The notes beneath the pieces are model-generated. The model was not told the DNA's origin, searched no databases, and saw only the letters and a list, made by a program, of their open reading frames with translations. Of a stretch of 64,000 bases of DNA, positions 1 to 64,000 are shown one piece after another (position 1 is the first letter of the stretch; the number at the start of each line of letters is the position of its first letter). The stretch is from positions 71,013-135,012 of IMG/VR virus record IMGVR_UViG_3300001765_000256; one strand, 5' to 3'. The stretch is from a virus. Made by a program: the position numbers and the translations under genes.

Positions 1-1235
1 GCTAATTTACATCCTATATGGAAATTAATAGGGTCTTTAATAAAGCCACCACGCTGTAGATATCGATCAATAAAGTCATCATGATTTGATTTAACTATAA
101 CAAGCTTCTTTACTGACTTAAGATCTCCAAATCTATCAACTTCACTAGCTGTTATTTGTAACTCACCAGCAAGGCTATTAAGTCCGTTTGTGGCTAGATT
201 AGATTTAGCTATAATATTATTATCCATATGATGAGAAATACTATTCCCATTAAATAAATCATGGAATATAACATGACTGGCAGCGGTTTGATTAATAACC
301 TCAGTCCATGCTGTAACAGCTGTCATATCATGTTCGCCAGCGTGATAATCACCCATAACAAATGTAACATCTACCTTTTTAGATCCGACTGGAGAATATT
401 CTACCCCTAGATCGCAAAAGTTACCCTTATTATCAGCCTGAACCTGTCTAAAGTGAAAAATATTATCATTCTTAATTTCAACTATAACTCCACCAAGTAG
501 ATGCTGAAAATCAGCTATGTAAGCTGTTCTTAAAGAATTCCCTTTTGTTGTCTTATAGTTAGGTAGTGTGATGGCACCTGTAGTCATACGTGCATGAGGC
601 AACCTCTTTGCAGAAACAGCATCGTACTCTAATGACTGCTTAGGTGATGCAAAAATACAAGACCCTTTATTCTGTGAAAGTTCAGATAATCCAGTGATAG
701 GATTAATCTGTTTTGCAGTCACTCTGATACCGCTAATAAAGATATTACTGTTAAGATATGTATCTTCATATACGTAATCTGTAGTCTTATGATTAATGGC
801 ATTATCAAAGTGCCACTCTGCGCCATTATCTAGATTATGTGCAGGATCATGGCTAGGAAGTATAAGTAGCATTGCTTTATTTTTCTTACAATATGTACGA
901 ATTGAACTTAAGAAACCGTCGTGTACTTTCTGTCCAGATACAGCTGTAGTAATAAAGAATCTCTTAAATTTCTTAATTTTTGTATTAAGTAGTTTAATAT
1001 TGTTATCAGACAGGTAACTATCTAGATCAATAATGTTATCGAATGACTGTAGATCTCTGTCTTTAGCTGCTTCACGCAGTTTAGACATCGTACCGAAATT
1101 ATTACGAACCTGATCACGACTAATACCTTTAGATTTAAGATCGCTACGTGTAGGAAACATCACACCTTCGCCTACTAATGATAAGTAGGCAGATATGATA
1201 TTTTCCTGTGCGGCGTTTTTATCCTTGTTTTTCAT
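1..1235 (-). CDS. T5 A1-like protein (metallophosphoesterase-type nuclease), runs off window start
   Basis: Not in ORF track; hand translation from ATG at 1235 (overlaps stop of upstream ORF) is open toward base 1: MKNKDKNAAQ...FASPKQSL...TTGAITLPNY...HLLGGVIVEI...FHFRQVQ...VMGDYHAG...FHDLFNG, motifs recalled from A1-family proteins. Confidence 0.65.
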   Translation of the reverse strand, partial: MKNKDKNAAQENIISAYLSLVGEGVMFPTRSDLKSKGISRDQVRNNFGTMSKLREAAKDRDLQSFDNIIDLDSYLSDNNIKLLNTKIKKFKRFFITTAVSGQKVHDGFLSSIRTYCKKNKAMLLILPSHDPAHNLDNGAEWHFDNAINHKTTDYVYEDTYLNSNIFISGIRVTAKQINPITGLSELSQNKGSCIFASPKQSLEYDAVSAKRLPHARMTTGAITLPNYKTTKGNSLRTAYIADFQHLLGGVIVEIKNDNIFHFRQVQADNKGNFCDLGVEYSPVGSKKVDVTFVMGDYHAGEHDMTAVTAWTEVINQTAASHVIFHDLFNGNSISHHMDNNIIAKSNLATNGLNSLAGELQITASEVDRFGDLKSVKKLVIVKSNHDDFIDRYLQRGGFIKDPINFHIGCKL

Positions 1236-1737
1236 TGGTAACCTGCTTAAGCTTGTAGATGCCGTCAATCTTAACATTCACTTCCATCTCACCAATCTTA
1301 CCTTTAAGGCTAGCTCCTACCTTTTTACCGATCAACTCTAGATCTAATCCTTCATCTTTAAAATTCTCTACAGCTTTAAATGCCAACGCTGCCTCTTCAC
1401 TAGAGTATACAACAATATCGCTACCTGAAGATACCGATTCGATCTTTTCAATAATTCCAGCTTTCTCGTCTTTTGCTAGTAAATCTCTGATTCGTTCTGT
1501 ACGTTTTTTATTAATTTGATCTGCAACAGTCGTTCTAGATACAACTCCAAGATCATACATAGCTTGTAACTGATCGTTCATCATCCTGATTTGGATACTT
1601 AAGTCTTGAATAATAGTAGCAGAAGCTTCAAACGCTTGGGCTGCTTGGAAGTATTGAGTTGTAAGTAGCATAATCTGATCTTCCATCTCTTTAAATCTCT
1701 CTGTGTAGCTTTTTACTGTATTTTTATTTGTTTCCAT
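1219..1737 (-). CDS. hypothetical protein
   Basis: 172-aa ORF with AAGGA RBS, in operon. Confidence 0.7.
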   Translation of the reverse strand: METNKNTVKSYTERFKEMEDQIMLLTTQYFQAAQAFEASATIIQDLSIQIRMMNDQLQAMYDLGVVSRTTVADQINKKRTERIRDLLAKDEKAGIIEKIESVSSGSDIVVYSSEEAALAFKAVENFKDEGLDLELIGKKVGASLKGKIGEMEVNVKIDGIYKLKQVTNEKQG

Positions 1738-1763
1738 TTTATTATCCTTTGTTAATTTATTGA

Positions 1764-2531
1764 TTAAAATCTCTCATTAATATCTGTCATTCCAGTATCT
1801 GAAGAATTCGTAGCAAGTATATTTCCACCAGAAGCTTGCTGTATAAGGTTAGAAATCAAGCCAGCCATACCACCTTGAGGTAAATTACTGTCTGCTGTAG
1901 CAGTAACTGAAGATTGCGTTTGAGGTATATAGTTAGGGGCTGGAGGTATATAATTAGATCCAAGTTTCGGTTTCTGTTTAACTTGTTGCGCGGGTTTCTT
2001 AGTTTGAGTTTTAACTGTCTGTTTTACGGCCTGTTGAGACTGTCCTACAGTATTCATACCATTATTAGTTAACTGGTCAGAAGTGCTAACCTTGGCTAAC
2101 TGCGGTGTATATGTCTGTTGCATTACAGCTGTCGCTACATCACGCTTAAGAACTTTAGCTGCTAATATCTTAAGAGCAGTCGTTTCGTCTGCATCAAAAG
2201 GAGATTTAACTTCCTGAACTAACGGCTTCTGTACAGATTCAGATCTAATTCCAACACAAAGCTCTAGGTTATTAAGAGCGAACTTCTTAATCTTAGCATT
2301 GATTGAATTCACTATCTCAGCCCTAGCAGATCCTGGCTGAAATACATCCTGACTAACCAATGTTTTCCACAGGTTAGCCTCTTCAATCCGTTTCATAGCT
2401 TCAGATAAAGTCTCAGCTGTGTGTTGATCTGACTCTTGCTCTTCCTGGATCTCAGATTCTAGATCATTCAAAACAGATGAGGCTCCTTGTACTACTTTTT
2501 CATCTGAAAATTCATTTGGGTCCCAACTCAT
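1764..2531 (-). CDS. hypothetical protein (Q/P-rich low-complexity C-terminus)
   Basis: 255-aa ORF with AGGAG RBS. Confidence 0.7.
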   Translation of the reverse strand: MSWDPNEFSDEKVVQGASSVLNDLESEIQEEQESDQHTAETLSEAMKRIEEANLWKTLVSQDVFQPGSARAEIVNSINAKIKKFALNNLELCVGIRSESVQKPLVQEVKSPFDADETTALKILAAKVLKRDVATAVMQQTYTPQLAKVSTSDQLTNNGMNTVGQSQQAVKQTVKTQTKKPAQQVKQKPKLGSNYIPPAPNYIPQTQSSVTATADSNLPQGGMAGLISNLIQQASGGNILATNSSDTGMTDINERF

Positions 2532-2542
2532 AAATATCTCCT

Positions 2543-2980
2543 TTAATTTCCTGTAGATCCGAAACCGTTACTTCCGCGTTCAGTCTTCTCGAAAGTTTCA
2601 ACCTCTTCTGTTTCCCATAATATAACAGGGCAGATTACAGCTTGTGCGATCTTATCGCCTTTATTAATTATAATACTACTATCACATTCAAATCCAGCAT
2701 GGAATGCTATAACAGATATATCGCCTTGGTATCCAGAATCAACTGTACCTATAGAATTAGCAAGTCTTAACTTGCTCTTAGCAGATAGGCCAGATCGAGG
2801 TCGTACCTGTACTTCAAATCCAGCAGGGATATCAAAGGATATGCCTGTTTTTACTATTACTGTCTGACCAGGCTTTAGCTCTACAGAATCTAGAGCATAT
2901 AAATCCAAGCCGCTATCTGTTGGATGAGCGCGATTGGGTATTATCGCATCAGTATGTAGTTTCTTAACCTTAAGTTTCAT
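2543..2980 (-). CDS. dut: trimeric dUTPase
   Basis: All five dUTPase motifs: DSGLDL, RPRSGL, GTVDSGYQG, KIAQ, RGSNGFGSTG. Confidence 0.95.
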   Translation of the reverse strand: MKLKVKKLHTDAIIPNRAHPTDSGLDLYALDSVELKPGQTVIVKTGISFDIPAGFEVQVRPRSGLSAKSKLRLANSIGTVDSGYQGDISVIAFHAGFECDSSIIINKGDKIAQAVICPVILWETEEVETFEKTERGSNGFGSTGN

Positions 2981-3557
2981 TTATAATACTCTTTTTCTTT
3001 TTCTTAACATCTTTAGCTGGTTTATGCACCGGACTTATTAATCCATTATCAACAAGATAATAAGTTCCATGCAGTATTGCATCTAAAATATCGTAACCTA
3101 TCTTATCAGAATTTTTTGCATTGTCAAGCTCTAATTCAATAATATTTTTAGCAGATCGACTAAATGGATACTGTAAAAGCCATTCGGAGCTTTTTACCTT
3201 ATCGGCTCCACCATATCCATCACCGAGAACTCCACGTCGCACTTCTGAAATACCTTGCCATTTAATGTCAGCCCAAGATTCTGCCTTAATGGCACCTATA
3301 AGCTCCTTCAGTGCTTGAGCGGAAAATCCTATTCCGAATGGTTTCTCGGATATAACAACATCAGGTTTTTCTATACCTATTAATGCAGCTACACTGTATG
3401 CCATATAATTATTTTTTTTAGTCATGCTCCACTGAGCAGGGGAATTTAAAAGAAAGTGCATTGGGATTTGAATTAGACCGTTATCTAACTCAAGTAAGGC
3501 GACTCCGAAAGAGCCGCCAGCTGGATCTAAGCATAAAAACTTACTGGGTTGCATCAC
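2970..3557 (-). CDS. RuvC-like Holliday junction resolvase
   Basis: N-terminal LCLDPAGGSFG, VVISEKP, C-terminal DILDAI: RNase H/RuvC acidic residue layout. Confidence 0.65.
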   Translation of the reverse strand: MMQPSKFLCLDPAGGSFGVALLELDNGLIQIPMHFLLNSPAQWSMTKKNNYMAYSVAALIGIEKPDVVISEKPFGIGFSAQALKELIGAIKAESWADIKWQGISEVRRGVLGDGYGGADKVKSSEWLLQYPFSRSAKNIIELELDNAKNSDKIGYDILDAILHGTYYLVDNGLISPVHKPAKDVKKKKKSIINET

Positions 3558-4452
3558 GTAAAATCTCTGAAATACTTTGTCTTAGTTGTTGTTCTAAATC
3601 AAAAAGCACAGATGATATATCGGAATCGAATTTGGTTATTTGGATGAATTCTTTATATTCTAAACTATCAAACTTAACAAGGTTACCCTTATGACTCTTA
3701 ATAGCTTCACTTAGATCTTCTAGTGAATAGAATATAACGTCGCCATTATAATAACCACTACTAGGGTTCGGTCTAATATACATACTTACAATACCAACAA
3801 TATATCCATTCTTAGTAACAGGAGATCCTGAAAATCCAGGTCCTATATTATTAACACCAACCTGCAATCTTTTTTGTATATACGTAGGATATTTAGTAAA
3901 ATATGCACATGTAATCTTATTGGCAGCTGTATTTCTTGAAGCCAATAGGCAGCTTACTAAATCTTTAGGTTGTGTATGCGATATAGTTCCATAAACCTTA
4001 CCGTCTACATACATAAGATCTAGTGATCGACCTACAAATCCAGAAATCAGTACACTGTCTGTAGGCTCTGCTTTAGAGCTAGATAGCTTCAACGGAGTAT
4101 AATCGTTAGATCTTTCGCTCTTCATGATGCATATATCAGACCCTTTATGCATATAATACTCTGTAATGGTGTCAAGAACTTCACATTTAGCGTCTGTTCT
4201 TGGAAGCTCAGATAGGCACTCTGAAGATATAAGATTAGCTCTTTTGGCCTTATAAAAAGTATCACATACATGGTTATTAGTTACAAGAACTTTATCTTTA
4301 CCTAATACAGCAGAAAATGCTGTAGCAACAGATACAGCTCCATCTTGTCCATATACAGATATTTTAAATACGGAATCTTTTAGTTTTTTAATATCAGTAC
4401 TCGCATTTGATTGAACTGCAAGTAGCAATACTAATAATAGTATTTTAATCAC
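3541..4452 (-). CDS. secreted trypsin-like serine protease
   Basis: Signal peptide MIKILLLVLLLAVQSNA; catalytic triad motifs TNNHVC, SDICI, GPGFSGSPV. Confidence 0.85.
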   Translation of the reverse strand: MIKILLLVLLLAVQSNASTDIKKLKDSVFKISVYGQDGAVSVATAFSAVLGKDKVLVTNNHVCDTFYKAKRANLISSECLSELPRTDAKCEVLDTITEYYMHKGSDICIMKSERSNDYTPLKLSSSKAEPTDSVLISGFVGRSLDLMYVDGKVYGTISHTQPKDLVSCLLASRNTAANKITCAYFTKYPTYIQKRLQVGVNNIGPGFSGSPVTKNGYIVGIVSMYIRPNPSSGYYNGDVIFYSLEDLSEAIKSHKGNLVKFDSLEYKEFIQITKFDSDISSVLFDLEQQLRQSISEILRDATQ

Positions 4453-4739
4453 AGCTTGCCTCGCTCCTCTAAAGTCAAAAGGATATACTTAAGACGGCTT
4501 CTTTTTTCTTTTTTAACATCATTATATCCACCAGATAAATCCTTAACTTGCTCTTTTAAAGAGTTAAGAGTGGTGTCGTTTTCCATAGATTCTACTACAT
4601 CCTCAACCTGTTTAGAAAGTTCTACAATCTTATCTCTTAAAGATTTCTCATCAGCAGCTCGTACATCGTCTACGAATGACTCTGGCAACTTCTTATTAAG
4701 CTTCTCGATTAAATCTTTACGTTTTGAATCTTCCATCAT
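4449..4739 (-). CDS. hypothetical coiled-coil protein
   Basis: 96-aa ORF with AGGAG RBS, overlaps next gene. Confidence 0.7.
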   Translation of the reverse strand: MMEDSKRKDLIEKLNKKLPESFVDDVRAADEKSLRDKIVELSKQVEDVVESMENDTTLNSLKEQVKDLSGGYNDVKKEKRSRLKYILLTLEERGKL

Positions 4740-4756
4740 TTTATTTCTCCTGTTTA

Positions 4757-5161
4757 TTAATTAGTATTTTGAGTCCATAGAGTATCTATATTTCGCATAT
4801 TACCATATTCATCATAAGTTGTCAATACACACTCGACTGAAAATTCATCTGTCTGAGATGCTCCGTAAGTTTCGTTTAGCTTCTTTTGAAGTGTTTTGAT
4901 TGGTACAATCCCTACATTAAGCTCAGAGTCTGGAGTTTCTCTTAATGCAATTGCATGCTTATTTACATATAGATTAGCTGAGTCAATATCCATAAAAGCT
5001 CTGAGGGTTTTAGTTCCATTAACAGGTGATTCTACATATACAGCACCGTAATCCTCATTCTTATGAACTGGTATATACACTTTACCGTTGGCCTCTATAT
5101 ACTTCCATACTCCACTCAATTCATCTCGCTGCTCGTCTGTTGTTAATTCAAATTTTGACAT
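4757..5161 (-). CDS. hypothetical protein
   Basis: 134-aa ORF coupled to sbcC-like gene. Confidence 0.65.
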   Translation of the reverse strand: MSKFELTTDEQRDELSGVWKYIEANGKVYIPVHKNEDYGAVYVESPVNGTKTLRAFMDIDSANLYVNKHAIALRETPDSELNVGIVPIKTLQKKLNETYGASQTDEFSVECVLTTYDEYGNMRNIDTLWTQNTN

Positions 5162-7284
5162 GATATAGTTGCCATTCCATTCTGTTTTGTTATTAAAATT
5201 TTCTTATCTATAGCTGCATTTAATTCCGAACCGTGATCTACAATTAAAACTATCTTATCATGATATTTGTTTTTAATAAACTCTAAAATAGGTTCTTTAT
5301 GTACTCCATCAACCCAACCGAACTGTTCATCTAGTATTTTATAGTTTATGTCTACACCTAAACGTCTACACAGTACTGTATCTACAGCGGCATCTACAGC
5401 AATCAACAAGCTTTCTTTTTCTGAGCCAGAAAGTGTAGAGAAGGAGACCTCTTCGTTTTTATCAAATATCTTATATGTTATTGATTTGCTTACATTTCCT
5501 GTAGTTTTAGCTACATGGTCAGGTGTAAAGTACATACTAAACCTGGATATTACCGTAAGATCTTTAATGTTTTCATTAACTTCTTGGTTTATTTCTTCAA
5601 GAACAGTATCGAATATATAACCTATAAAGCCATTTCTCGACAATATCTCGCTAAGTTTTGATCTTAAAATGATCTCCGAAGTGAGTGTTTTAAGTTTTGA
5701 ATCTAGTATATTCAGCTCTTTGGTGGATTCATTATATCTACCTGTTGCTGCGTCTAAATATTCGGAAATAATAGATGACTCTTTAGTTAAAGATTCTATT
5801 GTTGATGTTAGTGTAGCAATTTCATGCTTAAGTAGCTGTATGGAAGATGTCAACTTTGATTCTGTCTGCTTCTTTAGTGATGACATGGAGATATCCAGCT
5901 GTTTACGAGTTCTATCTAGCAGGTCTATAGACATTCGGTTTGACGATATTTGCGTCATCAGTGCTTTTGCTTCAAGCTCCATACTTTCTTTATTAAATCC
6001 AGCTTTGTAGGACGCTATCTTACTTTCAATCTCAGATTTGCTTGTACCCAATACAGACTCGTCTACAAGTGAGGATTCAGATTCATTTTTCGATCTAATC
6101 ATGTCTTCAGTTTGTGCAAGTACAGCATTAAGCTCAGACTCAAACTGGTTTTTAATATTAGTAAATACATCCTCATTAACTGACTGTCCACATGTAGAAC
6201 AGCTATTTGGCTTTAAAGATGATATCTTAAGCTTAAGTCCATCAATCTTGCCAGTCTGTGATTTTAAACTGTTGGTTATATTATATATAAGTAGCTGTTT
6301 CTTTTGGTTTTCGGTTATAGTCTTTTGTATGCTATCTAGCTCAGACTTAAGATCGCTAGGTATAGATTTTTGAGCAAAGTCAGCACTTTCTATCATAGAT
6401 ACTAGCTCTCTAACTCTTGAGTCCATATCATTATTAATGTCAGTTATGCCAGCAGATGCTGTTTGGTATTCGATATTTGCACTGTCCAACTGGCTCTTTA
6501 GTTTTATATATTCAGGGTTCATGCTAATCAGCATATCAATGTCAGTGCTCTCTAGATGCTGCAATGAGTGTTTTTTTGCCAACAGCTGTTCGTTATAGTT
6601 AGATAATGTTGATGTAAATTCGTGAGATGAAAACTTCCTGCTTTTTTCTAAAAGGACATCAATATCTGTCTTTAATACTGATATTTTACCAGTAAGAGCA
6701 CTAAGTTTTGACGTTTGATCCATAACATCCTTATTTAAGGATGTGAGAATTGAAGAGTTATTTTCATTAAGGTTATCTATTTTAGATGTATCGAAGAATG
6801 ATCCAAGAAAGTCTTTCTTTTCAGAGTCTTTCATCAACAAAAAGCCACCGAAATCTTCTTGCATCTTATGTGTAAGATGGATGTAATGTTCTGGCGAAAT
6901 ACCCATAAGATCTACGAACTTACTTTGGATCTCATCAGTCTTACCGTCTAGTTCAACTCCATCTACTGTGATAGTAAGTTTGCCACCTATTATGCGGTTT
7001 ATATTTACTGTCTTATTATTTATAATATAATTGCCAGAAACTCGGGCTGGTAGCCCGAGAATTCTGTTTTTAATTTCTTTATTAGTTATATCTACATATT
7101 TTGAGCCTTGTGGTAATACTGTAAGTGCTCGTAACAAGGAGCTTTTACCTGATCCGTTACTTCCACCATCATCCTTATTTTCTCCGATAACAGCATAAAT
7201 ACCAGGACCGTCAAACGTAACAGTCTGCTCTTCAGCTATATTCAGGAATGATGATATAGTAATATCTTTAAGCTCAATCTTCAT
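5143..7284 (-). CDS. SbcC/Rad50 (T4 gp46-like) recombination ATPase
   Basis: Walker A GSNGSGKSS, long coiled coil with CSTCG zinc hook, signature LSGSE, Walker B ILDEQF, H-loop IVDH. Confidence 0.92.
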   Translation of the reverse strand: MKIELKDITISSFLNIAEEQTVTFDGPGIYAVIGENKDDGGSNGSGKSSLLRALTVLPQGSKYVDITNKEIKNRILGLPARVSGNYIINNKTVNINRIIGGKLTITVDGVELDGKTDEIQSKFVDLMGISPEHYIHLTHKMQEDFGGFLLMKDSEKKDFLGSFFDTSKIDNLNENNSSILTSLNKDVMDQTSKLSALTGKISVLKTDIDVLLEKSRKFSSHEFTSTLSNYNEQLLAKKHSLQHLESTDIDMLISMNPEYIKLKSQLDSANIEYQTASAGITDINNDMDSRVRELVSMIESADFAQKSIPSDLKSELDSIQKTITENQKKQLLIYNITNSLKSQTGKIDGLKLKISSLKPNSCSTCGQSVNEDVFTNIKNQFESELNAVLAQTEDMIRSKNESESSLVDESVLGTSKSEIESKIASYKAGFNKESMELEAKALMTQISSNRMSIDLLDRTRKQLDISMSSLKKQTESKLTSSIQLLKHEIATLTSTIESLTKESSIISEYLDAATGRYNESTKELNILDSKLKTLTSEIILRSKLSEILSRNGFIGYIFDTVLEEINQEVNENIKDLTVISRFSMYFTPDHVAKTTGNVSKSITYKIFDKNEEVSFSTLSGSEKESLLIAVDAAVDTVLCRRLGVDINYKILDEQFGWVDGVHKEPILEFIKNKYHDKIVLIVDHGSELNAAIDKKILITKQNGMATISCQNLN

Positions 7285-7562
7285 TACTCATCCTTCTTAA
7301 GGATACTATCTCTAGTGTTTAGAGTTTTTATATAAGCATCACCCTTTTCACGTGATTTTTGTACTGCATCACGTCTAAGTTCTACTTTTTTTACCATAGT
7401 ACCTGTATCTATCTCTTCTACAGATGTAGTACTGATGTCAGGAAGTTCTTTCTCCATAACACCAGAACATTCACATCTTAAGAATCCAGGCATCTTGTCT
7501 TTACCACTATACAGCTTCTTAATGGAATTACCACACAGATTGCATTTATACTTTATCAACAT
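7284..7562 (-). CDS. FmdB-like zinc-ribbon protein
   Basis: YKCNLCG ... CECSG zinc knuckles in a 92-aa ORF. Confidence 0.6.
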   Translation of the reverse strand: MLIKYKCNLCGNSIKKLYSGKDKMPGFLRCECSGVMEKELPDISTTSVEEIDTGTMVKKVELRRDAVQKSREKGDAYIKTLNTRDSILKKDE

Positions 7563-7571
7563 ACAATACTC

Positions 7572-9449
7572 CTAAAATGGTGGATCCCATTTTTCTTTTT
7601 CTGAATTTTTAATAGCTTCGTTAACAGCTGCCTCTTCTGAATGATACTTTACTGACTCTTCTTTGTCAAGATCTGAATCTCTTTGAAATACAACAATACC
7701 TGATAATCCCATTAACATCTTAGCTACAGATAAAGAGTTTTTAATAGACATAGTTACGGCTGAAGCAGAATCAACAACACCAATATCTATACCATTTCCG
7801 AACTTTAGATTAAGTGCATCATAGGTATGCCAAAAGTCTTTATCAGATAGTTTTATGTCGGGCTTTCTTCCAAAGAATTCAAGAATTTTAGTAATAACTT
7901 TCTTACTCTCTACGTTCTCTACATTGTACATAATGCCTTTATATATATCTCCGATTTCATTAGCATTATATCCACCGTTTGTCATAATGCGTACAAACGG
8001 ATTCCTAAAAGCTTCAGGCATAATAGTACGGACAGAATCTGGTAAATCTTTATTCGACTCAATCTTATCAGATACATATAGCAGAGTTTTAGCGCATCCA
8101 GGCAATACTCCATATTTTAAAGCACCTTTAATGGCAGCTACAGCATCCTCAACACGATGACGCTTCTCTTTAAGTTCAGCTTCGGAACTTCCCTTAACTT
8201 TAAGTCTTGCTATTCCACCTGTTAATATAGCCAATCTCTCTTTAAGGATCTCACTGTCTAGAATACTCTCAGCATGCTTCTGTTGGGTCTCCAGCTCTTC
8301 ACTTCGTGATATTACAAGGAACTCATCTGGACGCCCTAGGACCACTGATCTGTAACGATAGCACTCGAATTGATCCATAGTATCAAGTCCAAGGTCTGAA
8401 ATTTCTAGTGCCTCTACTGGTTTAGAGATAGGATCGAACACGGTAGCACCAGAAAAGGCAGACAAATCTACAAGGAAGTGGTATGGACTATTGTTTTGTT
8501 GTGTCATCATAGTTTTCAGTGGTAATATATTTAAACTAGATGGATTCTTAAAGTTTACAGCTAATTGAGCAAGTACATCGTCAGAAAAGTGATGAGCAAC
8601 TATAATGATATTCGGACTAAATTTTTGCCCTGTCTGGATAGCAACATCATATGCTGTTCCTATTGTTTCAATTGCACCTAAGATTGTAGACATGGAGTTA
8701 ATCTTACCGTTGTACAATAGGAATCTAGGACGCTCCAATACTGTTCTGTAGTTACCCTTATCATTAATAAATTCTTCAATAAATCTGCCAGCCGTATCTT
8801 CAAATCCTCTAGCTATAGGAAATCCTTCGACTTTCTCTACTTCAAATCCACCAGTTCCTGCGGTTTCAGCAATAGTAATATTGCCGTTATAACCTACAGT
8901 ATTAAATGCTTCCATTACAGCTTCAGACATTTCTTTATCGCTATTGGTAGAAATTAGTGCGACTTTTTTTAATAAATCGCTAGCGGTATCGTTTTGTACT
9001 TTTACAGAAAGAGTTGCAATCATAGGTATAATTACCGACTCAAATGCAGACTCAAGATCTCTCATAACCTTCTGAGAAGATAAGTGGGGATGTTTTTCTA
9101 GATACTCAAACCCAAGACGGATAAGGCTTTCAGCTAGGATAGTGGCCGAAGTGGTGCCATCACCAGCCTCTGAATTTGTTTTAGCAGATGCATCACGTGC
9201 AGCTTCTAAGACTGCTTGTGCGGTAGAATTAGCAAAAGACATAGAATTAAACACAGTAATACCGTCTTTAGTTGTAAAAGGGCCAAGATTTTCTTGTCTT
9301 TCAATAAGAACGATTTTACCGTTAGGTCCAAGAGTGCTACCAACTAAATCTGATGCCTTCTTGACAGTATCAAGAACTATCTTCTTGAGGTCTTTTCCAT
9401 CATATGTTATTTTCTTAACAGCTGTTTTAGTTTTTGAAATCTCTCTCAT
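7572..9449 (-). CDS. groEL: phage-encoded chaperonin GroEL (divergent)
   Basis: TLGPNG, TTKDGITV, AGDGTTSAT, ERLAILTGGIA, EKRHRVEDAVAA, GVVDS motifs; lacks GGM tail. Confidence 0.93.
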   Translation of the reverse strand: MREISKTKTAVKKITYDGKDLKKIVLDTVKKASDLVGSTLGPNGKIVLIERQENLGPFTTKDGITVFNSMSFANSTAQAVLEAARDASAKTNSEAGDGTTSATILAESLIRLGFEYLEKHPHLSSQKVMRDLESAFESVIIPMIATLSVKVQNDTASDLLKKVALISTNSDKEMSEAVMEAFNTVGYNGNITIAETAGTGGFEVEKVEGFPIARGFEDTAGRFIEEFINDKGNYRTVLERPRFLLYNGKINSMSTILGAIETIGTAYDVAIQTGQKFSPNIIIVAHHFSDDVLAQLAVNFKNPSSLNILPLKTMMTQQNNSPYHFLVDLSAFSGATVFDPISKPVEALEISDLGLDTMDQFECYRYRSVVLGRPDEFLVISRSEELETQQKHAESILDSEILKERLAILTGGIARLKVKGSSEAELKEKRHRVEDAVAAIKGALKYGVLPGCAKTLLYVSDKIESNKDLPDSVRTIMPEAFRNPFVRIMTNGGYNANEIGDIYKGIMYNVENVESKKVITKILEFFGRKPDIKLSDKDFWHTYDALNLKFGNGIDIGVVDSASAVTMSIKNSLSVAKMLMGLSGIVVFQRDSDLDKEESVKYHSEEAAVNEAIKNSEKEKWDPPF

Positions 9450-9474
9450 TCAAATCTCCTTTAAAGATCTGATA

Positions 9475-9503
9475 AATATACATTAATTTAATTAAATAGT
9501 CAA
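9475..9503 (-). promoter_or_regulatory. sigma70-type promoter for left arm
   Basis: Minus strand TTGACT-N17-TATATT upstream of groEL. Confidence 0.75.
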
Positions 9504-9757
9504 CCCTATATATAAAACAAATATAAGTGACATTTTTTGTCACGCATAGTATTTTAATCATACCTTTTATTAAGAAGGTGCTGGTTCTCAAAACAGTACT
9601 TTATATAAAATGTGTGTTCCCTCTCCTTAACCTCTCCCTCTAACACTCACTCTTTCTCTAACTCTATCTCTAACTCTACGTCCGTAGAAAAAATATATTT
9701 TATAAAAAAAGCTATAAATATTATATAGATATACATTAAATTGGATGTAATTAAACA

Positions 9758-9880
9758 TCATCGAGCGTCATTAAGAGTCATTAAGTGTATCATTACCGTC
9801 ATTAAGTGTAACAAAACAGTCATCGAGTGTCATTTAGTGTAGTAAGAAGATCATCGAGCGTCATCAAAGATCATTAAGTG
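9758..9880 (+). repeat. phased 10-mer iteron-like repeats (candidate replication origin)
   Basis: Ten TCAT-initiated units (TCATTAAGTG/TCATCGAGCG variants) starting 9758, 9768, 9778, 9790, 9799, 9820, 9830, 9851, 9861, 9871, at the strand switch. Confidence 0.7.
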
Positions 9881-9892
9881 TAGCGTATAGGG

Positions 9893-9921
9893 TTGACTTA
9901 CATAAAAACATATGCTATATT
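9893..9921 (+). promoter_or_regulatory. sigma70-type promoter for right arm
   Basis: TTGACT-N17-TATATT with TG extended -10. Confidence 0.75.
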
Positions 9922-9941
9922 TATCACAGAAAGGCAGGTAT

Positions 9942-11405
9942 ATGGTTAGAATTAATACAACTCCAGATGGTATATATGGACATCCTATCCTAATAACCAG
10001 GACTCCTAGTTTTAGAATTGAACCATCATGTAAGTCTGCTATCCATATTAACGATAACTATAAAGATCTTAGGTTTAAATACAATAGACTATCCAGATCT
10101 AAAAAAGATATTACCGATATAAAATCAGAAGCTTACGCTATCTCTGTTATGAATGCGATACTAACAAACGGAAGAGCTGTGTTTGCAATGACAAGAGATT
10201 CACTTAGAAGCATTATTAAGGGTGATAGAAATTTACCCAAAAGCTTAGATACTGGATTTAGCAATGACCAGTACAGACTGATATTATCAGATATTAGTTC
10301 TATATTGGATCTGGAATTAGATATACTTAAAGAAAAACGTCCATTGAAGGTAACTGTTAAGAATGCAGATATATTAGATTTACTTGATTTAGATGATTAT
10401 GAAATAGAACAGCAAGATAAGCAAACTTCATCCTTTATATCTGATGACTCTGACGGAGCTGCTTCTTTATATATAAAGAACCAACCTAATTTAATATTAA
10501 ATATACCGAACAAAAAAGGTGAACCTACGGTAGAAGTTAATAAAAATATAGACCTTTTAGAAGACACCTTAAGATATTCTGTAGCTAACTATTCTAGCAA
10601 TAATGAAGAAATTAATAAGAAATCTATACTTACAGATGAATATTACGATGATGATGAAATACCAGTGCTATATAAAGATCCATGGGAAATACCGGAACAT
10701 TTAAAAACACAAGCAACAGTACCGTTTGATATAGACACAAAAGGATATGATATATCAGTATTTGACTCTAAGTCTAAATACGAACAGGATTGGTACGAGC
10801 TGTATGATATTAATTTAGGAACAATAATGAGACCTCCTGAAAAAAGATACTTCTCTGAAAAGGAATTTTATAGCAATGAAGAGAATGTTAACTACGTTAA
10901 AGAGAGGACTTTAAAGTATATATCTGGACGTATTATACCAAAATTAAGAGATTCACTTTTTTCTGATAAATACACTAATAGCTATGAAGTTATAGAAGAG
11001 GCTATGTCTTTAACGTCTGGCGCAGGGATTGACTACAGAAAACTACTTATATCTGAGATAGATAGAAGATTTGACCCTAAAGATACAGATTATAAGTTCA
11101 GTGCCATAAGAAAAGGGTACTTACATCAAATAGAGTCTGCATATGAAAGAAATATTAAAAAACACGAGGTTGACAGTAAGGCTATTAAATCTCATAGATA
11201 TAGTACTAAGGCTGCATTGATTGCTGAAGCTATTAATGATGCTAATAGGATATATAACGAATTTATTAACCCTCCACCGGATCTAGTAGAAAAAGAACGT
11301 AAACGACTAGAATTAGAGGAAAAAAACAAAAACGAACCTAAATCTGCAACTAAAGACAAGAATGGCGAGTGGGATATATATAAGCTTTTTGGAGATATTA
11401 AATAA
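9942..11405 (+). CDS. hypothetical protein, possible origin-binding/replication initiator
   Basis: ORF; start moved to ATG 9942 because track start 9912 lies inside the promoter; function inferred only from position next to repeats and helicase. Confidence 0.55.
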   Translation: MVRINTTPDGIYGHPILITRTPSFRIEPSCKSAIHINDNYKDLRFKYNRLSRSKKDITDIKSEAYAISVMNAILTNGRAVFAMTRDSLRSIIKGDRNLPKSLDTGFSNDQYRLILSDISSILDLELDILKEKRPLKVTVKNADILDLLDLDDYEIEQQDKQTSSFISDDSDGAASLYIKNQPNLILNIPNKKGEPTVEVNKNIDLLEDTLRYSVANYSSNNEEINKKSILTDEYYDDDEIPVLYKDPWEIPEHLKTQATVPFDIDTKGYDISVFDSKSKYEQDWYELYDINLGTIMRPPEKRYFSEKEFYSNEENVNYVKERTLKYISGRIIPKLRDSLFSDKYTNSYEVIEEAMSLTSGAGIDYRKLLISEIDRRFDPKDTDYKFSAIRKGYLHQIESAYERNIKKHEVDSKAIKSHRYSTKAALIAEAINDANRIYNEFINPPPDLVEKERKRLELEEKNKNEPKSATKDKNGEWDIYKLFGDIK

Positions 11406-12874
11406 TGAGACTTATAATAGAAGCACCTACAGTTATGAGGATAGAAGATTGCAGTCGGACTGATTTTAATAGATTAAAAGAATCGCTTACATATAAAAAC
11501 ACCAGCGTAGCTTATCAGATTAAAATGACTAAAGAAATGGCATACAGGTATGGCGAGGTATGGGCTGCTGGAAGGTTGGAAGAGTTAGAAAAAGATCTAT
11601 ACGAAACATTAATATTCGCCGACGATAAAGGATATTATACCAGACCTGGACTGTTAAGGTATATACAAAAGCGTTTCGTAGATGTAACTGTAAGTAATAT
11701 TATAGATTATCCAGAATTTAAACTTATACCGTGGAACAAGGAGCCTGAAAATACACCGTATCCGTACCAAACAGAAGCTGTTGAAAGAATGGTAGAGGCT
11801 AAACATGCGCATATTGAATTTAGTACAGGAATAGGAAAATCGTTTATTATCGAGCTGTTAGCAAAAAGAACAGGACTTCCAACAGTCATATCTACACCAT
11901 CTAAGTCTATAGCTAAACAGATATACGAAGAGATGAAATTACATTTTGGTAAACAGAAGGTTGGTTTTTTTGGAGACGGTAAGGATGAAATAGGTAAGCA
12001 CATACTTGTAGCTATCGGAAAGTCACTATCTCTAGTAAAAGAACCTGAAGAAAAGGCAAGATTTAAGAAATATCAGGTATTTATATCGGATGAGTCTCAT
12101 ACAACAGGAGCTGATCAGTTTGAATATTACGTGCATAATGTACTGGAACATTGTCCATACAGGTGGTTCATGTCTGGCACACAAGAAAGATCTGATGGGT
12201 CCGAATTAAAGCTATTATCCATAATAGGTCCTCAAGTTATGACTTATTCTATACAAAAAGGAATAGCCGAAGGGTACTTGGCAAAATTGTCATTTATGGT
12301 ATTTAATGTACCATCACCTTCATATTACAGTTCAAATAACTTAGTTAAGATGAATCAGGAGCATTTATATAAAAATGAAAGAATAGCTCAGATAATATCA
12401 TTACTGTCAGAACAGGCAGTACTCAACAATATGCCGACTCTTATTTTAATCGATGAACATATACAAGAACAGATACTTAGGTCGTATATGAAGGTAGATT
12501 TTGAGTATGCATCTGGTAAATCTGATATACACAATATATGCAATAGATTCAATTCAGGCGATATTATGTGTGTGGTAGGTACATCTGCTGCATCAACAGG
12601 AACGAACTTCAAACCTGTAAGACTTACAATTAACTGGCAAGCAAACAAATCCTCTGTAAAGGTCAAACAAGGACCTATCGGAAGATCAACACGGATTGAT
12701 AAAAGAACTAACAAAAAGGATTGCAAAATAGTAGACTTTCGTGTTATAAATATAGACGCACTTAAAAGACACTCAAATGAAAGAATTAAATATTATAATG
12801 AAATTGTTAGCTCGTACACACCGCAGGAAAAAATAGAATACGTTAATTATGACGAATTAATAGGAAAAACATAA
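11405..12874 (+). CDS. superfamily 2 DNA helicase (UvsW/DEAH-like)
   Basis: Q motif PYPYQ, Walker A STGIGKS, DESH, SGT motif III, QGPIGRSTR motif VI. Confidence 0.9.
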   Translation: MRLIIEAPTVMRIEDCSRTDFNRLKESLTYKNTSVAYQIKMTKEMAYRYGEVWAAGRLEELEKDLYETLIFADDKGYYTRPGLLRYIQKRFVDVTVSNIIDYPEFKLIPWNKEPENTPYPYQTEAVERMVEAKHAHIEFSTGIGKSFIIELLAKRTGLPTVISTPSKSIAKQIYEEMKLHFGKQKVGFFGDGKDEIGKHILVAIGKSLSLVKEPEEKARFKKYQVFISDESHTTGADQFEYYVHNVLEHCPYRWFMSGTQERSDGSELKLLSIIGPQVMTYSIQKGIAEGYLAKLSFMVFNVPSPSYYSSNNLVKMNQEHLYKNERIAQIISLLSEQAVLNNMPTLILIDEHIQEQILRSYMKVDFEYASGKSDIHNICNRFNSGDIMCVVGTSAASTGTNFKPVRLTINWQANKSSVKVKQGPIGRSTRIDKRTNKKDCKIVDFRVINIDALKRHSNERIKYYNEIVSSYTPQEKIEYVNYDELIGKT

Positions 12875-12875
12875 A

Positions 12876-13865
12876 ATGGACAAAAGCTTAATCCAACTAT
12901 ACTTAAAAGATGTAAATGATTCGTTACTTTCTGGTGCAGATAATGATGCACATGAAATGTTAAAAGATCTTAATACTTTAGAGCTTAAGTTCATGCGCAG
13001 ACTTAAAGTAGCTCCAGGTGGAAAAAAAACGTACATGGATTTTATCAGTATGATAGTTACCGAAAAAGAGAATTTAATAATGGCTCGTAAGTATTTTAGA
13101 GAAAGAGAAGATGCATTTAAAGGTAACATATACACTCATATAATGCAACGTAACCATACAGAATTAATGAAGTTTAGAGTTAATTATATGATGTGCGCAT
13201 TTGTGATGAGCAAGATGGCTAAACAGGATACCAAACTGGTTGAGATATTTAACAAAATATCAAAATTACGAGAAGAGATAATAAACAAACACCTGCACTT
13301 TGCTATCCATAGGGCTAAGACATTTAATACTGGTACAAATTATAATGTTGATTTTGGAGATTTAATTCAGATAGCTAACGAAGCGTTAATCTCATCTGTA
13401 GATAAATATGTAATAGAAGAAACCTCGCCTCCATTTCGTACTGTAGTTATAGGTAAAATGACTGCCGGACTTATTCATAGTGGAGATCAGGCGTTATGTG
13501 TAACATTTGGACCACAAGCTTCAAGACGTCTATATCAGATTAAGAGGCTGTCAGAAAAGATGCCAGATATTAATATTCAAAAGATGTCTGAAGTGCTGAA
13601 TGTAGCACAAGAAGAAATCTCAGCTATAATAAACGCCTCCCATGTATCAAGTCTAGATGCAGATCTAGGTGATGGCGATGGAGATTCACCTTCACAAACA
13701 TTAAAAGATTACTTACCTGCACCGAATGATGCATATAATGACCCTTACGGATCAGTAGAGAAAGCTGATTTGATACAGAAGGTGTATACTAATTTTTTAA
13801 ATTTAACCGTATTAGAACAGAAAATATTAAAACTTAAAGGTCTTAATTTTAGTCAGTACAAATAG
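12876..13865 (+). CDS. phage sigma70-family RNA polymerase sigma factor
   Basis: Region 2 LREEIINKHL..DLIQIANEALISSVDKY, region 3 SSLDADL..TLKDYL, truncated region 4 LTVLEQKIL. Confidence 0.8.
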   Translation: MDKSLIQLYLKDVNDSLLSGADNDAHEMLKDLNTLELKFMRRLKVAPGGKKTYMDFISMIVTEKENLIMARKYFREREDAFKGNIYTHIMQRNHTELMKFRVNYMMCAFVMSKMAKQDTKLVEIFNKISKLREEIINKHLHFAIHRAKTFNTGTNYNVDFGDLIQIANEALISSVDKYVIEETSPPFRTVVIGKMTAGLIHSGDQALCVTFGPQASRRLYQIKRLSEKMPDINIQKMSEVLNVAQEEISAIINASHVSSLDADLGDGDGDSPSQTLKDYLPAPNDAYNDPYGSVEKADLIQKVYTNFLNLTVLEQKILKLKGLNFSQYK

Positions 13866-13873
13866 GAGACAGT

Positions 13874-14158
13874 ATGAGTATTAAAATATTAAACGATAAT
13901 GTAGCAATCAAGCCATTTGTTTTTGATCACGATAAAGGACAGGGGCAGAAAATGGTTGCAGGATTCTACGGTACAGATAAACTTAGCAAGACTATAGTGT
14001 CATCAGAGATTGTGTTTGACTCTGAAGGGTTTACAACAGGACAAAAGGTGCACTTTAAAGCTGATATTTATAATTTTCCTTATGTTAAGGCAATCCTCAA
14101 GATAGAAGATAAAGAGTTCATCCTTGTGCCAAAACAGTTAGTGATTGCGGTAGGTTAA
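13874..14158 (+). CDS. divergent co-chaperonin GroES-like protein
   Basis: 94 aa; MSIKILNDNVAIKP parallels MNIRPLHDRVIVK; GQKVHF and KIEDKEFILVPKQLVIAV parallel GroES C-terminal strands. Confidence 0.65.
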   Translation: MSIKILNDNVAIKPFVFDHDKGQGQKMVAGFYGTDKLSKTIVSSEIVFDSEGFTTGQKVHFKADIYNFPYVKAILKIEDKEFILVPKQLVIAVG

Positions 14159-14159
14159 A

Positions 14160-15218
14160 ATGTCAAAAGACTTGTTTGTTGGAGATATGCATATACAGAT
14201 AAATAACTTAGATGAAAGTCGTAAGTTATTATCATACATAAAAGATATGTATATTAAGTATGAATGTAGGAATTTAGTATTCCTAGGAGATATATTCCAT
14301 ACACACAGTGTTGTTCGTCAGGAAGTTGCATACCTATTAGTAGAATTTCTAAAGGATTTTTATTACACCGCAGCCTCAGCTGATAAGTCTAAAGTCATCA
14401 TAATTGCTGGTAATCATGATGGAATTTCTCCAACAGATGCATCAAAAAACGCACTAGACTTAATTGCGTCAGAATTTTCCACAGTAGTTTCGTCAGAAGA
14501 CGGATACGTATCAAAAGACGGTTATGTATATATGCCATTTATTCATGATGGTAATGTTTTTGTAAAGAATGCCATAAACAACAAGATAACATGTGATACT
14601 ATGGGCATTAGCGATCCAGTCTTGGTATGTCACCAGACTTTTGAAGGTGCTGCATACGAGTCAGGCATGCCAGTACCTCATGGGGTTAAATCCGATGATA
14701 TACCGTACAGTGTCGTAATATCTGGACATATACATAAATCACAAGTGATCAAAGATAAGATTTTTTACGTAGGAACACCTAGAGCTGTAACGGCAGGAGA
14801 AGCTAATGATCCTAAATTCCTACATGTAGTATCGAGAGATACTAGCGGTACATTTAACTTTATTCAGATACCAACAAAGGATATTGTTAAGAATTATTAT
14901 ACATTTGAGATAGACGAATCAGACATAAGTACACATACTGTAAATATTGAAGGTATCGATCTTAATAAAGATAAGGTGACAATTAAAGTATCAGGAACAC
15001 AAACATTTTATGACTCTGTTATAAAGTCGCACAGTAATCTATTAGGAGTAATAAAATTCATGCCTAAGATCAAAAGAGATATTACTAAAAAAATAAACAT
15101 AGAATCTTCAGGTGATAGCATTGAGGCTTCGCTTGAAAAGTACATTAAGACTGTAGCAGATTTAGACGATTCGACAAGGAGTGATATATGGACGATAGTC
15201 AACAACGCTCTTCAGTAG
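14160..15218 (+). CDS. SbcD/Mre11 (T4 gp47-like) nuclease
   Basis: GDMH, GDIFH, AGNHD, CHQ, SGHIH, YVGTP phosphoesterase motifs. Confidence 0.9.
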   Translation: MSKDLFVGDMHIQINNLDESRKLLSYIKDMYIKYECRNLVFLGDIFHTHSVVRQEVAYLLVEFLKDFYYTAASADKSKVIIIAGNHDGISPTDASKNALDLIASEFSTVVSSEDGYVSKDGYVYMPFIHDGNVFVKNAINNKITCDTMGISDPVLVCHQTFEGAAYESGMPVPHGVKSDDIPYSVVISGHIHKSQVIKDKIFYVGTPRAVTAGEANDPKFLHVVSRDTSGTFNFIQIPTKDIVKNYYTFEIDESDISTHTVNIEGIDLNKDKVTIKVSGTQTFYDSVIKSHSNLLGVIKFMPKIKRDITKKINIESSGDSIEASLEKYIKTVADLDDSTRSDIWTIVNNALQ

Positions 15219-15574
15219 GGCTTGACCAGCAATATTACCTTGCTAAGCTCTTATTAGAGAAGTACGATACATTTCATCCGTTTTTTGAAACACAGATGCA
15301 ATATTACACTGTTGCATGTTGCAACATTTCTCTAGGTGGAGAAGTTAAGCTTGATGTAGGTACTAAAACTATAACTTATGACATTAAGACCGAGAAGCGA
15401 TACAAGAAAGTTAAAAATAAAGTTGCTACCACAAAAAGTAGCAAGATAAGCACTGCCGCATATAAAAAAGAAATAAAAGTTGCCAAGATTAACCTGAAAG
15501 AGTGGACACAAAGGCTTTTGTGGGGTAACGGAACCACAGTTAGGATTTACATAGATGGACAAGAATGCACCTAG
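15188..15574 (+). CDS. hypothetical protein
   Basis: 128-aa ORF with AGGAG RBS, overlapping neighbours. Confidence 0.65.
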   Translation: MDDSQQRSSVGLDQQYYLAKLLLEKYDTFHPFFETQMQYYTVACCNISLGGEVKLDVGTKTITYDIKTEKRYKKVKNKVATTKSSKISTAAYKKEIKVAKINLKEWTQRLLWGNGTTVRIYIDGQECT

Positions 15575-16184
15575 CACATTAAATGACATCTCCGACCTTG
15601 TTGATTTTTCACAAAAGGAGATAGATATTTTAAATGCAATTAAAGAGTCTGGAGCTAAACCAGTAGCTGCGTCACTACAGCAGTCTTTATATAATCTCTT
15701 TTTAGAGGGATATAGTTGCTCTGAAATCTCAAAGCAAGGTAAGGGATTATCGGAAGGTGATATCTTATATTTAAGATGGAAACATAAATGGGATCAAACT
15801 CGTAGAGATTATATGAGTGATTTACAGAACCAGATTCAAGGTAAGCTTATAAAATCAAAGATGGAGGCTGTAGAGTTTTTAACAAATCAAATGTCAGCAA
15901 TCCATAAGAGTAATAGAGATCAGACACTGAAATACATAATGACTGGAAACCCAGACGATATGCCAAAAGAGTTAGGCAAACTTGGTGGATATAGACAAAT
16001 AGTTGAATTATTACAGACAGTTACTGGTGAAGATAAAGTACAGAAGGTTAAGATAGACCAGAAGACAGAATCTACAATAAAAATATCTTCTAATGAAGAA
16101 AAAGACATAATGATAGTAAATGAAATACTAAAGCCAAGTAATGCAGCAAAAATGATTAAGATGCATTTAAAGGATAAAAAGTGA
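15555..16184 (+). CDS. putative terminase small subunit
   Basis: HTH-like LFLEGYSCSEISK...RWKHKWD; immediately upstream of and overlapping large terminase. Confidence 0.5.
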   Translation: MDKNAPSTLNDISDLVDFSQKEIDILNAIKESGAKPVAASLQQSLYNLFLEGYSCSEISKQGKGLSEGDILYLRWKHKWDQTRRDYMSDLQNQIQGKLIKSKMEAVEFLTNQMSAIHKSNRDQTLKYIMTGNPDDMPKELGKLGGYRQIVELLQTVTGEDKVQKVKIDQKTESTIKISSNEEKDIMIVNEILKPSNAAKMIKMHLKDKK

Positions 16185-18067
16185 TAGACACACAACGTGC
16201 CGGATTATTAATCCCTTGTGAATCCAAGGACCACCTTGCAGACTGGTTAAATCTATATTTAGATTTTCACGTCTTCGATACACAAGTCAGTAGATTTGCT
16301 ACATCATCACCTCTTGATGCATTATGGGAAGCTTATGATTTTATGATGAGACCTGACTCAAGGAAACCCAAGACGTTCCTTTTTGCATCTGCACGTTCAA
16401 CACAAAAGACTATTACATTGGCAGCATTTGATATACTCCAGGTACTGCACGGTAAACGTAACCTGGTACATTTTGCGGGATCTAAAGATCAGGTTGACTC
16501 TGGATATAGTTATATTAAAGCCTTTGCTAGTATGCCATATATACGAGATTTGATTGATGGAGACATAACTCAAACAGGAACAGATTTCTATATACCAGAA
16601 TCAGACAATGAACTTTGGCTTAATGGGTCTACATGTAAGGAACTTAAAGAGAAGTGTCCAGACGAATTACGTAAGGTTGAGATTTTAGTTAGACCTATTA
16701 CACCATATACGGTACAAGGTTTACATATGTCAACAACTGTTGATGAGATTCATACACTTAAGGGTGAGAAGGCAGCTGCATATAAAGATATACGTAAGAT
16801 ACCTATTGCCAGCTGGGACGGAAAACCATGGATACGCTTAGGTATTTCATCAAGAAAAAGCCCTAATTCTATAGTTGAACATGAGATCGAAAATAAGGAT
16901 AAAACAGGTCTTATTGTTAGACAATGGACAGTTTTTGAAGGAGTAGAACAGTGTCCTGCTGACCGTCACGGCAATGAATTTATACACGATAGATATATAA
17001 ATGTATATAACGGTGTTGAACTAACAGAGGATCAGTTTGGTTTGTATGATAAAAAGGATAAGGATAAGTTTGAAAAGGCCACATTAAGCACAGGCTGCCT
17101 AACCTGTCCATTACGAACAGTATGTTTAGGTGATCTAAGTAAACATAAAGAAGTAAATAAACATCATCAGTCTATTGAGGCTGCTATAACAGATTTCGTA
17201 TCTGATGGAGATAGATCATGGTACATAGCTCAATGTTTATCGCTACAGCCATCCAGAGAAGGTCTAGTGTTCTCACGATTCGACACTGCAACATTTGAAA
17301 AGACTCCTAGGGAAGTTTATAATATATTTACTGGTACGGATCCAGGTCGAGACATATCAGAACAGGAGATTATATCTGTTATGGTTAAGGCTGGCGTAAA
17401 GAGGTATGCTGGTCTAGATCACGGATTCACAGACCCTATGGCTATAGCATCTATATACGAGGATTCGGTAGGTCGAGTTTATATTATGAGCGTTATATCT
17501 TTAACAGGATTAGAACCTAACCAAGTAGTTGATCAAGTAAGGCTTATGGTAGAGAAGTATCAAGTTACACACTTATATCCAGACACGGCACAACCATCCA
17601 TTAATGAGCTTATAAGAAAAGCCAGGATTATACTTGTTGTTGATGACTTTGATAAAAAAGACGGTATTGCCAATGGTATAACACTTATCAGATCAAAAAT
17701 AACTCCATCTGGTGGCGGCGAAACAATGATGGTAGGACTTAAGGGTAACTGTAACCCGTTGGTTTACGAAATGGAACGATATCACTATATGACTGATACT
17801 TCAGGAAAGATACTAGATGAACCTGAAGATTTATATAACCACACAGTGGACGCTTTGAGGTATGCTGCTATCAACAGATGGAATAAAGGCAGTCGCGTTA
17901 TGGGTACAAGTTATGAACCGAAAACACAGGAAACCCATAAAGAGTATGCTGAAAACATACAAAACCAGTCTTCAACATGGCTTGCAGATAAAATTAATGA
18001 TGCATCTAACGGCGAAGCTGTATTTATTAAAAAAAGTAAAAATAAAGGCAATATGTGGGATATTTAA
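16181..18067 (+). CDS. terminase large subunit
   Basis: Variant Walker A SARSTQKT, Walker B TVDEIH, nuclease GLDHGFTDP and NHTVDALRYA. Confidence 0.9.
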   Translation: MIDTQRAGLLIPCESKDHLADWLNLYLDFHVFDTQVSRFATSSPLDALWEAYDFMMRPDSRKPKTFLFASARSTQKTITLAAFDILQVLHGKRNLVHFAGSKDQVDSGYSYIKAFASMPYIRDLIDGDITQTGTDFYIPESDNELWLNGSTCKELKEKCPDELRKVEILVRPITPYTVQGLHMSTTVDEIHTLKGEKAAAYKDIRKIPIASWDGKPWIRLGISSRKSPNSIVEHEIENKDKTGLIVRQWTVFEGVEQCPADRHGNEFIHDRYINVYNGVELTEDQFGLYDKKDKDKFEKATLSTGCLTCPLRTVCLGDLSKHKEVNKHHQSIEAAITDFVSDGDRSWYIAQCLSLQPSREGLVFSRFDTATFEKTPREVYNIFTGTDPGRDISEQEIISVMVKAGVKRYAGLDHGFTDPMAIASIYEDSVGRVYIMSVISLTGLEPNQVVDQVRLMVEKYQVTHLYPDTAQPSINELIRKARIILVVDDFDKKDGIANGITLIRSKITPSGGGETMMVGLKGNCNPLVYEMERYHYMTDTSGKILDEPEDLYNHTVDALRYAAINRWNKGSRVMGTSYEPKTQETHKEYAENIQNQSSTWLADKINDASNGEAVFIKKSKNKGNMWDI

Positions 18068-18070
18068 GTC

Positions 18071-18099
18071 TTGACATTTGCTAATATATAGTGTATAGT
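18071..18099 (+). promoter_or_regulatory. sigma70-type promoter
   Basis: TTGACA-N17-TATAGT. Confidence 0.65.
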
Positions 18100-18142
18100 T
18101 CATAAATCCAAGCTGTAAAAGTATTGAATTCCTCCATATCTT

Positions 18143-18167
18143 CAATAGCTTAGGTTATAAACTTAAT
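18143..18167 (+). promoter_or_regulatory. putative late promoter motif, copy 1
   Basis: CAATAGCTTA-GGTTA-TAAACTTAAT; same 25-nt layout found six times before structural operons. Confidence 0.7.
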
Positions 18168-18220
18168 ATTGGATTGTTATAGTTTATTTAAAATATTTGT
18201 AATAATTACAAAGGATAAAA

Positions 18221-19192
18221 ATGGCACAATTAAACCTTCAAATCAATGCTCTTTCTTTTTTCGACAATACATCATCTAATAATCCGTACCTAAGAGCTTT
18301 CGATTTTACATTAAAGCTTGCTGGATTAGATGCAAAAAATCCAGATCAAAGACCTTACTCTGTAGCACCCCAGTCAACTCAAGTAGTTTATGATGGAACA
18401 AGAACTGTTTCTATAGATGGAACCACAGAGTTTGATATAACTAAGCCTTATTTGGATAAGGATGTTTATCGATTTGCATGGAACAGTACTGGAACAGCTC
18501 CAGCATTCAGATCAGCTAGATCTACGACAATTACAACATCAAGTGAGTTTTCTATTACAACTAACGGACCTATCTCGGTTATGACATCTACATCTGGACC
18601 ATTCAGTACGGCAGCTATACAAGTAGGAGATATTGTAAATATTCTTACTGGTGCAGGACCTTCAAATGCTAATCAGGGTAAATTCACAGTTATAGCAAAG
18701 ACAGCTAGCTCTATATCTTACCAAAACCTTAACTCTGTAGCTGAGACATTCACAGTACTCGACACAAGCCTTTTGTTGGTATACAGCCACGGTGGATCAT
18801 CTAATCAAATTCAAATTGGAGATACGGTAAAAATATCTTCCGGCTTCTCAATTGCTACCTATGGAAACTACGAAGTATCTGAAGTAACTCCAGAGTGGTT
18901 TGAGGTGTTGGTAGGATCTCCATCGGGTATACCACTCGAGACCGATATTGTACCTACAGCTTCAGGTTTGGTATTCTACAAGGAAGCCAAGAAATTTGTT
19001 CTAATTGCAGCTCAACAGTCAGTTTCAGTAAGATTTAATGACGATACTTCTGATAACACTATAGTTGACCCTGTAGAGCCAGGAAACGCAGAAAAGTCAG
19101 GAATCTTATTAAAAAATGGATCTTTCTATAAATTGGTAATCTCAAACACAGGACTTTCTACAGCAAATATTATCATAGCGACAGTAGGTTAA
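18221..19192 (+). CDS. putative virion structural protein (beta-rich)
   Basis: S/T/G-rich 323 aa, first gene after late motif, upstream of portal. Confidence 0.6.
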   Translation: MAQLNLQINALSFFDNTSSNNPYLRAFDFTLKLAGLDAKNPDQRPYSVAPQSTQVVYDGTRTVSIDGTTEFDITKPYLDKDVYRFAWNSTGTAPAFRSARSTTITTSSEFSITTNGPISVMTSTSGPFSTAAIQVGDIVNILTGAGPSNANQGKFTVIAKTASSISYQNLNSVAETFTVLDTSLLLVYSHGGSSNQIQIGDTVKISSGFSIATYGNYEVSEVTPEWFEVLVGSPSGIPLETDIVPTASGLVFYKEAKKFVLIAAQQSVSVRFNDDTSDNTIVDPVEPGNAEKSGILLKNGSFYKLVISNTGLSTANIIIATVG

Positions 19193-19193
19193 T

Positions 19194-21200
19194 ATGTCAA
19201 AGAAAAAAGATTTACAACCAGCACTAAATGATGTTCAGCCTAATGATCCTAGACTTAGTAAAATTACATTTGGATCAATGGATTCTACTCTAACCAGCCA
19301 GGATCCAATTGCTCAAATATTCACAGAATTAAAAAAATCTCAAGATATAAAGGCCATTAAGTTAAGCTTTAGTGATGATCCAATTAGATCTGCTGACTTC
19401 TCTAATATATACAGAAAACGTGCCACTATGATCCCTAACCTCTTACTTAAAAGAGTAAGAGATACAGAAGAGCTTATCGGTGGAGTTATATTACCATTAA
19501 AGGCTAACCAGGTTTCTCTGTTTGGTAGACCAAGACCAAACCGTTTTGATATCGGATTCTCTATAGATATTAAACCTGAAATTTATGAAAAATACAAAGA
19601 TGAAGAAATCGAAAAAATCAAAGCTGAGATTGTACCTAATTTAAGAGAAATCTTATTGAATTGCGGTAAGAATAATGGACTTAGAGACAGAGATAAAACT
19701 ACATTTTCACAATTTCTTAAGCAAATTGTTGAGGATGTTTATACTTTCGGTTGGTGGTCAGCCGAAGTAAGACGTGATTCTTTTAATAATTTCCATAGCT
19801 TTAGAGCTGTAGATGCTGGGACAATATACTATGCCACTCCTGGTAAAGAAAAAACTCAAGAGGCTGAAAATATACGTAAACAAGCAAAGGCTATTTTATC
19901 TAAACTAGAAGGACATAAGATCCCTATTGATAGATTTTCAGAGGGTGATTATACTTGGGTTCAAGCTATTGAAGACCAGCCTTATCAGGTTTTTACAGAT
20001 GATCAGTTGTTAGTATGGAGTCTTAATCCATCTACAGATGTATTACGCGCAGGATATCCTAATACAGTAATCGAGCGTATCATTAACTCCATCACTACTC
20101 ATATCAACTTAACTACACACAATAAGATGTTTTTTCTTAATGGAAGAGCTTCTAAGTCTGTTATGGTATTTAAGTCTAACAACTTAGACGATACAGACAT
20201 TATTGCTATCAGACAACAAATGACTAGCCATATTAATAGTTCTAATGCTGCATGGAGAATGCCTGTATTTGGTATATCACCTACAGATGAAATCGAAGTT
20301 AAACCTTTAGATGGCGGCGGTAGAGATATGGAATTCCAATATCTAGCCGACCTAAATAAGCGAATGATCATGGCCGCATTCCAAGTGAGCCCTGATGAGA
20401 TTGCTGCATTAAGTTATTTAAGCCGTGGTACAAATAGCCAGAGCTTATCTGAATCTAATAATGAGTATAAGTTACTTAAGAGTCAGGAATCAGGCTTTAG
20501 ACCTTTATTGTCTGCCATTGAGGATTTTCTTAATGAGAGATTACTACCTAAGATTAATTTAGACTGGTCTAAGATGATTAGGATTAATCTTGCAGGAGTT
20601 GATGCAGACAGTCCTGAAAAAGAGGCAACATTATTAAGTCAAGCTTCGTCATTATATTATACATTTAATGATATTATGGATAAGGTTGAAAAGAAACGTA
20701 TACCACTTGGTGGCGACTTTCCAATGAATGCAGCCTATATGCAAATAATGGAAAAATATTTCACAATGGGTGAAATACTTGAAACATTCCAGCCAGATAG
20801 ATACAAGAACGCATCTCAGAATCCTGATATGCAGTATTATATCAATAACCCTGCATGGTTCCAATTTAAACAAATGCAAATGCAAGAACAACAAATGAAG
20901 CAACAAGCTCAGATGGCAAACGGGCAGCAGCTTGCTGCCCCAGGTCAGGAACAGCAAGGTCAACCTCAAGATTCTTCACAAGATCAAGATCAAGACCTTG
21001 ACTCAGCAGTAGGCCAACTATCTGAATTAATAAGTAAATCAAGCCTTGCAAAATCGGACGGATCATTATATAACAAAAAAGAACTTGCTAAGAAACATAA
21101 AAAGATGAAAGATAAGATTCTTGGTGATTTCGAGAAGCAGTCTAAGAATATGATTGAGGAGATAGTATTTGCTATAGAAGGCAAAAAGAATAAAGAGTAA
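19194..21200 (+). CDS. portal protein
   Basis: RAVDAGTI, KMFFLNG, DMEFQY..AAFQVSPDEI motifs typical of large-myovirus portals; position after terminase. Confidence 0.85.
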   Translation: MSKKKDLQPALNDVQPNDPRLSKITFGSMDSTLTSQDPIAQIFTELKKSQDIKAIKLSFSDDPIRSADFSNIYRKRATMIPNLLLKRVRDTEELIGGVILPLKANQVSLFGRPRPNRFDIGFSIDIKPEIYEKYKDEEIEKIKAEIVPNLREILLNCGKNNGLRDRDKTTFSQFLKQIVEDVYTFGWWSAEVRRDSFNNFHSFRAVDAGTIYYATPGKEKTQEAENIRKQAKAILSKLEGHKIPIDRFSEGDYTWVQAIEDQPYQVFTDDQLLVWSLNPSTDVLRAGYPNTVIERIINSITTHINLTTHNKMFFLNGRASKSVMVFKSNNLDDTDIIAIRQQMTSHINSSNAAWRMPVFGISPTDEIEVKPLDGGGRDMEFQYLADLNKRMIMAAFQVSPDEIAALSYLSRGTNSQSLSESNNEYKLLKSQESGFRPLLSAIEDFLNERLLPKINLDWSKMIRINLAGVDADSPEKEATLLSQASSLYYTFNDIMDKVEKKRIPLGGDFPMNAAYMQIMEKYFTMGEILETFQPDRYKNASQNPDMQYYINNPAWFQFKQMQMQEQQMKQQAQMANGQQLAAPGQEQQGQPQDSSQDQDQDLDSAVGQLSELISKSSLAKSDGSLYNKKELAKKHKKMKDKILGDFEKQSKNMIEEIVFAIEGKKNKE

Positions 21201-21203
21201 TAC

Positions 21204-23078
21204 ATGTTTACAAAAGCATTTCAAAGAATCATAGAAGAGATTATAGGTAAGACATTCAATAGTCTTAGGTTTAATCTATTAGGCCCAGACAGAGTGGCAA
21301 AAGCTTTTGTATTTAGTATGATGGGTAGCAAGTATAACCCAAACACTACTCTGTCTTCTGTATATCTACATGCTAACGCACAGAACTCAACAGATCCAAG
21401 ATCCATAGATAAAAGTACAATTAATCAACTTCTAGATATATCAGAAGATTATATCGATACGTTAGAAACAAAAAGCAAGTCTGATATTAATAGAATTATC
21501 ACACAACACATGTCAGACATAGAGCAAAAAGCTAAGATGTTAAACATGTCGCCAAGAGATGTACTTCTTAGTGATGAAGGGTCTGATATTGTAAAAACAA
21601 TGAAGGCCGATTTAAAAGACATCAAAGAAAAGATTGACAAATCGGTAGACCTGCTCGCAGATCATCAAAGGTATAATGCTCAGAATTTCGGTGCAATGGA
21701 CGGCATACTAACAGCTGCCAGATCTATAGGTATAGATGACCCTACAGTTATGAAGATAGGCGTTGTGGATGAAAAACTTAGCGAGATGTGTACACACCTA
21801 TGGCATACACCAGGCAATATCAATAAACCTAAAGTATATAGAATGTCGGAGCTTAAAGGTGGCGAAGGTAATCCTAAAAAGGGAATGTGGGAGGCCACAA
21901 TCGGACTTAGCCATATTAACTGTTTTACAGAAGGAAAAACCCCAGTCCTTACTAGTACTGGATGGCAACCGTTGAAAAATATAAAAATGGGAGATCTTGT
22001 ACTTACACATAACGGACATTTTAAAAAGGTTGTAGATCTAATAAATGAACCATATAGGTACAAAAAAACATACAAAATTAATTATACATATAACGGAGAA
22101 GATTATAATATAAGAATTACTCCAGACCATAAGATGCTTACCGATAAAGGGTGGATCGAAGCCCAACATCTTACTAATGACCATAATTTAGTATCACTAG
22201 TTGATCCGTGTATTATTTGCGGATCTCAAACAGAAACAAAAAGTAATCACAAGTTTGGACAGAAGCTTACCTGCTCGTCAGAATGCTATAGCAAGTATAT
22301 GCAAGATAGAGTGACAGGCTACCATAACGACATGTCCGAAATAGATAAAATCAAAAGAGGGTCGAATATATCATCAGCTATACGTGATGGTTTCAGTGAC
22401 GGTACTCGAACTTCCGTATTCTCGAATCCAGAGTATTGGACTCCAGACAGGAGAAAGAAGACGGCAGACTCTATTATATCACGCATGCCTCAAATGTTAA
22501 TATCTTCAGCGTCTACACGCGTATCCAAAGAGCAACGTATCGTGTACGGATGGATACTTAATGAGTTCCCTAAAGAAAACGTAGTCTTAGAGCATAACGT
22601 TGATAGATATGCAATCGATATTGCATTTCCAGATCATAAGATAGGTATAGAGATAGACGGTAAGTATCACGAAAACGAACGGATAATTAAAGATAAGGCA
22701 AGAGACAGTAGGCTGAATGATTTAGGGTGGACAATTATACGATTCGGAAAGAATACAGGCAGAACTGTAAATAAGAATAATATAATTCAGAACATAAAGA
22801 CACTTCTGTACAACCATAATGGTCTATACAGGTTCCAGCTTGCTAAGATAAACTATATAAAGAAGACCGAAACCGGAAAGTATGGCAGGGTATTTTGCAT
22901 TGGAGTAGAGGATGACGCTTCATTCGTTTCTAGAGGTGTTGTAAGTCATAACTGTAGACACGTATTAGTGCCAATCATGCCTGGATTCGGACTTGATGAA
23001 TCTGGTAGTATAATATATAAAGGTAAAGATCCTGAGACAGGAGAGCCTTGGGATGAATATAAAAAACAAAGAGGATAA
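21204..23078 (+). CDS. MuF/gp7-like head morphogenesis protein interrupted by an intein
   Basis: Follows portal; spliced product restores GLSHIN-CRH (HPNCRC-like motif). Confidence 0.75.
   Translation: MFTKAFQRIIEEIIGKTFNSLRFNLLGPDRVAKAFVFSMMGSKYNPNTTLSSVYLHANAQNSTDPRSIDKSTINQLLDISEDYIDTLETKSKSDINRIITQHMSDIEQKAKMLNMSPRDVLLSDEGSDIVKTMKADLKDIKEKIDKSVDLLADHQRYNAQNFGAMDGILTAARSIGIDDPTVMKIGVVDEKLSEMCTHLWHTPGNINKPKVYRMSELKGGEGNPKKGMWEATIGLSHINCFTEGKTPVLTSTGWQPLKNIKMGDLVLTHNGHFKKVVDLINEPYRYKKTYKINYTYNGEDYNIRITPDHKMLTDKGWIEAQHLTNDHNLVSLVDPCIICGSQTETKSNHKFGQKLTCSSECYSKYMQDRVTGYHNDMSEIDKIKRGSNISSAIRDGFSDGTRTSVFSNPEYWTPDRRKKTADSIISRMPQMLISSASTRVSKEQRIVYGWILNEFPKENVVLEHNVDRYAIDIAFPDHKIGIEIDGKYHENERIIKDKARDSRLNDLGWTIIRFGKNTGRTVNKNNIIQNIKTLLYNHNGLYRFQLAKINYIKKTETGKYGRVFCIGVEDDASFVSRGVVSHNCRHVLVPIMPGFGLDESGSIIYKGKDPETGEPWDEYKKQRG
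21921..22952 (+). mobile_element. intein with DUF559/Vsr-like endonuclease (344 aa)
   Basis: Starts CFTEG, block B ITPDHKML, ends VVSHN followed by Cys; internal YAIDIAFPDHKIGIEIDGKYH..DKARDSRLNDLGWTIIRF. Confidence 0.9.
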
Positions 23079-23105
23079 TATTACCTCAATATTAATACAT
23101 AACGT

Positions 23106-23345
23106 TTAAGTATTTACATCTTTCTCTACCTGATACGAAAGATTATCTTTAAGTCTAACCCTTAATTGTGTACTTAGTTTACCTAAAAACTGGCTTATTA
23201 ATTGGCTGTATACACCGTTTGACAGCTTTCTTTCTGCAATACTATTAAAATACTTACCATCTAATATACCAGATAACGAGTAATCCAATTTAGTCCATAA
23301 CTCACTTGATAATTTAGATTTTAAATCTTTATCAGTGCTTCTCAT
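23106..23345 (-). CDS. small Leu-periodic paralog family protein
   Basis: KLSSELWTKLDYSLSGILDGK; hydrophobic residue every 4th position. Confidence 0.6.
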   Translation of the reverse strand: MRSTDKDLKSKLSSELWTKLDYSLSGILDGKYFNSIAERKLSNGVYSQLISQFLGKLSTQLRVRLKDNLSYQVEKDVNT

Positions 23346-23536
23346 TTGTCACCATTACGCTTATGTAGATCTGTCGCTAGTTTTACGTCTAATATACCTA
23401 ATTGATCTCTTAATTTACGATGTACCTTATCCATTAAGTATATTTTTAATTTAGGAGATACTTTGTCTCCTAAATAGTTATCTAAACTATTACTTAGGTG
23501 AGACCATAGCAGATTTGATACCTTGACCATTCGCAC
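23342..23536 (-). CDS. small Leu-periodic paralog family protein
   Basis: NLLWSHLSNSLDNYLGDKV; ATGA coupling to next gene. Confidence 0.55.
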   Translation of the reverse strand: MRMVKVSNLLWSHLSNSLDNYLGDKVSPKLKIYLMDKVHRKLRDQLGILDVKLATDLHKRNGDK

Positions 23537-23732
23537 TCCTTATATCTTCTATTAATCTCTCTCTTAATTGTACCTCTAGCTCCATCTCTGACTGATTATC
23601 TAATGTACCCCATAATTGTGTCCATATGAGGCTATGAGGTCTATACGTTATATCGTCTGACAGTGAAAGACCTTCTAAACCTGTAATTAATAAATCACCT
23701 AAACTATCAAGCTTACCGCGTAATCCACCCAT
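23490..23732 (-). CDS. small Leu-periodic paralog family protein
   Basis: SLIWTQLWGTLDNQ; TAATG coupling to upstream gene. Confidence 0.55.
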   Translation of the reverse strand: MGGLRGKLDSLGDLLITGLEGLSLSDDITYRPHSLIWTQLWGTLDNQSEMELEVQLRERLIEDIRSANGQGIKSAMVSPK

Positions 23733-23929
23733 TAAGGCAACTCCTTAAGATTAGGTAATGCCAAAAACTCAAGTCTATATTCGTAAAACCCAATAGACAT
23801 CTTATCTGCCATCTCTACAACAGACATAATATCATCTATAGACATAATGCTAGATAGCATATCTACAGCCTCCTGGTCACCAGCAAAAATATAACGCAAT
23901 AAAGATATTTGTGTTTGTGTTAGTTTCAT
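23732..23929 (-). CDS. hypothetical protein
   Basis: Start reassigned to ATG 23929 after GGAGG RBS; minus-strand TTGACT-N17-TAGCTT promoter at 23946-23974. Confidence 0.65.
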   Translation of the reverse strand: MKLTQTQISLLRYIFAGDQEAVDMLSSIMSIDDIMSVVEMADKMSIGFYEYRLEFLALPNLKELP

Positions 23930-24041
23930 GTAGACCTCCATATATAAGCTACCAGGATTATACACATAAGTCAAGTGTAAATATTACAATACAACCGATA
24001 TAAAAATAAGCCCTTAAAATATAATAATACATTATATATAT

Positions 24042-24066
24042 CAATAACTTAAGCCAAAAACTTAAT
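24042..24066 (+). promoter_or_regulatory. putative late promoter motif, copy 2
   Basis: CAATAACTTA-AGCCA-AAAACTTAAT, 9 nt before protease ATG (near-leaderless). Confidence 0.7.
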
Positions 24067-24075
24067 TTCTGTACA

Positions 24076-25002
24076 ATGGAATCCCTTAAGAAGAATATTA
24101 CAGTAGCCGCTGTACTTAGTGCAGAAACACCAGATACTACTAATGAGATACTGTCTGTTAGTGGTGCTGACATATCTGCACTAAAGCTAGGAACGTCACC
24201 GTTAAATACGGAGCACATAAACCCAGAAGATATTGAAAAAACTGGCGATAAGGACTTTAAGGGGTTTAATACCGTAATAGGTAGAATAGTTACAGCTAAA
24301 AAGATTTTTAGCGAAAAAGACTGTGAAAACCAATATGAGTTGGATGCCTGGAGTGACCTACAGGTGCCATTAATATTCGGATATATTCAGTTTTTTGACG
24401 GAGATGACGCTCACGATAACGCTAAGGCGGCCTCATCTCTAATACGAATGGCTCATAAGAACGAATTTGAGCATATGATAGGATTTAGCGTAGAAGGTCA
24501 GATACTTAAAAGAGAAGGCAACAGGCTTGCAGAAACGGTTATTAAAAAGGTAGCCGCAACAGCAAAGCCAGCCAATAAAGCAGCAACTATTAAAGGAATT
24601 GTACAAGATAGCAAATCATCAAGCAGCGACGCCATGTTTAAGGCTGAACAGGATGATACAAGTATTTTGCACAAATCTATTATAAGTAAGCATACACATG
24701 TAGTACAAGATGACTTCGGTCTATCAAATGCTCTGTTTAAGCTTAGAAAGACACTCGATGCTGGATCTACAGCAGCAGCTCCATCCTCGCTTTCGGGCGG
24801 GTCAGCACTTCAAACAGAAGGACACCTAGCAAAGCTAGAAAGACGTGTAGGTAAAAAACCGATCAGTCGTGACCTTCTTAAGAAGTTACTTGGAGATGCT
24901 ACCAATGAACAGCTAGAGAAAGTCTACAGTCACCTAAAACTACTTAGGTTTAAAAAGCACACTGAAGAGTGCGAAGATGCATATCGACAGTTAAAAAAAT
25001 AA
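24076..25002 (+). CDS. prohead (capsid maturation) protease
   Basis: LNTEH, IGRI, GFSVEG, VAATAKPAN motifs of HK97/herpes-fold phage proteases. Confidence 0.85.
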   Translation: MESLKKNITVAAVLSAETPDTTNEILSVSGADISALKLGTSPLNTEHINPEDIEKTGDKDFKGFNTVIGRIVTAKKIFSEKDCENQYELDAWSDLQVPLIFGYIQFFDGDDAHDNAKAASSLIRMAHKNEFEHMIGFSVEGQILKREGNRLAETVIKKVAATAKPANKAATIKGIVQDSKSSSSDAMFKAEQDDTSILHKSIISKHTHVVQDDFGLSNALFKLRKTLDAGSTAAAPSSLSGGSALQTEGHLAKLERRVGKKPISRDLLKKLLGDATNEQLEKVYSHLKLLRFKKHTEECEDAYRQLKK

Positions 25003-25014
25003 TAGGATCTATAC

Positions 25015-26775
25015 ATGAACAATAAGTTAAGTAAATTATTGAAAACCTTTGCTTTGCTTAAAGTTCTGTCTAAAGCTAAAAATACTCCTATCGACATGAC
25101 AGCCGAAGAGGCCGTTAATGAACACGAAAATCTAGTCAATGTGCTGGAGTCTCCAAGCCATAAAGATGATATCGTAGAAGCTAAAAAGCAAAAAAAAGAA
25201 TTAAAAGAATATAAAGAACGGCTAGAGAAAACAAAATCTCCATCTAAACACATACCACTACACAGATTAAAGCAGATACAAAGAGATAACCATATTGGTG
25301 AAGGTGGAAACGAGTATGACGCTGGCGAAGTAAAAGATGCCATCAACGAAAGAAGTCATGCTATTGCACAAAGACAAGTTAAAGATGCTGATCGTAATGA
25401 CAGATTAGGTCCAGATCACGATAAGCAAGACCATTCCGACTTACTATCCTATTTAAGTAATAATCCAATAAAGAAAAGTAACGTAGATATATACCTAGAA
25501 AAATCACTCACAGATGATTACGGTCTGTCTGATCTAATAAAGGCAGACAATAGACCTACCCATCCAGGTCAACAACATCCACTAGACCCTAACCAGCATG
25601 CTGGAGTTATGAGTAATGGCATAGTTGGGTGGAAGTATACACCTCAAGCTACAAGGCGTTATCTCAGCGATATATGGGAAGGTAAGAATGATATTATATC
25701 TAAATACCCTAATCATAAAGAAGCTGTAAGTAAGCTATACGATTCAGTATTATCTCATCCTGATACACATTTCATCCCAACGCAGTCAGATGTAAGATCA
25801 CCAGTCCACGATATGAGAGCAAGGCACCTCAGACAGTTGACAATGTATCCTGATTCTGCTAATATTATACCTAAAGATGATGGTAATATTGTTTTTGCCA
25901 CACACAGGCACTCGAAACAGAAACCAGAATTTACTTCATACTGGACCTTTAATAAAGATAAGGGAGTGATAGGCTATGAAGAAAAAGATGGACACCAAAT
26001 TCTTAACGCAAAAGTACCTACTATACAAAGCAGTCCTGACATTAAAACTGAACAAGCGGCAGTTAGAAGAGTATCTCCAGGGGTTGTTGTTAGACAAAAA
26101 GACAGGGTTTCCAAGTCCGAAAACTACACGGAAGCAGATGATAGCATGGATAATAATAAATCCAGAAGGATTATTCCAAACAAGGGAGAGATGGTCCGTG
26201 ATGATGTACCGGATGAAGAGAGTCGGAATAATCTATTATTACAAAACCTATATAAGTCTGAAATGAAAAGATTCTTAGATAATTCTGACTTTTTTAATAC
26301 ATGGAAAAAATCTTATAAGCTTTATAAGGCAGACGAACAATCAAATACACTGTATCATTATGGTAGAACACCAGGATTAAAACAGATAGATCCTAAATTC
26401 ATGGGTACAGGAACTAAGGGCGACTTCAACCGAAAGTTCGATCCATCAAAAATTCCAGACTATCCACATTCAATTTTTGCTTATAAGGTTGACGAACCTG
26501 AAGATATAGTTAAACAAGGTGCAGCTTCTAAGTACAAGTTAGACTTAACTCCAGACCAAGAGTTATATGACATATCTAAAGATCCAGAAAATTTAGTATC
26601 TGGAGCTGTTAAAGAAAATAATGGCATATGGAATATAGAGAATGTATTTAATAAGATTAAAGGTGCTGGATACTACGGTGCTCATGTTTCAGATAAAGAC
26701 GCTCATCCTGTAATAAGAAATACGGTACATCTTTTCTACCCTCATAATGTATCGTCTGAAGAGGGGTTAAGATAA
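25015..26775 (+). CDS. multi-domain putative head-packaged protein; C-terminal ART-fold-like domain
   Basis: Several LxKS/A motifs; C-terminal TLYHYG..IDPKFMGTG..GYYG resembles ART-PolyVal-type domains. Confidence 0.5.
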   Translation: MNNKLSKLLKTFALLKVLSKAKNTPIDMTAEEAVNEHENLVNVLESPSHKDDIVEAKKQKKELKEYKERLEKTKSPSKHIPLHRLKQIQRDNHIGEGGNEYDAGEVKDAINERSHAIAQRQVKDADRNDRLGPDHDKQDHSDLLSYLSNNPIKKSNVDIYLEKSLTDDYGLSDLIKADNRPTHPGQQHPLDPNQHAGVMSNGIVGWKYTPQATRRYLSDIWEGKNDIISKYPNHKEAVSKLYDSVLSHPDTHFIPTQSDVRSPVHDMRARHLRQLTMYPDSANIIPKDDGNIVFATHRHSKQKPEFTSYWTFNKDKGVIGYEEKDGHQILNAKVPTIQSSPDIKTEQAAVRRVSPGVVVRQKDRVSKSENYTEADDSMDNNKSRRIIPNKGEMVRDDVPDEESRNNLLLQNLYKSEMKRFLDNSDFFNTWKKSYKLYKADEQSNTLYHYGRTPGLKQIDPKFMGTGTKGDFNRKFDPSKIPDYPHSIFAYKVDEPEDIVKQGAASKYKLDLTPDQELYDISKDPENLVSGAVKENNGIWNIENVFNKIKGAGYYGAHVSDKDAHPVIRNTVHLFYPHNVSSEEGLR

Positions 26776-28772
26776 TGGATTTCAATAAAAGACATTTAAT
26801 ATTTTCAGTAGAAAACCCAATGCATCAAGCTAAGGTTAAAGCTCCTACACACGATGAGGCTATATCATGGCTAAGGCAGCAAGGAGAAGATGCCCATAGT
26901 GCCGTCGGTCATTATGATGGTAACCCAGAACGCAGTATAATCGTAAATAATCCTAAGAATATTAAAGGTATAGAGCAACTTGCTGAGGATATAGGTCAAG
27001 ACAGTATACTTCATTCGCATAATGGTAATCACGAACTTAAGTACCTTAATGGGCAAAATAAAGGTAAGGTAGTTAAAGGTTCTGGTACTAAAATTCATTC
27101 TAGTGCTCCACCAGATATGTTCACTACAATTAACGACCATATGGGCGATCCTGTACATTTCACTCACAATTTAGATTTTGGAAAAATAGAAAACCCATCG
27201 CTTAGCAAATCAGAAGATCTACTTAAGGCACCTCTTAGATATACAGATTACGATCCTTATATAGCAGAGGAGCAAGGTCTTCCAGATTTCATGAACCATG
27301 AACATTATAAACATATAAAGTCCGTAGAGTTACCTAACGGACTTGAATACAGAAAATTTAAACATAAACTCTACGATCATAATAGTAAAATGGCTCATGC
27401 CATATATGACCCAAAAAACGAACACGAACCTATGGCATATATGGAAACAGAAATAGAAGATCCTGAAGTTAACAAAAAGGCATCTCCCAGTGTATCATGG
27501 TCTGAGGTTTCACCTGATCATAAAGGTAAAGGGTTGGGTAGACAGTTATATTTAGCGACACTAGCATTCGGAACAAACAAGTTACAATCAGACACTAGAA
27601 TATCGCCAGATGCACATAAAATGTGGCAATCATTTAAGACATATCCTGGACTTAGCGGTAAAATATCAAAATACCCAACAGACGAAGAGATGGGACAGTT
27701 CTCCACAGATCCTAAATTTGCCAGACAAGCAGAAGAGCCTCATCATGTTTTTGTTTCAGATAAGAGTAAGCTTGATTTTAATAAAATGTTCCCAAGCATT
27801 ACAAAACTTCCAATACAAAAATTAGCTGCATCCGAACAGTCAGATGATGAATTTCTTTTTAAGTCTGTTGATGATAAAACCTGGAAGCAGGTGTCTGAAT
27901 ACCATAATAAAGCGGTAGTTAAGGGTAACGATGTAGTTGACAGTACTGGTCATATAAATTACTTCAATAAAAAACATTCTGATTATAATTCAGCATTAGA
28001 ACATAAAGATAATATGACAAGGGTTGGTAATCCAGGCAACGCCGTATCTCCAAAAATGCTACACAATGTAAACGGTCAGGTTTATATGGCAAAACCATAC
28101 CATACTCCAAATGAAAGATGGGCCGCCAAGATGGCAAAACATCCAATTAGAGGATGGGCATCTCTAACTACAAATAGGTTGTTTAATGCCGCAGGAATGA
28201 AACAAAATACAGAGGATATATCTGCACATATACATAATGGAGTACCTATAGTTGTACATAAATTTAACACACAAGCGCAAGATACAGACCAAAATCCTCC
28301 GCTTAATATGAAAGATCATGCTAAATTAGGAATAATAGACTTCCTGTCTAACAACCAAGATAGACATGCATCTAATTTAATGCATGTACACGGAATGCCG
28401 TTTGCTATAGATCACGACAGGAACTTCCAATACTTTGAAGCTAAACCTGGATTTAATCATATGATAAACCCAGAAAATTCATATCAACATCAGCCAGCGT
28501 ATGGTCGTAATATTAAAAAGAATTTCGATATGTTTGCTGACGATTTAACCGACTGGTGGAATAATCACGGCGAAAATATCAAGAATGAAATGAAAAGAAA
28601 TCTTGAGTTCATTAAGGATCCTGCGGTAAAGCAACATATCGGAGATAACTTCAAGAATAGATGGGAATGGCTGGATGACAGATTTCGTAATGATCCGTAT
28701 CAAGTATTCAATTCTGATGGGTACGGAGCAGATATAGTGACATACAAAAAACCTAAGAAAATCAAGGGTTAA
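26775..28772 (+). CDS. polyvalent protein: SAM lyase/DUF3293-like + GNAT + PI3K/HipA-like kinase
   Basis: IFSVENP..GHYDGNPERS..LAEDIGQDSIL; VSPDHKGKGLGRQLY..SPDAHKMW; DFLSNNQDRHASN..AIDHDRNF. Confidence 0.7.
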   Translation: MDFNKRHLIFSVENPMHQAKVKAPTHDEAISWLRQQGEDAHSAVGHYDGNPERSIIVNNPKNIKGIEQLAEDIGQDSILHSHNGNHELKYLNGQNKGKVVKGSGTKIHSSAPPDMFTTINDHMGDPVHFTHNLDFGKIENPSLSKSEDLLKAPLRYTDYDPYIAEEQGLPDFMNHEHYKHIKSVELPNGLEYRKFKHKLYDHNSKMAHAIYDPKNEHEPMAYMETEIEDPEVNKKASPSVSWSEVSPDHKGKGLGRQLYLATLAFGTNKLQSDTRISPDAHKMWQSFKTYPGLSGKISKYPTDEEMGQFSTDPKFARQAEEPHHVFVSDKSKLDFNKMFPSITKLPIQKLAASEQSDDEFLFKSVDDKTWKQVSEYHNKAVVKGNDVVDSTGHINYFNKKHSDYNSALEHKDNMTRVGNPGNAVSPKMLHNVNGQVYMAKPYHTPNERWAAKMAKHPIRGWASLTTNRLFNAAGMKQNTEDISAHIHNGVPIVVHKFNTQAQDTDQNPPLNMKDHAKLGIIDFLSNNQDRHASNLMHVHGMPFAIDHDRNFQYFEAKPGFNHMINPENSYQHQPAYGRNIKKNFDMFADDLTDWWNNHGENIKNEMKRNLEFIKDPAVKQHIGDNFKNRWEWLDDRFRNDPYQVFNSDGYGADIVTYKKPKKIKG

Positions 28773-28780
28773 TAAGGGTA

Positions 28781-28809
28781 TTGATTTTATATCGCACATG
28801 TGATATAGT
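28781..28809 (+). promoter_or_regulatory. sigma70-type promoter inside late region
   Basis: TTGATT-N17-TATAGT. Confidence 0.5.
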
Positions 28810-28826
28810 AATAAAAAAGGAAGAAA

Positions 28827-29849
28827 ATGATCCAATTAGTGGTACATAATAATATTAATAACAACAAGAAAGTCTTTACTATAGAGAAGATGTATGACTT
28901 TGCTGAAATGAGTAAGGTGTACGGACCTGTTATTAATAGTATCATTGGTCAGTTCAGATCGGTACGTCCTGCATGTGATGCGATTGCAGAATACCTTTCT
29001 AATGGACACCTAGATGTTGAAGTTTTAGATCCAGAAGATAATGAAGAAATATATGACCCAAATGTTGATATATCAGAAAAGCACCCTACAGATGCAAAGT
29101 CGGTAATAGACCTTAAGGATATGCTTGAGACATACGATAAATCGCAGTATGTCGATATACACGAAAGACATGTACTAGATGGAGCATCACATAGAGATGG
29201 AAGTACTCCTTTTGTAAAATCTGAGAGCCTACAAAAAGATCGCGGCAGAATTACTTTCCCTGCCGATCCTAAAATTACGAACAGACCGGACCAAGAAGTA
29301 AAACCTACATCCCTAACCTCGCAAAAATATGCTGAAAAAAGAATACAGCCAGATGCTAAAGGGCAGAGGAATATATCCTCTGTGTTTAGTAATGAAGCTG
29401 GTGGCTTACATGTAAACACTAACCCTCCATTATCATTAGACAATAATATCAATGTTAACACTAAGGAGCATGAGGGATTCCACGCATTAACAGACCTGAT
29501 CTCTAGAAAACATGGAGAAGTTAAAGCTGGTCATTTTGTTAACCACCTAGTATCTAAAATTGACCCTATGATTCACGATATGGTACATGAATCTTTAATG
29601 AATACACCTGGATATAAAGAAAAACATAACCACTCAGATCCGTCTGAAAGAAGAGGTTTCCAGGAAGAGAAGCTTGCGTTTTTGAGAGATTTCGTATCTA
29701 ATACAGATTCTAGACACAACATGAAGAGTTTCTTTGAGGGTAACCCAGATATGGGTAATTTTAATGATTTTGATGCAGCAGCTAAGAAGAGTTGGAGAGA
29801 TGTTCTAGAGGCATCTTCTAAATATAAAATTCCAGGTACTTTAACTTAA
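28827..29849 (+). CDS. protein with C-terminal zincin (HExxH) metallopeptidase-like domain
   Basis: TKEHEGFHAL plus downstream EE; FVKSESLQKD linker. Confidence 0.55.
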   Translation: MIQLVVHNNINNNKKVFTIEKMYDFAEMSKVYGPVINSIIGQFRSVRPACDAIAEYLSNGHLDVEVLDPEDNEEIYDPNVDISEKHPTDAKSVIDLKDMLETYDKSQYVDIHERHVLDGASHRDGSTPFVKSESLQKDRGRITFPADPKITNRPDQEVKPTSLTSQKYAEKRIQPDAKGQRNISSVFSNEAGGLHVNTNPPLSLDNNINVNTKEHEGFHALTDLISRKHGEVKAGHFVNHLVSKIDPMIHDMVHESLMNTPGYKEKHNHSDPSERRGFQEEKLAFLRDFVSNTDSRHNMKSFFEGNPDMGNFNDFDAAAKKSWRDVLEASSKYKIPGTLT

Positions 29850-29857
29850 GAGATAAT

Positions 29858-32470
29858 ATGACACATAATGAACGAGAAAAGCATATATTTAATCTAATTG
29901 ATGATGGTAATTGGGACTCTGCTATCGAGCATGCTAAGGCTATACCTACACACCATGATATATGGCAGAGGTTGCCGACTGCAACAGAAAGCGGAATGCC
30001 AGATCATGCTATCAATAAAGTTATCGACCACCTAGATGATAATAATATAAATTCAAGCGGTTTTATGTTCGAGCTTACACATAATCTTCAGGGGCATAAT
30101 CAAGCACCTGCATTACAACGTATAGCAAAATATATAAACGATAAGCAAGATGGATCTTATACAGAGATGAATAACGTCCTTAAGCATCCAAATTTTAAAC
30201 ATACAGATGATGACGAAAAACTTAAAGCTCCTGGCGAGTTTTGGAAATCATACGAGAGAAGAGTAGAGCCGCATCATTTTGCCGCCATTAAATCACTATA
30301 CTCTGGTAAACCAGAAAAGATTTCTCATAGAAATAAAGAAGGATCTTCTGATGGATTTTACATAGCAGACAGTTATATTTACGATTTAACTCCAGCAGCA
30401 GCCGTACATTCGTTTGATAAACCTAAAATGTATGGTGGAGCGTATGTGGCTAAGATGGATCATATAATGCCACACTTGAGAGACTATGCATCTAAAATGC
30501 AAGATAAGGTCATGAAAGACGATAATATCCACAAGAGGTATCTTAACGGTAAGGCATACATAAAAGTACATAGAGGTATCGGAGGACAGTACTCTAAAGA
30601 AATTAGAGACGCTGCCGGATACCACCCAGCCACACAGGAATATGACCATAAAAGTCTAACTGTTCCTGTAGCTCCATTTTCATCATGGACTACAGACCCA
30701 GAAATGGCAGACAGGTTTGCTACAGGCAGAGGGCATACATTAGATATGCCAGATCACGGTACTGTTATATCAAAATGGATGCCAGTAAGTGATATATTAC
30801 ATTCAGGCAATCATACCGTAGTACCTGGTCAAACAGGCGTTCATCCTACAGAACAGGAAATCGTGTTTGGCCATCCAACAGGAAAAATGAAAGTACACAC
30901 TAAAGAATTGAAATTTGAAAATAAAATGCAAAACGGCGACGCATTTAAGTCTGGTATTAAACGAGATAAAATGCAAAAAAATATTAAGGATGCAGGACTA
31001 GCTTTAGCAACAGCAACAGCCATGATGGGCGTACCACAACAACTATCAACATCTGACAATGTATTAGATAACGATATGATACAATATCACAAAACACAAG
31101 AGAAACCTACAGTTAAACCTCTTTATGGTTTAAAGTATATAGAGATGATTGAGTCTTCTGGCGGTAAGAACTTAAAGCACCCAGAAGTTAAATCTGGATT
31201 AAACGCCAATACTTCTGCTATAGGTAAGTACGCTATTATGCCATTACAGGCCATAGAGATAGCAAAAAAAGATAAAGCCATAGCTGAAAAATACCCACAA
31301 CTTCTATCTTATGATCATGTTAAAGATCAAGATAAAATTAAAAACAGTATAACATCTAATCCAGAACTAGAGACAGAACTTGCAAACTCACACTGGAAGA
31401 GACTGTATGACAGATTTAACGGAAATGAGTCTAAGATGGCTCATGCATGGTTTAATGGAATTTCTGGGACAACAAAAAAGAAATATGATGAAATAGCTGA
31501 ACATACTTATGTAAAAAAATACCATAAGTATAAAAAACTAATGCAGCTAGAAAGAAAACCAGCCAATCTAAAAAAGAGTGAGCACGATGTACCAGAAGAA
31601 ATTAGATCTATAACTAAGTTTGTTTATAATGGAAGCTCAGACAATAAGAGCTTATCTGAAGTTAAAGAGATAAACGATCTTATACAGATGAGAGCTTTCC
31701 ATGCATTAGAAAACGAAGGTCAGTTTACATCTAGTAGTTTTGTGTTAGGGAACCTACACAGCCAGTCATGGCTTATGAAAGTTGAATCAGGAAGTAGACC
31801 AGCCATTATGTCTGCTAAAACAGGGTTACAGTCTATCAAAGAAGTTGCTTTTTATGATATAGCAGATAGAGTTTTTAATCTTAAAGGTATAGTACCAGAA
31901 GCATTACTCGGAGAAGTAGATATTAAGGGAACATTAACACCAACGGCAGCTATAAAACTTCTACCTAAAGAGTTTAAACTGTCGGTAGATATGGAAAATG
32001 AGATCCCAGGCAATATGTTCAGAGTTTTAGAGAAGTATAGAAAAGCTGGAGTGTTGCATAAAATGGCAGCACTATTATATATCCTAGGTGATGGAGACTC
32101 CCATGGTAAGAATACTATGACAGATGGAGAGACATTAAGATTAATCGACCATGGAAGTTCGTTTGCCGATGAGAAATTTGACCCATCTACAGACAATAAT
32201 ATATTTATACCATATATACTTAGGGTTGGACGAATTAAAGATCATATGGAAAAAGAAGAAAAGCTAGAAAATATGCCAAAAATTGACAGTTTAGATGTAA
32301 AAAAAGACGTAAAAGCATGGCTTTTGTCTATAAATTCCGACATGTTAGAGGATAAACTTAATAATTACGACATTGATCCTTCTGCTGTTATGGGTAGATT
32401 GAAAAAATTACAATCTTTAGTTGTAAACACAGAAGAGATAGATAATACTATTAATGGAGTATGGTTATAA
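29858..32470 (+). CDS. polyvalent protein: ADP-ribosyltransferase-like + lysozyme/transglycosylase-like + kinase-like
   Basis: KVHRG..FSSWTT..EQE (R-S-E ART triad); IESSGG..AIGKYAIMP..AHAWFNG; KEVAFY..GDGDSHGKN..LIDHGSSF. Confidence 0.7.
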   Translation: MTHNEREKHIFNLIDDGNWDSAIEHAKAIPTHHDIWQRLPTATESGMPDHAINKVIDHLDDNNINSSGFMFELTHNLQGHNQAPALQRIAKYINDKQDGSYTEMNNVLKHPNFKHTDDDEKLKAPGEFWKSYERRVEPHHFAAIKSLYSGKPEKISHRNKEGSSDGFYIADSYIYDLTPAAAVHSFDKPKMYGGAYVAKMDHIMPHLRDYASKMQDKVMKDDNIHKRYLNGKAYIKVHRGIGGQYSKEIRDAAGYHPATQEYDHKSLTVPVAPFSSWTTDPEMADRFATGRGHTLDMPDHGTVISKWMPVSDILHSGNHTVVPGQTGVHPTEQEIVFGHPTGKMKVHTKELKFENKMQNGDAFKSGIKRDKMQKNIKDAGLALATATAMMGVPQQLSTSDNVLDNDMIQYHKTQEKPTVKPLYGLKYIEMIESSGGKNLKHPEVKSGLNANTSAIGKYAIMPLQAIEIAKKDKAIAEKYPQLLSYDHVKDQDKIKNSITSNPELETELANSHWKRLYDRFNGNESKMAHAWFNGISGTTKKKYDEIAEHTYVKKYHKYKKLMQLERKPANLKKSEHDVPEEIRSITKFVYNGSSDNKSLSEVKEINDLIQMRAFHALENEGQFTSSSFVLGNLHSQSWLMKVESGSRPAIMSAKTGLQSIKEVAFYDIADRVFNLKGIVPEALLGEVDIKGTLTPTAAIKLLPKEFKLSVDMENEIPGNMFRVLEKYRKAGVLHKMAALLYILGDGDSHGKNTMTDGETLRLIDHGSSFADEKFDPSTDNNIFIPYILRVGRIKDHMEKEEKLENMPKIDSLDVKKDVKAWLLSINSDMLEDKLNNYDIDPSAVMGRLKKLQSLVVNTEEIDNTINGVWL

Positions 32471-33016
32471 ATGGAACAAAAAGACGTAAAAACAATAGAA
32501 TTAGTAGGTAAAACACAGGACGGTGACGAAGTATATCATGTAGTTTCCAAAGGTGGATTACATAAAATGCTTAAAAAGACTAAACGTGGCGACTTTAATA
32601 CGCTAGGCCAGGGTAACCATAGAGCTGTAGCGCGTGTTCTTGCTAATCAATTAGAGAAGAATATTGGATGGTTCCCATCTCTTTTTAAGTCTGACGATAT
32701 GTCTTTTATTAAACAGTTTGAACTAGATAATAAGATTATACCTGACAGTACACCATCAAATCATATATCTCAAGCAGTATGGAATGCAAATGCCTCTAAG
32801 GTTGATGATCCAATGCTTAAGCTATATTATACAAGCAAATCATTATCTCACTTTCAAGCAGCTGGATTAGACATGAGTAACTCGCTTATTAAGCTTAATG
32901 ATACACTATCTAAACTAAATAAGTCAGTATCCATGGATAAACCTTTTGATGAAGAATTACTTATTATATCTTATGAAAAGAAGAACAATAAGCCGTTTCC
33001 TTCAAGTGGGATTTAA
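32471..33016 (+). CDS. hypothetical virion-region protein
   Basis: 181-aa coupled ORF with LFKSD and LNKSV motifs. Confidence 0.6.
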   Translation: MEQKDVKTIELVGKTQDGDEVYHVVSKGGLHKMLKKTKRGDFNTLGQGNHRAVARVLANQLEKNIGWFPSLFKSDDMSFIKQFELDNKIIPDSTPSNHISQAVWNANASKVDDPMLKLYYTSKSLSHFQAAGLDMSNSLIKLNDTLSKLNKSVSMDKPFDEELLIISYEKKNNKPFPSSGI

Positions 33017-33912
33017 TGGCAAGACTACCTAAATCAAGCAGCACTAGAGAAGGTCAAAGAGATGTTATAAATCAATATAACAATCCATGGGAACAGGTAT
33101 CAAGCGATAATCTGGCATGGAATGACTTTGTTTCTGGGCTTGGTATGCGTATGGCTCATTATATATATGCACCATATGTTGTAGGTGCTACAGATACAGG
33201 ATCTCTTCGTAATTATGATGAGCAGTCTGTTGCTAAAAAGAATGACAATTTAATATACGACAATAATGGCGTATATCAGTATGCTGGTGATGTATATGTC
33301 ATATGGCAGGGTAACTCAAAAAACCTTACACAGTTGCCTACAGGATACTATCCAGACAGTACAGCTACCGTAACAGTTAATAGACATTATATCAACACAG
33401 ATACGATAATAGGACTTTCTGAGTTTGACAAGCTATCACCCATACTATCAGCAGACGAAAACCCATTAGAATACGCATCTGTTAATTGGGAACAATATAA
33501 ACATAATCCGGCAGGGATTGATAGACTAATGTTTAAGGCTGTTCAGATTGAATTCTTGATGGATGCAAATGGTGTACAGTATACGCAAGGTATTGATTAC
33601 GTTTTAGATCAAGGTAATGTAAAATGGTTAAATACAGGTACTCAGCCAGGCATCAATAATCTATCGGGTGAAGGTATGATTATGTCTATACGTTACAGGT
33701 ACTTGCCCACATTTTACATTAAATATGCGGCCCATGAGTTAAGAAGTCACGCAACTATAGACCCGAACACTGGCGAAAAGAAAATGAAAAGACTTCCTAT
33801 GACAGCTGGTATTCAGATTGACTGGGTATTCCTACAAAGTTTAAAGAATCAAGAAAGTTCTGGTGATTCAACTGTTAATGCTGGTACTGGTGGAAACACA
33901 GGACCACGCTAA
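33016..33912 (+). CDS. putative neck/head-tail joining protein
   Basis: GLSEFDKL, YTQGIDY, SIRYRYLPTF, HELR, RLP pattern seen in large-myovirus neck proteins; position. Confidence 0.55.
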   Translation: MARLPKSSSTREGQRDVINQYNNPWEQVSSDNLAWNDFVSGLGMRMAHYIYAPYVVGATDTGSLRNYDEQSVAKKNDNLIYDNNGVYQYAGDVYVIWQGNSKNLTQLPTGYYPDSTATVTVNRHYINTDTIIGLSEFDKLSPILSADENPLEYASVNWEQYKHNPAGIDRLMFKAVQIEFLMDANGVQYTQGIDYVLDQGNVKWLNTGTQPGINNLSGEGMIMSIRYRYLPTFYIKYAAHELRSHATIDPNTGEKKMKRLPMTAGIQIDWVFLQSLKNQESSGDSTVNAGTGGNTGPR

Positions 33913-33916
33913 CATA

Positions 33917-33945
33917 TTGACATTAGGTTATAAGTAGTGTATATT
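33917..33945 (+). promoter_or_regulatory. sigma70-type promoter of endonuclease gene
   Basis: TTGACA-N17-TATATT. Confidence 0.7.
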
Positions 33946-33982
33946 GTAAAAATGTGTACTACTAAACCCAGAAAGATAATTA

Positions 33983-35560
33983 ATGCCAAAAGTCGGCCAA
34001 TTCTACCCTATTTCTAAACTTATAGAATCATTGCCTGATTTCATTACTATAGATAATGATACCTATAAGGGATTGTATAAAAAAGCAAGATTTATTGATT
34101 CTGAGTACGGTGAATACTGGACATACCCAAAATATATACTTAAAGGTAGATGTCATATTAAAAGGTCCAAAAGGGAAGCAGCATCCAAAATAAGACTACC
34201 TATTGAAACTATTAAAGCTAAACTTCCATCTCATATTACTATTGATGAGTCTACATACACAAATTCACGCACAAAAGCACGTTTCACAGACTCAGAATAT
34301 GGCGAATTTTGGGCAGTTCCATACAATGTAATGAGGGGATCAGGACACCCTCAAATAAAGAAGAATAATATGTCAAAAAACATCACCTTATCTGTATCAG
34401 AGGTGAAATCTAGGCTACCGGACAATATTATTATAGACGAATCGACTTATACTAAAGCAAGCGCAAAAGCTAGATTCATAGACTCAGAATATGGTGAATG
34501 GTGGAATACACCAAATAATATTTTTAATGGCCATCGTCACCCTAAAAAAGCAACAGATTCTAGTATTATACCGTTAAATAAAATCAAAGAAAGATTACCA
34601 GAACATTTAGATATAGATTCTTCTACATATATAAATACTACGGAGAAGTGTAAGTTCATAGACTCAGAGTATGGTGAATTTTGGGCAAGACCAACACATG
34701 TTTTACATCAAAATATGAACCACAGGTCACGATTTAGATTCAGATCTAAATCAGAGGATGAAGTGAGAGTTTATATATCTAGTATAGTTAATGTTAATAT
34801 TACTACTAATCAGACATTTTATGATATAATAAGTACACGTTGTGAGATCGATATATATATACCAGACAAAAAAATAGGCGTGGAGTATCACGGACTATAT
34901 TGGCATTCAGATAAACACAAACACAAATTATACCATCGAGATAAGTTAGTATCTACATCTAAGATGGATATCACCCTCCTACAGATATACTCAGACGAAT
35001 GGGAATTCAAACAGGACATAGTTAAATCGATAATTAAAGCCAAACTTGGTATTTCAGACCAGAAATATTATGCTCGTAAATTAACTATTAAAGATGTAAA
35101 CAATAATGAAGCTCAATCTTTCCTTAAAGACAGTCACTTAATGGGTGAGTATAAGTCAGCGAAGCATATCGGTCTGTATGATAAAGATATACTAATCTCA
35201 ATGATTTCTTACAAAAAGCATAAAGATGGTATTGATATATCCAGATTCTGCAATAAACTCAATACCTCTGTAGCCGGAGGCTTAAGCCGTCTTTTAAAAG
35301 AAATCGAAAAACGTGAGCAGCCTAAGTTTATCCAATCATGGGTTGATCTTAGATACGGCACTGGCGATAGCCTAAAGGCCATCGGATTTACTCATAAACG
35401 TACCACTTTAGGATGGAAGTGGACTGATGGGATTAATACTTATAATAGACTTAAATGTAGAGCTAATATGGATGGTCGTAACTTAACAGAAAAACAACAC
35501 GCTGATGAATTAGGCTGGTATCGAATCTACGACGCTGGACAGGCTTTATTTATCAGATAA
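33983..35560 (+). CDS. free-standing homing-type endonuclease (four DSEYGExW repeats + PD-(D/E)XK-like domain + GNAT-like C-terminus)
   Basis: 4x RFxDSEYGExWxxP; EIDIYIPDKKIGVEYHGLYWHS; SRFC..GGLSRL..SWVDLRYG..RIYDAG. Confidence 0.75.
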   Translation: MPKVGQFYPISKLIESLPDFITIDNDTYKGLYKKARFIDSEYGEYWTYPKYILKGRCHIKRSKREAASKIRLPIETIKAKLPSHITIDESTYTNSRTKARFTDSEYGEFWAVPYNVMRGSGHPQIKKNNMSKNITLSVSEVKSRLPDNIIIDESTYTKASAKARFIDSEYGEWWNTPNNIFNGHRHPKKATDSSIIPLNKIKERLPEHLDIDSSTYINTTEKCKFIDSEYGEFWARPTHVLHQNMNHRSRFRFRSKSEDEVRVYISSIVNVNITTNQTFYDIISTRCEIDIYIPDKKIGVEYHGLYWHSDKHKHKLYHRDKLVSTSKMDITLLQIYSDEWEFKQDIVKSIIKAKLGISDQKYYARKLTIKDVNNNEAQSFLKDSHLMGEYKSAKHIGLYDKDILISMISYKKHKDGIDISRFCNKLNTSVAGGLSRLLKEIEKREQPKFIQSWVDLRYGTGDSLKAIGFTHKRTTLGWKWTDGINTYNRLKCRANMDGRNLTEKQHADELGWYRIYDAGQALFIR

Positions 35561-35572
35561 TCATATTAAAAT

Positions 35573-35597
35573 CAACAACTTAAGTCAAAAACTTAAT
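35573..35597 (+). promoter_or_regulatory. putative late promoter motif, copy 3
   Basis: CAACAACTTA-AGTCA-AAAACTTAAT. Confidence 0.7.
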
Positions 35598-35642
35598 ATT
35601 TAAAACTTAGAACACTTAAGTTATTTCTAGAAGAGGTTATTA

Positions 35643-36065
35643 ATGTCAAAAATTAAACGAGTTCCAAAGAATCAGTCAACCCTAGCCCAAGGGGACATAT
35701 CAGCTGTTGTTTATAATCAACGTGCAGGAGCTAACAAAACCGTTTCAGTTGGTCCAGAGTTTAAAATCACTCCAGGACAGGTAACTGTAAGAGCTTTAGA
35801 CGTATCGGCTGGCATGCAGATAGCTGAAGGTACTCTTTTATCTATATACAACAACGGAGCACTTGCCTGGATCACATTCTCTCAGTCTGCTATCGGAGCT
35901 GCACCTTCAGGGTTAGCCAACGGAATACCATTAAAAGCCAATGATTGGTCGTATTTCTCTATGGGCTCTAATAAATTTGTTCGATCTAGCGCAGCCACAG
36001 TTGGTGTTTATATCGTATTAGACGAGACTAGCTTAAGTGTTATTTCTGACGACGATAATTTCTAA
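35643..36065 (+). CDS. putative small virion protein
   Basis: 140 aa, beta-rich, GAGG RBS, after late motif. Confidence 0.6.
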   Translation: MSKIKRVPKNQSTLAQGDISAVVYNQRAGANKTVSVGPEFKITPGQVTVRALDVSAGMQIAEGTLLSIYNNGALAWITFSQSAIGAAPSGLANGIPLKANDWSYFSMGSNKFVRSSAATVGVYIVLDETSLSVISDDDNF

Positions 36066-36077
36066 TAGGAGTTATAC

Positions 36078-37097
36078 GTGTACAACAGTAAATTGGTTAA
36101 ATCAATTATAGGAGCTGAGGTTTATGAGGTTCTAACAAAGAGCATCGTAAAACTCAATTCAAAATCTGTTGTTGATATTTCAGAATTACATGACGCATTA
36201 AAGATCGTTCCAAAATCAGTAATAGCCTTCCTACTTAAAAACACAGAAGATATAAAAAAAGACGGATCTAAGGAGATAAAACTTCCTTGGGCTGAAAATA
36301 CATCCATGCTTATAAACAAGATGGACTCAGATGTATATAAAGGCCATATAGTTCAAGACAGTAAAGTTATACATGAGTTTGATCTTTGCAGTATCCCACA
36401 ACTTGGCGCACATATGTTATCTTTATTTGAGATATATGATGATACACCACAAGAGCAATCACAAGAAACAAAAGAAGAATCAAAAAAAGAACATGCTGAT
36501 ATAGAGGCCATTAAGGTTCAGATAGCAAGCCTTGATAATAAGATCAACGCTCTTATTATGCTAGCAGCAGGTAAGCCAGCAGTTCAACCTACCGATAAAA
36601 AGAGTGATCTAGCAAAAGCTCTTAAGTCTTTGCAAAAAACCACATTAAAAAAGGCAGGACTCGCTCCTTCGATGCCTAAACCTCCAAGACCTGGTGTTCA
36701 TAGCGGTAGCCAACAAGGAATATCGCAATCCGGATTCCATGGACCTAAAACAGCTCATTCTGACTTAAACGCAACAGGCGGTCAATCACAGACACGTCTA
36801 AATCCTAATTTAAAGTCTGGAGCTTCACTATCTGCAAAAAACGGACTTCCACAGCAGCCTAAACAACCAAAAACTTCATTTACTATGAAATCGGAATCAT
36901 CAAACTCTAAATGTTTAGATTGCGGTGAGCCAGATATGGTTGATGGAAAATTCAGAAAATGCAGTTGCTTCAAGGTTCTTAGTAATCCAGACGTAAAAAA
37001 AAACGATAATGGAACTGTAACATTCAAGATGGCCACAGACTGGGATCAAGACAGTATTAAAGCTTTATGGAATTCATTAAGAAAGATACGTGATTAA
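36078..37097 (+). CDS. hypothetical head-region protein
   Basis: LTKS, LKKA, MKSE motifs; CLDC..CSC near C-terminus. Confidence 0.6.
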   Translation: MYNSKLVKSIIGAEVYEVLTKSIVKLNSKSVVDISELHDALKIVPKSVIAFLLKNTEDIKKDGSKEIKLPWAENTSMLINKMDSDVYKGHIVQDSKVIHEFDLCSIPQLGAHMLSLFEIYDDTPQEQSQETKEESKKEHADIEAIKVQIASLDNKINALIMLAAGKPAVQPTDKKSDLAKALKSLQKTTLKKAGLAPSMPKPPRPGVHSGSQQGISQSGFHGPKTAHSDLNATGGQSQTRLNPNLKSGASLSAKNGLPQQPKQPKTSFTMKSESSNSKCLDCGEPDMVDGKFRKCSCFKVLSNPDVKKNDNGTVTFKMATDWDQDSIKALWNSLRKIRD

Positions 37098-38026
37098 TGG
37101 AAAAAGTTATCATAGCTATCAGATTTAAGCAATTAGATTCATCACTAGCTCAAGATCCAGAGATGTTATTGGATTATACTAAGAAAAAAAGAGAAGCCGT
37201 AAGCCATGCTATATCAATGGCATTAGCAGTCGGCGGTAAAGAAATGGGCGAACATGAATCTGATATAATAATGGAGATCCCATTAGAGGCAGCGAATATA
37301 ATCAGAGATATACACTCCAGAATAGAAGATGACTTAGAGTTTTCATCAACTATCGGAGTTGGCGATAATTTTACCGATGCTAAAAAGGCATTAGATTGGG
37401 CTGTAGATAATAGACCGTCTACCATTAAAATATATGAACCGTCAATGGATACTAAGAACCTAGATAGTCAAGATAAAGATAAATTCGATCATACGCAACC
37501 ACAAGATGTAGCTATAGATCAGGATAACAATCCAATTCAGATCAAGAAGTCTGAGACTGACGATTGGGCAGACGATACAGAAAAAGTAAGCGATAGTATG
37601 AAGCAGAAGGTAGCGTCTATCGTTCAGATGTTACAGTCAAATAAAGAGCATTTAGATGCATTAAAAGACAGTAATCCTGAAGTTTACAGCGGTATTGTAG
37701 CTTTAGTCCAGTCTATATCAAGTATGGTACAGGCAGCTAAAGAAGATGATATTAAAAAACAGAGTAATACAATCAAAAAACTTGTTAGATTCCTAGATAG
37801 ATCAGAACAAGAGACTTTGGATAGTGAATCTGCTAAAGTTATGCAACTCCTTATCGATGCTCAAGAGGCAGAAAAAGAACAGCAGGATGCTAAGTTCAGA
37901 GCTAAATTTGAATCATATAAAGCTAAAAGGTCTGGTAAACATAAACGTGCTAGAGATTTTGCTAAAGAAACCGGAGCTGATCATAACTTCCTAATGAAGC
38001 TAAATGGCTTATTGAGGAGACCTTAA
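37097..38026 (+). CDS. head-region protein with degenerate mCpol/GGDEF-like N-terminal domain
   Basis: AVGGKEMGEHESDII..STIGVGDNFTDAKKALDWA resembles GG..GGDD..SxGxG..A..AL..AK. Confidence 0.45.
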   Translation: MEKVIIAIRFKQLDSSLAQDPEMLLDYTKKKREAVSHAISMALAVGGKEMGEHESDIIMEIPLEAANIIRDIHSRIEDDLEFSSTIGVGDNFTDAKKALDWAVDNRPSTIKIYEPSMDTKNLDSQDKDKFDHTQPQDVAIDQDNNPIQIKKSETDDWADDTEKVSDSMKQKVASIVQMLQSNKEHLDALKDSNPEVYSGIVALVQSISSMVQAAKEDDIKKQSNTIKKLVRFLDRSEQETLDSESAKVMQLLIDAQEAEKEQQDAKFRAKFESYKAKRSGKHKRARDFAKETGADHNFLMKLNGLLRRP

Positions 38027-38027
38027 T

Positions 38028-41000
38028 ATGCCAAAATTACAATTAAAACACCCTATATTGAACCCTACTGGCGATAATGAGCTTGATTTTAGTAATGATG
38101 CAAACGGTAATAAATTTAAGAAAATAGGTAAAACTATTACGCCTAAAGAGTTTATAAATCTTATATCTGGTAAATACGGACATGCACATTATAATTTAGA
38201 TAGTATTAAAGAGAAACTAAAAGACCATCCACACGATAACGAAAAGAATATCGACATAGCAGTACGTCAGATGGTTAAGGAAGGCGATACTAGCAGGTTA
38301 GCATCACTTTTAGAGCATTATCATGTTTCGCCAAAAGTCATAGATGATATCATAGATAATCCAGAAAAATACGGCAAATCTTTTATGTCGGATCATGCAT
38401 CAAAAAATAATGTTGTGCCGGATATTATTGAGGCCATAGCAGGTCAGAAAAATCTATCATCAGAGCATATCCACAAAATAGCCACTAACGAAAGTCCTTT
38501 TGTAGCGCGAGAACATTTACTACGTCATAAAAACACCACACCTGAAGCAATAAAAGATCTTGTGAGTAACCCAAACGCCAATATGACCCATGGATTAATA
38601 ACTGGCCTTGTTGATATACATAAAGAGAAGCCTGAAATAATAGGTTCAAACTCAGACACCTTGTTTCGTAAGATATTAGATAGACATAAAAACCTAAACA
38701 TAGTACATATGGATAAGGTATTAGGCGTAATGTCACCTGAAGCCAGAAATAAATTTATAGATGATAAGCTTGGTATTACTGATGGTAATCATATCGAAAA
38801 CGATCAATCTCCTGAAGATAATTGGCAGAATTGGGAGAATGGAACTGAACATAATGTACATATAGCATCATCACTTCCAAGTTCTAAGTATCTAACAGAT
38901 GCACATGCTGACCATATTAAGAGGCATGGTGATCTTGATGATAGGTTTAATTTATTTCAGAATGAAAACTTAGATTCAAAACATGCAGATGAAATGTATC
39001 AAAAATGGATAGAAGATGATACGCATCATGGATTCGACAGAGATGAATTCCAAGAGAAACTAAAAGAATACAATGAATTTAATTTTGAAGACTATATGGA
39101 TGAAGCTCGGGAGAAAGCCGAAGAGGAATATCCTATGTCGGAATTTATGAGAGATTCATATCGTAACAATGAAGAGGATTTGGTAGGTAAAGATAGAGAA
39201 GAGTGGATACAAGACCATCTTCAAGAAAATCATGACTGGACACATAAAAACCCTACAGATGAAGATCCTGACAATGAAGAGGATTATTCTCACAGTATAG
39301 ATGAGCACCCTGAATATCAAAATAGATATAGTGACGCAGAAGACCAGTATGATAAACATGTAGAACATTTAATGAGTAATCCAGAAGATCACCACTATGA
39401 TGGTTATTCTGAAAGCATTTCTGATCGAGAGTATGAGATAGCTCAAGAAATTTATGATGATAAAATGGCCAACGCACACGAAGATCCAGATTTTTTACCA
39501 AATCACCTAACTTCAATTACAGAACTAAAAAGAAGAGTGGCTGAAAGGAAACAGGAAGAGGCTTTCAAGGAAGCTGCTAAAAAAGAAAGAGAATCTAAAC
39601 CTGTAATAGATCGGTATATACCAAATAGACAGAATGTTCATTCATACGGAGAAGGTCAGCATCATTTAGAGATGGCTAAAGATTACGCAGATGCTAACGG
39701 TGGATCTATAGATATAGGTCATCTTAATAAATTACATCCTAATATGGTTGAAAAGTGGAAAGGTGTGTTTGCAGGTAAAGGTAAGCTAAAATCTGAAGAG
39801 ATTCAATCAAAGATAGATAGCCTTCCTAAAAAGAATTACAACCTAAGCTATGGCCACTGGGGTCCAGATGATATGCAAAATATCAACAAACAGCATGAGA
39901 TGGTTGTTAGATTAGACCACAGCCCAGAAACCCTAGCTGAGATACAAAAAGACCCTGAAGTTCATGACGTATTTAATAAAATTAACGAACTGGCTCAAAG
40001 ATCAGGTCACCCTACTAATTTTAATACAATAGGATGGTCAAGGGTTGATTTTACAGATCCGAAGCATCCAATGATAGACGAACTACAGTCAGATTTTAGT
40101 TCTACAGCCAGAGATTATCTAAAAAAAGAAGGCGGAGCTGCTGGAGAAGCCAAGGCTAAAGCTATCGATAAGATTATAGGTATCCATAAAAACTGGAGAG
40201 AGACATTACTCAATGCTGTTATTAAAACTGCAAAAGCTCATGGAGCCGAGAAAATATCAACACATAGTGCAGAATCTAAGTCTGCACATACAGGATCAGA
40301 TAAAGTACACTCTGTATATAAAGACTCTTATGAGAAAATTCCAAGACAGCTGGGGTTCAAAGAATCACAAATGGACACACTACCTTTATCTGAAGAGGGT
40401 AAAAAGACATTTTATAAAGGTAAATCAGGAGTAAGCACAAATGAACTTATTTCTGACCATCTTGATGGTATGGCCACACATTCTAGAATGTGGAATCAAC
40501 ATGCAGGTCTTGCATTAGAACCATCGGACGACTCATTAGTGGATACACATAAAGCTTTGGCTGATCATCACAACGAGATGTATAAGCAGCACCAATCTAG
40601 ATTGGCAACCCTGGATCCATCTCATAGCTATAGGAACTTAAAAACTCCAGGTAAGTATATGGATCATATGGGAGTAGAACCTTCTCATGAAGATAGAAAC
40701 GCCGCAATCGATAATGCATTTAATATAACTACAAATAACCATTCAAAACCTGTATACGGATTCGACTCTGCACTTAAGCAGCAGGAATTGAATGTAAAAG
40801 CTCATAGTGGACACACATTAAATCTAAGTCCAGAGTCTATGAAGAAAAGCTTAATGGTGTCTAATTTACTTATAAAATCTCAATCTAATAATGATAAGCT
40901 TGCTATCGCACAAGCCCTGCTTAGTATACAATCTAAGAAGGATCAAATAGACGCGTTACAACAAAGTAATCCAGAGGCTTATAAGAGTATAGCAGAATTA

Positions 41001-41285
41001 ACACAGACATTAGTCGAGCTATTTAAGGAAATCAATAATGAACCTATTGAAGCAGCTATGCATGAAGTAGAGGCTACTCAAGAAATGGCACCGGAACAGC
41101 AAGGGCAACCAGAAACCGAAAGCTCTGTAGCTCCTCCTAGACATGCCGACAAACTTACACATGGATCTAGAGAGTTACCTGTAGGTTCGGTAAGGGATTA
41201 TAAACCAGGAGTAGCTAGAGAAAAATTAGCCGATGGATCATGGGTATCAGTAGCTGGTGGTACTAAAAGGTTTGACGGTCAATAA
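38028..41285 (+). CDS. large multi-domain putative ejection/head protein
   Basis: 1085 aa; helical repeats, D/E-rich tract, GWSRVD..IDELQSDF motif, MKKSL/LIKSQ motifs. Confidence 0.6.
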   Translation: MPKLQLKHPILNPTGDNELDFSNDANGNKFKKIGKTITPKEFINLISGKYGHAHYNLDSIKEKLKDHPHDNEKNIDIAVRQMVKEGDTSRLASLLEHYHVSPKVIDDIIDNPEKYGKSFMSDHASKNNVVPDIIEAIAGQKNLSSEHIHKIATNESPFVAREHLLRHKNTTPEAIKDLVSNPNANMTHGLITGLVDIHKEKPEIIGSNSDTLFRKILDRHKNLNIVHMDKVLGVMSPEARNKFIDDKLGITDGNHIENDQSPEDNWQNWENGTEHNVHIASSLPSSKYLTDAHADHIKRHGDLDDRFNLFQNENLDSKHADEMYQKWIEDDTHHGFDRDEFQEKLKEYNEFNFEDYMDEAREKAEEEYPMSEFMRDSYRNNEEDLVGKDREEWIQDHLQENHDWTHKNPTDEDPDNEEDYSHSIDEHPEYQNRYSDAEDQYDKHVEHLMSNPEDHHYDGYSESISDREYEIAQEIYDDKMANAHEDPDFLPNHLTSITELKRRVAERKQEEAFKEAAKKERESKPVIDRYIPNRQNVHSYGEGQHHLEMAKDYADANGGSIDIGHLNKLHPNMVEKWKGVFAGKGKLKSEEIQSKIDSLPKKNYNLSYGHWGPDDMQNINKQHEMVVRLDHSPETLAEIQKDPEVHDVFNKINELAQRSGHPTNFNTIGWSRVDFTDPKHPMIDELQSDFSSTARDYLKKEGGAAGEAKAKAIDKIIGIHKNWRETLLNAVIKTAKAHGAEKISTHSAESKSAHTGSDKVHSVYKDSYEKIPRQLGFKESQMDTLPLSEEGKKTFYKGKSGVSTNELISDHLDGMATHSRMWNQHAGLALEPSDDSLVDTHKALADHHNEMYKQHQSRLATLDPSHSYRNLKTPGKYMDHMGVEPSHEDRNAAIDNAFNITTNNHSKPVYGFDSALKQQELNVKAHSGHTLNLSPESMKKSLMVSNLLIKSQSNNDKLAIAQALLSIQSKKDQIDALQQSNPEAYKSIAELTQTLVELFKEINNEPIEAAMHEVEATQEMAPEQQGQPETESSVAPPRHADKLTHGSRELPVGSVRDYKPGVAREKLADGSWVSVAGGTKRFDGQ

Positions 41286-42071
41286 ATGAGCGATACAAAA
41301 AAATACGACTTAGAATCGCAGCTTAAATCTCTTGGGATAGAAATAACTCAGCTTACCACTCAACTTGAGACACGTACTAAGCAAGCCATGGGCTTATTGC
41401 AGCAGCAAGTGTACGGACTTATAGTACAAAAAGCACAAGGTAAGCTTAAGTCAACAAGAGATACATATATTAAGAATTTGGGAATGATCAATGATACCGA
41501 TAACTTATGGTCAGTTTATTTAAAAAAAGAAGCAGCATGGATTGAAAAAGACAGATCACCTCATGAGATGATAGCAGACTTACTAGGTGGACCTAAAGCG
41601 AAGACGGCAAAAGATGGATCGAGATATAATATTATTCCATTTAAGCATAATAAGCCTAAGAATCAGATCTCCAGATCACAAAACCAGATACAGAATGTAG
41701 TTAGTAGAGAGTTGAAATCGAGAGGGTTAGATAAAACTATCACATTAAATGGTAGACCAGTATTAGGTAGGGCAGCTAGCTTTAATATAACAGGACCTAA
41801 AGCCCCTACTAATAAGTTTAATACACCTATACTTACTGGTGTTACCGTTTATCAGAGAGAGCATAAAACTCAATCAGGTAAAACACAGATAAAACGTGAT
41901 ATAATGACATTCAGGGTTGTTAGCGATAAACAAAAAGGATCAGGTCTTTGGTTTTCCCATGGCTCTAAAGGTGCTAACATTTTTGATGAAGTTTCTAAAG
42001 AAGTAGATGTCTTATGGGATAAGATGTTTAAAGATGTGGTAGATAACGTAAAAATTGAAGTAAAGGAGTAA
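41286..42071 (+). CDS. putative neck protein
   Basis: YNIIPFKH and MTFRVVSDK..W motifs of large-myovirus neck proteins. Confidence 0.6.
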   Translation: MSDTKKYDLESQLKSLGIEITQLTTQLETRTKQAMGLLQQQVYGLIVQKAQGKLKSTRDTYIKNLGMINDTDNLWSVYLKKEAAWIEKDRSPHEMIADLLGGPKAKTAKDGSRYNIIPFKHNKPKNQISRSQNQIQNVVSRELKSRGLDKTITLNGRPVLGRAASFNITGPKAPTNKFNTPILTGVTVYQREHKTQSGKTQIKRDIMTFRVVSDKQKGSGLWFSHGSKGANIFDEVSKEVDVLWDKMFKDVVDNVKIEVKE

Positions 42072-42075
42072 TAAC

Positions 42076-43032
42076 ATGATTAAAGCGACAGATCTTTACT
42101 TTGCACAAATTATTAAGTTGATGATTCAGGATTTAAGAAAGAATAGATTCCTTATTAATGATATATTATCTGATGTAACATCAGACCCTATCCTTAAAGA
42201 ACTATACGGACAAAAAGAAGTAGAGAAGTTTAACCTACTTGTAGATAAAGATATTCAGATAAACGTAGAGCATGCTATTGATGTATCAAAGTTTCCTGCT
42301 ATTGCCATCCGTGTTGGTGGTGGATCAGAAGAAACAGGACGTACAGGTGATGCACTAGGAGACGGATTTTACTCAGAATCTGTTAAGTCTAACACTTTAG
42401 GTGGTGTATTTAAAACTCCACGTATCATGCTTGGACCTATAACTCCAGAATCTTTCGATTATATAACTGGTAAAATGGTGTTCACAGATAATGTATCACT
42501 AGCTTCAGTTTTTGATGGAATGTTAGTATACGACGAATTAAACAAAAAAGAATACCCTATAATTACTGTTATGGACAACAGCACTTTATTTATTGAGCCA
42601 GGCTTAAGACCCAATCTTACAAATATGACTATTAGGTCTGCTACACAGACGGCAATACATACTAGACGTAATTATTTTACATCTGAGCAAGTTACACTTA
42701 TATGTGCAGCTGTAGATCCAGTAGAGGTTATATACTTGTATCAGATATTAATGTATCAAATAGGTAGACATAGAGTTCCACTACTTGAAGGTAAAAACTT
42801 CAAGAACGGTACGCTATCGTATACACCTATATACAAGCTAGCAGAAGACCCTAACTTTATATATGCAAGAGACATAACGCTCAATGGTATGGTTGAACAT
42901 AGCTATATAGAGAACACACAGCGGCCTATAGACGGGCTTGCACATGATCTTAGAATTAACAATGAGAAGACTCCTGATGCTATAGTTCCAATCGTAAGCA
43001 ATCAAGGTTGGTCGTCTGAAAATGACGAATAA
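42076..43032 (+). CDS. putative tail completion/terminator protein
   Basis: FPAIAI..G.SE..LGD motif; position before sheath. Confidence 0.5.
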   Translation: MIKATDLYFAQIIKLMIQDLRKNRFLINDILSDVTSDPILKELYGQKEVEKFNLLVDKDIQINVEHAIDVSKFPAIAIRVGGGSEETGRTGDALGDGFYSESVKSNTLGGVFKTPRIMLGPITPESFDYITGKMVFTDNVSLASVFDGMLVYDELNKKEYPIITVMDNSTLFIEPGLRPNLTNMTIRSATQTAIHTRRNYFTSEQVTLICAAVDPVEVIYLYQILMYQIGRHRVPLLEGKNFKNGTLSYTPIYKLAEDPNFIYARDITLNGMVEHSYIENTQRPIDGLAHDLRINNEKTPDAIVPIVSNQGWSSENDE

Positions 43033-43044
43033 CTATACAGATTT

Positions 43045-43069
43045 CAATATGTTACAGTAAAAACCTAAT
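43045..43069 (+). promoter_or_regulatory. putative late promoter motif, copy 4
   Basis: CAATATGTTA-CAGTA-AAAACCTAAT. Confidence 0.65.
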
Positions 43070-43101
43070 AATACTAAATTACAGGTTAAAGGGATAAAAT
43101 A

Positions 43102-43515
43102 ATGGCAAATAATCCAAGTGAATTATATAAAAAGATTGCAGGTCTTAAAGATCTGACTAGTGCTATTAAGGAAGTTAAGAAGACTTTGCCGTCAAATAAA
43201 AAACCTAAAGAAGTAGCCGTTGCTAAAAAATCAGAAGATACAGAAAAAAAGCCAGAACATGGACTAAAGTACTTATCAAGAAATAAAATGATTAACGGCG
43301 TACTCTCTCACCTTATCGGTACTGGTAATGAAGGTGATAATCATTATCAAGTAGCTGTAAACTTAGAGAAATACCATAAAAAGATGCCATCCGTTAATAT
43401 ATCGGTTATATCGCCAAAAGGTGAAGTTTTAGATAACTCACCTGAAAACTATAAGAATATGAAAGATGCTATCAAGGGTCTAGTTGGACATAACATGAAA
43501 AAGGCTTGGAAATAG
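43102..43515 (+). CDS. hypothetical basic head-region protein
   Basis: 137 aa, AKKSE and MKKA motifs. Confidence 0.6.
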   Translation: MANNPSELYKKIAGLKDLTSAIKEVKKTLPSNKKPKEVAVAKKSEDTEKKPEHGLKYLSRNKMINGVLSHLIGTGNEGDNHYQVAVNLEKYHKKMPSVNISVISPKGEVLDNSPENYKNMKDAIKGLVGHNMKKAWK

Positions 43516-45033
43516 ATGGATAAGTTAAAAAAGGGTAATGACGTATTAGCTGACGAGGTAACTTCTGAAAAAGGGGTTAGCGACGTTGGTATAGATATTA
43601 GACGTGCCGATAAACGTAATCCTGGTGTAGTTTCGCACGGATACGGAAGAGTTTCTACTCCAGACGCACATAAAGAAAAAGCAAAAAGCCACCTTAAAAG
43701 TTTAGTTCATGCGATTAAGACGCAGCCTAAACCTAATCTTACTAGATCTGAAGATCTTCAGAAGGATTACTGGAGCGATAAGATTAAAGCAGCTAACCAA
43801 CAAAAGCATGCTGAGAAGCAAGCTAAACTTGAGACTCACTTTAAAGCTAAAGGTCAAAAAGTACCAGAGCATCTATCTAACCCAAAAGAACAGGTTATAG
43901 ATTACAAACAGGTAAGATCTGAGATGCAGAAACCTAAAGCTCCTGTTGCCGCTCCGACTAATAAACCTACACCTGTACTTGAAGTAAAACCTAATCTGCC
44001 TCGTAATCAAAAGGTTTTTAATCCAGATCTTAGCGGTAAGGTCGGCTATAAGCCAACGAAACTAGCAGCATCAGAGAAGGCTAAAATTCAACCTGCATCA
44101 ATAACTGAACCTTTAACTATTAACTCCAGAGAAACAATTACTAGTCCTCATATGATTAACGGACCTGTAAAACTTAACCCATACGGTGACAATATGAAAA
44201 AAGCTAGCGAAGTGTTAAATAAGATGATCGGATGTCTTAAGAAGGTAGATCCTAAGACTAAACTTCCAGGTATTATGATAGATAAATCCGAAAAACCCAA
44301 AAAAGCTCAGGATTTTGAGGTTGGGGTTCATAAGCAAACAACTACTGACGATAAAGCTAAAGGTACATCTCAAGCTGGTTATTTAGTTAGAGAAGGTAAT
44401 AAGAATAAGGATTTTCAGTCAGTATTCGAGAGCGTAGCTAAACCTCACCATAAAATGAACCTAAAGAACCTAAAAAATATGTCTAAGCCTAACCTTACTA
44501 GATCTGAGGATGTTCAAAAGAACATGAATATCATGAATCAGGCACCTGTAGCTAAGGCCTCATCTGCACCAGCTCTAGCACCTGCACTTCCTAAGCCAGC
44601 TGCTCCAAAGATGCAGCAAACAAAGATGCCTAAATCTAAAGCTCCTGCAATTAAACAACCTCCAGCATTACAAATGAACGAACAAAAACCTTTAGATGCA
44701 AAAACTAAACTAGTTAACCACCTAAAATCACTTAAAAGCGTACCTGTAATCAAGTCGGAGGAGACCCCTGGAAAAAAGTACGTAACGGTTAGTCAGCATT
44801 GGACTAGCCGTAAACACAATAAAGAATCAGGAAAAGCAGAAAATCCAGTATGGGATGCAGGTAAAAAGAAACTTACACATACAGATGACCTAGATAAATT
44901 AAAAAGCAATGGTCATATAAGTGGCTGGGATGAACATAATGAGCCCAAGAAAATGCATGGATACGAAACTTACGAAAAACACCCAGACGGTAAGTTGACT
45001 TTTGTACATGCTAAGTACGATACGTCTGGATAG
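43516..45033 (+). CDS. K/P-rich low-complexity putative inner-head protein
   Basis: Internal repeat KPNLTRSEDxQK twice; KLAASE, IDKSE, VIKSEE. Confidence 0.6.
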   Translation: MDKLKKGNDVLADEVTSEKGVSDVGIDIRRADKRNPGVVSHGYGRVSTPDAHKEKAKSHLKSLVHAIKTQPKPNLTRSEDLQKDYWSDKIKAANQQKHAEKQAKLETHFKAKGQKVPEHLSNPKEQVIDYKQVRSEMQKPKAPVAAPTNKPTPVLEVKPNLPRNQKVFNPDLSGKVGYKPTKLAASEKAKIQPASITEPLTINSRETITSPHMINGPVKLNPYGDNMKKASEVLNKMIGCLKKVDPKTKLPGIMIDKSEKPKKAQDFEVGVHKQTTTDDKAKGTSQAGYLVREGNKNKDFQSVFESVAKPHHKMNLKNLKNMSKPNLTRSEDVQKNMNIMNQAPVAKASSAPALAPALPKPAAPKMQQTKMPKSKAPAIKQPPALQMNEQKPLDAKTKLVNHLKSLKSVPVIKSEETPGKKYVTVSQHWTSRKHNKESGKAENPVWDAGKKKLTHTDDLDKLKSNGHISGWDEHNEPKKMHGYETYEKHPDGKLTFVHAKYDTSG

Positions 45034-45042
45034 AAGGTAAAA

Positions 45043-45279
45043 ATGGCTAGAAAGAATTATACTTCCAATGAGGTTCAACAACAAGAGGAGACTGTGCAAA
45101 ACACAAAACCTTTAGTTAGCTGGAGATCGTTCGATTCTTTCTGGAATGAGTGCGTAAAGAATGGCACACCTGGAATTAAGAGCGCATGTAAGGCTCACTT
45201 TCAGACATTAGGTGTAATGGATAATCAGGCAGAGTGGGTAAAAGCTGCCGAACATTTCGGAATACCTATAGAGAAGTAG
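45043..45279 (+). CDS. hypothetical protein
   Basis: 78-aa ORF with AAGG RBS. Confidence 0.6.
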   Translation: MARKNYTSNEVQQQEETVQNTKPLVSWRSFDSFWNECVKNGTPGIKSACKAHFQTLGVMDNQAEWVKAAEHFGIPIEK

Positions 45280-45298
45280 TACTAAATTGTAATAAAAA

Positions 45299-45323
45299 CA
45301 GTATGTTATGCTGTAAACTTAAT
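45299..45323 (+). promoter_or_regulatory. putative late promoter motif, copy 5
   Basis: CAGTATGTTA-TGCTG-TAAACTTAAT upstream of sheath. Confidence 0.65.
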
Positions 45324-45364
45324 TAATGAATTATTGTATAATTGATAAGATATAGGAGATATAA

Positions 45365-48169
45365 ATGGCTCGTTCATATACTACCTCAGAAGGCATCGTC
45401 CTTGTGATTCCAGATTCTAGTGTAAGTGTTAATGTTATTAGTCAACCTGCTGGACTAGCTACTACTGGTGTAATAGCTTTAGTTGGTGAAGCTGATGAAG
45501 GCAAACATTGGTCTGAAGAGGCAAAACTGTCTGATAACAGCTTTGGCCCTGGAGACGTTGCTAGAGTCCAAGCTAAATACGGTTCTGGCCGATTACTTGA
45601 CGCTTTCAAAGGTCTAATCGGAGCTTCCCTATCTCCAAGAATTCAAGGTTCTTTTAATAGAGCAATCTTGGTTAAGTCTAACTTAAGCACAAAAGCTGCT
45701 AAAGAGACTGAAGATAGCCACGGTGTATTTTTCTCTAAACTTGCTGGTAAAAAAGGCAATAATATTAAAGAATCAATCTCTACATCTACTGCTGAAGCTG
45801 CACCTACAACTGCAAGCTTTTCTTATATTCCATCTGCTTCTGCTGCTTCTTTAGCTTTACGAGTTAACGGTGGATCTAAACAAACTCTAGCTATTTCTGC
45901 TAATACAACACCTGCCGCTTTAGCAACATCTTTAGTTGGCTTAAACAATATTAATGCAGTCGGTGGAGTAGATAAGCTTATCGTTGCTGGACTTGCAGCT
46001 ACAAATATTCAATTGGATGTAGTTTCAGGACAAAACGTTAATATAAAATTAGCTTCTCCTGCTGTATGGGCTTCTGCTCCTTCAGTTGGCGATACATTAA
46101 GAATTCCAGCTTCATCTGTAATCGAAGGTGGATCTGCTGAAAACGTTGGATGGTATTTAGTTACTGCTGTATCTAACTCAGCTTCTTTAGCTCAAATTAC
46201 AGCTACTAAGATCACAGCTGGAGCACCTGCTACAGTTGCAGCAATCGCTCTTAGTGTTGCACCAGGTAGCGATCTAGTTGATTATAGTGCACTTAAAATC
46301 GACAATATGTCTGGAATGAACAGAGATGTTCTTGCTAGCTTAGTTGCCGAAACAGCTACAGTTACTGTTGCTGGATCTTCACTAACTTTCACACTTGATG
46401 GTTCAAACGTATTTGATGCAGACTCTAAAATTGGAGATTTAGTTTATATTTCTTCTGCTTCTGCATTTAAAGGTGCTGGTAATGCTAACGTAGGTTGGTA
46501 TCAAGTAATCGCAGCAAGCAACTTTGCTTCATCTGCATTTGTTACTATGTCTAGACTTTCTAACGGAACTCCTGTTTCTGTAGCTTCTGCTGCAATTGCA
46601 GCTGCTGCCGATCTTCAAGTTCTTGCTCAGCAAATCGATGGTTCTGGTAAGTCTTTAGAGATTTACGATAATGCCGGAGCTGCTAATATCAGTACACTAA
46701 TGAAGCAATTAGGTGCTGATTCTGCCGCTGCATGGTTGGAATCACTCATTCTTTCTTCTGCTGAACTTAAGAAGAAAATTGAGATTTCTAAACCAAACCC
46801 ATTAGTAACTGAGTCTTTCACTCACGGTGGAAGCGTTTCTTTACTTTTAGGATATAAAGGTACTACTGCTACAGCCACTATTCAGACTATTTCTGGAATC
46901 AAAAAACTTCAGACTTCAGTTACTGGTGGAATCGGTGCAAATCTGGATATCGTTCTTAAAGATTCTAACTCAATGTCAGACCTAATTGATCTTCTAAATT
47001 TACAACCTGGATACTCTGCTTCTGCTGCTTCAGCTCAAGAAGCTCAAAGAAATCCAAGTGATGTACTTGATGAAGTTACAGCTATCGGTATATGTTCTGA
47101 TTTGTCTAGCAAACCTGGACGTATCAAACGTGACATATGGGATATGACTGCTGGATTTAATAATATCGCTAATAGCTCTACTTTAATCAATTATTCTGTA
47201 ATTAAAAAAGCAGGATTACCTGAAGATGAAGGACCTATGTTCTTATCTGGTGGAGATAAAGGTGGATCTACAGGTCTTGCAGTTAGCCAAGCTGTTGATG
47301 CATTAGCTAATATCCGATGTAATTTCGTAGTACCATTGTTTTCTCAAGATGCTGACCTTGATAAGGTAGATAACTCTACTGAGTCTGGATCCACCTACAC
47401 TATCGATGCAGTAAATGCTGCTGTAAGAACTCATTGTGTTAATATGTCTACAGCTAAAACTAAGAGACATAGAATCGGATTAGTATCTAAAAAAGGTACT
47501 TTTGATGAAGCACGAGCTTCTGCACAAACAATGGCTTCTTTCCGAGTAGCTCATTTATTCCAAGATGTAAAAGATCTTGATAGTAACGGTAACATTAAGC
47601 AATTCCAACCTTGGATGGCTTCTGTTAAAGCTGCTGGAATGCAAGCTGCTGGATTCTATAAGTCTATTTTCAATAAAGCAATCAATATATCTGGAGTAGT
47701 TAACTCTGCTGATTTCAATGATGAGTCTAACTCACAAGCTGAAGATGCTTTACTTGCAGGACTTATTCCAATTCAACGTCAAGAAGATGGATCATATACA
47801 TTCTTGTCAGATCAGTTGACATATGGATTGGATAATAACTTCGTATATAATAACTTACAAAGTGTATATGCAAGCGACATCTTAGCACTTTCTCTAGCCG
47901 ATTCTTTAAAGAAAGCTTTTGTTGGAGAATCAGTAGCTGACGTTACTGCTCCGGTTGCTGTTAGTTTTATACAAGGAAAAATGGCTGAATTCCAAAACTC
48001 AAAGTTAATAGTTGGAAGTAAGGATTTCCCATCTGGATATAAAAAGATAGAAGTATCTATTGACCAAGGCGTAATGGCTGTAAGGTGTGTTATAATACTT
48101 AGTACCTCCCTTTATTTTATACCTATAACATTGGATATTGAAGGGTTACGCGACTCAGCTTCTGCTTAA
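45365..48169 (+). CDS. contractile tail sheath protein
   Basis: IALVGEADEG, YGSGRLLDA, LSGGDKG, HCVNMS..R; 934 aa followed by tube. Confidence 0.9.
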   Translation: MARSYTTSEGIVLVIPDSSVSVNVISQPAGLATTGVIALVGEADEGKHWSEEAKLSDNSFGPGDVARVQAKYGSGRLLDAFKGLIGASLSPRIQGSFNRAILVKSNLSTKAAKETEDSHGVFFSKLAGKKGNNIKESISTSTAEAAPTTASFSYIPSASAASLALRVNGGSKQTLAISANTTPAALATSLVGLNNINAVGGVDKLIVAGLAATNIQLDVVSGQNVNIKLASPAVWASAPSVGDTLRIPASSVIEGGSAENVGWYLVTAVSNSASLAQITATKITAGAPATVAAIALSVAPGSDLVDYSALKIDNMSGMNRDVLASLVAETATVTVAGSSLTFTLDGSNVFDADSKIGDLVYISSASAFKGAGNANVGWYQVIAASNFASSAFVTMSRLSNGTPVSVASAAIAAAADLQVLAQQIDGSGKSLEIYDNAGAANISTLMKQLGADSAAAWLESLILSSAELKKKIEISKPNPLVTESFTHGGSVSLLLGYKGTTATATIQTISGIKKLQTSVTGGIGANLDIVLKDSNSMSDLIDLLNLQPGYSASAASAQEAQRNPSDVLDEVTAIGICSDLSSKPGRIKRDIWDMTAGFNNIANSSTLINYSVIKKAGLPEDEGPMFLSGGDKGGSTGLAVSQAVDALANIRCNFVVPLFSQDADLDKVDNSTESGSTYTIDAVNAAVRTHCVNMSTAKTKRHRIGLVSKKGTFDEARASAQTMASFRVAHLFQDVKDLDSNGNIKQFQPWMASVKAAGMQAAGFYKSIFNKAINISGVVNSADFNDESNSQAEDALLAGLIPIQRQEDGSYTFLSDQLTYGLDNNFVYNNLQSVYASDILALSLADSLKKAFVGESVADVTAPVAVSFIQGKMAEFQNSKLIVGSKDFPSGYKKIEVSIDQGVMAVRCVIILSTSLYFIPITLDIEGLRDSASA

Positions 48170-48205
48170 TTAGGGAATGAATAGATAATATTACAATTTT
48201 AATAG

Positions 48206-48227
48206 ACGTGTATTATATAATACACGT
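48206..48227. repeat. perfect 22-bp palindrome
   Basis: ACGTGTATTATATAATACACGT equals its reverse complement. Confidence 0.8.
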
Positions 48228-48246
48228 TGATATATAGGAGATTTAC

Positions 48247-48714
48247 ATGGGAACTGATGGAAAGATTTTAACAGGTGCGAGGGCACAACTTTCGGTTAAC
48301 GGAAAAATAGTTGGACTATTTACTAGCTGTAGCTATAATTTAACTTATGATGCTTCACCTGCATATATACTCGGTCGTTACTCCGCAGGCGAGATTACAT
48401 ACACAGCTCAAGATGTTATTAGTATTGATGCAACTGGATTCAGAGTGATTGACGCAGGACCTCACGCTGTAGCATCGGTTCCATATCTACAAGATTTAAT
48501 GAATCATGAAGATATTAGCTTATCCTTGATTGATCGTAAATCAGGTAAAATATTCATGACAGCTGTAGGAGTTAGACCTATGGGATTCTCTAGTTCAGTA
48601 TCTGCTAGAGGTACAGTCGAAGTAAGTGCTAGATTTATGGGTTTAAGATTAAGCGACGAATCAGGACAAGCTGACGAAGCTTCTGGAGCTTCTAGCTTAC
48701 TTTCTGGAACTTAA
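48247..48714 (+). CDS. tail tube protein
   Basis: LTGARA..VGLF..ILG..EI; 155 aa directly after sheath. Confidence 0.85.
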   Translation: MGTDGKILTGARAQLSVNGKIVGLFTSCSYNLTYDASPAYILGRYSAGEITYTAQDVISIDATGFRVIDAGPHAVASVPYLQDLMNHEDISLSLIDRKSGKIFMTAVGVRPMGFSSSVSARGTVEVSARFMGLRLSDESGQADEASGASSLLSGT

Positions 48715-48740
48715 TAGTTACTTAAAATTCAAATTTTATA

Positions 48741-48980
48741 CTAATCAACGCCCACTTTACTGTGGGTTTTGTTTTTTGTATCATACCCCAGCGATTCATT
48801 AAGACTCCTTAGTAATGTCCACCGTAACCTACGACCGAGACTATCTGCTATATAGATTTTTATTTGATAATCTACGCCATTCCTTAACCTCTCCCTTAGA
48901 TTAAATCCAATAGTGTCAGATATAAGTATATCTAAATCTACACGTAATCTACTCTCTAGCTTATTTTTTGACGGAATCAT
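48741..48980 (-). CDS. small Leu-periodic paralog family protein
   Basis: KLESRLRVDLDILISDTIGFNLRERL. Confidence 0.55.
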   Translation of the reverse strand: MIPSKNKLESRLRVDLDILISDTIGFNLRERLRNGVDYQIKIYIADSLGRRLRWTLLRSLNESLGYDTKNKTHSKVGVD

Positions 48981-49161
48981 TCACAGCCTCTATATCTCTT
49001 ATAATTCTAACCGACAATCTTTGGTTTAATCTCGCATCTAACCTGTTCCATACACGACTACCTAAAATATTCCATAACTTAGTCCATAGCCAGCTATCAA
49101 CCTTAATATCTTTTGGCTTACTAATAAACTGCCTTGTTAATTCGTCACCCATTATTTTCAT
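48961..49161 (-). CDS. small Leu-periodic paralog family protein
   Basis: DSWLWTKLWNILGSRVWNRLDARL; start reassigned to ATG after GGTGG. Confidence 0.55.
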   Translation of the reverse strand: MKIMGDELTRQFISKPKDIKVDSWLWTKLWNILGSRVWNRLDARLNQRLSVRIIRDIEAVNDSVKK

Positions 49162-49351
49162 TAATACCACCAATAGTACTTCGTAATTCATCGTCCAGTA
49201 TATCACCAAGCCCATCACTTAACCGACTACTTAACGACATATTTAAAAAAATCCATAACTGAATCCTTAACTCACTGTCCAGCTGGACACCTAACTTATT
49301 ATACAATAAATTATCTAACCCATTACTTAATATGCCGTTGAGATTATACAT
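49145..49351 (-). CDS. small Leu-periodic paralog family protein
   Basis: ILSNGLDNLLYNKLGVQLDSELRIQLW; GGAG RBS within 27-bp repeat. Confidence 0.6.
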   Translation of the reverse strand: MYNLNGILSNGLDNLLYNKLGVQLDSELRIQLWIFLNMSLSSRLSDGLGDILDDELRSTIGGINENNG

Positions 49352-49565
49352 CAGTATTCTCCATACTACTTAGTAATCCGTATATTAATGGATCTTCTAA
49401 CTCTACATGTAATCGACCATTTATCTCATTTACTAACTGAATCCATACATAACTTCGTAATTTATCCATCAGATTATCAACTAAATGACCGCTCAACTGA
49501 ACATCTATTGACTTGTATAAAATCCATGATAAATTTCTCCCTAGTCCACCATTCAAATCATCCAT
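49344..49565 (-). CDS. small Leu-periodic paralog family protein
   Basis: NLMDKLRSYVWIQLVNEI; ends LLSSMENTDV. Confidence 0.6.
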   Translation of the reverse strand: MDDLNGGLGRNLSWILYKSIDVQLSGHLVDNLMDKLRSYVWIQLVNEINGRLHVELEDPLIYGLLSSMENTDV

Positions 49566-49589
49566 CAGTATTCTCCATACTACTTAGTA
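49349..49589. repeat. 27-bp exact direct repeat at gene junctions
   Basis: CATCAGTATTCTCCATACTACTTAGTA at 49349-49375 and 49563-49589; on minus strand contains RBS and start codon. Confidence 0.85.
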
Positions 49590-49773
49590 TACCACTTTCT
49601 AGCTCGACATCTAATCGATCACAAACACCGTCTTCTAGTGTTTTCCATAATTTATTTGATATTGCATGACCTAAATAAAACCTTAAACTTATAGATAGAT
49701 TATTCTTTAGATTTAATCGTAACAGCTGATCGGTATCATATAGCTCTTCAGGTATCTTTCCTATTCTTCTCAT
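49558..49773 (-). CDS. small Leu-periodic paralog family protein
   Basis: ISNKLWKTLEDGVCDRLDVEL; ends ILSSMENTDG. Confidence 0.6.
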   Translation of the reverse strand: MRRIGKIPEELYDTDQLLRLNLKNNLSISLRFYLGHAISNKLWKTLEDGVCDRLDVELESGILSSMENTDG

Positions 49774-49945
49774 TTATATCCTTAACTAACTGCTCTATCA
49801 GATTATTAAAAGTTATCTTAAAGTTTACATCATTATATATACGATGAAGTATACTGTAGTGAATATCTACCCCAACAATTAGATGCCTCATAGACATCAT
49901 ACGATCAGAGGCATTACGCATAGACGTATATATTTTCATATCCAT
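49748..49945 (-). CDS. hypothetical protein
   Basis: 65-aa coupled ORF. Confidence 0.5.
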   Translation of the reverse strand: MDMKIYTSMRNASDRMMSMRHLIVGVDIHYSILHRIYNDVNFKITFNNLIEQLVKDINEKNRKDT

Positions 49946-50136
49946 TAGTTAACATTCCCATCAGATTCAATACGCTCAATCTGAGCCTCAAGTATTTGGA
50001 TCTTTCTATTAAGAATGCGCATTTTTGATTGAGTTTCTACCAATATTCGACCATATTCTGCCATTTCGATGGTATAATCCATATGTTTACCAGATAATTG
50101 ATCTAAAAGATCCTCTTTTTTTCTACTTTTCTTCAT
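49945..50136 (-). CDS. hypothetical coiled-coil protein
   Basis: 63-aa coupled ORF. Confidence 0.55.
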   Translation of the reverse strand: MKKSRKKEDLLDQLSGKHMDYTIEMAEYGRILVETQSKMRILNRKIQILEAQIERIESDGNVN

Positions 50137-50341
50137 TGGACACCCCAGCAGAATAGCTATTTAGCTTGTTATACATAGTCTTAAGGCTTACACCTAGAAT
50201 TTTAGCAGCAGCACTCTTATTTCCATTTACATACAAAAGTACCTGTTTAATGTACTCCTCTTCAATTTTAGCCAGTGTTGGTAATTTTTGCGCATTGTCT
50301 ACTTGTGTAGATTTTTCATCTACGGTATTATTTACATTCAT
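50123..50341 (-). CDS. stand-alone Fis/NtrC-type HTH DNA-binding protein
   Basis: LPTLAKIEEEYIKQVL..NGNKSAAAKILGVSLKTMYNKL. Confidence 0.9.
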   Translation of the reverse strand: MNVNNTVDEKSTQVDNAQKLPTLAKIEEEYIKQVLLYVNGNKSAAAKILGVSLKTMYNKLNSYSAGVSNEEK

Positions 50342-50350
50342 ATATTATCC

Positions 50351-50638
50351 TTATTTATTAAACTTATCTACAGATGCAACCATAGAAACAGTAGAATCTG
50401 TACTGCTTTTTTTAATATCAAAACCGAACTGCTCAAGTTCCTTGCCTACAATATCCAATAAGATACTCTTATCCTTATCAAAAGTAAAAGTAATAGTGTA
50501 ATCCTCCATCTTATCTATAGTGTCAAAGATATATGTACGCATCTTGGTTAACATGGCTAACCCTTCAGTAGCTCTAGCGTCTTTGGCCCTCTTTTTTCTA
50601 TCTTTAATCATATCGAACACCTCTTTAGCCTTTTTCAT
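50351..50638 (-). CDS. hypothetical protein
   Basis: Start reassigned to ATG 50638 after GGAGGTG RBS; minus-strand TTGTAT-N17-TAATAT promoter upstream. Confidence 0.65.
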   Translation of the reverse strand: MKKAKEVFDMIKDRKKRAKDARATEGLAMLTKMRTYIFDTIDKMEDYTITFTFDKDKSILLDIVGKELEQFGFDIKKSSTDSTVSMVASVDKFNK

Positions 50639-50732
50639 AATCACCTCCAATAAATACATATTACATTATTAATATAAAAAATACAAGTCTTTTGTAAAAT
50701 AAACAATCCGTACTAGAAAATACCAATAAAAA

Positions 50733-50757
50733 CAATAAGTTGTAATAAAAACTTAAT
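50733..50757 (+). promoter_or_regulatory. putative late promoter motif, copy 6
   Basis: CAATAAGTTG-TAATA-AAAACTTAAT upstream of capsid operon. Confidence 0.7.
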
Positions 50758-50825
50758 CGTGTATTTGTAATAAGGTAATACTTTGCCTTTAAATATACAG
50801 TTAATTAACTAAAAAAGGAGTTATA

Positions 50826-51299
50826 ATGTCTGCAATTAGTAAATCACAAGCGATTATGCGAGAACTTAAAGAGCGTCTAGCTAAAAAGATGCCTTCTACT
50901 TACGTTTTGAGCGAATCAGCTGACGCAAATGGATCAATTTTATTGATTTCCGCTGATGCTACACCTATTGCTGGAGAGCAAGTTATTGCTATCCGTATCT
51001 TAGGTGAACAAACAGCTTTTAAAGATGTTTTAGGATCTGCACAAAAAGTGTATGCTCCACTTAGAGCACAAGTAATTGAAGAATCTTCTACTATCAGTGG
51101 AGTTTCTCTAATCACTTTAGCTAACCGATTACATGTTGACCTTGAGTTAGCACGTATGGCCGTTAAACAAGAGCGATACATGAACGCTAACACAGCTGTT
51201 CCTGCTGTTTCTCAGTTTGCTGCTGACGGTTCTGTATCATCTTCTACAAAGATTGCATCTTTGGCTGCTGATATGTACTGGCCTTTATCTGGACAATAA
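50826..51299 (+). CDS. putative capsid-associated (decoration) protein
   Basis: AGGAG RBS, high-expression codon bias (GCT/TCT), first gene of capsid operon. Confidence 0.55.
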   Translation: MSAISKSQAIMRELKERLAKKMPSTYVLSESADANGSILLISADATPIAGEQVIAIRILGEQTAFKDVLGSAQKVYAPLRAQVIEESSTISGVSLITLANRLHVDLELARMAVKQERYMNANTAVPAVSQFAADGSVSSSTKIASLAADMYWPLSGQ

Positions 51300-51336
51300 T
51301 TAAACGTCAAGAACTCAACAACTTAAAGGAGTTAAA

Positions 51337-52194
51337 ATGAGCTTAGATATAAACAAGCTGCTTGACGAAGTAGAAGCCGATGTAAAAAGGCTTCTAAAAT
51401 CTGCACAGGATGATGCAGCTTCTCTTAAGAAAGCAGAAGACGAAGAATCCAAAAAGGAAGAGTCTAAAAAAGAAGAATCCAAAAAGGAAGAGTCTAAAAA
51501 AGAAGAATCCAAAATGGAAAAAGCTGACGAAGAAGGTTCTGGATACGAAACACAAGCTCCTGAAGCTAGTGCTGAAGCAGAACAACAACCTGAAGCTGAT
51601 ATGCAACAAGACCAACCTGCACAAGAAGAGAATATGGAAGATATTTCTCAGATCGTTCAAGGTCTTGATGACGATATGTTACATGAACTTTATCAAAAAA
51701 TTAAGATGGAGTTAATGGGACGTATGAACAATAAAGGTGATCAAGCTCCTGAAATGTCTCAAGAAGCGCAAGCTCCTGAAATGTCTCAAGATGCACAACC
51801 ATCTCCTGACTTAGCTATGAAATCTGAAAAGGAAACTTTTGAGAAATTAAGCAAAGCAGAAACTGACCTTAAGAATAAAGACGAAGAAATCAACAAACTT
51901 AAAAAGTCTGTTGAAGACTACGAAAAAGGTCTTTCTGAGATGACAGATATGTTAAAAACTGTACTTGAGAAACCTGTTCAACGCGCTCTTACTGATATTA
52001 CTTTTGTTGCTAAGGAAGAAGGACTTAAAAAGTCTGAAGGCCTTACTGATGAAGAGATCAAAAAAGCAGTTGATTCCATTTCTAGCGACCGTAAAAAGTT
52101 GCAAACCCTAGCTAAAGGTGAGTTTGATGTAATTCAAGACTTTTATGCTGGTAAAAACGTAAAAGATAAAGTTATTAAATTAATTAACAAATAA
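51337..52194 (+). CDS. putative capsid scaffolding protein
   Basis: Acidic coiled coil directly upstream of MCP; many LKKA/LKKS/MKSE motifs; KKEES repeats. Confidence 0.7.
   Translation: MSLDINKLLDEVEADVKRLLKSAQDDAASLKKAEDEESKKEESKKEESKKEESKKEESKMEKADEEGSGYETQAPEASAEAEQQPEADMQQDQPAQEENMEDISQIVQGLDDDMLHELYQKIKMELMGRMNNKGDQAPEMSQEAQAPEMSQDAQPSPDLAMKSEKETFEKLSKAETDLKNKDEEINKLKKSVEDYEKGLSEMTDMLKTVLEKPVQRALTDITFVAKEEGLKKSEGLTDEEIKKAVDSISSDRKKLQTLAKGEFDVIQDFYAGKNVKDKVIKLINK
51442..51513 (+). repeat. in-frame tandem repeat encoding EESKK
   Basis: 30-bp unit GAAGAATCCAAAAAGGAAGAGTCTAAAAAA about 2.4 copies. Confidence 0.85.
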
Positions 52195-52208
52195 TAAAGG
52201 AGAATATC

Positions 52209-53591
52209 GTGTTAGATAAAATTCAAGAACTAAAAAAGGCGTTGGAAGCTGGCAATTATAATGCCGCTCCTGGCTCATTAACTCAAGGATCTGCCCTTCA
52301 AATGGAAGATCTTTCAAACATTATGAATGTTGCTACATTCCAAGATAGCGCAATTAAGTTGCAAAAAGAACTAAAAGTTGTTCCTGCTAAAGGTACTCTT
52401 GTTCAGTTCAATAGACAACTTGATTACGGTGTTTTCGGTGGATCTGCTGTACTAGAAGGTGCAGTCGGTCAAGAAGAGACTAGCAATATCGCTCGTATTG
52501 TTGTTCCTATGTCTTACTATGTACATGTTCGACGTGTTACATTACAGTCAGAAATGGTTCAAACATTCGACGGTGTTAAAGCTCAAGACCGTGTTGCTGC
52601 TGATGCTGCTATTAAATTAGCTGCTGATATCGAATTCCACCTTTTCCGCGGTAAATCAGCTTATTCTAATGCTGGATTATTCGATGGAAATCCTTTAGCT
52701 GCTTCTGAATTAGAGCCTGGAATGCATGGTCTTGATATGCAAATCAGACAATCTGATTCTCAATCAAACGCTAAAGATCTTATGTTCCAAGAATATGGAG
52801 CAGATACTTCAGTTGCTATCAACCAAAATGGTGTTCTTACTCAATCTACTATTGAAGACATCTATAGCCGAGCACAAATGAATCATGGTTCACCTGAGAA
52901 GATTTACCTTGATCCTTTGACTCATGGAGCTTATAACAAAGTTGCTCATGGTAAAGAAAGAATCGTTCTTGCTGGTTCACCTCAGCATGCTACTGGTGCT
53001 CAGTTGAAAGAACAATGGGTTGCTGGTGGAGCTATCTCTATCGAATCTAGCCGTTTCTTGTCTGGAAAGACAGCTCCTGCTCGTCCTCGATTGAACACTC
53101 CTAATCTTCCTACTATTGCTACAGCTGTTGCTGCTAGTTCTACTAGCTTCATCGCTGCTGAAGTTTATTCTTACAAAGTTACTGCTTGTAACGAAGTTGG
53201 TGAGTCTGTTGCTTCTTTAGCTGCTTCTGCTACTATCGTTAACAACGGTGAGCAAGTAAACGTAACTATCACTCCTGCTGCTGGCATCTCTGCATTGTAT
53301 TTCAATGTATACCGATCACTTGCTGGTGGATCTGCTGTTAAGTTTATTGGCCGTGTAAAGAATAGCGGAGCTGCTACTACCGTATTTAATGACCTAAATG
53401 GTAGACAACCTGCTTTCGTAACGGGTCTTGCACTTGATTTCCGCGGAATCGAAATAAATGAGCTATCTCCGTTTAAATCTACCGAGTTGGCAAAAACTGA
53501 TCTTACTACTCCACAAGCGTTTTATCGCTTTTGCGCAGTGTCTGCTAAGTTACCTCGATTCTCTATGTTAATCGACAACTTGACTCAGTAA
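52209..53591 (+). CDS. major capsid protein
   Basis: LKKALEAG..GSALQMEDL N-terminus, DIEFHLFRG, HGLDMQI; strong codon bias; followed by terminator. Confidence 0.88.
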   Translation: MLDKIQELKKALEAGNYNAAPGSLTQGSALQMEDLSNIMNVATFQDSAIKLQKELKVVPAKGTLVQFNRQLDYGVFGGSAVLEGAVGQEETSNIARIVVPMSYYVHVRRVTLQSEMVQTFDGVKAQDRVAADAAIKLAADIEFHLFRGKSAYSNAGLFDGNPLAASELEPGMHGLDMQIRQSDSQSNAKDLMFQEYGADTSVAINQNGVLTQSTIEDIYSRAQMNHGSPEKIYLDPLTHGAYNKVAHGKERIVLAGSPQHATGAQLKEQWVAGGAISIESSRFLSGKTAPARPRLNTPNLPTIATAVAASSTSFIAAEVYSYKVTACNEVGESVASLAASATIVNNGEQVNVTITPAAGISALYFNVYRSLAGGSAVKFIGRVKNSGAATTVFNDLNGRQPAFVTGLALDFRGIEINELSPFKSTELAKTDLTTPQAFYRFCAVSAKLPRFSMLIDNLTQ

Positions 53592-53621
53592 TCATAATAC
53601 TGAAATATACTGAATAAATGT

Positions 53622-53651
53622 AACCCAGGGTTAAAATCCTGGGTTTTTTAT
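53622..53651 (+). terminator. rho-independent terminator after capsid gene
   Basis: AACCCAGG-gttaaaat-CCTGGGTT followed by T-run. Confidence 0.85.
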
Positions 53652-53662
53652 TTTTAAGTGTC

Positions 53663-53691
53663 TTGACTTAAATAGTCATATATATTATAAT
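53663..53691 (+). promoter_or_regulatory. sigma70-type promoter (leaderless transcript)
   Basis: TTGACT-N17-TATAAT, ATG 6 nt downstream. Confidence 0.75.
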
Positions 53692-53697
53692 ATTAAG

Positions 53698-55155
53698 ATG
53701 TTTGATTTAGATATGCTTAAAAAAATGGCAGAAACTCTATATTTAGAAGAGATGGCAAGGCAGCTTGATGTAAAAGCAGGTACACTGAGATATCATCTTA
53801 AGAAAAATAATATACCACTGATAAACGGTAGATCTAATCTTGACGACAAACTAAAGACTCAAATCTTGAAATTGGTTGATCAAGGTATGTACGGAACACA
53901 GATAGCTAAACACCTTAATATATCACAACAAAATGTTAGATATTTCTTATCAACTAATAACATAAATGTGTCTAATGGAATTAAAGCACCGCGAGTGTCT
54001 GAAGATAAGAATAACTTGATAAGAAAATTAGCAGCAGAAGGTTTTAATAAAACCCAGATAGGGAAAAAATTAGGTGTTAGCAGGGAGTATATAGTTAAGT
54101 ATTGCCAAACCAATATGATTACTCTGACTAAAGGTACTTTTAGAAAGTATACTAAAGATGATGCAGCTAAAAAACTTAATCCAAAAATGAAACTTACAGG
54201 CAATGAATCTAAAGGTTTTTATGAGGTTCAGTGTAAAGTGCATCCAGAAGTTATCAGGAATAGACCTGTGTTTGACCTAGATCAAGGGTGTCCACAATGT
54301 ATAACTCATTGCAATTCTAAAGCACAAACTGAGATTAAAGAATGGGTAGAATCTTTAGGTTTAACAGTAGTAGAAAACTTTAAAATTGATAGAAAACATA
54401 TTGACATATATATACCATCTCTTAACCTAGGCATAGAGTATAATGGCTTATACTGGCATTCAGAAGAGTATAAGAAAAGCACTTACCATAAAGATAAACT
54501 TACCTTAGCTAACGAAAACGGCATTAGGCTTATTACTATATTTGAGGATGAATGGGAAAACCGACAGGATCAAGTGAAATCATTTCTTATGTCCATCCTG
54601 TCTAAAAGCGAACATACATTACAAGCACGTAAATTAGTCATAAAAGAAATCGATCATAAAACTGCGGCCAACTTCTATGACATGTATCACATACAAGGTA
54701 AACCTAGAAGCAAATTGATATCTTTTGGCCTAATGAATAATGATGAACTCATAGGTTTAACATCAGGATCACAACATCACAGAAATAATAAAGAGTTTGT
54801 ATTATCAAGGTTAGTTTTTAAGACAGGATACAGAATCAACGGTGGAGCTTCAAGGTTAATATCTGCACTTAAAGACTGGGCTAAAATAAATGGATATTCT
54901 AAGATAATCTCATGGTCAGATAATAGATGGTCTGAGGGTAACGTTTACAGTCAGACAGGATTTATCTTAGACGAAGAACTAGATCCTGATTACAGCTATG
55001 TTAGAAATGGTATCAGATCCTCTAAACAATCTAAACAAAAAAAGAACTTAATTAAAGAAGGTGCTGTAGGTAATACTGAGTATGAAATGGCACTTTACCT
55101 GGGATATTCCAGGATATACGATTGCGGTAAAAAAAGATGGGTTTTTTATTTTTAA
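53698..55155 (+). CDS. free-standing homing-type endonuclease (three HTH repeats + PD-(D/E)XK-like + GNAT-like C-terminus)
   Basis: EMARQLDV, QIAKHLNIS, QIGKKLGVS; IDIYIPSLNLGIEYNGLYWHS; GGASRL..SWSDNRWS..RIYDCG. Confidence 0.75.
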   Translation: MFDLDMLKKMAETLYLEEMARQLDVKAGTLRYHLKKNNIPLINGRSNLDDKLKTQILKLVDQGMYGTQIAKHLNISQQNVRYFLSTNNINVSNGIKAPRVSEDKNNLIRKLAAEGFNKTQIGKKLGVSREYIVKYCQTNMITLTKGTFRKYTKDDAAKKLNPKMKLTGNESKGFYEVQCKVHPEVIRNRPVFDLDQGCPQCITHCNSKAQTEIKEWVESLGLTVVENFKIDRKHIDIYIPSLNLGIEYNGLYWHSEEYKKSTYHKDKLTLANENGIRLITIFEDEWENRQDQVKSFLMSILSKSEHTLQARKLVIKEIDHKTAANFYDMYHIQGKPRSKLISFGLMNNDELIGLTSGSQHHRNNKEFVLSRLVFKTGYRINGGASRLISALKDWAKINGYSKIISWSDNRWSEGNVYSQTGFILDEELDPDYSYVRNGIRSSKQSKQKKNLIKEGAVGNTEYEMALYLGYSRIYDCGKKRWVFYF

Positions 55156-55157
55156 AC

Positions 55158-55367
55158 TTACTTATCAGTAATCTTTATGTCTTCATCTAGAGCGTCCTTT
55201 AATGTAGATAACAAATTATTAGTTATTTTATCAACTAGCTTATATCCTAACCTACTCCAGATACTACTGTCTATGCGACCGTCTAGTTTGCCACCTAGCT
55301 TGAAAGCTAAAATACTATTTAATTCATTATGTAATTTACCGGCTAATTTCTTATACGTCATACTCAT
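55158..55367 (-). CDS. small Leu-periodic paralog family protein
   Basis: KLDGRIDSSIWSRLGYKLVDKI; GAGGTG RBS. Confidence 0.6.
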   Translation of the reverse strand: MSMTYKKLAGKLHNELNSILAFKLGGKLDGRIDSSIWSRLGYKLVDKITNNLLSTLKDALDEDIKITDK

Positions 55368-55423
55368 CCATCACCTCATATATATTAATAGTATCATAAT
55401 AAAATAAATAATCAACCAGTATA

Positions 55424-55451
55424 TTGACTTTTGTATCAAAATGGTATATAA
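55424..55451 (+). promoter_or_regulatory. sigma70-type promoter, identical copy at 58653
   Basis: TTGACTTTTGTATCAAAATGGTATATA at 55424 and 58653. Confidence 0.7.
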
Positions 55452-55471
55452 CACCAATACGGAGTAGATGT

Positions 55472-56035
55472 ATGCAATTAATAAGCCTAGACCTAGAATT
55501 AAACCAGCCAAGTCGTAAAATTATCCAATTAGGGTATGTTATTTTTAATGTAAAAAATTGGAAAACACTACAGGCCAGAAGTTTATTTATAAATCCAAAC
55601 GAACCTATTGCTCCAGAGATCACACAGCTTACAGGTATAGATGATAGTATGGTTACTACAGGGATGACGCTAAATCAGGCATACGAAACAATGATTGAAG
55701 ATATGAAGAAACATCAAGTCACCCATCACCCAGTTCAGTGGGGAACTGATCATATTGAAATAAGAAGTCAACTAGAAATACCATGGTCTGACTTTATTTT
55801 TAAAGTTAGGGATCATGATATTAAGTCGCTGTTTCAGCTACTACAGGCTCCACTTCCAAACAGTAAAACTGTAGCAGGACTAGGTAAGGCTATAAGCATT
55901 CTAGGTGGACAATGGGATTATAAATACGGAAAACCCCACGATGCTTTGGCAGATGCATATAATACAATGCTTATATATAAGATGTTAGCCAACAAGATGG
56001 TAACATACGAAAAGATGATGAAGGCGTTAAAATAA
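55472..56035 (+). CDS. DEDDh 3'-5' exonuclease
   Basis: SLDLELN, IIQLG, ITQLTGI, HDALADA; start reassigned to ATG 55472 after GGAG. Confidence 0.9.
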   Translation: MQLISLDLELNQPSRKIIQLGYVIFNVKNWKTLQARSLFINPNEPIAPEITQLTGIDDSMVTTGMTLNQAYETMIEDMKKHQVTHHPVQWGTDHIEIRSQLEIPWSDFIFKVRDHDIKSLFQLLQAPLPNSKTVAGLGKAISILGGQWDYKYGKPHDALADAYNTMLIYKMLANKMVTYEKMMKALK

Positions 56036-56688
56036 TGAAATTAGTATTAATTAGTGATATTCATGGTAAATGGAGTAAGTTAAAGATACCTGATTGTGAT
56101 GTACTCATCTCGGCTGGAGACTATTCTTTTAAGGGTGAAACCCATATGGTTAAGGATTTCCATGCCTGGATGCATAAGCAACCAGCAACCCATATAATAA
56201 GCGTTCAAGGGAATCACGAACTAAAGGTTGAATCTAACTTTCAGGAAATGAAAGATCTTGCTCAGTCGGTATGCCCTAGGGTACATTTCATAGATGAAGG
56301 TGAAGTAATTATTGATGGTATTAAATTTTATGGATCTGCCATCACTCCGTTCTTTTTTAATTGGGCATGGAACAGATATAGAGGTGCAGATATTAAGCGT
56401 CATTGGGATAATATCCCTGATGATACTAATATATTAATCACACACGGACCTCCATACCAAATACTAGATATGATATATCAGGTTGATGGAGTCACTCCAA
56501 AAGAGCGAGTTGGATGCCAAGATTTATCTAACAGAATTAACGAGCTTAAAGATCTAAAGATGCACGTATTTGGACATATACATTCAGGTTCTGGAGAAAT
56601 GATGTTCAATAATGTTAAATATATTAATGCTAGTATATGCGACGAGCAGTATATGCCATCAAATCCAGTCAGAATCTTCGAGTTCTAA
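56035..56688 (+). CDS. calcineurin-like metallophosphoesterase
   Basis: SDIHG, AGDY, GNHE, THGPP, FGHIH. Confidence 0.92.
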   Translation: MKLVLISDIHGKWSKLKIPDCDVLISAGDYSFKGETHMVKDFHAWMHKQPATHIISVQGNHELKVESNFQEMKDLAQSVCPRVHFIDEGEVIIDGIKFYGSAITPFFFNWAWNRYRGADIKRHWDNIPDDTNILITHGPPYQILDMIYQVDGVTPKERVGCQDLSNRINELKDLKMHVFGHIHSGSGEMMFNNVKYINASICDEQYMPSNPVRIFEF

Positions 56689-56909
56689 TCCTGGATCCTA
56701 TGTTTATCCCACTCTAAAAATACAGATAAAGGATATTTCTTGCCAGCCTTTTTAGACTCAGTGTATGCATATAATGCAACAAGCATCTGTCCACTGTCAG
56801 GACTTTTATCGTATTTTTTAAAGTAAGGCTGTAATGCTTGAACTGCAAAGATTAAAAAAGCTGTAGCTATCAGCAATATAAAGACGTTATCCATAATTAA
56901 GTTAAACAT
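56685..56909 (-). CDS. small membrane protein
   Basis: N-terminal hydrophobic helix, AGGAG RBS. Confidence 0.6.
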   Translation of the reverse strand: MFNLIMDNVFILLIATAFLIFAVQALQPYFKKYDKSPDSGQMLVALYAYTESKKAGKKYPLSVFLEWDKHRIQD

Positions 56910-57162
56910 TTACGACTCCTTTTGTTATTGTTAGTATTCCATTTACATCAAAGATCGCCATATTTCTATTATACATATTAATCTCCTCCAGTGCAATAGC
57001 CATCTCACTTCTGTCAACACCGTAATCTTCAAGTAGTGTAACCATATCTATCATGTATCCATTAAAAGAAAGATCACCATCTTCTTTGTAGATATATGCG
57101 CTGCAATTCTTCTTATCTAACCCATCAACCACAAGTATATATTTACCGCTTAATTCACCCAT
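56902..57162 (-). CDS. hypothetical protein
   Basis: GAGGTG RBS, coupled ORF. Confidence 0.6.
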   Translation of the reverse strand: MGELSGKYILVVDGLDKKNCSAYIYKEDGDLSFNGYMIDMVTLLEDYGVDRSEMAIALEEINMYNRNMAIFDVNGILTITKGVVNV

Positions 57163-57686
57163 TCATCACCTCTATATTCTATACAATCGGACTTATTATT
57201 AATAGTAGCAGAAGTATCTGGAGAAAACAACTCTTTCATGTAATAGTCCATAGCTGGGGCATACCACTCAGTTAGGAATATGTATGGATTCATTAGGCTT
57301 TTAGGTATACTATACTTTTTACCGTACATATTAAATGGCACGTATTCAGCCGTATGTTCTCTATTAAGTACACAATGGCCTAATTCATGGAATATTAACG
57401 CTATCTTTAGATATTCTGTTGTATTTTTATCGTACCAATATTCGGCATCTATACCTATCTGTTTATGTCCAGTACTGTAAACCACACATACACCTATAGT
57501 AGAACCTTCTGGCATTACATCAAAATTTATAGGTATATCACCTATCGTATTACCATACATAGACTCAAACATAGATATATACTTATTAAACTCAATATGC
57601 GTACTCTTTATATTTCTAGGATCTGGTATAAACTGAGCACACGCAGACGTTAGTAGGTATAATAAAAGTACGATATATTTTTTCAT
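57150..57686 (-). CDS. lipoprotein zinc metallopeptidase
   Basis: Lipobox-like LTSAC; LIFHELGHCVLNREH plus SLM Met-turn. Confidence 0.8.
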   Translation of the reverse strand: MKKYIVLLLYLLTSACAQFIPDPRNIKSTHIEFNKYISMFESMYGNTIGDIPINFDVMPEGSTIGVCVVYSTGHKQIGIDAEYWYDKNTTEYLKIALIFHELGHCVLNREHTAEYVPFNMYGKKYSIPKSLMNPYIFLTEWYAPAMDYYMKELFSPDTSATINNKSDCIEYRGDEWVN

Positions 57687-57895
57687 TTCTCTATACCTTC
57701 AAATAATACATTGTATATGTCAGAATACATAAGGTCGTTATCATACTTAACAATCTTTAACGCCTTAGCTCTTATATTCATATAAGTAACACCAGTAGCA
57801 AGCTCTTCTTTAGCCTGTCTAATTTTTTCGTCATAAATCACTTTATTCCAACGCGCCCTACTCATAGATTTTCTAGGACGTACTTGTTTACCCAT
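57683..57895 (-). CDS. hypothetical protein
   Basis: 70-aa coupled ORF. Confidence 0.55.
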   Translation of the reverse strand: MGKQVRPRKSMSRARWNKVIYDEKIRQAKEELATGVTYMNIRAKALKIVKYDNDLMYSDIYNVLFEGIEK

Positions 57896-58073
57896 TAGAC
57901 ACCTTCTTTTCTTTTTTTGTATTAAAATAAAATTCCTTTAAAAACTTCTTAACCGTATCTTCACCATAATATGCCTTTAGGTTTTCTAAGTGCACAGTTA
58001 ACTGGTAAGCAGTAGGCTCTCTATCTAACTTTGTTTTTATATCTATAACCTTATTCGTAGTTTTTTGTTCCAT
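57888..58073 (-). CDS. hypothetical protein
   Basis: Start reassigned to ATG 58073 after GGAGGTG. Confidence 0.6.
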   Translation of the reverse strand: MEQKTTNKVIDIKTKLDREPTAYQLTVHLENLKAYYGEDTVKKFLKEFYFNTKKEKKVSNG

Positions 58074-58123
58074 AATCACCTCCATATATACATAGTATCT
58101 ATTAATTATATTAAATGCAAGTT

Positions 58124-58597
58124 TTATTTTAAAGCGTCTGTAATTAAGACACTCTTATTAACTTCTAACTTTTTGGCAAACACAGTACCAGCCTTTTTAA
58201 GTTTTTTTGCATACTTTGCCTTAAGAGATGGCGTCTTAGAGTGGTATCTTGCTGCCCACAGACTATCCTTCTTTTTATGCTTATAATGTATGGCTAGAAT
58301 CTTAGCTGCACACATAGTATTACCAGACATCTTATATATATTATAATCCTTACATGTAGTATACCAATGGACAGAATTTACCTGGAATACACCTATATCA
58401 TATGTTCCATTGGGGTTTAATCTAGTCTTTGCATTTATACCAAATGAGCTTTCTATATAGGCTATCTTAAACAATTCCAACTCCGGCACACCATATTTTT
58501 TTGCAGCTACCTGTACATTTCTAATAATCCTACTCTCCACCGACTTTGCATTAGCGTTTGCAGATATAAGACCTATTATTAGTATTAGTGTTTTCAT
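58124..58597 (-). CDS. secreted lytic transglycosylase (SLT family)
   Basis: Signal peptide; AAKKYGV..IAYIESSF, DIGVFQVN, ARYHS. Confidence 0.88.
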   Translation of the reverse strand: MKTLILIIGLISANANAKSVESRIIRNVQVAAKKYGVPELELFKIAYIESSFGINAKTRLNPNGTYDIGVFQVNSVHWYTTCKDYNIYKMSGNTMCAAKILAIHYKHKKKDSLWAARYHSKTPSLKAKYAKKLKKAGTVFAKKLEVNKSVLITDALK

Positions 58598-58652
58598 TTC
58601 TCACCTCCATATATTAAGAGTAACATAATAAAACAAAAAATCAACTAGTGTG

Positions 58653-58680
58653 TTGACTTTTGTATCAAAATGGTATATAT
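58653..58680 (+). promoter_or_regulatory. sigma70-type promoter, identical copy at 55424
   Basis: TTGACTTTTGTATCAAAATGGTATATA. Confidence 0.7.
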
Positions 58681-58689
58681 TGTCTATAT

Positions 58690-58920
58690 ATGATTAAAAA
58701 AACACTACTAATAGTACTTATTTTGACCTCATCAGCAATACTTGGGCATATGCTACATCAAGGATATATGATTATAGGTATAGACTCTTGGCATGAAGGT
58801 TGCATAGAAGCATCTTTAAGATTAAGGAACGATTTTGGCCAAACACATGAAAAGTACATGAAAGACTTTTGCGATTACAGAAATATAACACTTAAGAAAG
58901 AATTTGGAATACAGGAGTAA
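58690..58920 (+). CDS. small exported/membrane protein
   Basis: Start reassigned to ATG 58690 downstream of promoter; N-terminal hydrophobic helix. Confidence 0.55.
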   Translation: MIKKTLLIVLILTSSAILGHMLHQGYMIIGIDSWHEGCIEASLRLRNDFGQTHEKYMKDFCDYRNITLKKEFGIQE

Positions 58921-58923
58921 GTT

Positions 58924-59133
58924 ATGGAATCAATGGAGATTTTATTTAATCAATTACAATCATTAGCAAGCTTATCAGACGATAAGTTGAATATTGAGAT
59001 TAGCGATGAGCAGTTCGGTGTTAAGATCAGTATAGGAAGCAATGTATTCACAGCAGAAAGACTGAACATACAGACGCTATCTAGCGCATTAATGTTCCTG
59101 TCACTGTCTGCACAGGTAAAACACGATGAGTAA
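58924..59133 (+). CDS. hypothetical protein
   Basis: AGGAG RBS, coupled. Confidence 0.55.
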   Translation: MESMEILFNQLQSLASLSDDKLNIEISDEQFGVKISIGSNVFTAERLNIQTLSSALMFLSLSAQVKHDE

Positions 59134-59341
59134 GTTAAGACCTCTAGGCAAAATACTATTAGACCTAGAGCCATTAATTCAAGAGGCCATGGACGATCAT
59201 GAACTCCAACACCAAGATCTTCTTGGTCTTATAGATACATATTTGAAAGTTCATTACCCAGGATCCGATGCAGAATACACTGATGGTACAAACCCAGACA
59301 TTATATATAGATCAAAAAGGGATAAATATGGAAAACGATAA
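59126..59341 (+). CDS. hypothetical protein
   Basis: 71-aa coupled ORF. Confidence 0.6.
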   Translation: MSKLRPLGKILLDLEPLIQEAMDDHELQHQDLLGLIDTYLKVHYPGSDAEYTDGTNPDIIYRSKRDKYGKR

Positions 59342-60212
59342 AAAATATAGTACATTTCAGAAATATGGCGATAAGTATGTTGCATCGGCAGCAGGCTTTA
59401 CATATGAAGGTAAACTTACTCCTGGAGTCTACAGTATACATTATGATGGCAGATCTCAGACGTTATGGTTTGAATCTATGAAGGTGTCGCACGACTCACT
59501 TCTAGACCTACCAAGTAACGAATATTCTCAAATAATTAGAGAGATGGAACAGTTTTTAAAGCCAGAAACCAAAGAGATGTTTAAGGAGTACGGATTCATA
59601 TATAAAAGATCAGCTTTGCTATATGGTAATCCTGGCACAGGTAAAACATCAATCCTACATAGAGTTAATAGATCTGTTGTTAAATCCGGTGGAATCGTTC
59701 TGTATTGCGAAGATCCTAGATTATTACCTATTGCATACAGTGCACTTAACGATATACAACCTGAAATACTAACTACAGTTGTTTTTGAAGAGTTTGACGC
59801 AATGGCTAATCAGTATGAGAAGACACTACTGTCAGTTCTAGATGGAGAGATACAAAAAGACAATGTTATGTATCTTGCAACCACTAATTTCTTAGAAAAA
59901 GTCCCCAAGCGTCTATATAGACCTGGACGATTTTCTTCTATTATAGAAGTTGGATACCCAAACACAAAAGCTCGTAACGTATACTTCTCTAGTAAACTTA
60001 AGGATCAAGCATTGATTAGCGAACTAGTTGCAAAGACTAAAGGGTTAAGTGTAGACGAAATGAAAGAAATTATACAATCAAGTGTGATTTTAAAAAACGA
60101 TTTAGATTCAGTAATCAAGAGGCTTCAATCAACACGCGATTTTGATGCCGGAGATGCCTCTGATGACACATACGACGAAGTAGGAGAAAAGGACGAATGG
60201 AAACACAAATAG
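59328..60212 (+). CDS. AAA+ ATPase
   Basis: LLYGNPGTGKT, VFEEFD, ATTN, RPGRF; start reassigned to ATG 59328. Confidence 0.9.
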   Translation: MENDKKYSTFQKYGDKYVASAAGFTYEGKLTPGVYSIHYDGRSQTLWFESMKVSHDSLLDLPSNEYSQIIREMEQFLKPETKEMFKEYGFIYKRSALLYGNPGTGKTSILHRVNRSVVKSGGIVLYCEDPRLLPIAYSALNDIQPEILTTVVFEEFDAMANQYEKTLLSVLDGEIQKDNVMYLATTNFLEKVPKRLYRPGRFSSIIEVGYPNTKARNVYFSSKLKDQALISELVAKTKGLSVDEMKEIIQSSVILKNDLDSVIKRLQSTRDFDAGDASDDTYDEVGEKDEWKHK

Positions 60213-60850
60213 CATTATTAATAACATTAGCACTATCTTTAGGATATATAACCTATAGAAAATATAAGGCGAACAGAGATGGATTTAACACTAGAATGCA
60301 AGCTCTTATAGATACACTAAATGAGGCATCTAAAGGTAAGAGGCATCTTTCGTTAGTCAAAGGTGAAGGGTCAGATAAAGAGACATTTGTTAATATGGGA
60401 GATGAAGTTGTCAATACAACATCTATGATAAAAAAACTCAACAAGGATACAGAGAAGATCATGCAGTTACAATTACAAGAAACAAGCGCAGCAAGGTCTG
60501 TTCTAGGGTTTCCAGGTAGAATGATATCACAGTCTAAATCTGCATACCAGACATCAAACCCATCAAATGTAGCTATTTTTAATAGTAATATCTGTACAGA
60601 TACAGGTAAGATCTGGTACGGAGATATCGATTTAACTATGGACGAAAACAGACTTAAAACTCTAGCCGCAGAGATTAACAAGACTCTTTACGTATTACGT
60701 GAGATGGATGCCAGGTTTGAAAACGAAACAAAGCCTAAACTAGAAAGTGCAGTAATTGCAGTTAAAGCAGATGGTTCAGTTATATTATCAAACTACGCAA
60801 CTAGAGGTACTAAAGGTAAACTTAAAGGAAAGATTGTGGTGAACAGATGA
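60197..60850 (+). CDS. membrane-anchored hypothetical protein
   Basis: N-terminal TM helix; GRMISQSKS..FNSN..KIWYGDIDL..VLREMD. Confidence 0.6.
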   Translation: METQIALLITLALSLGYITYRKYKANRDGFNTRMQALIDTLNEASKGKRHLSLVKGEGSDKETFVNMGDEVVNTTSMIKKLNKDTEKIMQLQLQETSAARSVLGFPGRMISQSKSAYQTSNPSNVAIFNSNICTDTGKIWYGDIDLTMDENRLKTLAAEINKTLYVLREMDARFENETKPKLESAVIAVKADGSVILSNYATRGTKGKLKGKIVVNR

Positions 60851-61056
60851 ACAAGATATTAAGCGCATTAATCGTATTTATGGTTACATTCCTGGCAATT
60901 ATCTTGTCTCCAGTATACCTACCAGTTATAGGTTCTGGTATTACGGTGGCAGGTAGACTACTAGGTGCTGTTTTTACATACAACCAAGACTTATTCTTAC
61001 TATTAGCATCAGTTATGGCTGTACTTATCGCATTACGATCTGTTTTAAAAGGATAA
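60847..61056 (+). CDS. small membrane protein
   Basis: Two hydrophobic helices. Confidence 0.6.
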   Translation: MNKILSALIVFMVTFLAIILSPVYLPVIGSGITVAGRLLGAVFTYNQDLFLLLASVMAVLIALRSVLKG

Positions 61057-61063
61057 ATAACGC

Positions 61064-61092
61064 TTGACATGTAAACTAAACACTGTTATCGT
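61064..61092 (+). promoter_or_regulatory. sigma70-type promoter of the cas operon
   Basis: TTGACA-N17-TATCGT with TG extension; AGGAGG RBS downstream. Confidence 0.7.
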
Positions 61093-61118
61093 GTAAATAT
61101 ACGTAATAGGAGGTTTAT

Positions 61119-61388
61119 ATGATTAAGGTTAAGGTAATTAAAAGGTATCAGAACAGAAAGCTTTACGACACACAAACACACAAGTATATTTCTATGGGCG
61201 AAATAGCTAGACTGATGATGTTAAGTGATATAGAAGTTATAGTTATTGATAATGAAACTAAAAACGATATAACAAACCATACATTATTATCGGTGCTAAT
61301 GTGTCAATCCAGTGATGGTATCCAACCTAGACATGATATTATTAAAAATTTAATAGTTGAAAATTTAAAGTCCATAGGTGCTGTATGA
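61119..61388 (+). CDS. PhaR-type (PHB accumulation regulator N-terminal) DNA-binding protein
   Basis: IKRYQNRKLYDTQTHKYIS..VIDNETKNDITNHTL. Confidence 0.85.
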   Translation: MIKVKVIKRYQNRKLYDTQTHKYISMGEIARLMMLSDIEVIVIDNETKNDITNHTLLSVLMCQSSDGIQPRHDIIKNLIVENLKSIGAV

Positions 61389-62905
61389 AAAAACTACAAA
61401 AAGAAGAGACATTAACGGCTAAGCAGTCCAAGAATATAAAGGCAATTAAGTTTCCTATAATACTAAGCCATGAAGAGCGTAACAAGTTTGATCAGTGGAT
61501 TAGGCTTGGAAAAGAATTCTATAATATACTGAACAACCAAAGGCGTTTGGTAGAAAAATGGAATTTAACTAAATACTATGAAGCAAACCCCGATAAGCTA
61601 GCTGAAAAGCAAAAAAAAGAAGATGCATATCAAGCAAAAGTTAAAGCTGAGGTAGATTCTGGCAAGAGATTACCAAAACGGAAATTCGACTCGCCATTCT
61701 ATTCTCCAATACAGATTAGACACGAAGAACTGAAAGATCTTCCTATAGACGTTTTATCGCACTGCTATGGAGCCAGTACATTTGAAGAATTAATGGCGTT
61801 AGACGGCAAGGAAATTAAAAATAATAAGCAAGGTGTGCCTCAAATATACCTGTCTTATGTGGATCAATCCAGGTACGGCACAAAACTTAGAAATATATAC
61901 CCTGAATTTAATATTATGCCCAGCTCTTATTGGCTTGGTATTTGCCATCAAGTTGACAAGGCTTTTACTGATTTTCGTAAAAACAAAGCAAAATCTATAT
62001 ACAGACTTCCTTCTTTTAAGAAAAGAGATGATGATTTTTCGTTAATAGGCAAATCTGGTGGAGATAATAATATTAAAGTAAAACCGTTAGTGTTAAACGG
62101 TAAACGGTATGCACGCATAACAGGTTTGTCATCTAGCTATTTCCCTAATGGAATCAAGATACGTATGTTCAAGCCTATTAACGGTAAGATAATTCTTACG
62201 TCTATAAAAAAAGAAGGCAATGACTACTTCCTAAGCATTACGTTTGAAGAACAGAAGGTACACTGGCCGTATAAGCATGAGTCTGTAGGTGTAGATTTAG
62301 GTGTAGTTCGTAATATACAGCTATCTAATGGCGAGTATAAGCAACTACCTATAGATAAAATTAAATCACTAGAAGAAAAACAAAAAAGAATGCAGCGAAA
62401 ACTGTCTAAAAAGAAAGAGCGATCTAAGAATTATTTAAAGTATAATGCTAAGATAGCTAGGATTAGTGAAAAGATAGCTAACACTAGAAAGTACCATGTT
62501 TCTATGTTCGCAACAGAAATAGCTAGAGATTATAATATTATTGCTATAGAGAACTTAAAAGTAAAAAATATGACAAAGAGTGCTAGTGGTGATATTGACG
62601 AGCCTGGTAAAAACGTAGCACAGAAATCTGGATTAAATAAGAGTATATTAAGGGTCGCACCGTATATGATTAGGATGAAACTCGAAGCTAAGGCTAAAGA
62701 GTACGGACGAACTGTTGTGGCTGTAGATCCAAAATATACGTCGCAGGAGTGTTCTAGGTGTCACCATACAGATAAGAAAAACAGAGAAGACCAGTCTACT
62801 TTTGTGTGTAAAAGTTGTGGTTTTGAGATAAACGCCGATCTTAATGCCGCGTTAAATATACATACCAGAGGTCTTGACAGTATTAACATTAAGGATGGCA
62901 CGTGA
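61385..62905 (+). CDS. TnpB/Cas12f-like RNA-guided nuclease, candidate type V effector
   Basis: RuvC-I VGVDLGV, RuvC-II IAIENLKVKNM, zinc finger CSRC..CKSC, RuvC-III NADLNAALNI; YTSQ motif; 506 aa. Confidence 0.9.
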   Translation: MKKLQKEETLTAKQSKNIKAIKFPIILSHEERNKFDQWIRLGKEFYNILNNQRRLVEKWNLTKYYEANPDKLAEKQKKEDAYQAKVKAEVDSGKRLPKRKFDSPFYSPIQIRHEELKDLPIDVLSHCYGASTFEELMALDGKEIKNNKQGVPQIYLSYVDQSRYGTKLRNIYPEFNIMPSSYWLGICHQVDKAFTDFRKNKAKSIYRLPSFKKRDDDFSLIGKSGGDNNIKVKPLVLNGKRYARITGLSSSYFPNGIKIRMFKPINGKIILTSIKKEGNDYFLSITFEEQKVHWPYKHESVGVDLGVVRNIQLSNGEYKQLPIDKIKSLEEKQKRMQRKLSKKKERSKNYLKYNAKIARISEKIANTRKYHVSMFATEIARDYNIIAIENLKVKNMTKSASGDIDEPGKNVAQKSGLNKSILRVAPYMIRMKLEAKAKEYGRTVVAVDPKYTSQECSRCHHTDKKNREDQSTFVCKSCGFEINADLNAALNIHTRGLDSINIKDGT

Positions 62906-63705
62906 GTGGTATAAGTTTGCCATTAATATCCGACAGAGAACCGTTTCTTTTGATTGAAAAAGCTAAAGTGTGTATATCTGGAGGATACGTAATGGCAGTT
63001 AAGAATAATCGTAAGATGAATATACCATCTAAACAGGTGTTTATGTTAATTATCGGCACAGGATGCTCCATTACAACTGAAGCAGCAATACAACTATCTA
63101 AAGATGGGTGCAATATTGCCTATTCAAGAGGTGGAGCTAATATACACACTACGTTCGTATCTGAACAGTACAAAAATCCACGCAAATTAATTAACCAGGT
63201 AGGCTTAGTAAGCAATAAACAGCATAGGCTTGAAATAGCTCGTAAGATCGTAATGGCTAAATTAATAAATCAGCACGTACAGTTCAGTGCTTCTGATATA
63301 TCAAAAGCGGGAACAGTAGAGATGTTATTAGGATATGAAGGTGCAGCACAAAAAAATTGGTATAATAATTTATTTGGAGAAGGGTTTAGGCGTAGTTTTA
63401 CAGGAGAAGATGATTATAACAAAATGATAAACATCTCAAACTCTGTATTGTATAACTTTACGGCCAGTATAATCACATGTCTTGGATACTCTACATCTAT
63501 CGGTTTCTTACACGGATCTACTAGACGCGGAGCGTTAGCCTTAGATGTATCCGATATTTTTAAGCCTAATATGTTGCGTTACATTAAACATAGCAATTCT
63601 AAGAATATAGTTAGATCATGCTTTGATTTCTTAAATAAAGATAATAAGAACTACACTAGACATATAATTAAAACAGTTGAGGAATTATGTACATCGCCAT
63701 TGTAA
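62902..63705 (+). CDS. cas1: CRISPR integrase Cas1, type I-F-like, compact
   Basis: NIP..IIGTGCSITTEAA (I-F: LLGTGTSITQAA), LLGYEG, FLHGSTRRGALALDVSDIFK (I-F: HGKTRRGGLVFDVADLIK); catalytic E/H/D present. Confidence 0.88.
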   Translation: MSGISLPLISDREPFLLIEKAKVCISGGYVMAVKNNRKMNIPSKQVFMLIIGTGCSITTEAAIQLSKDGCNIAYSRGGANIHTTFVSEQYKNPRKLINQVGLVSNKQHRLEIARKIVMAKLINQHVQFSASDISKAGTVEMLLGYEGAAQKNWYNNLFGEGFRRSFTGEDDYNKMINISNSVLYNFTASIITCLGYSTSIGFLHGSTRRGALALDVSDIFKPNMLRYIKHSNSKNIVRSCFDFLNKDNKNYTRHIIKTVEELCTSPL

Positions 63706-63929
63706 ACAACAGAAAAACAGCTAAGCTAATATGTCGCAGCTTCTTTTTACTTGATAGGAATGTATGGATTGGAGACATAACAGATCGTGAAGCAGAGATA
63801 CTTAAAAGTAAGGCGGTAGCGTATGGTACAAACAACATTAAACTTTTTAAAATAACTAAACGGGTAGTAGAAATTACATGCAATAATACTAATTATATAG
63901 AAAAGTGTATTGACTTTATGTCCGAGTAG
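63687..63929 (+). CDS. cas2: stand-alone Cas2 resembling the Cas2 domain of I-F Cas2-3
   Basis: 80 aa overlapping cas1; LDRNVWIGDITDREAEIL parallels RTWQTPITQAGLDTL of I-F Cas2-3. Confidence 0.7.
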   Translation: MYIAIVNNRKTAKLICRSFFLLDRNVWIGDITDREAEILKSKAVAYGTNNIKLFKITKRVVEITCNNTNYIEKCIDFMSE

Positions 63930-63938
63930 TGTTATATT
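63910..63938 (+). promoter_or_regulatory. sigma70-type promoter for downstream non-coding RNA/CRISPR array
   Basis: TTGACT-N17-TATATT with TG extension, overlapping cas2 3' end. Confidence 0.7.
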
Positions 63939-63944
63939 TAATTA

Positions 63945-64000
63945 AATAGGCAGCCTTACCTGCCGAATTTAGACCGAAAGGTCTTAGAAGCCTGCGGAGA
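63945..64000 (+). CRISPR. candidate first CRISPR repeat or guide-RNA scaffold (single copy, truncated by window)
   Basis: GC-rich structured stretch after promoter: GGCAG/CTGCC and AGACC-GAAA-GGTCT hairpins; 36-mer 63955-63990 bounded by CTT...AAG. Only one copy visible. Confidence 0.45.

Follow-up and report, generated by a model that had tools for sequence, protein, structure and literature searches.

A signal that occurs eleven times in a 135-kb phage genome is quite probably a late promoter for RNA polymerase holoenzyme carrying a phage-encoded sigma factor. The analysis centred on a 64,000-nt stretch of this genome, referred to here as the window. We infer the promoter identity, the register and start site, the late timing and every binder proposed below from the motif itself (its bias in strand and position, how it is conserved and spaced), from the truncated phage sigma and from the core-only sites of a more distant relative. 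The promoter class, found in the phage and its close relatives, would be a rigid signal of about 45 bp with two halves. The downstream half, a(A)AA(A/T)CTTAAT, would be read by host core RNA polymerase with the phage sigma (12876-13865). The upstream half consists of a W-tract, N4, A-R-T-A-A-W-W-T-C-A-R, N4, TTA and N5, would span about -48 to -15, and may stand in for the -35 contact, given that the sigma ends before the region 4.2 helix-turn-helix.

Distribution of the motif

The window was searched on both strands with the pattern CAANNNNTTRNNNNNWAAACYTAAT, allowing up to 2 mismatches and using 100 shuffles as a control. Exact matches begin at 18143, 24042, 35573, 43045 and 50733, and matches with one mismatch at 45299 (CAG for CAA) and 32338. 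The initial annotation had listed six copies with identical spacing, and these stand, five exactly and 45299 with its one mismatch, but the list was short by the copy at 32338. At up to 2 mismatches there are eight matches, all on the + strand, versus a shuffle mean of 1.26 and maximum of 4, and none of the 100 shuffles reaches eight. A two-mismatch match at 23770 looks like chance.

The window therefore holds seven of the eleven copies in the genome, and the four beyond it lie upstream of baseplate and tail genes. Across the whole 135,012-bp record, TTR-N5-WAAACYTAAT is present 11 times on the + strand and not at all on the - strand. A PWM made from the 11 sites scores them at 25.5-33.4 bits, versus 15.8 bits for the next best position in the genome and maxima of 7.9-16.0 bits in five shuffled genomes. 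Conservation continues about 16-20 bp upstream of the 25-bp motif, resulting in a signal of 40-45 bases, and the C always lies 7 nt before TTR. Non-coding DNA makes up 4.2% of the genome and contains ten of the 11 copies, at 9-68 nt before + strand start codons, and the genes behind them are structural (baseplate, tail, portal, protease-like, sheath and capsid operons). The whole-record search found no copy in the early/replication block on the - strand. Early genes and the sigma operon are headed by consensus matches to canonical TTGACA-17-TATAAT promoters, so that the motif forms a separate class. The earlier proposal of a late-promoter class is thus borne out as far as sequence goes: the signal is specific to the structural block and promoter-like, both when intergenic DNA is compared with genes and when the two strands are compared.

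All seven copies in the window are on the + strand. Copy 1 (18123..18167; 30.0 bits) includes, besides the 25-bp motif at 18143-18167, a conserved A/T-rich stretch of about 20 bp upstream of it; a 323-aa gene, itself before the portal gene, starts 53 nt further on, and a sigma-70-type promoter, TTGACA-17-TATAGT, is found directly upstream at 18071-18099. Copy 2 (24022..24066; 31.3 bits) includes a perfect WATCAANNNNTTR and precedes by 9 nt the ATG of a 308-aa protease-like gene. Copy 3 (32318..32362; 27.1 bits, 1 mismatch) is coding, at the 3' end of an 870-aa ORF, and the next gene (32471) starts 108 nt downstream. Copy 4 (35553..35597; 29.2 bits), again with a perfect WATCAANNNNTTR, is 45 nt before a 140-aa gene at 35643, and copy 5 (43025..43069; 28.3 bits), with the core AAACCTAAT, is 32 nt before a 137-aa gene at 43102. 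Copy 6 (45279..45323; 30.1 bits) lies 41 nt upstream of the gene for the 934-aa tail sheath protein (45365-48169), and copy 7 (50713..50757; 29.0 bits) is 68 nt before an operon of 157-aa, 285-aa and major capsid genes. As to the gene labels first assigned, portal and major capsid (52209-53591; PHROG 752, E 1e-43) are confirmed by PHROGs and sheath by 40% identity to the annotated tail sheath of the cultured relative Mx1, whereas the protease label reflects a weak PHROGs match (PHROG 1028, E 9e-8).

The phage sigma-like protein

The + strand gene at 12876..13865 encodes a 329-aa protein with a region 2, a region 3 and a region 4.1-like helix, in a group-1-like layout of regions 1.2-4.1 that lacks the region 4.2 helix-turn-helix. 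Its sequence matches RpoD (6wmr_Z, E 6e-5), with residues 127-319 aligning to E. coli RpoD 371-560. The structure model matches sigma chains with a Foldseek E of about 4e-6 (145 hits at E<=0.001), and the entire model can be aligned with sigma-70 chains across about 300-430 columns. A Pfam profile search gave no match to PF04545 or PF08281 at the gene and no region-4 domain above cut-off elsewhere in the record. At E<=1e-3 the family numbers 19 proteins, query included; the full-length members are 326-343 aa, and one protein of 266 aa covers 78% of the query. All 17 proteins aligned end at an LKLKG(V/L)NF motif or at most 14 residues beyond it. By these comparisons the protein is a sigma-70-family member ending just after region 4.1, as its full-length homologues do, and the truncation of region 4 that had been described for the single protein proves to be family-wide. 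The aromatic melting residues of region 2.3 are presumably absent, as judged by eye against the E. coli residues, so the -10 chemistry of the phage sigma may differ.

A host-type sigma-70 promoter at 9893..9921 (+), TTGACT-17-TATATT with TG, is a consensus match only; it heads the helicase-sigma-SbcD-TerL block and is presumed to be the early or middle promoter driving the sigma gene. The record of this phage (G000) is estimated to be 82% complete, so that a missing factor or polymerase gene may exist. The runs containing this DNA are assembled contigs only, flagged as probably DNA.

Related viruses and the promoter register

Seven related virus records also carry the motif, again at rigid spacing and with the same strand bias. 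G001 carries 10 exact copies forward and 0 reverse, and the forward/reverse counts are 2/0 in G004, 6/0 in G005, 0/15 in G006, 2/0 in G007 and 0/5 in G002, with controls at 0-1. The spacer from TTR to the core is 5 nt in 8 pattern hits of G000 and 15 of G006, and other spacers are at noise level. In the complete genome of G006, among the matches listed, the upstream half accompanies 13 of 13 intergenic core matches on the same strand and 0 of 11 on the opposite strand. Within the clade sigma identity falls to 31-36%, and the upstream half is still kept.

A more distant relative, G008, has a sigma that is 29% identical, of the same length and architecture, and aligned over residues 2-325. Its genome has only the core, (C/A)AATCTTT(A/T/C), found 14 times on the + strand and 0 times on the - strand (shuffle mean 2.5), with no conserved upstream columns at these sites. 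Eight of the nine intergenic cores sit 4-12 nt before a start codon, four of them at exactly 4 nt; the start codons are our own crude calls, and the promoter register rests on them. These core-only sites tie the core to the sigma family and set the register. Therefore, the part of the initial annotation that has the sigma read the downstream half is retained, but the -10-like hexamer is probably AA(A/T)CTT and not the whole of AAACTTAAT. In the likeliest register this hexamer would keep A at -11 and T at -7, the AA would occupy the extended -10 position, AAT would be the discriminator, and transcription would start about 4 nt after TAAT. For Mx1, the only relative in culture, sigma identity is 27%; no motif copy was found in it, and a search for its late promoter did not find one.

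The position of the G008 core, 4-12 nt before ATG where a ribosome-binding site would be, could also suit an operator, antitermination, RNA-processing or translation signal before late operons, and a loose inverted repeat (ATCAA-N4-TTA / yAA-N4-TTAAT) can be seen by eye in the 25-bp motif. Such a signal is very improbable, given that motif and start codon in G000 stand at varying distances of 9 to 68 nt, with separate Shine-Dalgarno sequences between them, and that the 11 sites show no conserved hairpin (mean z -0.09) and no Rfam match. The structural blocks would otherwise be without recognisable promoters while a dedicated sigma is encoded. A promoter also agrees with the strict confinement of the motif to one strand and with its asymmetric conservation.

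Comparison with known phage promoters

T4 late promoters (TATAAATA) have gp55 as their reader, together with gp33 and the sliding clamp; they need no upstream sequence, and the DNA-loaded clamp activates them. They share with the proposed class a sigma-family protein without -35 recognition and a -10-type element that defines the promoter, but here a sequence-specific upstream half is conserved and the 329-aa sigma is larger and includes regions 3 and 4.1. T4 middle promoters, with a MotA box at -30 and host sigma-70 remodelled by AsiA, use two phage proteins. An element centred near -30 replaces the -35 hexamer there and has a reader other than sigma region 4.2, as is proposed for the present class, but here the element is much longer and no MotA- or AsiA-like gene was recognised.

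As described in PMC8948821, the phiEco32 sigma gp36 is without region-4 homology and uses a single-element middle/late promoter, tAATGTAtA, with starts 6-8 bp downstream. This is likewise a phage sigma on host core at a strongly conserved A/T-rich -10-type element before late genes, and the G008 promoters resemble it. In contrast, the sigma here is group-1-like in layout, and in the window phage and six close relatives every core is linked, without change of spacing, to about 30 bp more of conserved upstream sequence. The same paper gives the gp47 late promoters of phage 7-11 as GTAAtg-N16-aCTA, likewise bipartite and read by a phage sigma on host core. Region 4 of the 7-11 sigma reads the upstream element at normal -35 spacing, whereas the present sigma has no region 4.2 and the upstream block here is unbroken and lies closer.

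Candidate readers of the upstream half

The first-ranked reader, put forward tentatively, is IHF of the host, provided that the host has it, on a canonical 34-bp site abutting the core read by the sigma. Its U-turn, centred near -32, would replace the anchor of sigma region 4 on a -35 element. This idea from the initial annotation survives and is in some ways strengthened by sequence comparison. A recount agrees with the mismatches given for the six listed sites (none at two, 1-2 at the rest), and the 11 G000 sites divide into two with 0 mismatches, three with 1, two with 2 and four with 3, the last group weighing against IHF. In register with WATCAANNNNTTR, 51 clade sites average 1.5 mismatches over the 9 specified positions (11 perfect, 26 at <=1, 40 at <=2), versus 5.9 in random windows, where P(<=1) is 0.12%, and at least 2.8 at other forward offsets. 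However, the consensus is AT-rich and easily matched, and the core, read as its reverse complement, comes to 1.9 mismatches, missing only the C.

The canonical IHF site, of the lambda H' type, has four elements, including WATCAA, TTR, kink steps 9 bp apart and an A-tract, according to PMC1874591, and each has a counterpart at the right spacing in the upstream-half consensus. There, WWTCAR has TTA 4 bp 3' of it; A at -8 of the alignment (45/51), followed by R (38/51), precedes the A-R of CAR by 9 bp; and positions -15 to -13 are W only, with W-runs of at least 4 in 45/51 sites, although only 16/51 have A runs of that length. With WATCAA starting near its centre, a 34-bp site would end 1 bp before the core. 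A T-to-A change in TTR lowers IHF affinity 100-250-fold (PMC5829579), and the near-invariant bases of the upstream half (C, TT) include that position. The persistence of the half while the sigma falls to 31-36% identity fits a conserved host reader, and a phage HU/IHF homologue (PF00216) is absent above cut-off in G000, G001, G002, G005, G006 and Mx1.

Subclade A (G000, G001 and G004; 19 sites) departs from IHF at CAA: the AA of WATCAA is not kept, with A/G/C at +1 and A/C/G at +2, and CGCTA recurs in 7/19 sites. It also constrains the N4 that IHF leaves free, T+3 (17/19) and A+4 (18/19) being nearly invariant. In addition, G008 and Mx1 have the same sigma family without the upstream half. A literature search found no precedent for an IHF site so used with a phage sigma, and we know of no positively acting IHF site centred at about -32. 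Known IHF-assisted promoters have the IHF site well upstream of polymerase, whereas here the candidate site would fill -48 to -15.

Somewhat more doubtful is a phage-encoded activator that would sit on the upstream half and link it to the truncated sigma or the beta flap, for which T4 MotA at its -30 box is the model. The subclade patterns differ (C..TA..TTA in A, CAR....TTA in B), a result that co-evolution of reader and site would produce; G000-G007 have the half, and G008 and Mx1 do not; and a 5-nt spacer this rigid suggests that the reader makes a protein-protein contact to the holoenzyme. Several small genes of unknown function that G000 and G006 share but that were not found in Mx1 (for example 15188-15574, 1219-1737(-) and 1764-2531(-)) could encode it, but Pfam and PHROGs gave no candidate gene with a DNA-binding domain, and the half is almost unchanged while phage proteins fall to 30-40% identity. 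The one HU-like lead, a weak one (E 0.11), came from the G006 orthologue of window 15555-16184, which folds most like small terminases and lies directly before TerL.

It is unlikely, though continuous conservation over about 40 bp at fixed spacing resembles one long interface, that the holoenzyme itself reads the half through the basic N-terminal ~110 residues of the sigma, the alpha C-terminal domains in the manner of an UP element, or both. The N-terminal helical region ahead of region 2 is conserved and confidently modelled (pLDDT 77-95 over residues 21-140), and the stretches within reach of alpha subunits include A/T-only columns and AATAAAAT-like runs. However, alpha domains leave the invariant C and TTA unexplained, the G008 promoters lack the half although the G008 sigma has the same length and architecture, and the whole sigma model aligns to sigma-70 chains, with no DNA-binding fold identified in its N-terminal part by model comparison.

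An IHF-type bender of the host would thus rank ahead of a phage activator, and that ahead of the holoenzyme itself. Whichever protein reads it, the upstream ~30 bp looks, from the comparison with G008, like an addition to the AA(A/T)CTT core that is specific to this clade, by which these phages may have replaced the -35 contact of their late promoters.

A forward-strand motif ahead of the structural operons

Five exact matches to CAANNNNTTRNNNNNWAAACYTAAT lie in the window, at 18143, 24042, 35573, 43045 and 50733, as do two further copies with one mismatch, at 45299 and 32338; a match with two mismatches at 23770 is chance-like. All of the window matches are on the forward strand, whereas over 100 dinucleotide-preserving shuffles the matches averaged 1.26 and never exceeded 4. 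In the full 135,012-bp record of the phage under study (G000), of which the window spans bases 71013-135012 and which is estimated to be 82% complete, TTR-N5-WAAACYTAAT occurs 11 times on the forward strand and not once on the reverse. A position weight matrix built from the 11 sites scores them at 25.5-33.4 bits, the next best site in the genome at 15.8 bits, and the maxima of five shuffled genomes at 7.9-16.0 bits.

The DNA outside of ORF calls makes up 4.2% of G000 and holds 10 of the 11 sites, which lie 9-68 nt ahead of forward start codons. The copy at 32338 is found in the final 130 nt of an 870-aa ORF, with the next gene 108 nt further on. The motif is confined to the upstream regions of structural operons in G000, and the four copies outside of the window precede baseplate and tail genes. 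As expected of a promoter, every site is on the strand of its gene and all but one are intergenic, and the same is true in relatives. The initial annotation had listed six copies, all of which were found, but the list was short by one in the window (32338) and the genome holds 11. It had also named equal frequency within genes or on the opposite strand as evidence against a promoter; the counts are 11 to 0 between strands, with 10 of 11 sites in non-coding DNA. The motif is confirmed, and is more widespread than first noted. Sequencing runs that contain G000 DNA, even those labelled as RNA-Seq, consist of contigs with flat depth and were flagged as probably DNA.

A role for the motif other than that of a promoter is unlikely, given that its distance to the start codon varies and that separate ribosome-binding sites are present. 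A hairpin or other RNA element was rejected, as there is no conserved hairpin and no match in Rfam. The 25-bp motif also forms a loose inverted repeat (ATCAA-N4-TTA, 3 bp, yAA-N4-TTAAT), at 18143-18167 in the window and at the other copies, such that the reverse complement of its downstream half, or core, resembles the consensus for integration host factor (IHF) as well.

Conservation and spacing in related phages

Relatives were retrieved by means of the capsid protein and a sigma profile, and the same bias for one strand is found in seven further virus records (G001-G007). G001 has 10 exact copies in the forward direction and 0 in the reverse. The forward and reverse counts are 2/0 in G004, 6/0 in G005, 0/15 in G006, 2/0 in G007 and 0/5 in G002, with 0-1 matches in controls read backward, and G003 has 2 copies. 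An eighth record, an 8-kb fragment, carries an exact copy plus a second copy in which the core is shorter. In G006, which is estimated to be complete, every intergenic match on the same strand to the core alone (13 of 13) also has the upstream half, versus 0 of 11 opposite-strand core matches, and therefore the two halves belong together. The spacer from TTR to the core is 5 nt in 8 pattern matches in G000 and 15 in G006, with other spacers at noise level, and a spacing analysis of both genomes places a C 7 nt ahead of TTR. The spacing of the motif is rigid.

An alignment was made of 19 sites from subclade A (G000, G001 and G004) and 29 from subclade B, after four coding rows that did not carry the upstream pattern were dropped. 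With the C of CAA numbered as 0, conservation extends far 5' of the 25 bp first noted, which brings the signal to about 40-45 bp in all. Only A or T stands in columns -15 to -13, and an A at -8 (18/19 in subclade A, 25/29 in subclade B) is followed by R at -7, T at -6, AA at -5/-4 and T at -1. The C at column 0, present in 19/19 and 26/29 sites, respectively, is followed by A and R, then by TTA at +7 to +9 and by the core at +14 to +24. Position 4 of the core is A in subclade A, T in G002, G006 and G007, and any base in G005.

Pattern searches of Myxococcus phage Mx1, a cultured relative, found neither a copy of the motif nor an IHF-like-plus-core architecture. A de novo k-mer search of Mx1 gave no late motif, returning early sigma-70-type promoters and tRNA-like words instead. 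The early-type promoters of Mx1 (OR576727.2) share TTGAC-N(3-5)-(A/G)GCGGATCT-N(5-8)-TAGTAT, and the spacer word GCGGATCT is strongly conserved in 19 intergenic regions. Another genome, G012, has 30% GC and is too AT-rich for the k-mer method.

Genome layout, host-type promoters and neighboring genes

PHROG and Pfam scans divide G000 into blocks. Genome positions 1-42 kb form a forward block of baseplate and tail-fibre genes, and 42-80.6 kb a reverse block of replication and early genes, with DNA polymerase, primase, helicase, recombinase, GroEL-like, ClpP and deformylase genes. The forward block from 80.9 to 127.7 kb begins with helicase, the sigma-like gene, SbcD and large terminase; portal, a protease-like gene, sheath and major capsid follow. 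These scans recognized no phage RNA polymerase in G000. Reverse-strand genes include those for a GroEL-like chaperonin (window 7572-9449; PHROG 5725, E 1e-87), peptide deformylase (genome 53871-54323), a ClpP-like protease (genome 55765-56619) and thioredoxin (genome 51741-52106).

The 5,028 bp of intergenic DNA contain 13 matches to TTGACA-16/18-TATAAT at 10 or more of 12 positions, including a perfect one. These host-type promoters stand ahead of the early genes and the sigma operon, in place of the late motif, and so the host polymerase appears to read canonical promoters, which argues against a Bacteroidota host. Directly 5' of the sigma-70-type promoter of the helicase-sigma operon (9893-9921) is an array of about ten iteron-like units, (G/A)TCAT(T/C)(A/G)AG(T/C)GT, at 9744-9885 and 9632-9679 of the window, itself preceded by three CT-rich CTCT..CTCTAAC repeats; the array could be an operator or an origin.

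A search of genome contigs for a host with the sigma profile matched only one 7.7-kb MAG contig, and homologues of the alliinase-like and TnpB-like genes carried no informative organism names. Passages of a preprint on myxobacterial viruses have nothing on the G000 clade, and a phage collection holds no nucleotide match to G000. The sole named relative is Mx1, by protein identity (capsid 54%, sheath 40%, sigma 27%), and the gene order helicase-sigma-phosphoesterase-TerL-portal is common to both phages.

Several other genes in the window deserve mention. The 624-aa ORF after the portal gene (21204-23078, +) has Hint/intein-splicing and DUF559 endonuclease matches, which suggest that a conserved structural gene contains an intein that carries a homing endonuclease. 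Two large HNH/homing-endonuclease genes (33983-35560 and 53698-55155, both +) lie between late operons and have sigma-70-type promoter matches of their own (TTGACA-17-TATATT at 33917 and TTGACT-17-TATAAT at 53663) rather than the late motif; no counterpart of either is found in G006, G008, G012 or Mx1. In run X2, a closely related strain is represented by a contig that lacks 221 bases at 44294-44516, inside a 505-aa ORF (43516-45033), and has 5 other letters instead. At the end of the record, a forward run of four genes (61119-63929) encodes a protein with a PHB_acc_N DNA-binding domain (89 aa, E 4e-19), a TnpB/Cas12f-like protein (506 aa) with OrfB_IS605 and Cas12f1-like TNB domains, a Cas1-like protein (267 aa; PF01867, E 1e-25) and an 80-aa product. 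The nearest relatives of the TnpB-like protein are at most 59% identical, and the four genes possibly form a module for CRISPR adaptation or an RNA-guided nuclease module carried by the phage.

A sigma factor that ends before region 4.2

The 329-aa sigma-like protein (window 12876-13865, +) matches RpoD from the PDB with an E-value of 6e-5 by phmmer, and its residues 127-319 align to residues 371-560 of E. coli RpoD. Region 2.2 is clear, with DLIQIANEALISSVDKY aligned to its RpoD equivalent. The protein matches PHROG 351, sigma factor (E 3.7e-9), and Foldseek pairs its structural model (pLDDT 70) with the sigma chains of holoenzyme structures (E about 4e-6). Both sequence and fold matches thus identify region 2, which serves for core binding and -10 recognition. 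For a probable region 3, the RpoD alignment runs on to residue 560 and one homologue has a precomputed PF04539 match, and the region 3.2 linker is modelled with low confidence (pLDDT below 50 at residues 255-298).

The C-terminus lies about 10 residues past a region 4.1-like helix and the last aligned residue (RpoD 560 of 613). The helix-turn-helix of region 4.2, which reads the -35 element, is absent, and the protein has no Pfam matches. Supply of region 4 in trans was also considered, and neither PF04545 nor PF08281 has a match above cut-off in the whole G000 record. The next ORF after the sigma gene (13874-14158, +; 94 aa) was rejected as a sigma fragment, as it is GroES-like by eye. At an E-value of 1e-3 or below there are 19 homologues including the query; those of full length have 326-343 aa, and one of 266 aa covers 78% of the query. 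In the alignment of 17 family members, each ends at LKLKG(V/L)NF or at most 14 residues after it. Judged by sequence, then, region 2 and a probable region 3 place the protein in the sigma-70 family, and it does not have region 4.2. The truncated region 4 claimed in the initial annotation was correctly read, and as the 17 aligned members end alike, the alignment marks the truncation as a trait of the family and not a broken gene.

The core as a probable -10-like element

Known phage sigma factors without region 4 use bare -10-type promoters, alone or with activators that are not sequence specific. A more distant relative, G008, has a sigma 29% identical to that of G000 over its full length, and its top intergenic word is (C/A)AATCTTT(A/T/C), found 14 times on the forward strand and 0 on the reverse, with a shuffle mean of 2.5. 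The word agrees with AAATCTTAAT at 8 of 10 positions, and none of the upstream columns at the (C/A)AATCTTT sites is conserved. Single-element promoters of this type are documented for the region-4-less sigma of phage phiEco32, gp36, in PMC8948821.

The intergenic copies in G008 lie 4-12 nt ahead of a start codon in 8 of 9 cases, and at exactly 4 nt in four, with start codons taken from crude gene calls. At loci L094-L098 of G008, there is mostly no room for a Shine-Dalgarno sequence between (C/A)AATCTTT and the start codon, which suggests that many of the late messages are leaderless; if the called starts are real, G008 messages would be leaderless or nearly so. Transcription would then start about 7 nt after CTT, and AA(A/T)CTT would serve as a -10-like hexamer that places A at -11 and T at -7. 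The register with CTTAAT as the hexamer is disfavored, since four G008 start codons would fall upstream of the start site. With the AA(A/T)CTT register, the inferred start in G000 lies about 4 nt past TAAT, and the upstream half would span approximately -48 to -15.

Candidate readers of the upstream half

It is conceivable, if doubtful, that an IHF-type DNA-bending protein from the host forms part of the core promoter, with a 34-bp IHF site that abuts the -10-like element and a U-turn in the DNA at the usual position of sigma region 4 and the -35 element. DNA architecture, rather than a second sequence-reading domain, would then make a phage sigma that does not have region 4.2 competent for promoter use.

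Resemblance to IHF sites was scored in 51 clade sites (11 from G000, 14 core-anchored sites from G006 and 26 from other records, with the same four rows dropped). In the register first proposed, the sites have a mean of 1.5 mismatches to the 9 specified positions of WATCAANNNNTTR, with a perfect match in 11/51, at most one mismatch in 26/51 and at most two in 40/51. Random windows have a mean of 5.9 mismatches, and every other forward offset has at least 2.8. The canonical 34-bp site, as described in the introduction of PMC1874591, has WATCAA starting near its center, TTR 4 bp 3' of it, an A-tract in its 5' half, and two steps 9 bp apart, commonly AA, at which prolines intercalate. For each of these four elements, the clade sites have an equivalent with the expected spacing: WWTCAR, TTA, the A-R at -8/-7 and W-only columns -15 to -13.

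The counterparts are kept to different degrees. The clade consensus is WWTCAR, and subclade B keeps its C (26/29), A at +1 (23/29) and R at +2 (26/29). Subclade A keeps only the C of WATCAA (19/19), with A at +1 in 11/19 sites and at +2 in 10/19; the AA of the element is not retained there, and CGCTA recurs in 7/19 sites. TTA, with one TTG, is present at all 11 G000 sites, which were found via core plus TTR, and TTA at 13/13 intergenic same-strand G006 sites that were anchored by the core. This nearly invariant TT includes a position at which mutation costs IHF 100-250-fold in affinity, according to PMC5829579. For the kink steps, A is found at -8 in 45/51 sites and A-R in 38/51, 9 bp ahead of the A-R of CAR. 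The better-kept 9-bp pair in subclade A is T-6 A-5 with T+3 A+4, which by our own reading of the 6-bp kink-to-TTR distance in PMC5829579 would lie outside the IHF geometry. T+3 (17/19) and A+4 (18/19) are nearly invariant in subclade A, although they fall inside the N4 that IHF leaves free. In the 5' half, a run of at least four W is present in 45/51 sites, but a pure A-run of at least four in only 16/51, a point against IHF.

The upstream half fits the definition of an IHF site at the level of consensus sequence only. The IHF consensus claimed in the initial annotation holds at that level, but subclade A departs from it at CAA and in the N4. Three further points favor host IHF: a 34-bp site so placed would stop one base short of the core, the upstream half is nearly constant though the sigmas are only 31-36% identical, and searches with PF00216 found no HU/IHF homologue in G000, G001, G002, G005, G006 or Mx1. 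Against it, the resemblance is cheap, given that the consensus is AT-rich and that the reverse complement of the core itself has 1.9 mismatches. Four of the 11 G000 sites carry three mismatches, and the upstream half is absent from G008 and Mx1. No IHF site centered near -32 is known to act positively, and a literature search found none for IHF with late promoters of a phage sigma. One weak HU-like match (E 0.11) in the PF00216 searches was rejected as a phage HU, as it is small-terminase-like by its 471 relatives, a PDB profile search, PHROGs and fold.

A phage activator of the MotA kind as the reader would explain both the subclade-specific detail and the pattern of presence and absence, but the small genes common to G000 and G006 and missing from Mx1, such as those at window 15188-15574, 1219-1737 and 1764-2531, show no DNA-binding domain. 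The upstream half is possibly contacted by the holoenzyme itself, through the conserved N-terminal region of sigma or the alpha subunits, yet the G008 sigma has the same architecture in a genome where the upstream half is not found. IHF is the best single candidate for the reader, although on balance we would not expect it to be the right one.

Relation to known late promoters

As in the late switches of phiEco32 and T4, a phage sigma that does not recognize a -35 element would reprogram the host core polymerase. Unlike in those phages, the G000 promoter carries a long, rigidly spaced, sequence-specific upstream module. Promoters of the single-element type, those of T4 gp55 and phiEco32 gp36, have no conserved upstream sequence; in G000 and six relatives about 30 bp are conserved, and only G008 resembles the single-element type. 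Literature searches on the Mx1 genome, on region-4-less phage sigmas and on IHF with phage-sigma late promoters, together with passages of the papers cited here, gave no account of the motif or of the promoters of this sigma family.

The motif provides a precise map of operons for a poorly annotated clade of phages related to Mx1. A region-4-less sigma is found with a rigid, long upstream element in at least eight related records (G000-G007) and in a distant relative that does not have the element, which affords a natural with/without comparison for replacement of the -35 element. As with phiEco32 and 7-11 before, the idea is open to in vitro testing with a heterologous core polymerase, and the clade offers a clean, testable case of the missing -35 contact being replaced. 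A phage protein in the role of reader would represent a new family of activators; if the reader is IHF, this would be a new way to recruit a nucleoid protein into the core promoter.

Follow-up and report, generated by a model that had tools for sequence, protein, structure and literature searches.

The locus described here lies at one end of the roughly 135-kb record (about 82% complete) of a large phage from a microbial mat. It was first described from a stretch of 64,000 nucleotides, here called the window, whose right edge is also the end of the contig; CRISPR arrays elsewhere on the contig thus lay outside the view of that preliminary description. From left to right the locus comprises a promoter, the gene of a PhaR-like regulator, a gene encoding a predicted RuvC nuclease of 506 aa, cas1, a Cas2-like ORF of 80 aa, a second promoter and a structured element. 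These features, and three related ones outside the window, are as follows:

61064..61092, + strand: sigma-70-like promoter of the cas operon (TTGACA, 17 nt, TATCGT, with TG; 10 of 12 consensus matches)
61119..61388, + strand: PhaR-type DNA-binding protein of 89 aa, encoded by the first operon gene (Pfam/NCBIfam)
61385..62905, + strand: predicted TnpB-derived RuvC effector (Cas12-like), 506 aa, with enlarged helical REC and zinc-ribbon TNB domain (profiles, alignment, structure model)
62902..63705, + strand: predicted Cas1 integrase, 267 aa, in a clade apart from I-E and I-F (profiles, tree)
63687..63929, + strand: Cas2-like ORF, 80 aa, predicted ferredoxin-like fold (structural neighbours, without a sequence-family match)
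63910..63938, + strand: second promoter (TTGACT, 17 nt, TATATT, with TG; 10 of 12 matches), sharing bases with the final codons of the Cas2-like ORF
63944..64000, + strand: 5' part of a tracrRNA-like element, cut at the contig end (hairpin 1, 63949-63964; hairpin 2, 63971-63984)
G000:C1:48080-48205, - strand: full copy 2 of the tracrRNA-like element, outside the window
G000:C1:47809-48079, - strand: CRISPR array near 48 kb, outside the window
G000:C1:3-211, + strand: CRISPR array at the contig start, outside the window

Recomputation of the ORF coordinates reproduced the gene order, coordinates and overlaps that had been claimed: the regulator and effector genes overlap by ATGA, the effector gene and cas1 by GTGA, and cas1 and the Cas2-like ORF by 19 nt. 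Both promoters named in the preliminary description are the best-scoring plus-strand sites in a consensus scan, and to that extent the claim stands; the region as a whole, however, is not enriched in such sites (16, versus 13.4 in shuffled sequences, sd 4.1), and both are called by consensus match alone. The product of the first gene matches PF07879 (PHB_acc_N, E 3.7e-19) and falls below the PhaR equivalog cut-off (48.9 versus 109.45 bits); the gene is not conserved in L121, a sister locus described below.

As judged by a curated model, the effector is a TnpB-family protein, here without transposon context. It exceeds the cut-off of guided_TnpB NF040570 (205.8 bits, cut-off 100) and also matches OrfB_IS605 and the Cas12f1-like TNB zinc ribbon (Pfam/NCBIfam), and its structure model (pLDDT 90.6) gives a TM of 0.82 normalised on ISDra2 TnpB, results that bear out the proposed nearness to canonical TnpB. 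Residues D304, E389 and D485 and the cysteines C456/C459/C475/C478 are invariant in a 45-sequence alignment, as expected from the three RuvC acidic motifs and zinc finger first noted. The lengthened REC region is likewise seen in the structure model, where about 100 residues of helical REC make up the added length relative to TnpB. Ordinary family members of 413-463 aa are 40-45% identical to the effector across two thirds of its length. The protein falls below the element-specific cut-offs of IS200_TnpB (141 versus 425) and IS607_TnpB (95.6 versus 350), below that of C2c8 (V-U2, NF038192; 130 versus 350 bits, with relatives of the effector at 72.8-146.9 bits) and below that of the NCBIfam Cas12f2 model (78 versus 450 bits). 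In PADLOC, a library without cut-offs, the top profiles are Cas12u4 (201 bits), Cas12f (192 bits) and Cas12u2 (169 bits). Sequence matches in the PDB are 9nzq (4.1e-25) and 9j09 (2.4e-24), residues 300-493 only, and the top Foldseek match is Cas12p (9jfs, 7.5e-18), which is weak by sequence (4.4e-07). Scans of IMG/VR with the effector and with its alignment returned no relative closer than 36%; in a metagenome scan with the clade alignment, ordinary TnpBs dominate among the matches listed.

Cas1 had been considered I-F-derived, and was expected to group with I-F in a tree. It exceeds the cut-off of TIGR00287 (116.5 bits, cut-off 71.7) and lies below those of both the I-F model TIGR03637 (73.4 versus 150 bits) and the I-E model TIGR03638 (97.5 versus 215.6 bits), scoring higher on the latter. 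The tree places it in a separate clade of 27 rows between I-E and I-F. The TIGR03637 cut-off is passed by all three sampled members of the I-F clade and by none of ten sampled members of the query's clade, which also stays below the TIGR03638 cut-off that all four sampled I-E clade members pass. The I-F derivation therefore does not hold, and Cas1 is assigned, by profile and tree, to an I-E/I-F-like lineage that is neither I-E nor I-F. Residues E146, H204, D215 and D218 are invariant in 19 clade members. The closest solved Cas1 by sequence is that of ICP1 (8k25/8k23/8k21, 2e-20); a search of IMG/VR with the single Cas1 gave no match, and the best identity to cellular genome contigs among the matches listed (80 loci) is 29%.

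The 80-aa ORF is solo rather than fused to Cas3, and cas3_core has no match in the record. It has no sequence-family match in Pfam, NCBIfam, PADLOC or PDB sequences. In the ESM Atlas it has a Cas2 cluster as structural neighbour (TM 0.71); nine of the top ten Foldseek pdb rows are Cas2 chains, but with E 0.11 at best (none <=0.001), and in VIA Cas2 chains reach Z 4.1-4.2, tied with many unrelated ferredoxin-like folds. The structural neighbours of this ORF adjoining cas1 weakly suggest that it may be Cas2.

The preliminary description had made its reading depend on the existence of an array, and arrays are present at the contig start (4 repeats, 3 spacers) and, on the minus strand, near 48 kb (5 repeats, 4 spacers). 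The 28-nt repeats are identical throughout both arrays and almost unstructured (-1.7 kcal/mol), and the spacers (32-34 nt) are all different, with a GC content of 0.449 versus 0.360 in the phage's own 32-mers (P about 0.002). The structured element reported past the second promoter is real and is duplicated: copy 2 of promoter and element immediately precedes the array near 48 kb, the 87 nt from the -35 hexamer onward being identical in the two copies and the sequence upstream unrelated. An independent Logan contig of 188 nt joins promoter, tracr and repeat 1 of this second array at a depth of 35.1, with flanks at 10-11. Upstream of the tracr promoter, the loose ends of Logan contigs comprise, among others, the 3' end of cas2 and a context that terminates in a degenerate repeat. 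Thirty-six Logan contigs map to the array region, and the 20 that fit two places were read as further repeat-spacer-repeat pieces; sequencing run X2 (9% of words) contained no contig covering the region of array 2. The promoter-tracr-array cassette appears to be present about three times in the phage genome. At the window's edge the contig breaks inside the tracr, where the cas operon would be joined to an array of its own.

The same gene order was sought in other phages and found in L121, a second phage of 162 kb, in which effector, cas1, cas2-like ORF, RNA gene and array follow one another. Its effector (511 aa) is 37% and its Cas1 (277 aa, with an ATGA overlap) 36% identical to those described here; the 89-aa ORF that follows is poorly modelled in the ESM Atlas, where its neighbours are not Cas2, and BLASTP gives no match between it and the 80-aa Cas2-like ORF. 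The L121 RNA gene, whose promoter found no match in the consensus scan, ends in a 10-pair terminator 33 nt ahead of the array. The array itself (28-nt repeats, 60-nt period) runs off the contig end and resumes at the contig start, with 16 repeats altogether. Effector and Cas1 also co-occur on a 54593-bp contig (P0003 with P0124) and a 3151-bp contig (P0007 with P0125), where the same gene order is implied; no further pairs were found among 17 more Cas1 clade members and 12 effector relatives. Because L121 keeps the architecture at only 37% and 36% identity, the single recent recruitment of TnpB proposed earlier is doubtful.

Comparison with L121 indicates that the structured element is a tracrRNA, in which a box with anti-repeat, and separately a loop, covary with the element's own repeat. 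The two elements have GAAACAGGAA as their longest common word. An anti-repeat begins 0-1 nt after it, with 9 nt in this phage and 8 nt in L121 complementary to nt 12-20 and 12-19, respectively, of the cognate repeat; shuffles reproduced the shared box and anti-repeat once in 20000 (two loci compared). In both elements the hairpin-1 loop is complementary to the repeat 3' end, and it is the sole 6-mer in each that fits the pattern of 4 pairs, bulged A24 and 2 pairs with its own repeat, while cross-pairings between the loci mismatch at 3 of 6 positions. No Rfam family matches the element at E up to 1.

Alternatively, the element could be a CRISPR leader only, supplying a promoter and integration signals to a system whose effector uses crRNA alone. 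I-E and I-F integrases read leader motifs. This reading is consistent with a solved complex titled 'Cas1-Cas2/3 integrase and IHF bound to CRISPR leader' (PDB 8flj), with the ordinary folding energies of the RNA pieces (z -1.32, -1.48 and -0.57), and with the fact that in this phage repeat 1 directly adjoins the element, no terminator being present on that strand. We nevertheless regard it as unlikely: the L121 element, with its strong terminator before the array, is marked as an RNA gene of its own, the covariation of two distinct stretches with the repeat is explained only by base pairing, and the repeat is near-unstructured, as it is in TnpB systems and in small Cas12 systems that depend on a tracr.

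Somewhat less probable still is a real system that does not serve adaptive defence, either with its adaptation dead or with a nuclease employed in host takeover, regulation or homing. The available text of 10.64898/2026.09.14.751636 describes phage CRISPR systems put to varied ends, the arrays in the contig are short (3 and 4 spacers), and no protospacer was matched in the collections searched: both arrays gave only chance-level matches (E 0.6-0.7) to phages in GenBank and plasmids in PLSDB, IMG/VR yielded none for the first 24 nt of the 3 spacers, out of 7, that were searched there, and there were no self-targets or cross-targets among the loci collected here. A search of IMG/VR with the repeat gave no match. 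The invariant catalytic residues of Cas1 and the intact RuvC triad argue against such a role, as do the several cassettes with all-different, GC-richer spacers and the 36 Logan contigs on the array region, read as further repeat-spacer-repeat pieces. Least probable, and largely refuted, is that an IS-borne TnpB was inserted by chance next to a class 1 adaptation module, with the Cascade and Cas3 of that module encoded by the host or by the part of the genome absent from the record: the effector passes the generic TnpB model only and the record is incomplete, but 4-nt start-stop overlaps flank the effector on both sides, a Y1 transposase (TnpA), Cas3, Csy3 and Cas7e were not found in the 135-kb record (about 82% complete), as the preliminary description had reported for Csy/Cascade and Cas3 in the window, L121 repeats the gene order and two further contigs imply it, and the tracr-like RNA matches the repeats.

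We therefore favor, with a probability of about 0.8, a miniature type V CRISPR-Cas system, complete and encoded by the phage, that comprises a TnpB-derived nuclease, Cas1, a Cas2-like protein, a tracrRNA and arrays. Its assignment to type V is supported by a TnpB/Cas12 RuvC effector with an intact triad and arrays in the same genome, and the genes and arrays together support the earlier proposal of a phage-borne compact type V-like system with its own Cas1 and Cas2-like genes. We infer its transcription, processing, cleavage, adaptation and targets as follows. The first promoter would drive a translationally coupled operon of the PhaR-like regulator, nuclease, Cas1 and Cas2-like protein, and the second a tracrRNA-like RNA of about 125-135 nt that would run straight into the array here without a terminator. 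The anti-repeat would pair with repeat nt 12-20, and the hairpin-1 loop would form a pseudoknot with repeat nt 22-28. The nuclease may bind this tracr-repeat duplex with the spacer serving as 3' guide, in the manner of Cas12f and of TnpB with its omega-RNA, and cut matching DNA beside a 5' motif. Cas1 with Cas2 would insert new spacers, the I-E/I-F-like lineage setting the 28/32 array geometry, and the likely targets would be competing mobile elements or host elements.

The effector shares its fold and catalytic layout with TnpB of IS200/IS605-IS607 (ISDra2 TnpB, PDB 8h1j/8exa), as well as an expected guide 3' of the scaffold and a pseudoknot adjoining it. Unlike TnpB, it has no TnpA or IS context and sits in a cas1-cas2 operon with arrays, and its guide RNA appears split into tracr and repeat-spacer units. 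In size (400-600 aa), in its tracrRNA-dependent layout and in the array downstream it resembles the small TnpB-near type V effectors Cas12n (V-U4, 9j09), Cas12f (V-F; OsCas12f 9nzq, AsCas12f 8j12), V-U2/C2c8 and TranC. The tracr follows the Cas2-like ORF here, whereas that of Cas12n is placed by the available descriptions within the 3' tail of the effector ORF; the 28-nt repeats differ from the 32-38 nt given in such descriptions of TranC clades, which, unlike the present system with its coupled Cas1 and Cas2-like genes, report TranC loci without associated accessory Cas proteins. Like the type I-F system of Vibrio phage ICP1, this one is phage-borne, with its own adaptation genes and 28/32 array geometry; ICP1, however, has Csy/Cascade with a Cas2/3 fusion rather than one TnpB-type effector with a stand-alone Cas2-like ORF, and the two Cas1 proteins, in different clades, are only 25% identical. 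Cas12p ('Cas12 hacker', 500-700 aa, 9jfs) is likewise of phage origin and TnpB-near and, according to the text available of 10.1101/2025.01.20.633832, has a tracrRNA pseudoknot with the repeat 3' end; that text gives it a 37-nt repeat and a 185-nt tracrRNA and describes none of the cas1-cas2 coupling seen here. Cas-delta (867-936 aa, tracr-free) and myxophage Cas12m were set aside as unrelated to the present system.

The preliminary description had presented the system as a new type V system. That claim is weakened by comparable TnpB recruitments and adaptation captures already in print: in the portions available of PMC10691335 and PMC12669027, TnpB is described as having given rise to Cas12 independently about 50 times, and adaptation modules as having been captured at least 12 times. 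Since independent recruitments and captures of this kind are published, in the available part of PMC10691335, we regard the system as a variant rather than a new principle; the gain is a well-resolved new lineage in a rare phage-borne family. As far as the available text of 10.64898/2026.09.14.751636 extends, phage-borne type V systems are usually described without adaptation genes. The lineage may already be among V-U6 to V-U45 (PMC10691335) or among the TranC clades.

At somewhat under even odds, the favored system would represent a type V subtype, not yet described and confined to large phages, in which a TnpB-near nuclease is wired to an I-E/I-F-lineage integrase, otherwise a class 1 module, and the guide stands between omega-RNA and split tracrRNA. 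In such a subtype the tracr would still be one piece with the array here, like an omega-RNA whose guide became an array, while that of the sister phage L121 has its own terminator; the promoter-tracr-array cassette would multiply within the genome. If active, this system of about 2.9 kb, tracr included, would count among the smallest adaptive CRISPR systems that are self-sufficient, and it would be a living intermediate in the splitting of the omega-RNA. It could then provide a compact test bed for the passage from transposon nuclease to adaptive immune effector, for a class 1 integrase lineage setting the array geometry of a class 2 effector, and for the splitting of omega-RNA into tracrRNA and crRNA, as well as a candidate genome-editing enzyme of miniature size whose guide architecture is defined.

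Two minor observations concern motif searches. An anti-repeat inside cas1, which had the best energy in a duplex scan, was dismissed as chance. Across 2.18 Mb of collected loci the shared box has 10 further occurrences; one of them, which proves nothing by itself, falls in the 3' portion of the region of an ordinary tnpB ORF (L056).

The locus at window 61064-64000 is a real, well-resolved CRISPR system. The coordinates, sizes and overlaps (ATGA, GTGA and 19 nt) of its four overlapping ORFs are exactly those of the preliminary description, and the array that this description had proposed to look for beyond the window end is represented by two arrays in the same phage record, a 135,012-bp IMG/VR sequence of estimated completeness 82% whose final 64 kb form the window.

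Features of the studied locus (window positions) and arrays (positions in the whole record, G000:C1)
61119-61388, +, PhaR-like ORF, 89 aa; PhaR DNA-binding domain PF07879, 3.7e-19
61385-62905, +, TnpB-family effector ORF, 506 aa; NCBIfam TnpB model
62902-63705, +, Cas1 ORF, 267 aa; TIGR00287, 116.5 bits, cut-off 71.7
63687-63929, +, Cas2-like ORF, 80 aa; no sequence-family match
G000:C1:3-211, +, array 1; four identical 28-nt repeats at the contig start
G000:C1:47809-48079, -, array 2; five further 28-nt repeats

The seven spacers of the two arrays are all different and are 32-34 nt long. They have a mean GC content of 44.9%, compared with 36.0% for 32-mers of the phage itself (P about 0.002); a difference of this sort would be expected of spacers acquired from other DNA. 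No protospacers were found in GenBank phages, PLSDB plasmids or the collected loci, nor in IMG/VR when the 24-nt starts of three of the seven spacers were used. A chance insertion of an IS element beside an I-F locus had been named as the alternative; Cas3 (cas3_core), Csy3, Cas7e and Y1 transposase were sought in the record (82% complete) and none was found, and the record contains only one TnpB-family gene.

The terminal 107 bases of the studied locus occur again near 48 kb on the minus strand at 93% identity. Starting at the -35 hexamer, this second copy matches the window tail without a difference for 87 nt, and the sequences preceding the hexamer are unrelated, indicating that the duplicated unit, which includes the final codons of the Cas2-like ORF, consists of the promoter, the structured element following that ORF, and an array. 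The copy-2 promoter is the top-scoring site of its region, and no terminator-like site was found between it and array 2 on the same strand. As for the two promoter-like sites claimed earlier at the locus, they are indeed the best plus-strand sites in a consensus scan, although the region is no richer in such sites than shuffled sequence. Logan contigs from a microbial-mat metagenome run, the probable source of the record, were placed on the array-2 region. A single 188-nt contig covers repeat 1, the entire element and the promoter, thereby spanning a short N run of the record and confirming the promoter-element-repeat arrangement; its depth of 35.1, versus 10-11 in the flanks, implies roughly three copies of the promoter-element unit. 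The Logan contigs diverge upstream of the promoter: one branch follows the reference, another enters the 3' end of cas2, a third ends in a degenerate repeat plus 12 nt, and a fourth is absent from the contig. We infer that these forked contexts are tandem cassettes lying in an unassembled stretch between the contig end and the contig start. Logan contigs bridging single array-2 spacers have depths of 6.4-10.6, versus 10-11 for flanking phage DNA, and 20 of the 36 Logan contigs on this region fit two places; these observations suggest that the population varies in spacer content and that spacers are more numerous than in the record.

The same order of effector, cas1, small ORF, RNA gene and array, which the preliminary description had proposed to seek in other phages, is present in a second phage. 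With Cas1 as query, an exhaustive HMMER search produced 727 matches at E <=0.001. The nearest of these were aligned, and the alignment led to L121, the terminal part of a 162,446-bp viral contig.

Features of the sister locus L121, in order
Gene 1, TnpB-family protein, 511 aa
Gene 2, Cas1, 277 aa; ATGA overlap
Gene 3, ORF of 89 aa overlapping Cas1
Non-coding stretch, about 270 nt; 10-pair terminator at its end
Array, 28-nt repeats with a 60-nt period

The L121 effector is 37% identical to that of the studied locus over residues 235-501, and the Cas1 proteins are 36% identical. In the L121 record (CheckV 100%), the array exits the contig end and, without a change of strand, resumes at its start, with 16 repeats in total; this break at the contig ends, like that of the studied contig, supports joining the latter's end to its start. 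Effector P0003 (58%) and Cas1 P0124 (43%) are each on a 54,593-bp contig, and effector P0007 and Cas1 P0125 are each on a 3,151-bp contig, implying that effector and Cas1 co-occur on one contig in both cases. Among 17 more members of the Cas1 clade and 12 effector relatives, no further pairs of this kind were found.

Comparison of two loci, the studied locus and L121, identifies the element as a putative tracrRNA. Both elements open with AAATAGG directly after the promoter, and the longest word common to both is GAAACAGGAA. At the studied locus, GAAACAGGAA is followed directly by TTATGCGCG, which is complementary to repeat nt 12-20; at L121 it is followed, after one base, by CATCCGTA, complementary to nt 12-19 of the L121 repeat, the two repeats being identical at only 16 of 28 positions. 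A shared 10-mer followed by at least 8 complementary bases in both elements arose in 1 of 20,000 shuffle pairs. The first hairpin (GGCAG-CCUUAC-CUGCC at the studied locus, CCGAG-CUUUCU-CUCGG at L121) has a loop that can pair, at each locus, with the 3' end of the repeat there (nt 25-28, A24 bulged, nt 22-23), and it is the only 6-mer in each RNA with that geometry. When the loop of one locus is paired with the repeat of the other, three of six positions fail, equivalent to three compensatory changes. According to 10.1101/2025.01.20.633832, TnpB-derived effectors typically have a tracrRNA that forms a pseudoknot with the 3' end of the repeat. Against the tracrRNA reading count the ordinary folding energies of the RNA pieces (z -1.32, -1.48 and -0.57), an Rfam search of the element that gave no match at E up to 1, and the comparison's being limited to two loci. 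The L121 RNA has its own terminator, whereas that of the studied phage continues into the array, where the anti-repeat pairs in cis with repeat 1 in the minimum-energy fold.

Among duplexes predicted between the locus and the repeat, the most stable (-21 kcal/mol versus a background of -8.9, sd 3.3) involves window 63548-63588, inside the cas1 coding sequence; it was treated as chance. A further GAAACAGGAA box stands at L056:2907, some 50 nt beyond the point where the alignment to an ordinary tnpB gene stops, the place expected for an omega-RNA. This may reflect shared RNA ancestry or coincidence.

The effector passes the generic NCBIfam 'RNA-guided endonuclease TnpB family' model (205.8 bits, cut-off 100) and falls far under the cut-offs of the C2c8, Cas12f2, IS200_TnpB and IS607_TnpB models; its top PADLOC profiles are Cas12u4, Cas12f and Cas12u2. 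D304, E389, D485 and the four zinc-finger cysteines are invariant in an alignment of 45 sequences. A confident AlphaFold model (pLDDT 90.6, pTM 0.79) has long helices across residues 29-200 and then a TnpB-like core, with TM 0.82 to ISDra2 TnpB on TnpB length; Foldseek ranked Cas12p, ISDra2 TnpB, AsCas12f, CnCas12f1 and OsCas12f near-equally at the top (7.5e-18 to 7.3e-17). In a tree of 57 hand-chosen rows (eight of the nine close relatives, truncated P0004 being omitted, with L121, 36 of 120 listed proteins and 12 locus ORFs), the effector's own clade comprises 8 rows (support 100) and, together with L121 plus P0048 and proteins of 413-463 aa, forms one 21-row clade (SH-aLRT 98). Among 115 fetched loci of TnpB relatives, nine have a CRISPR-like array, two of these being the same contig fetched twice and three sharing one array word, and none has Cas1. 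At L025, L033, L105-L107 and L111, a TnpB-like gene with 28-45% identity to the effector is followed, 150-250 nt downstream, by a short CRISPR-like array, and the locus has no Cas1. All of these resemble TranC/V-U-like loci, and three are on viral contigs.

The I-F derivation of Cas1 asserted in the preliminary description was not borne out. A FastTree of 141 of 151 Cas1 sequences (10 dropped for length) resolved four clades. By the subtype models, one of 63 rows corresponds to I-E (4/4 sampled members exceed the cut-off) and one of 31 rows to I-F (3/3); in a third, of 18 rows, none of three sampled does. The query falls in a separate 27-row clade (support 97) in which 0/10 sampled pass the I-E or I-F cut-off, and an I-F derivation is therefore not supported; nine of these ten score better on the I-E than on the I-F model. 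The adaptation module is assigned to the broader I-E/I-F lineage, in keeping with the 28/32 geometry of the arrays and with a small ORF that stands alone. Four proteins of 1128-1216 aa (P0151, P0190, P0257 and P0261) carry a related Cas1 domain at the C-terminus (residues ~850-1150).

The 80-aa ORF is probably a Cas2. It had no family match in Pfam, NCBIfam, PADLOC or PDB sequences, and a word search among 5.8 billion proteins returned itself alone. A single-sequence model (pLDDT 67) has the order beta-alpha-beta-beta-alpha-beta, and the nearest structural neighbour of the ESM Atlas's own model is a Cas2 cluster (TM 0.71). Cas2 chains account for 9 of the first 10 rows returned by Foldseek, all at E 0.11 or worse, and VIA rescoring recovered a generic ferredoxin-like fold only. 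BLASTP found no match between this ORF and the 89-aa ORF of L121; their global alignment scores 4.75 sd over shuffles (0/2000 reach it), and they have the motif D..VWIG..T.R in common.

Both TnpB-to-Cas12 recruitment and the capture of adaptation genes are already in print (PMC10691335 and PMC12669027). The former defines 40 additional branches of TnpB linked to CRISPR (V-U6 to V-U45), with arrays downstream of the effector, and at least 12 acquisitions of adaptation genes by Cas12s; the latter counts about 50 TnpB-to-Cas12 events and expects more. Phage TnpB-like effectors adjoining arrays, without adaptation genes, appear in two virome papers. The TranC clades, according to a 2026 preprint, have no associated accessory Cas proteins and repeats of 32-38 nt, in contrast to the 28-nt repeats, Cas1 and Cas2-like ORF of the studied locus. 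No account of a phage TnpB-type effector coupled to Cas1-Cas2 of the I-E/I-F lineage was found in the passages searched; supplementary branch lists could contain one.

The phage's large terminase shares 26% identity with that of Myxococcus phage Mx1, placing the phage in a distant lineage. In both phages, an SLT lytic transglycosylase gene (PF01464) precedes the CRISPR operon by no more than 3 kb (window 58124-58597, minus strand, 9.5e-08; L121:5655-6131, plus strand, 4e-11), which hints at shared synteny of two otherwise distant phages. An AAA+ ATPase (PF00004, 5.6e-13) is encoded at window 59268-60212 on the plus strand, two genes before the cas operon begins. Outside the window, a 159-nt coding repeat occurs 6.5 times in tandem at G000:C1:27440-28473 (TRF, 84% matches), presumably in a gene for a repeat-domain structural protein.
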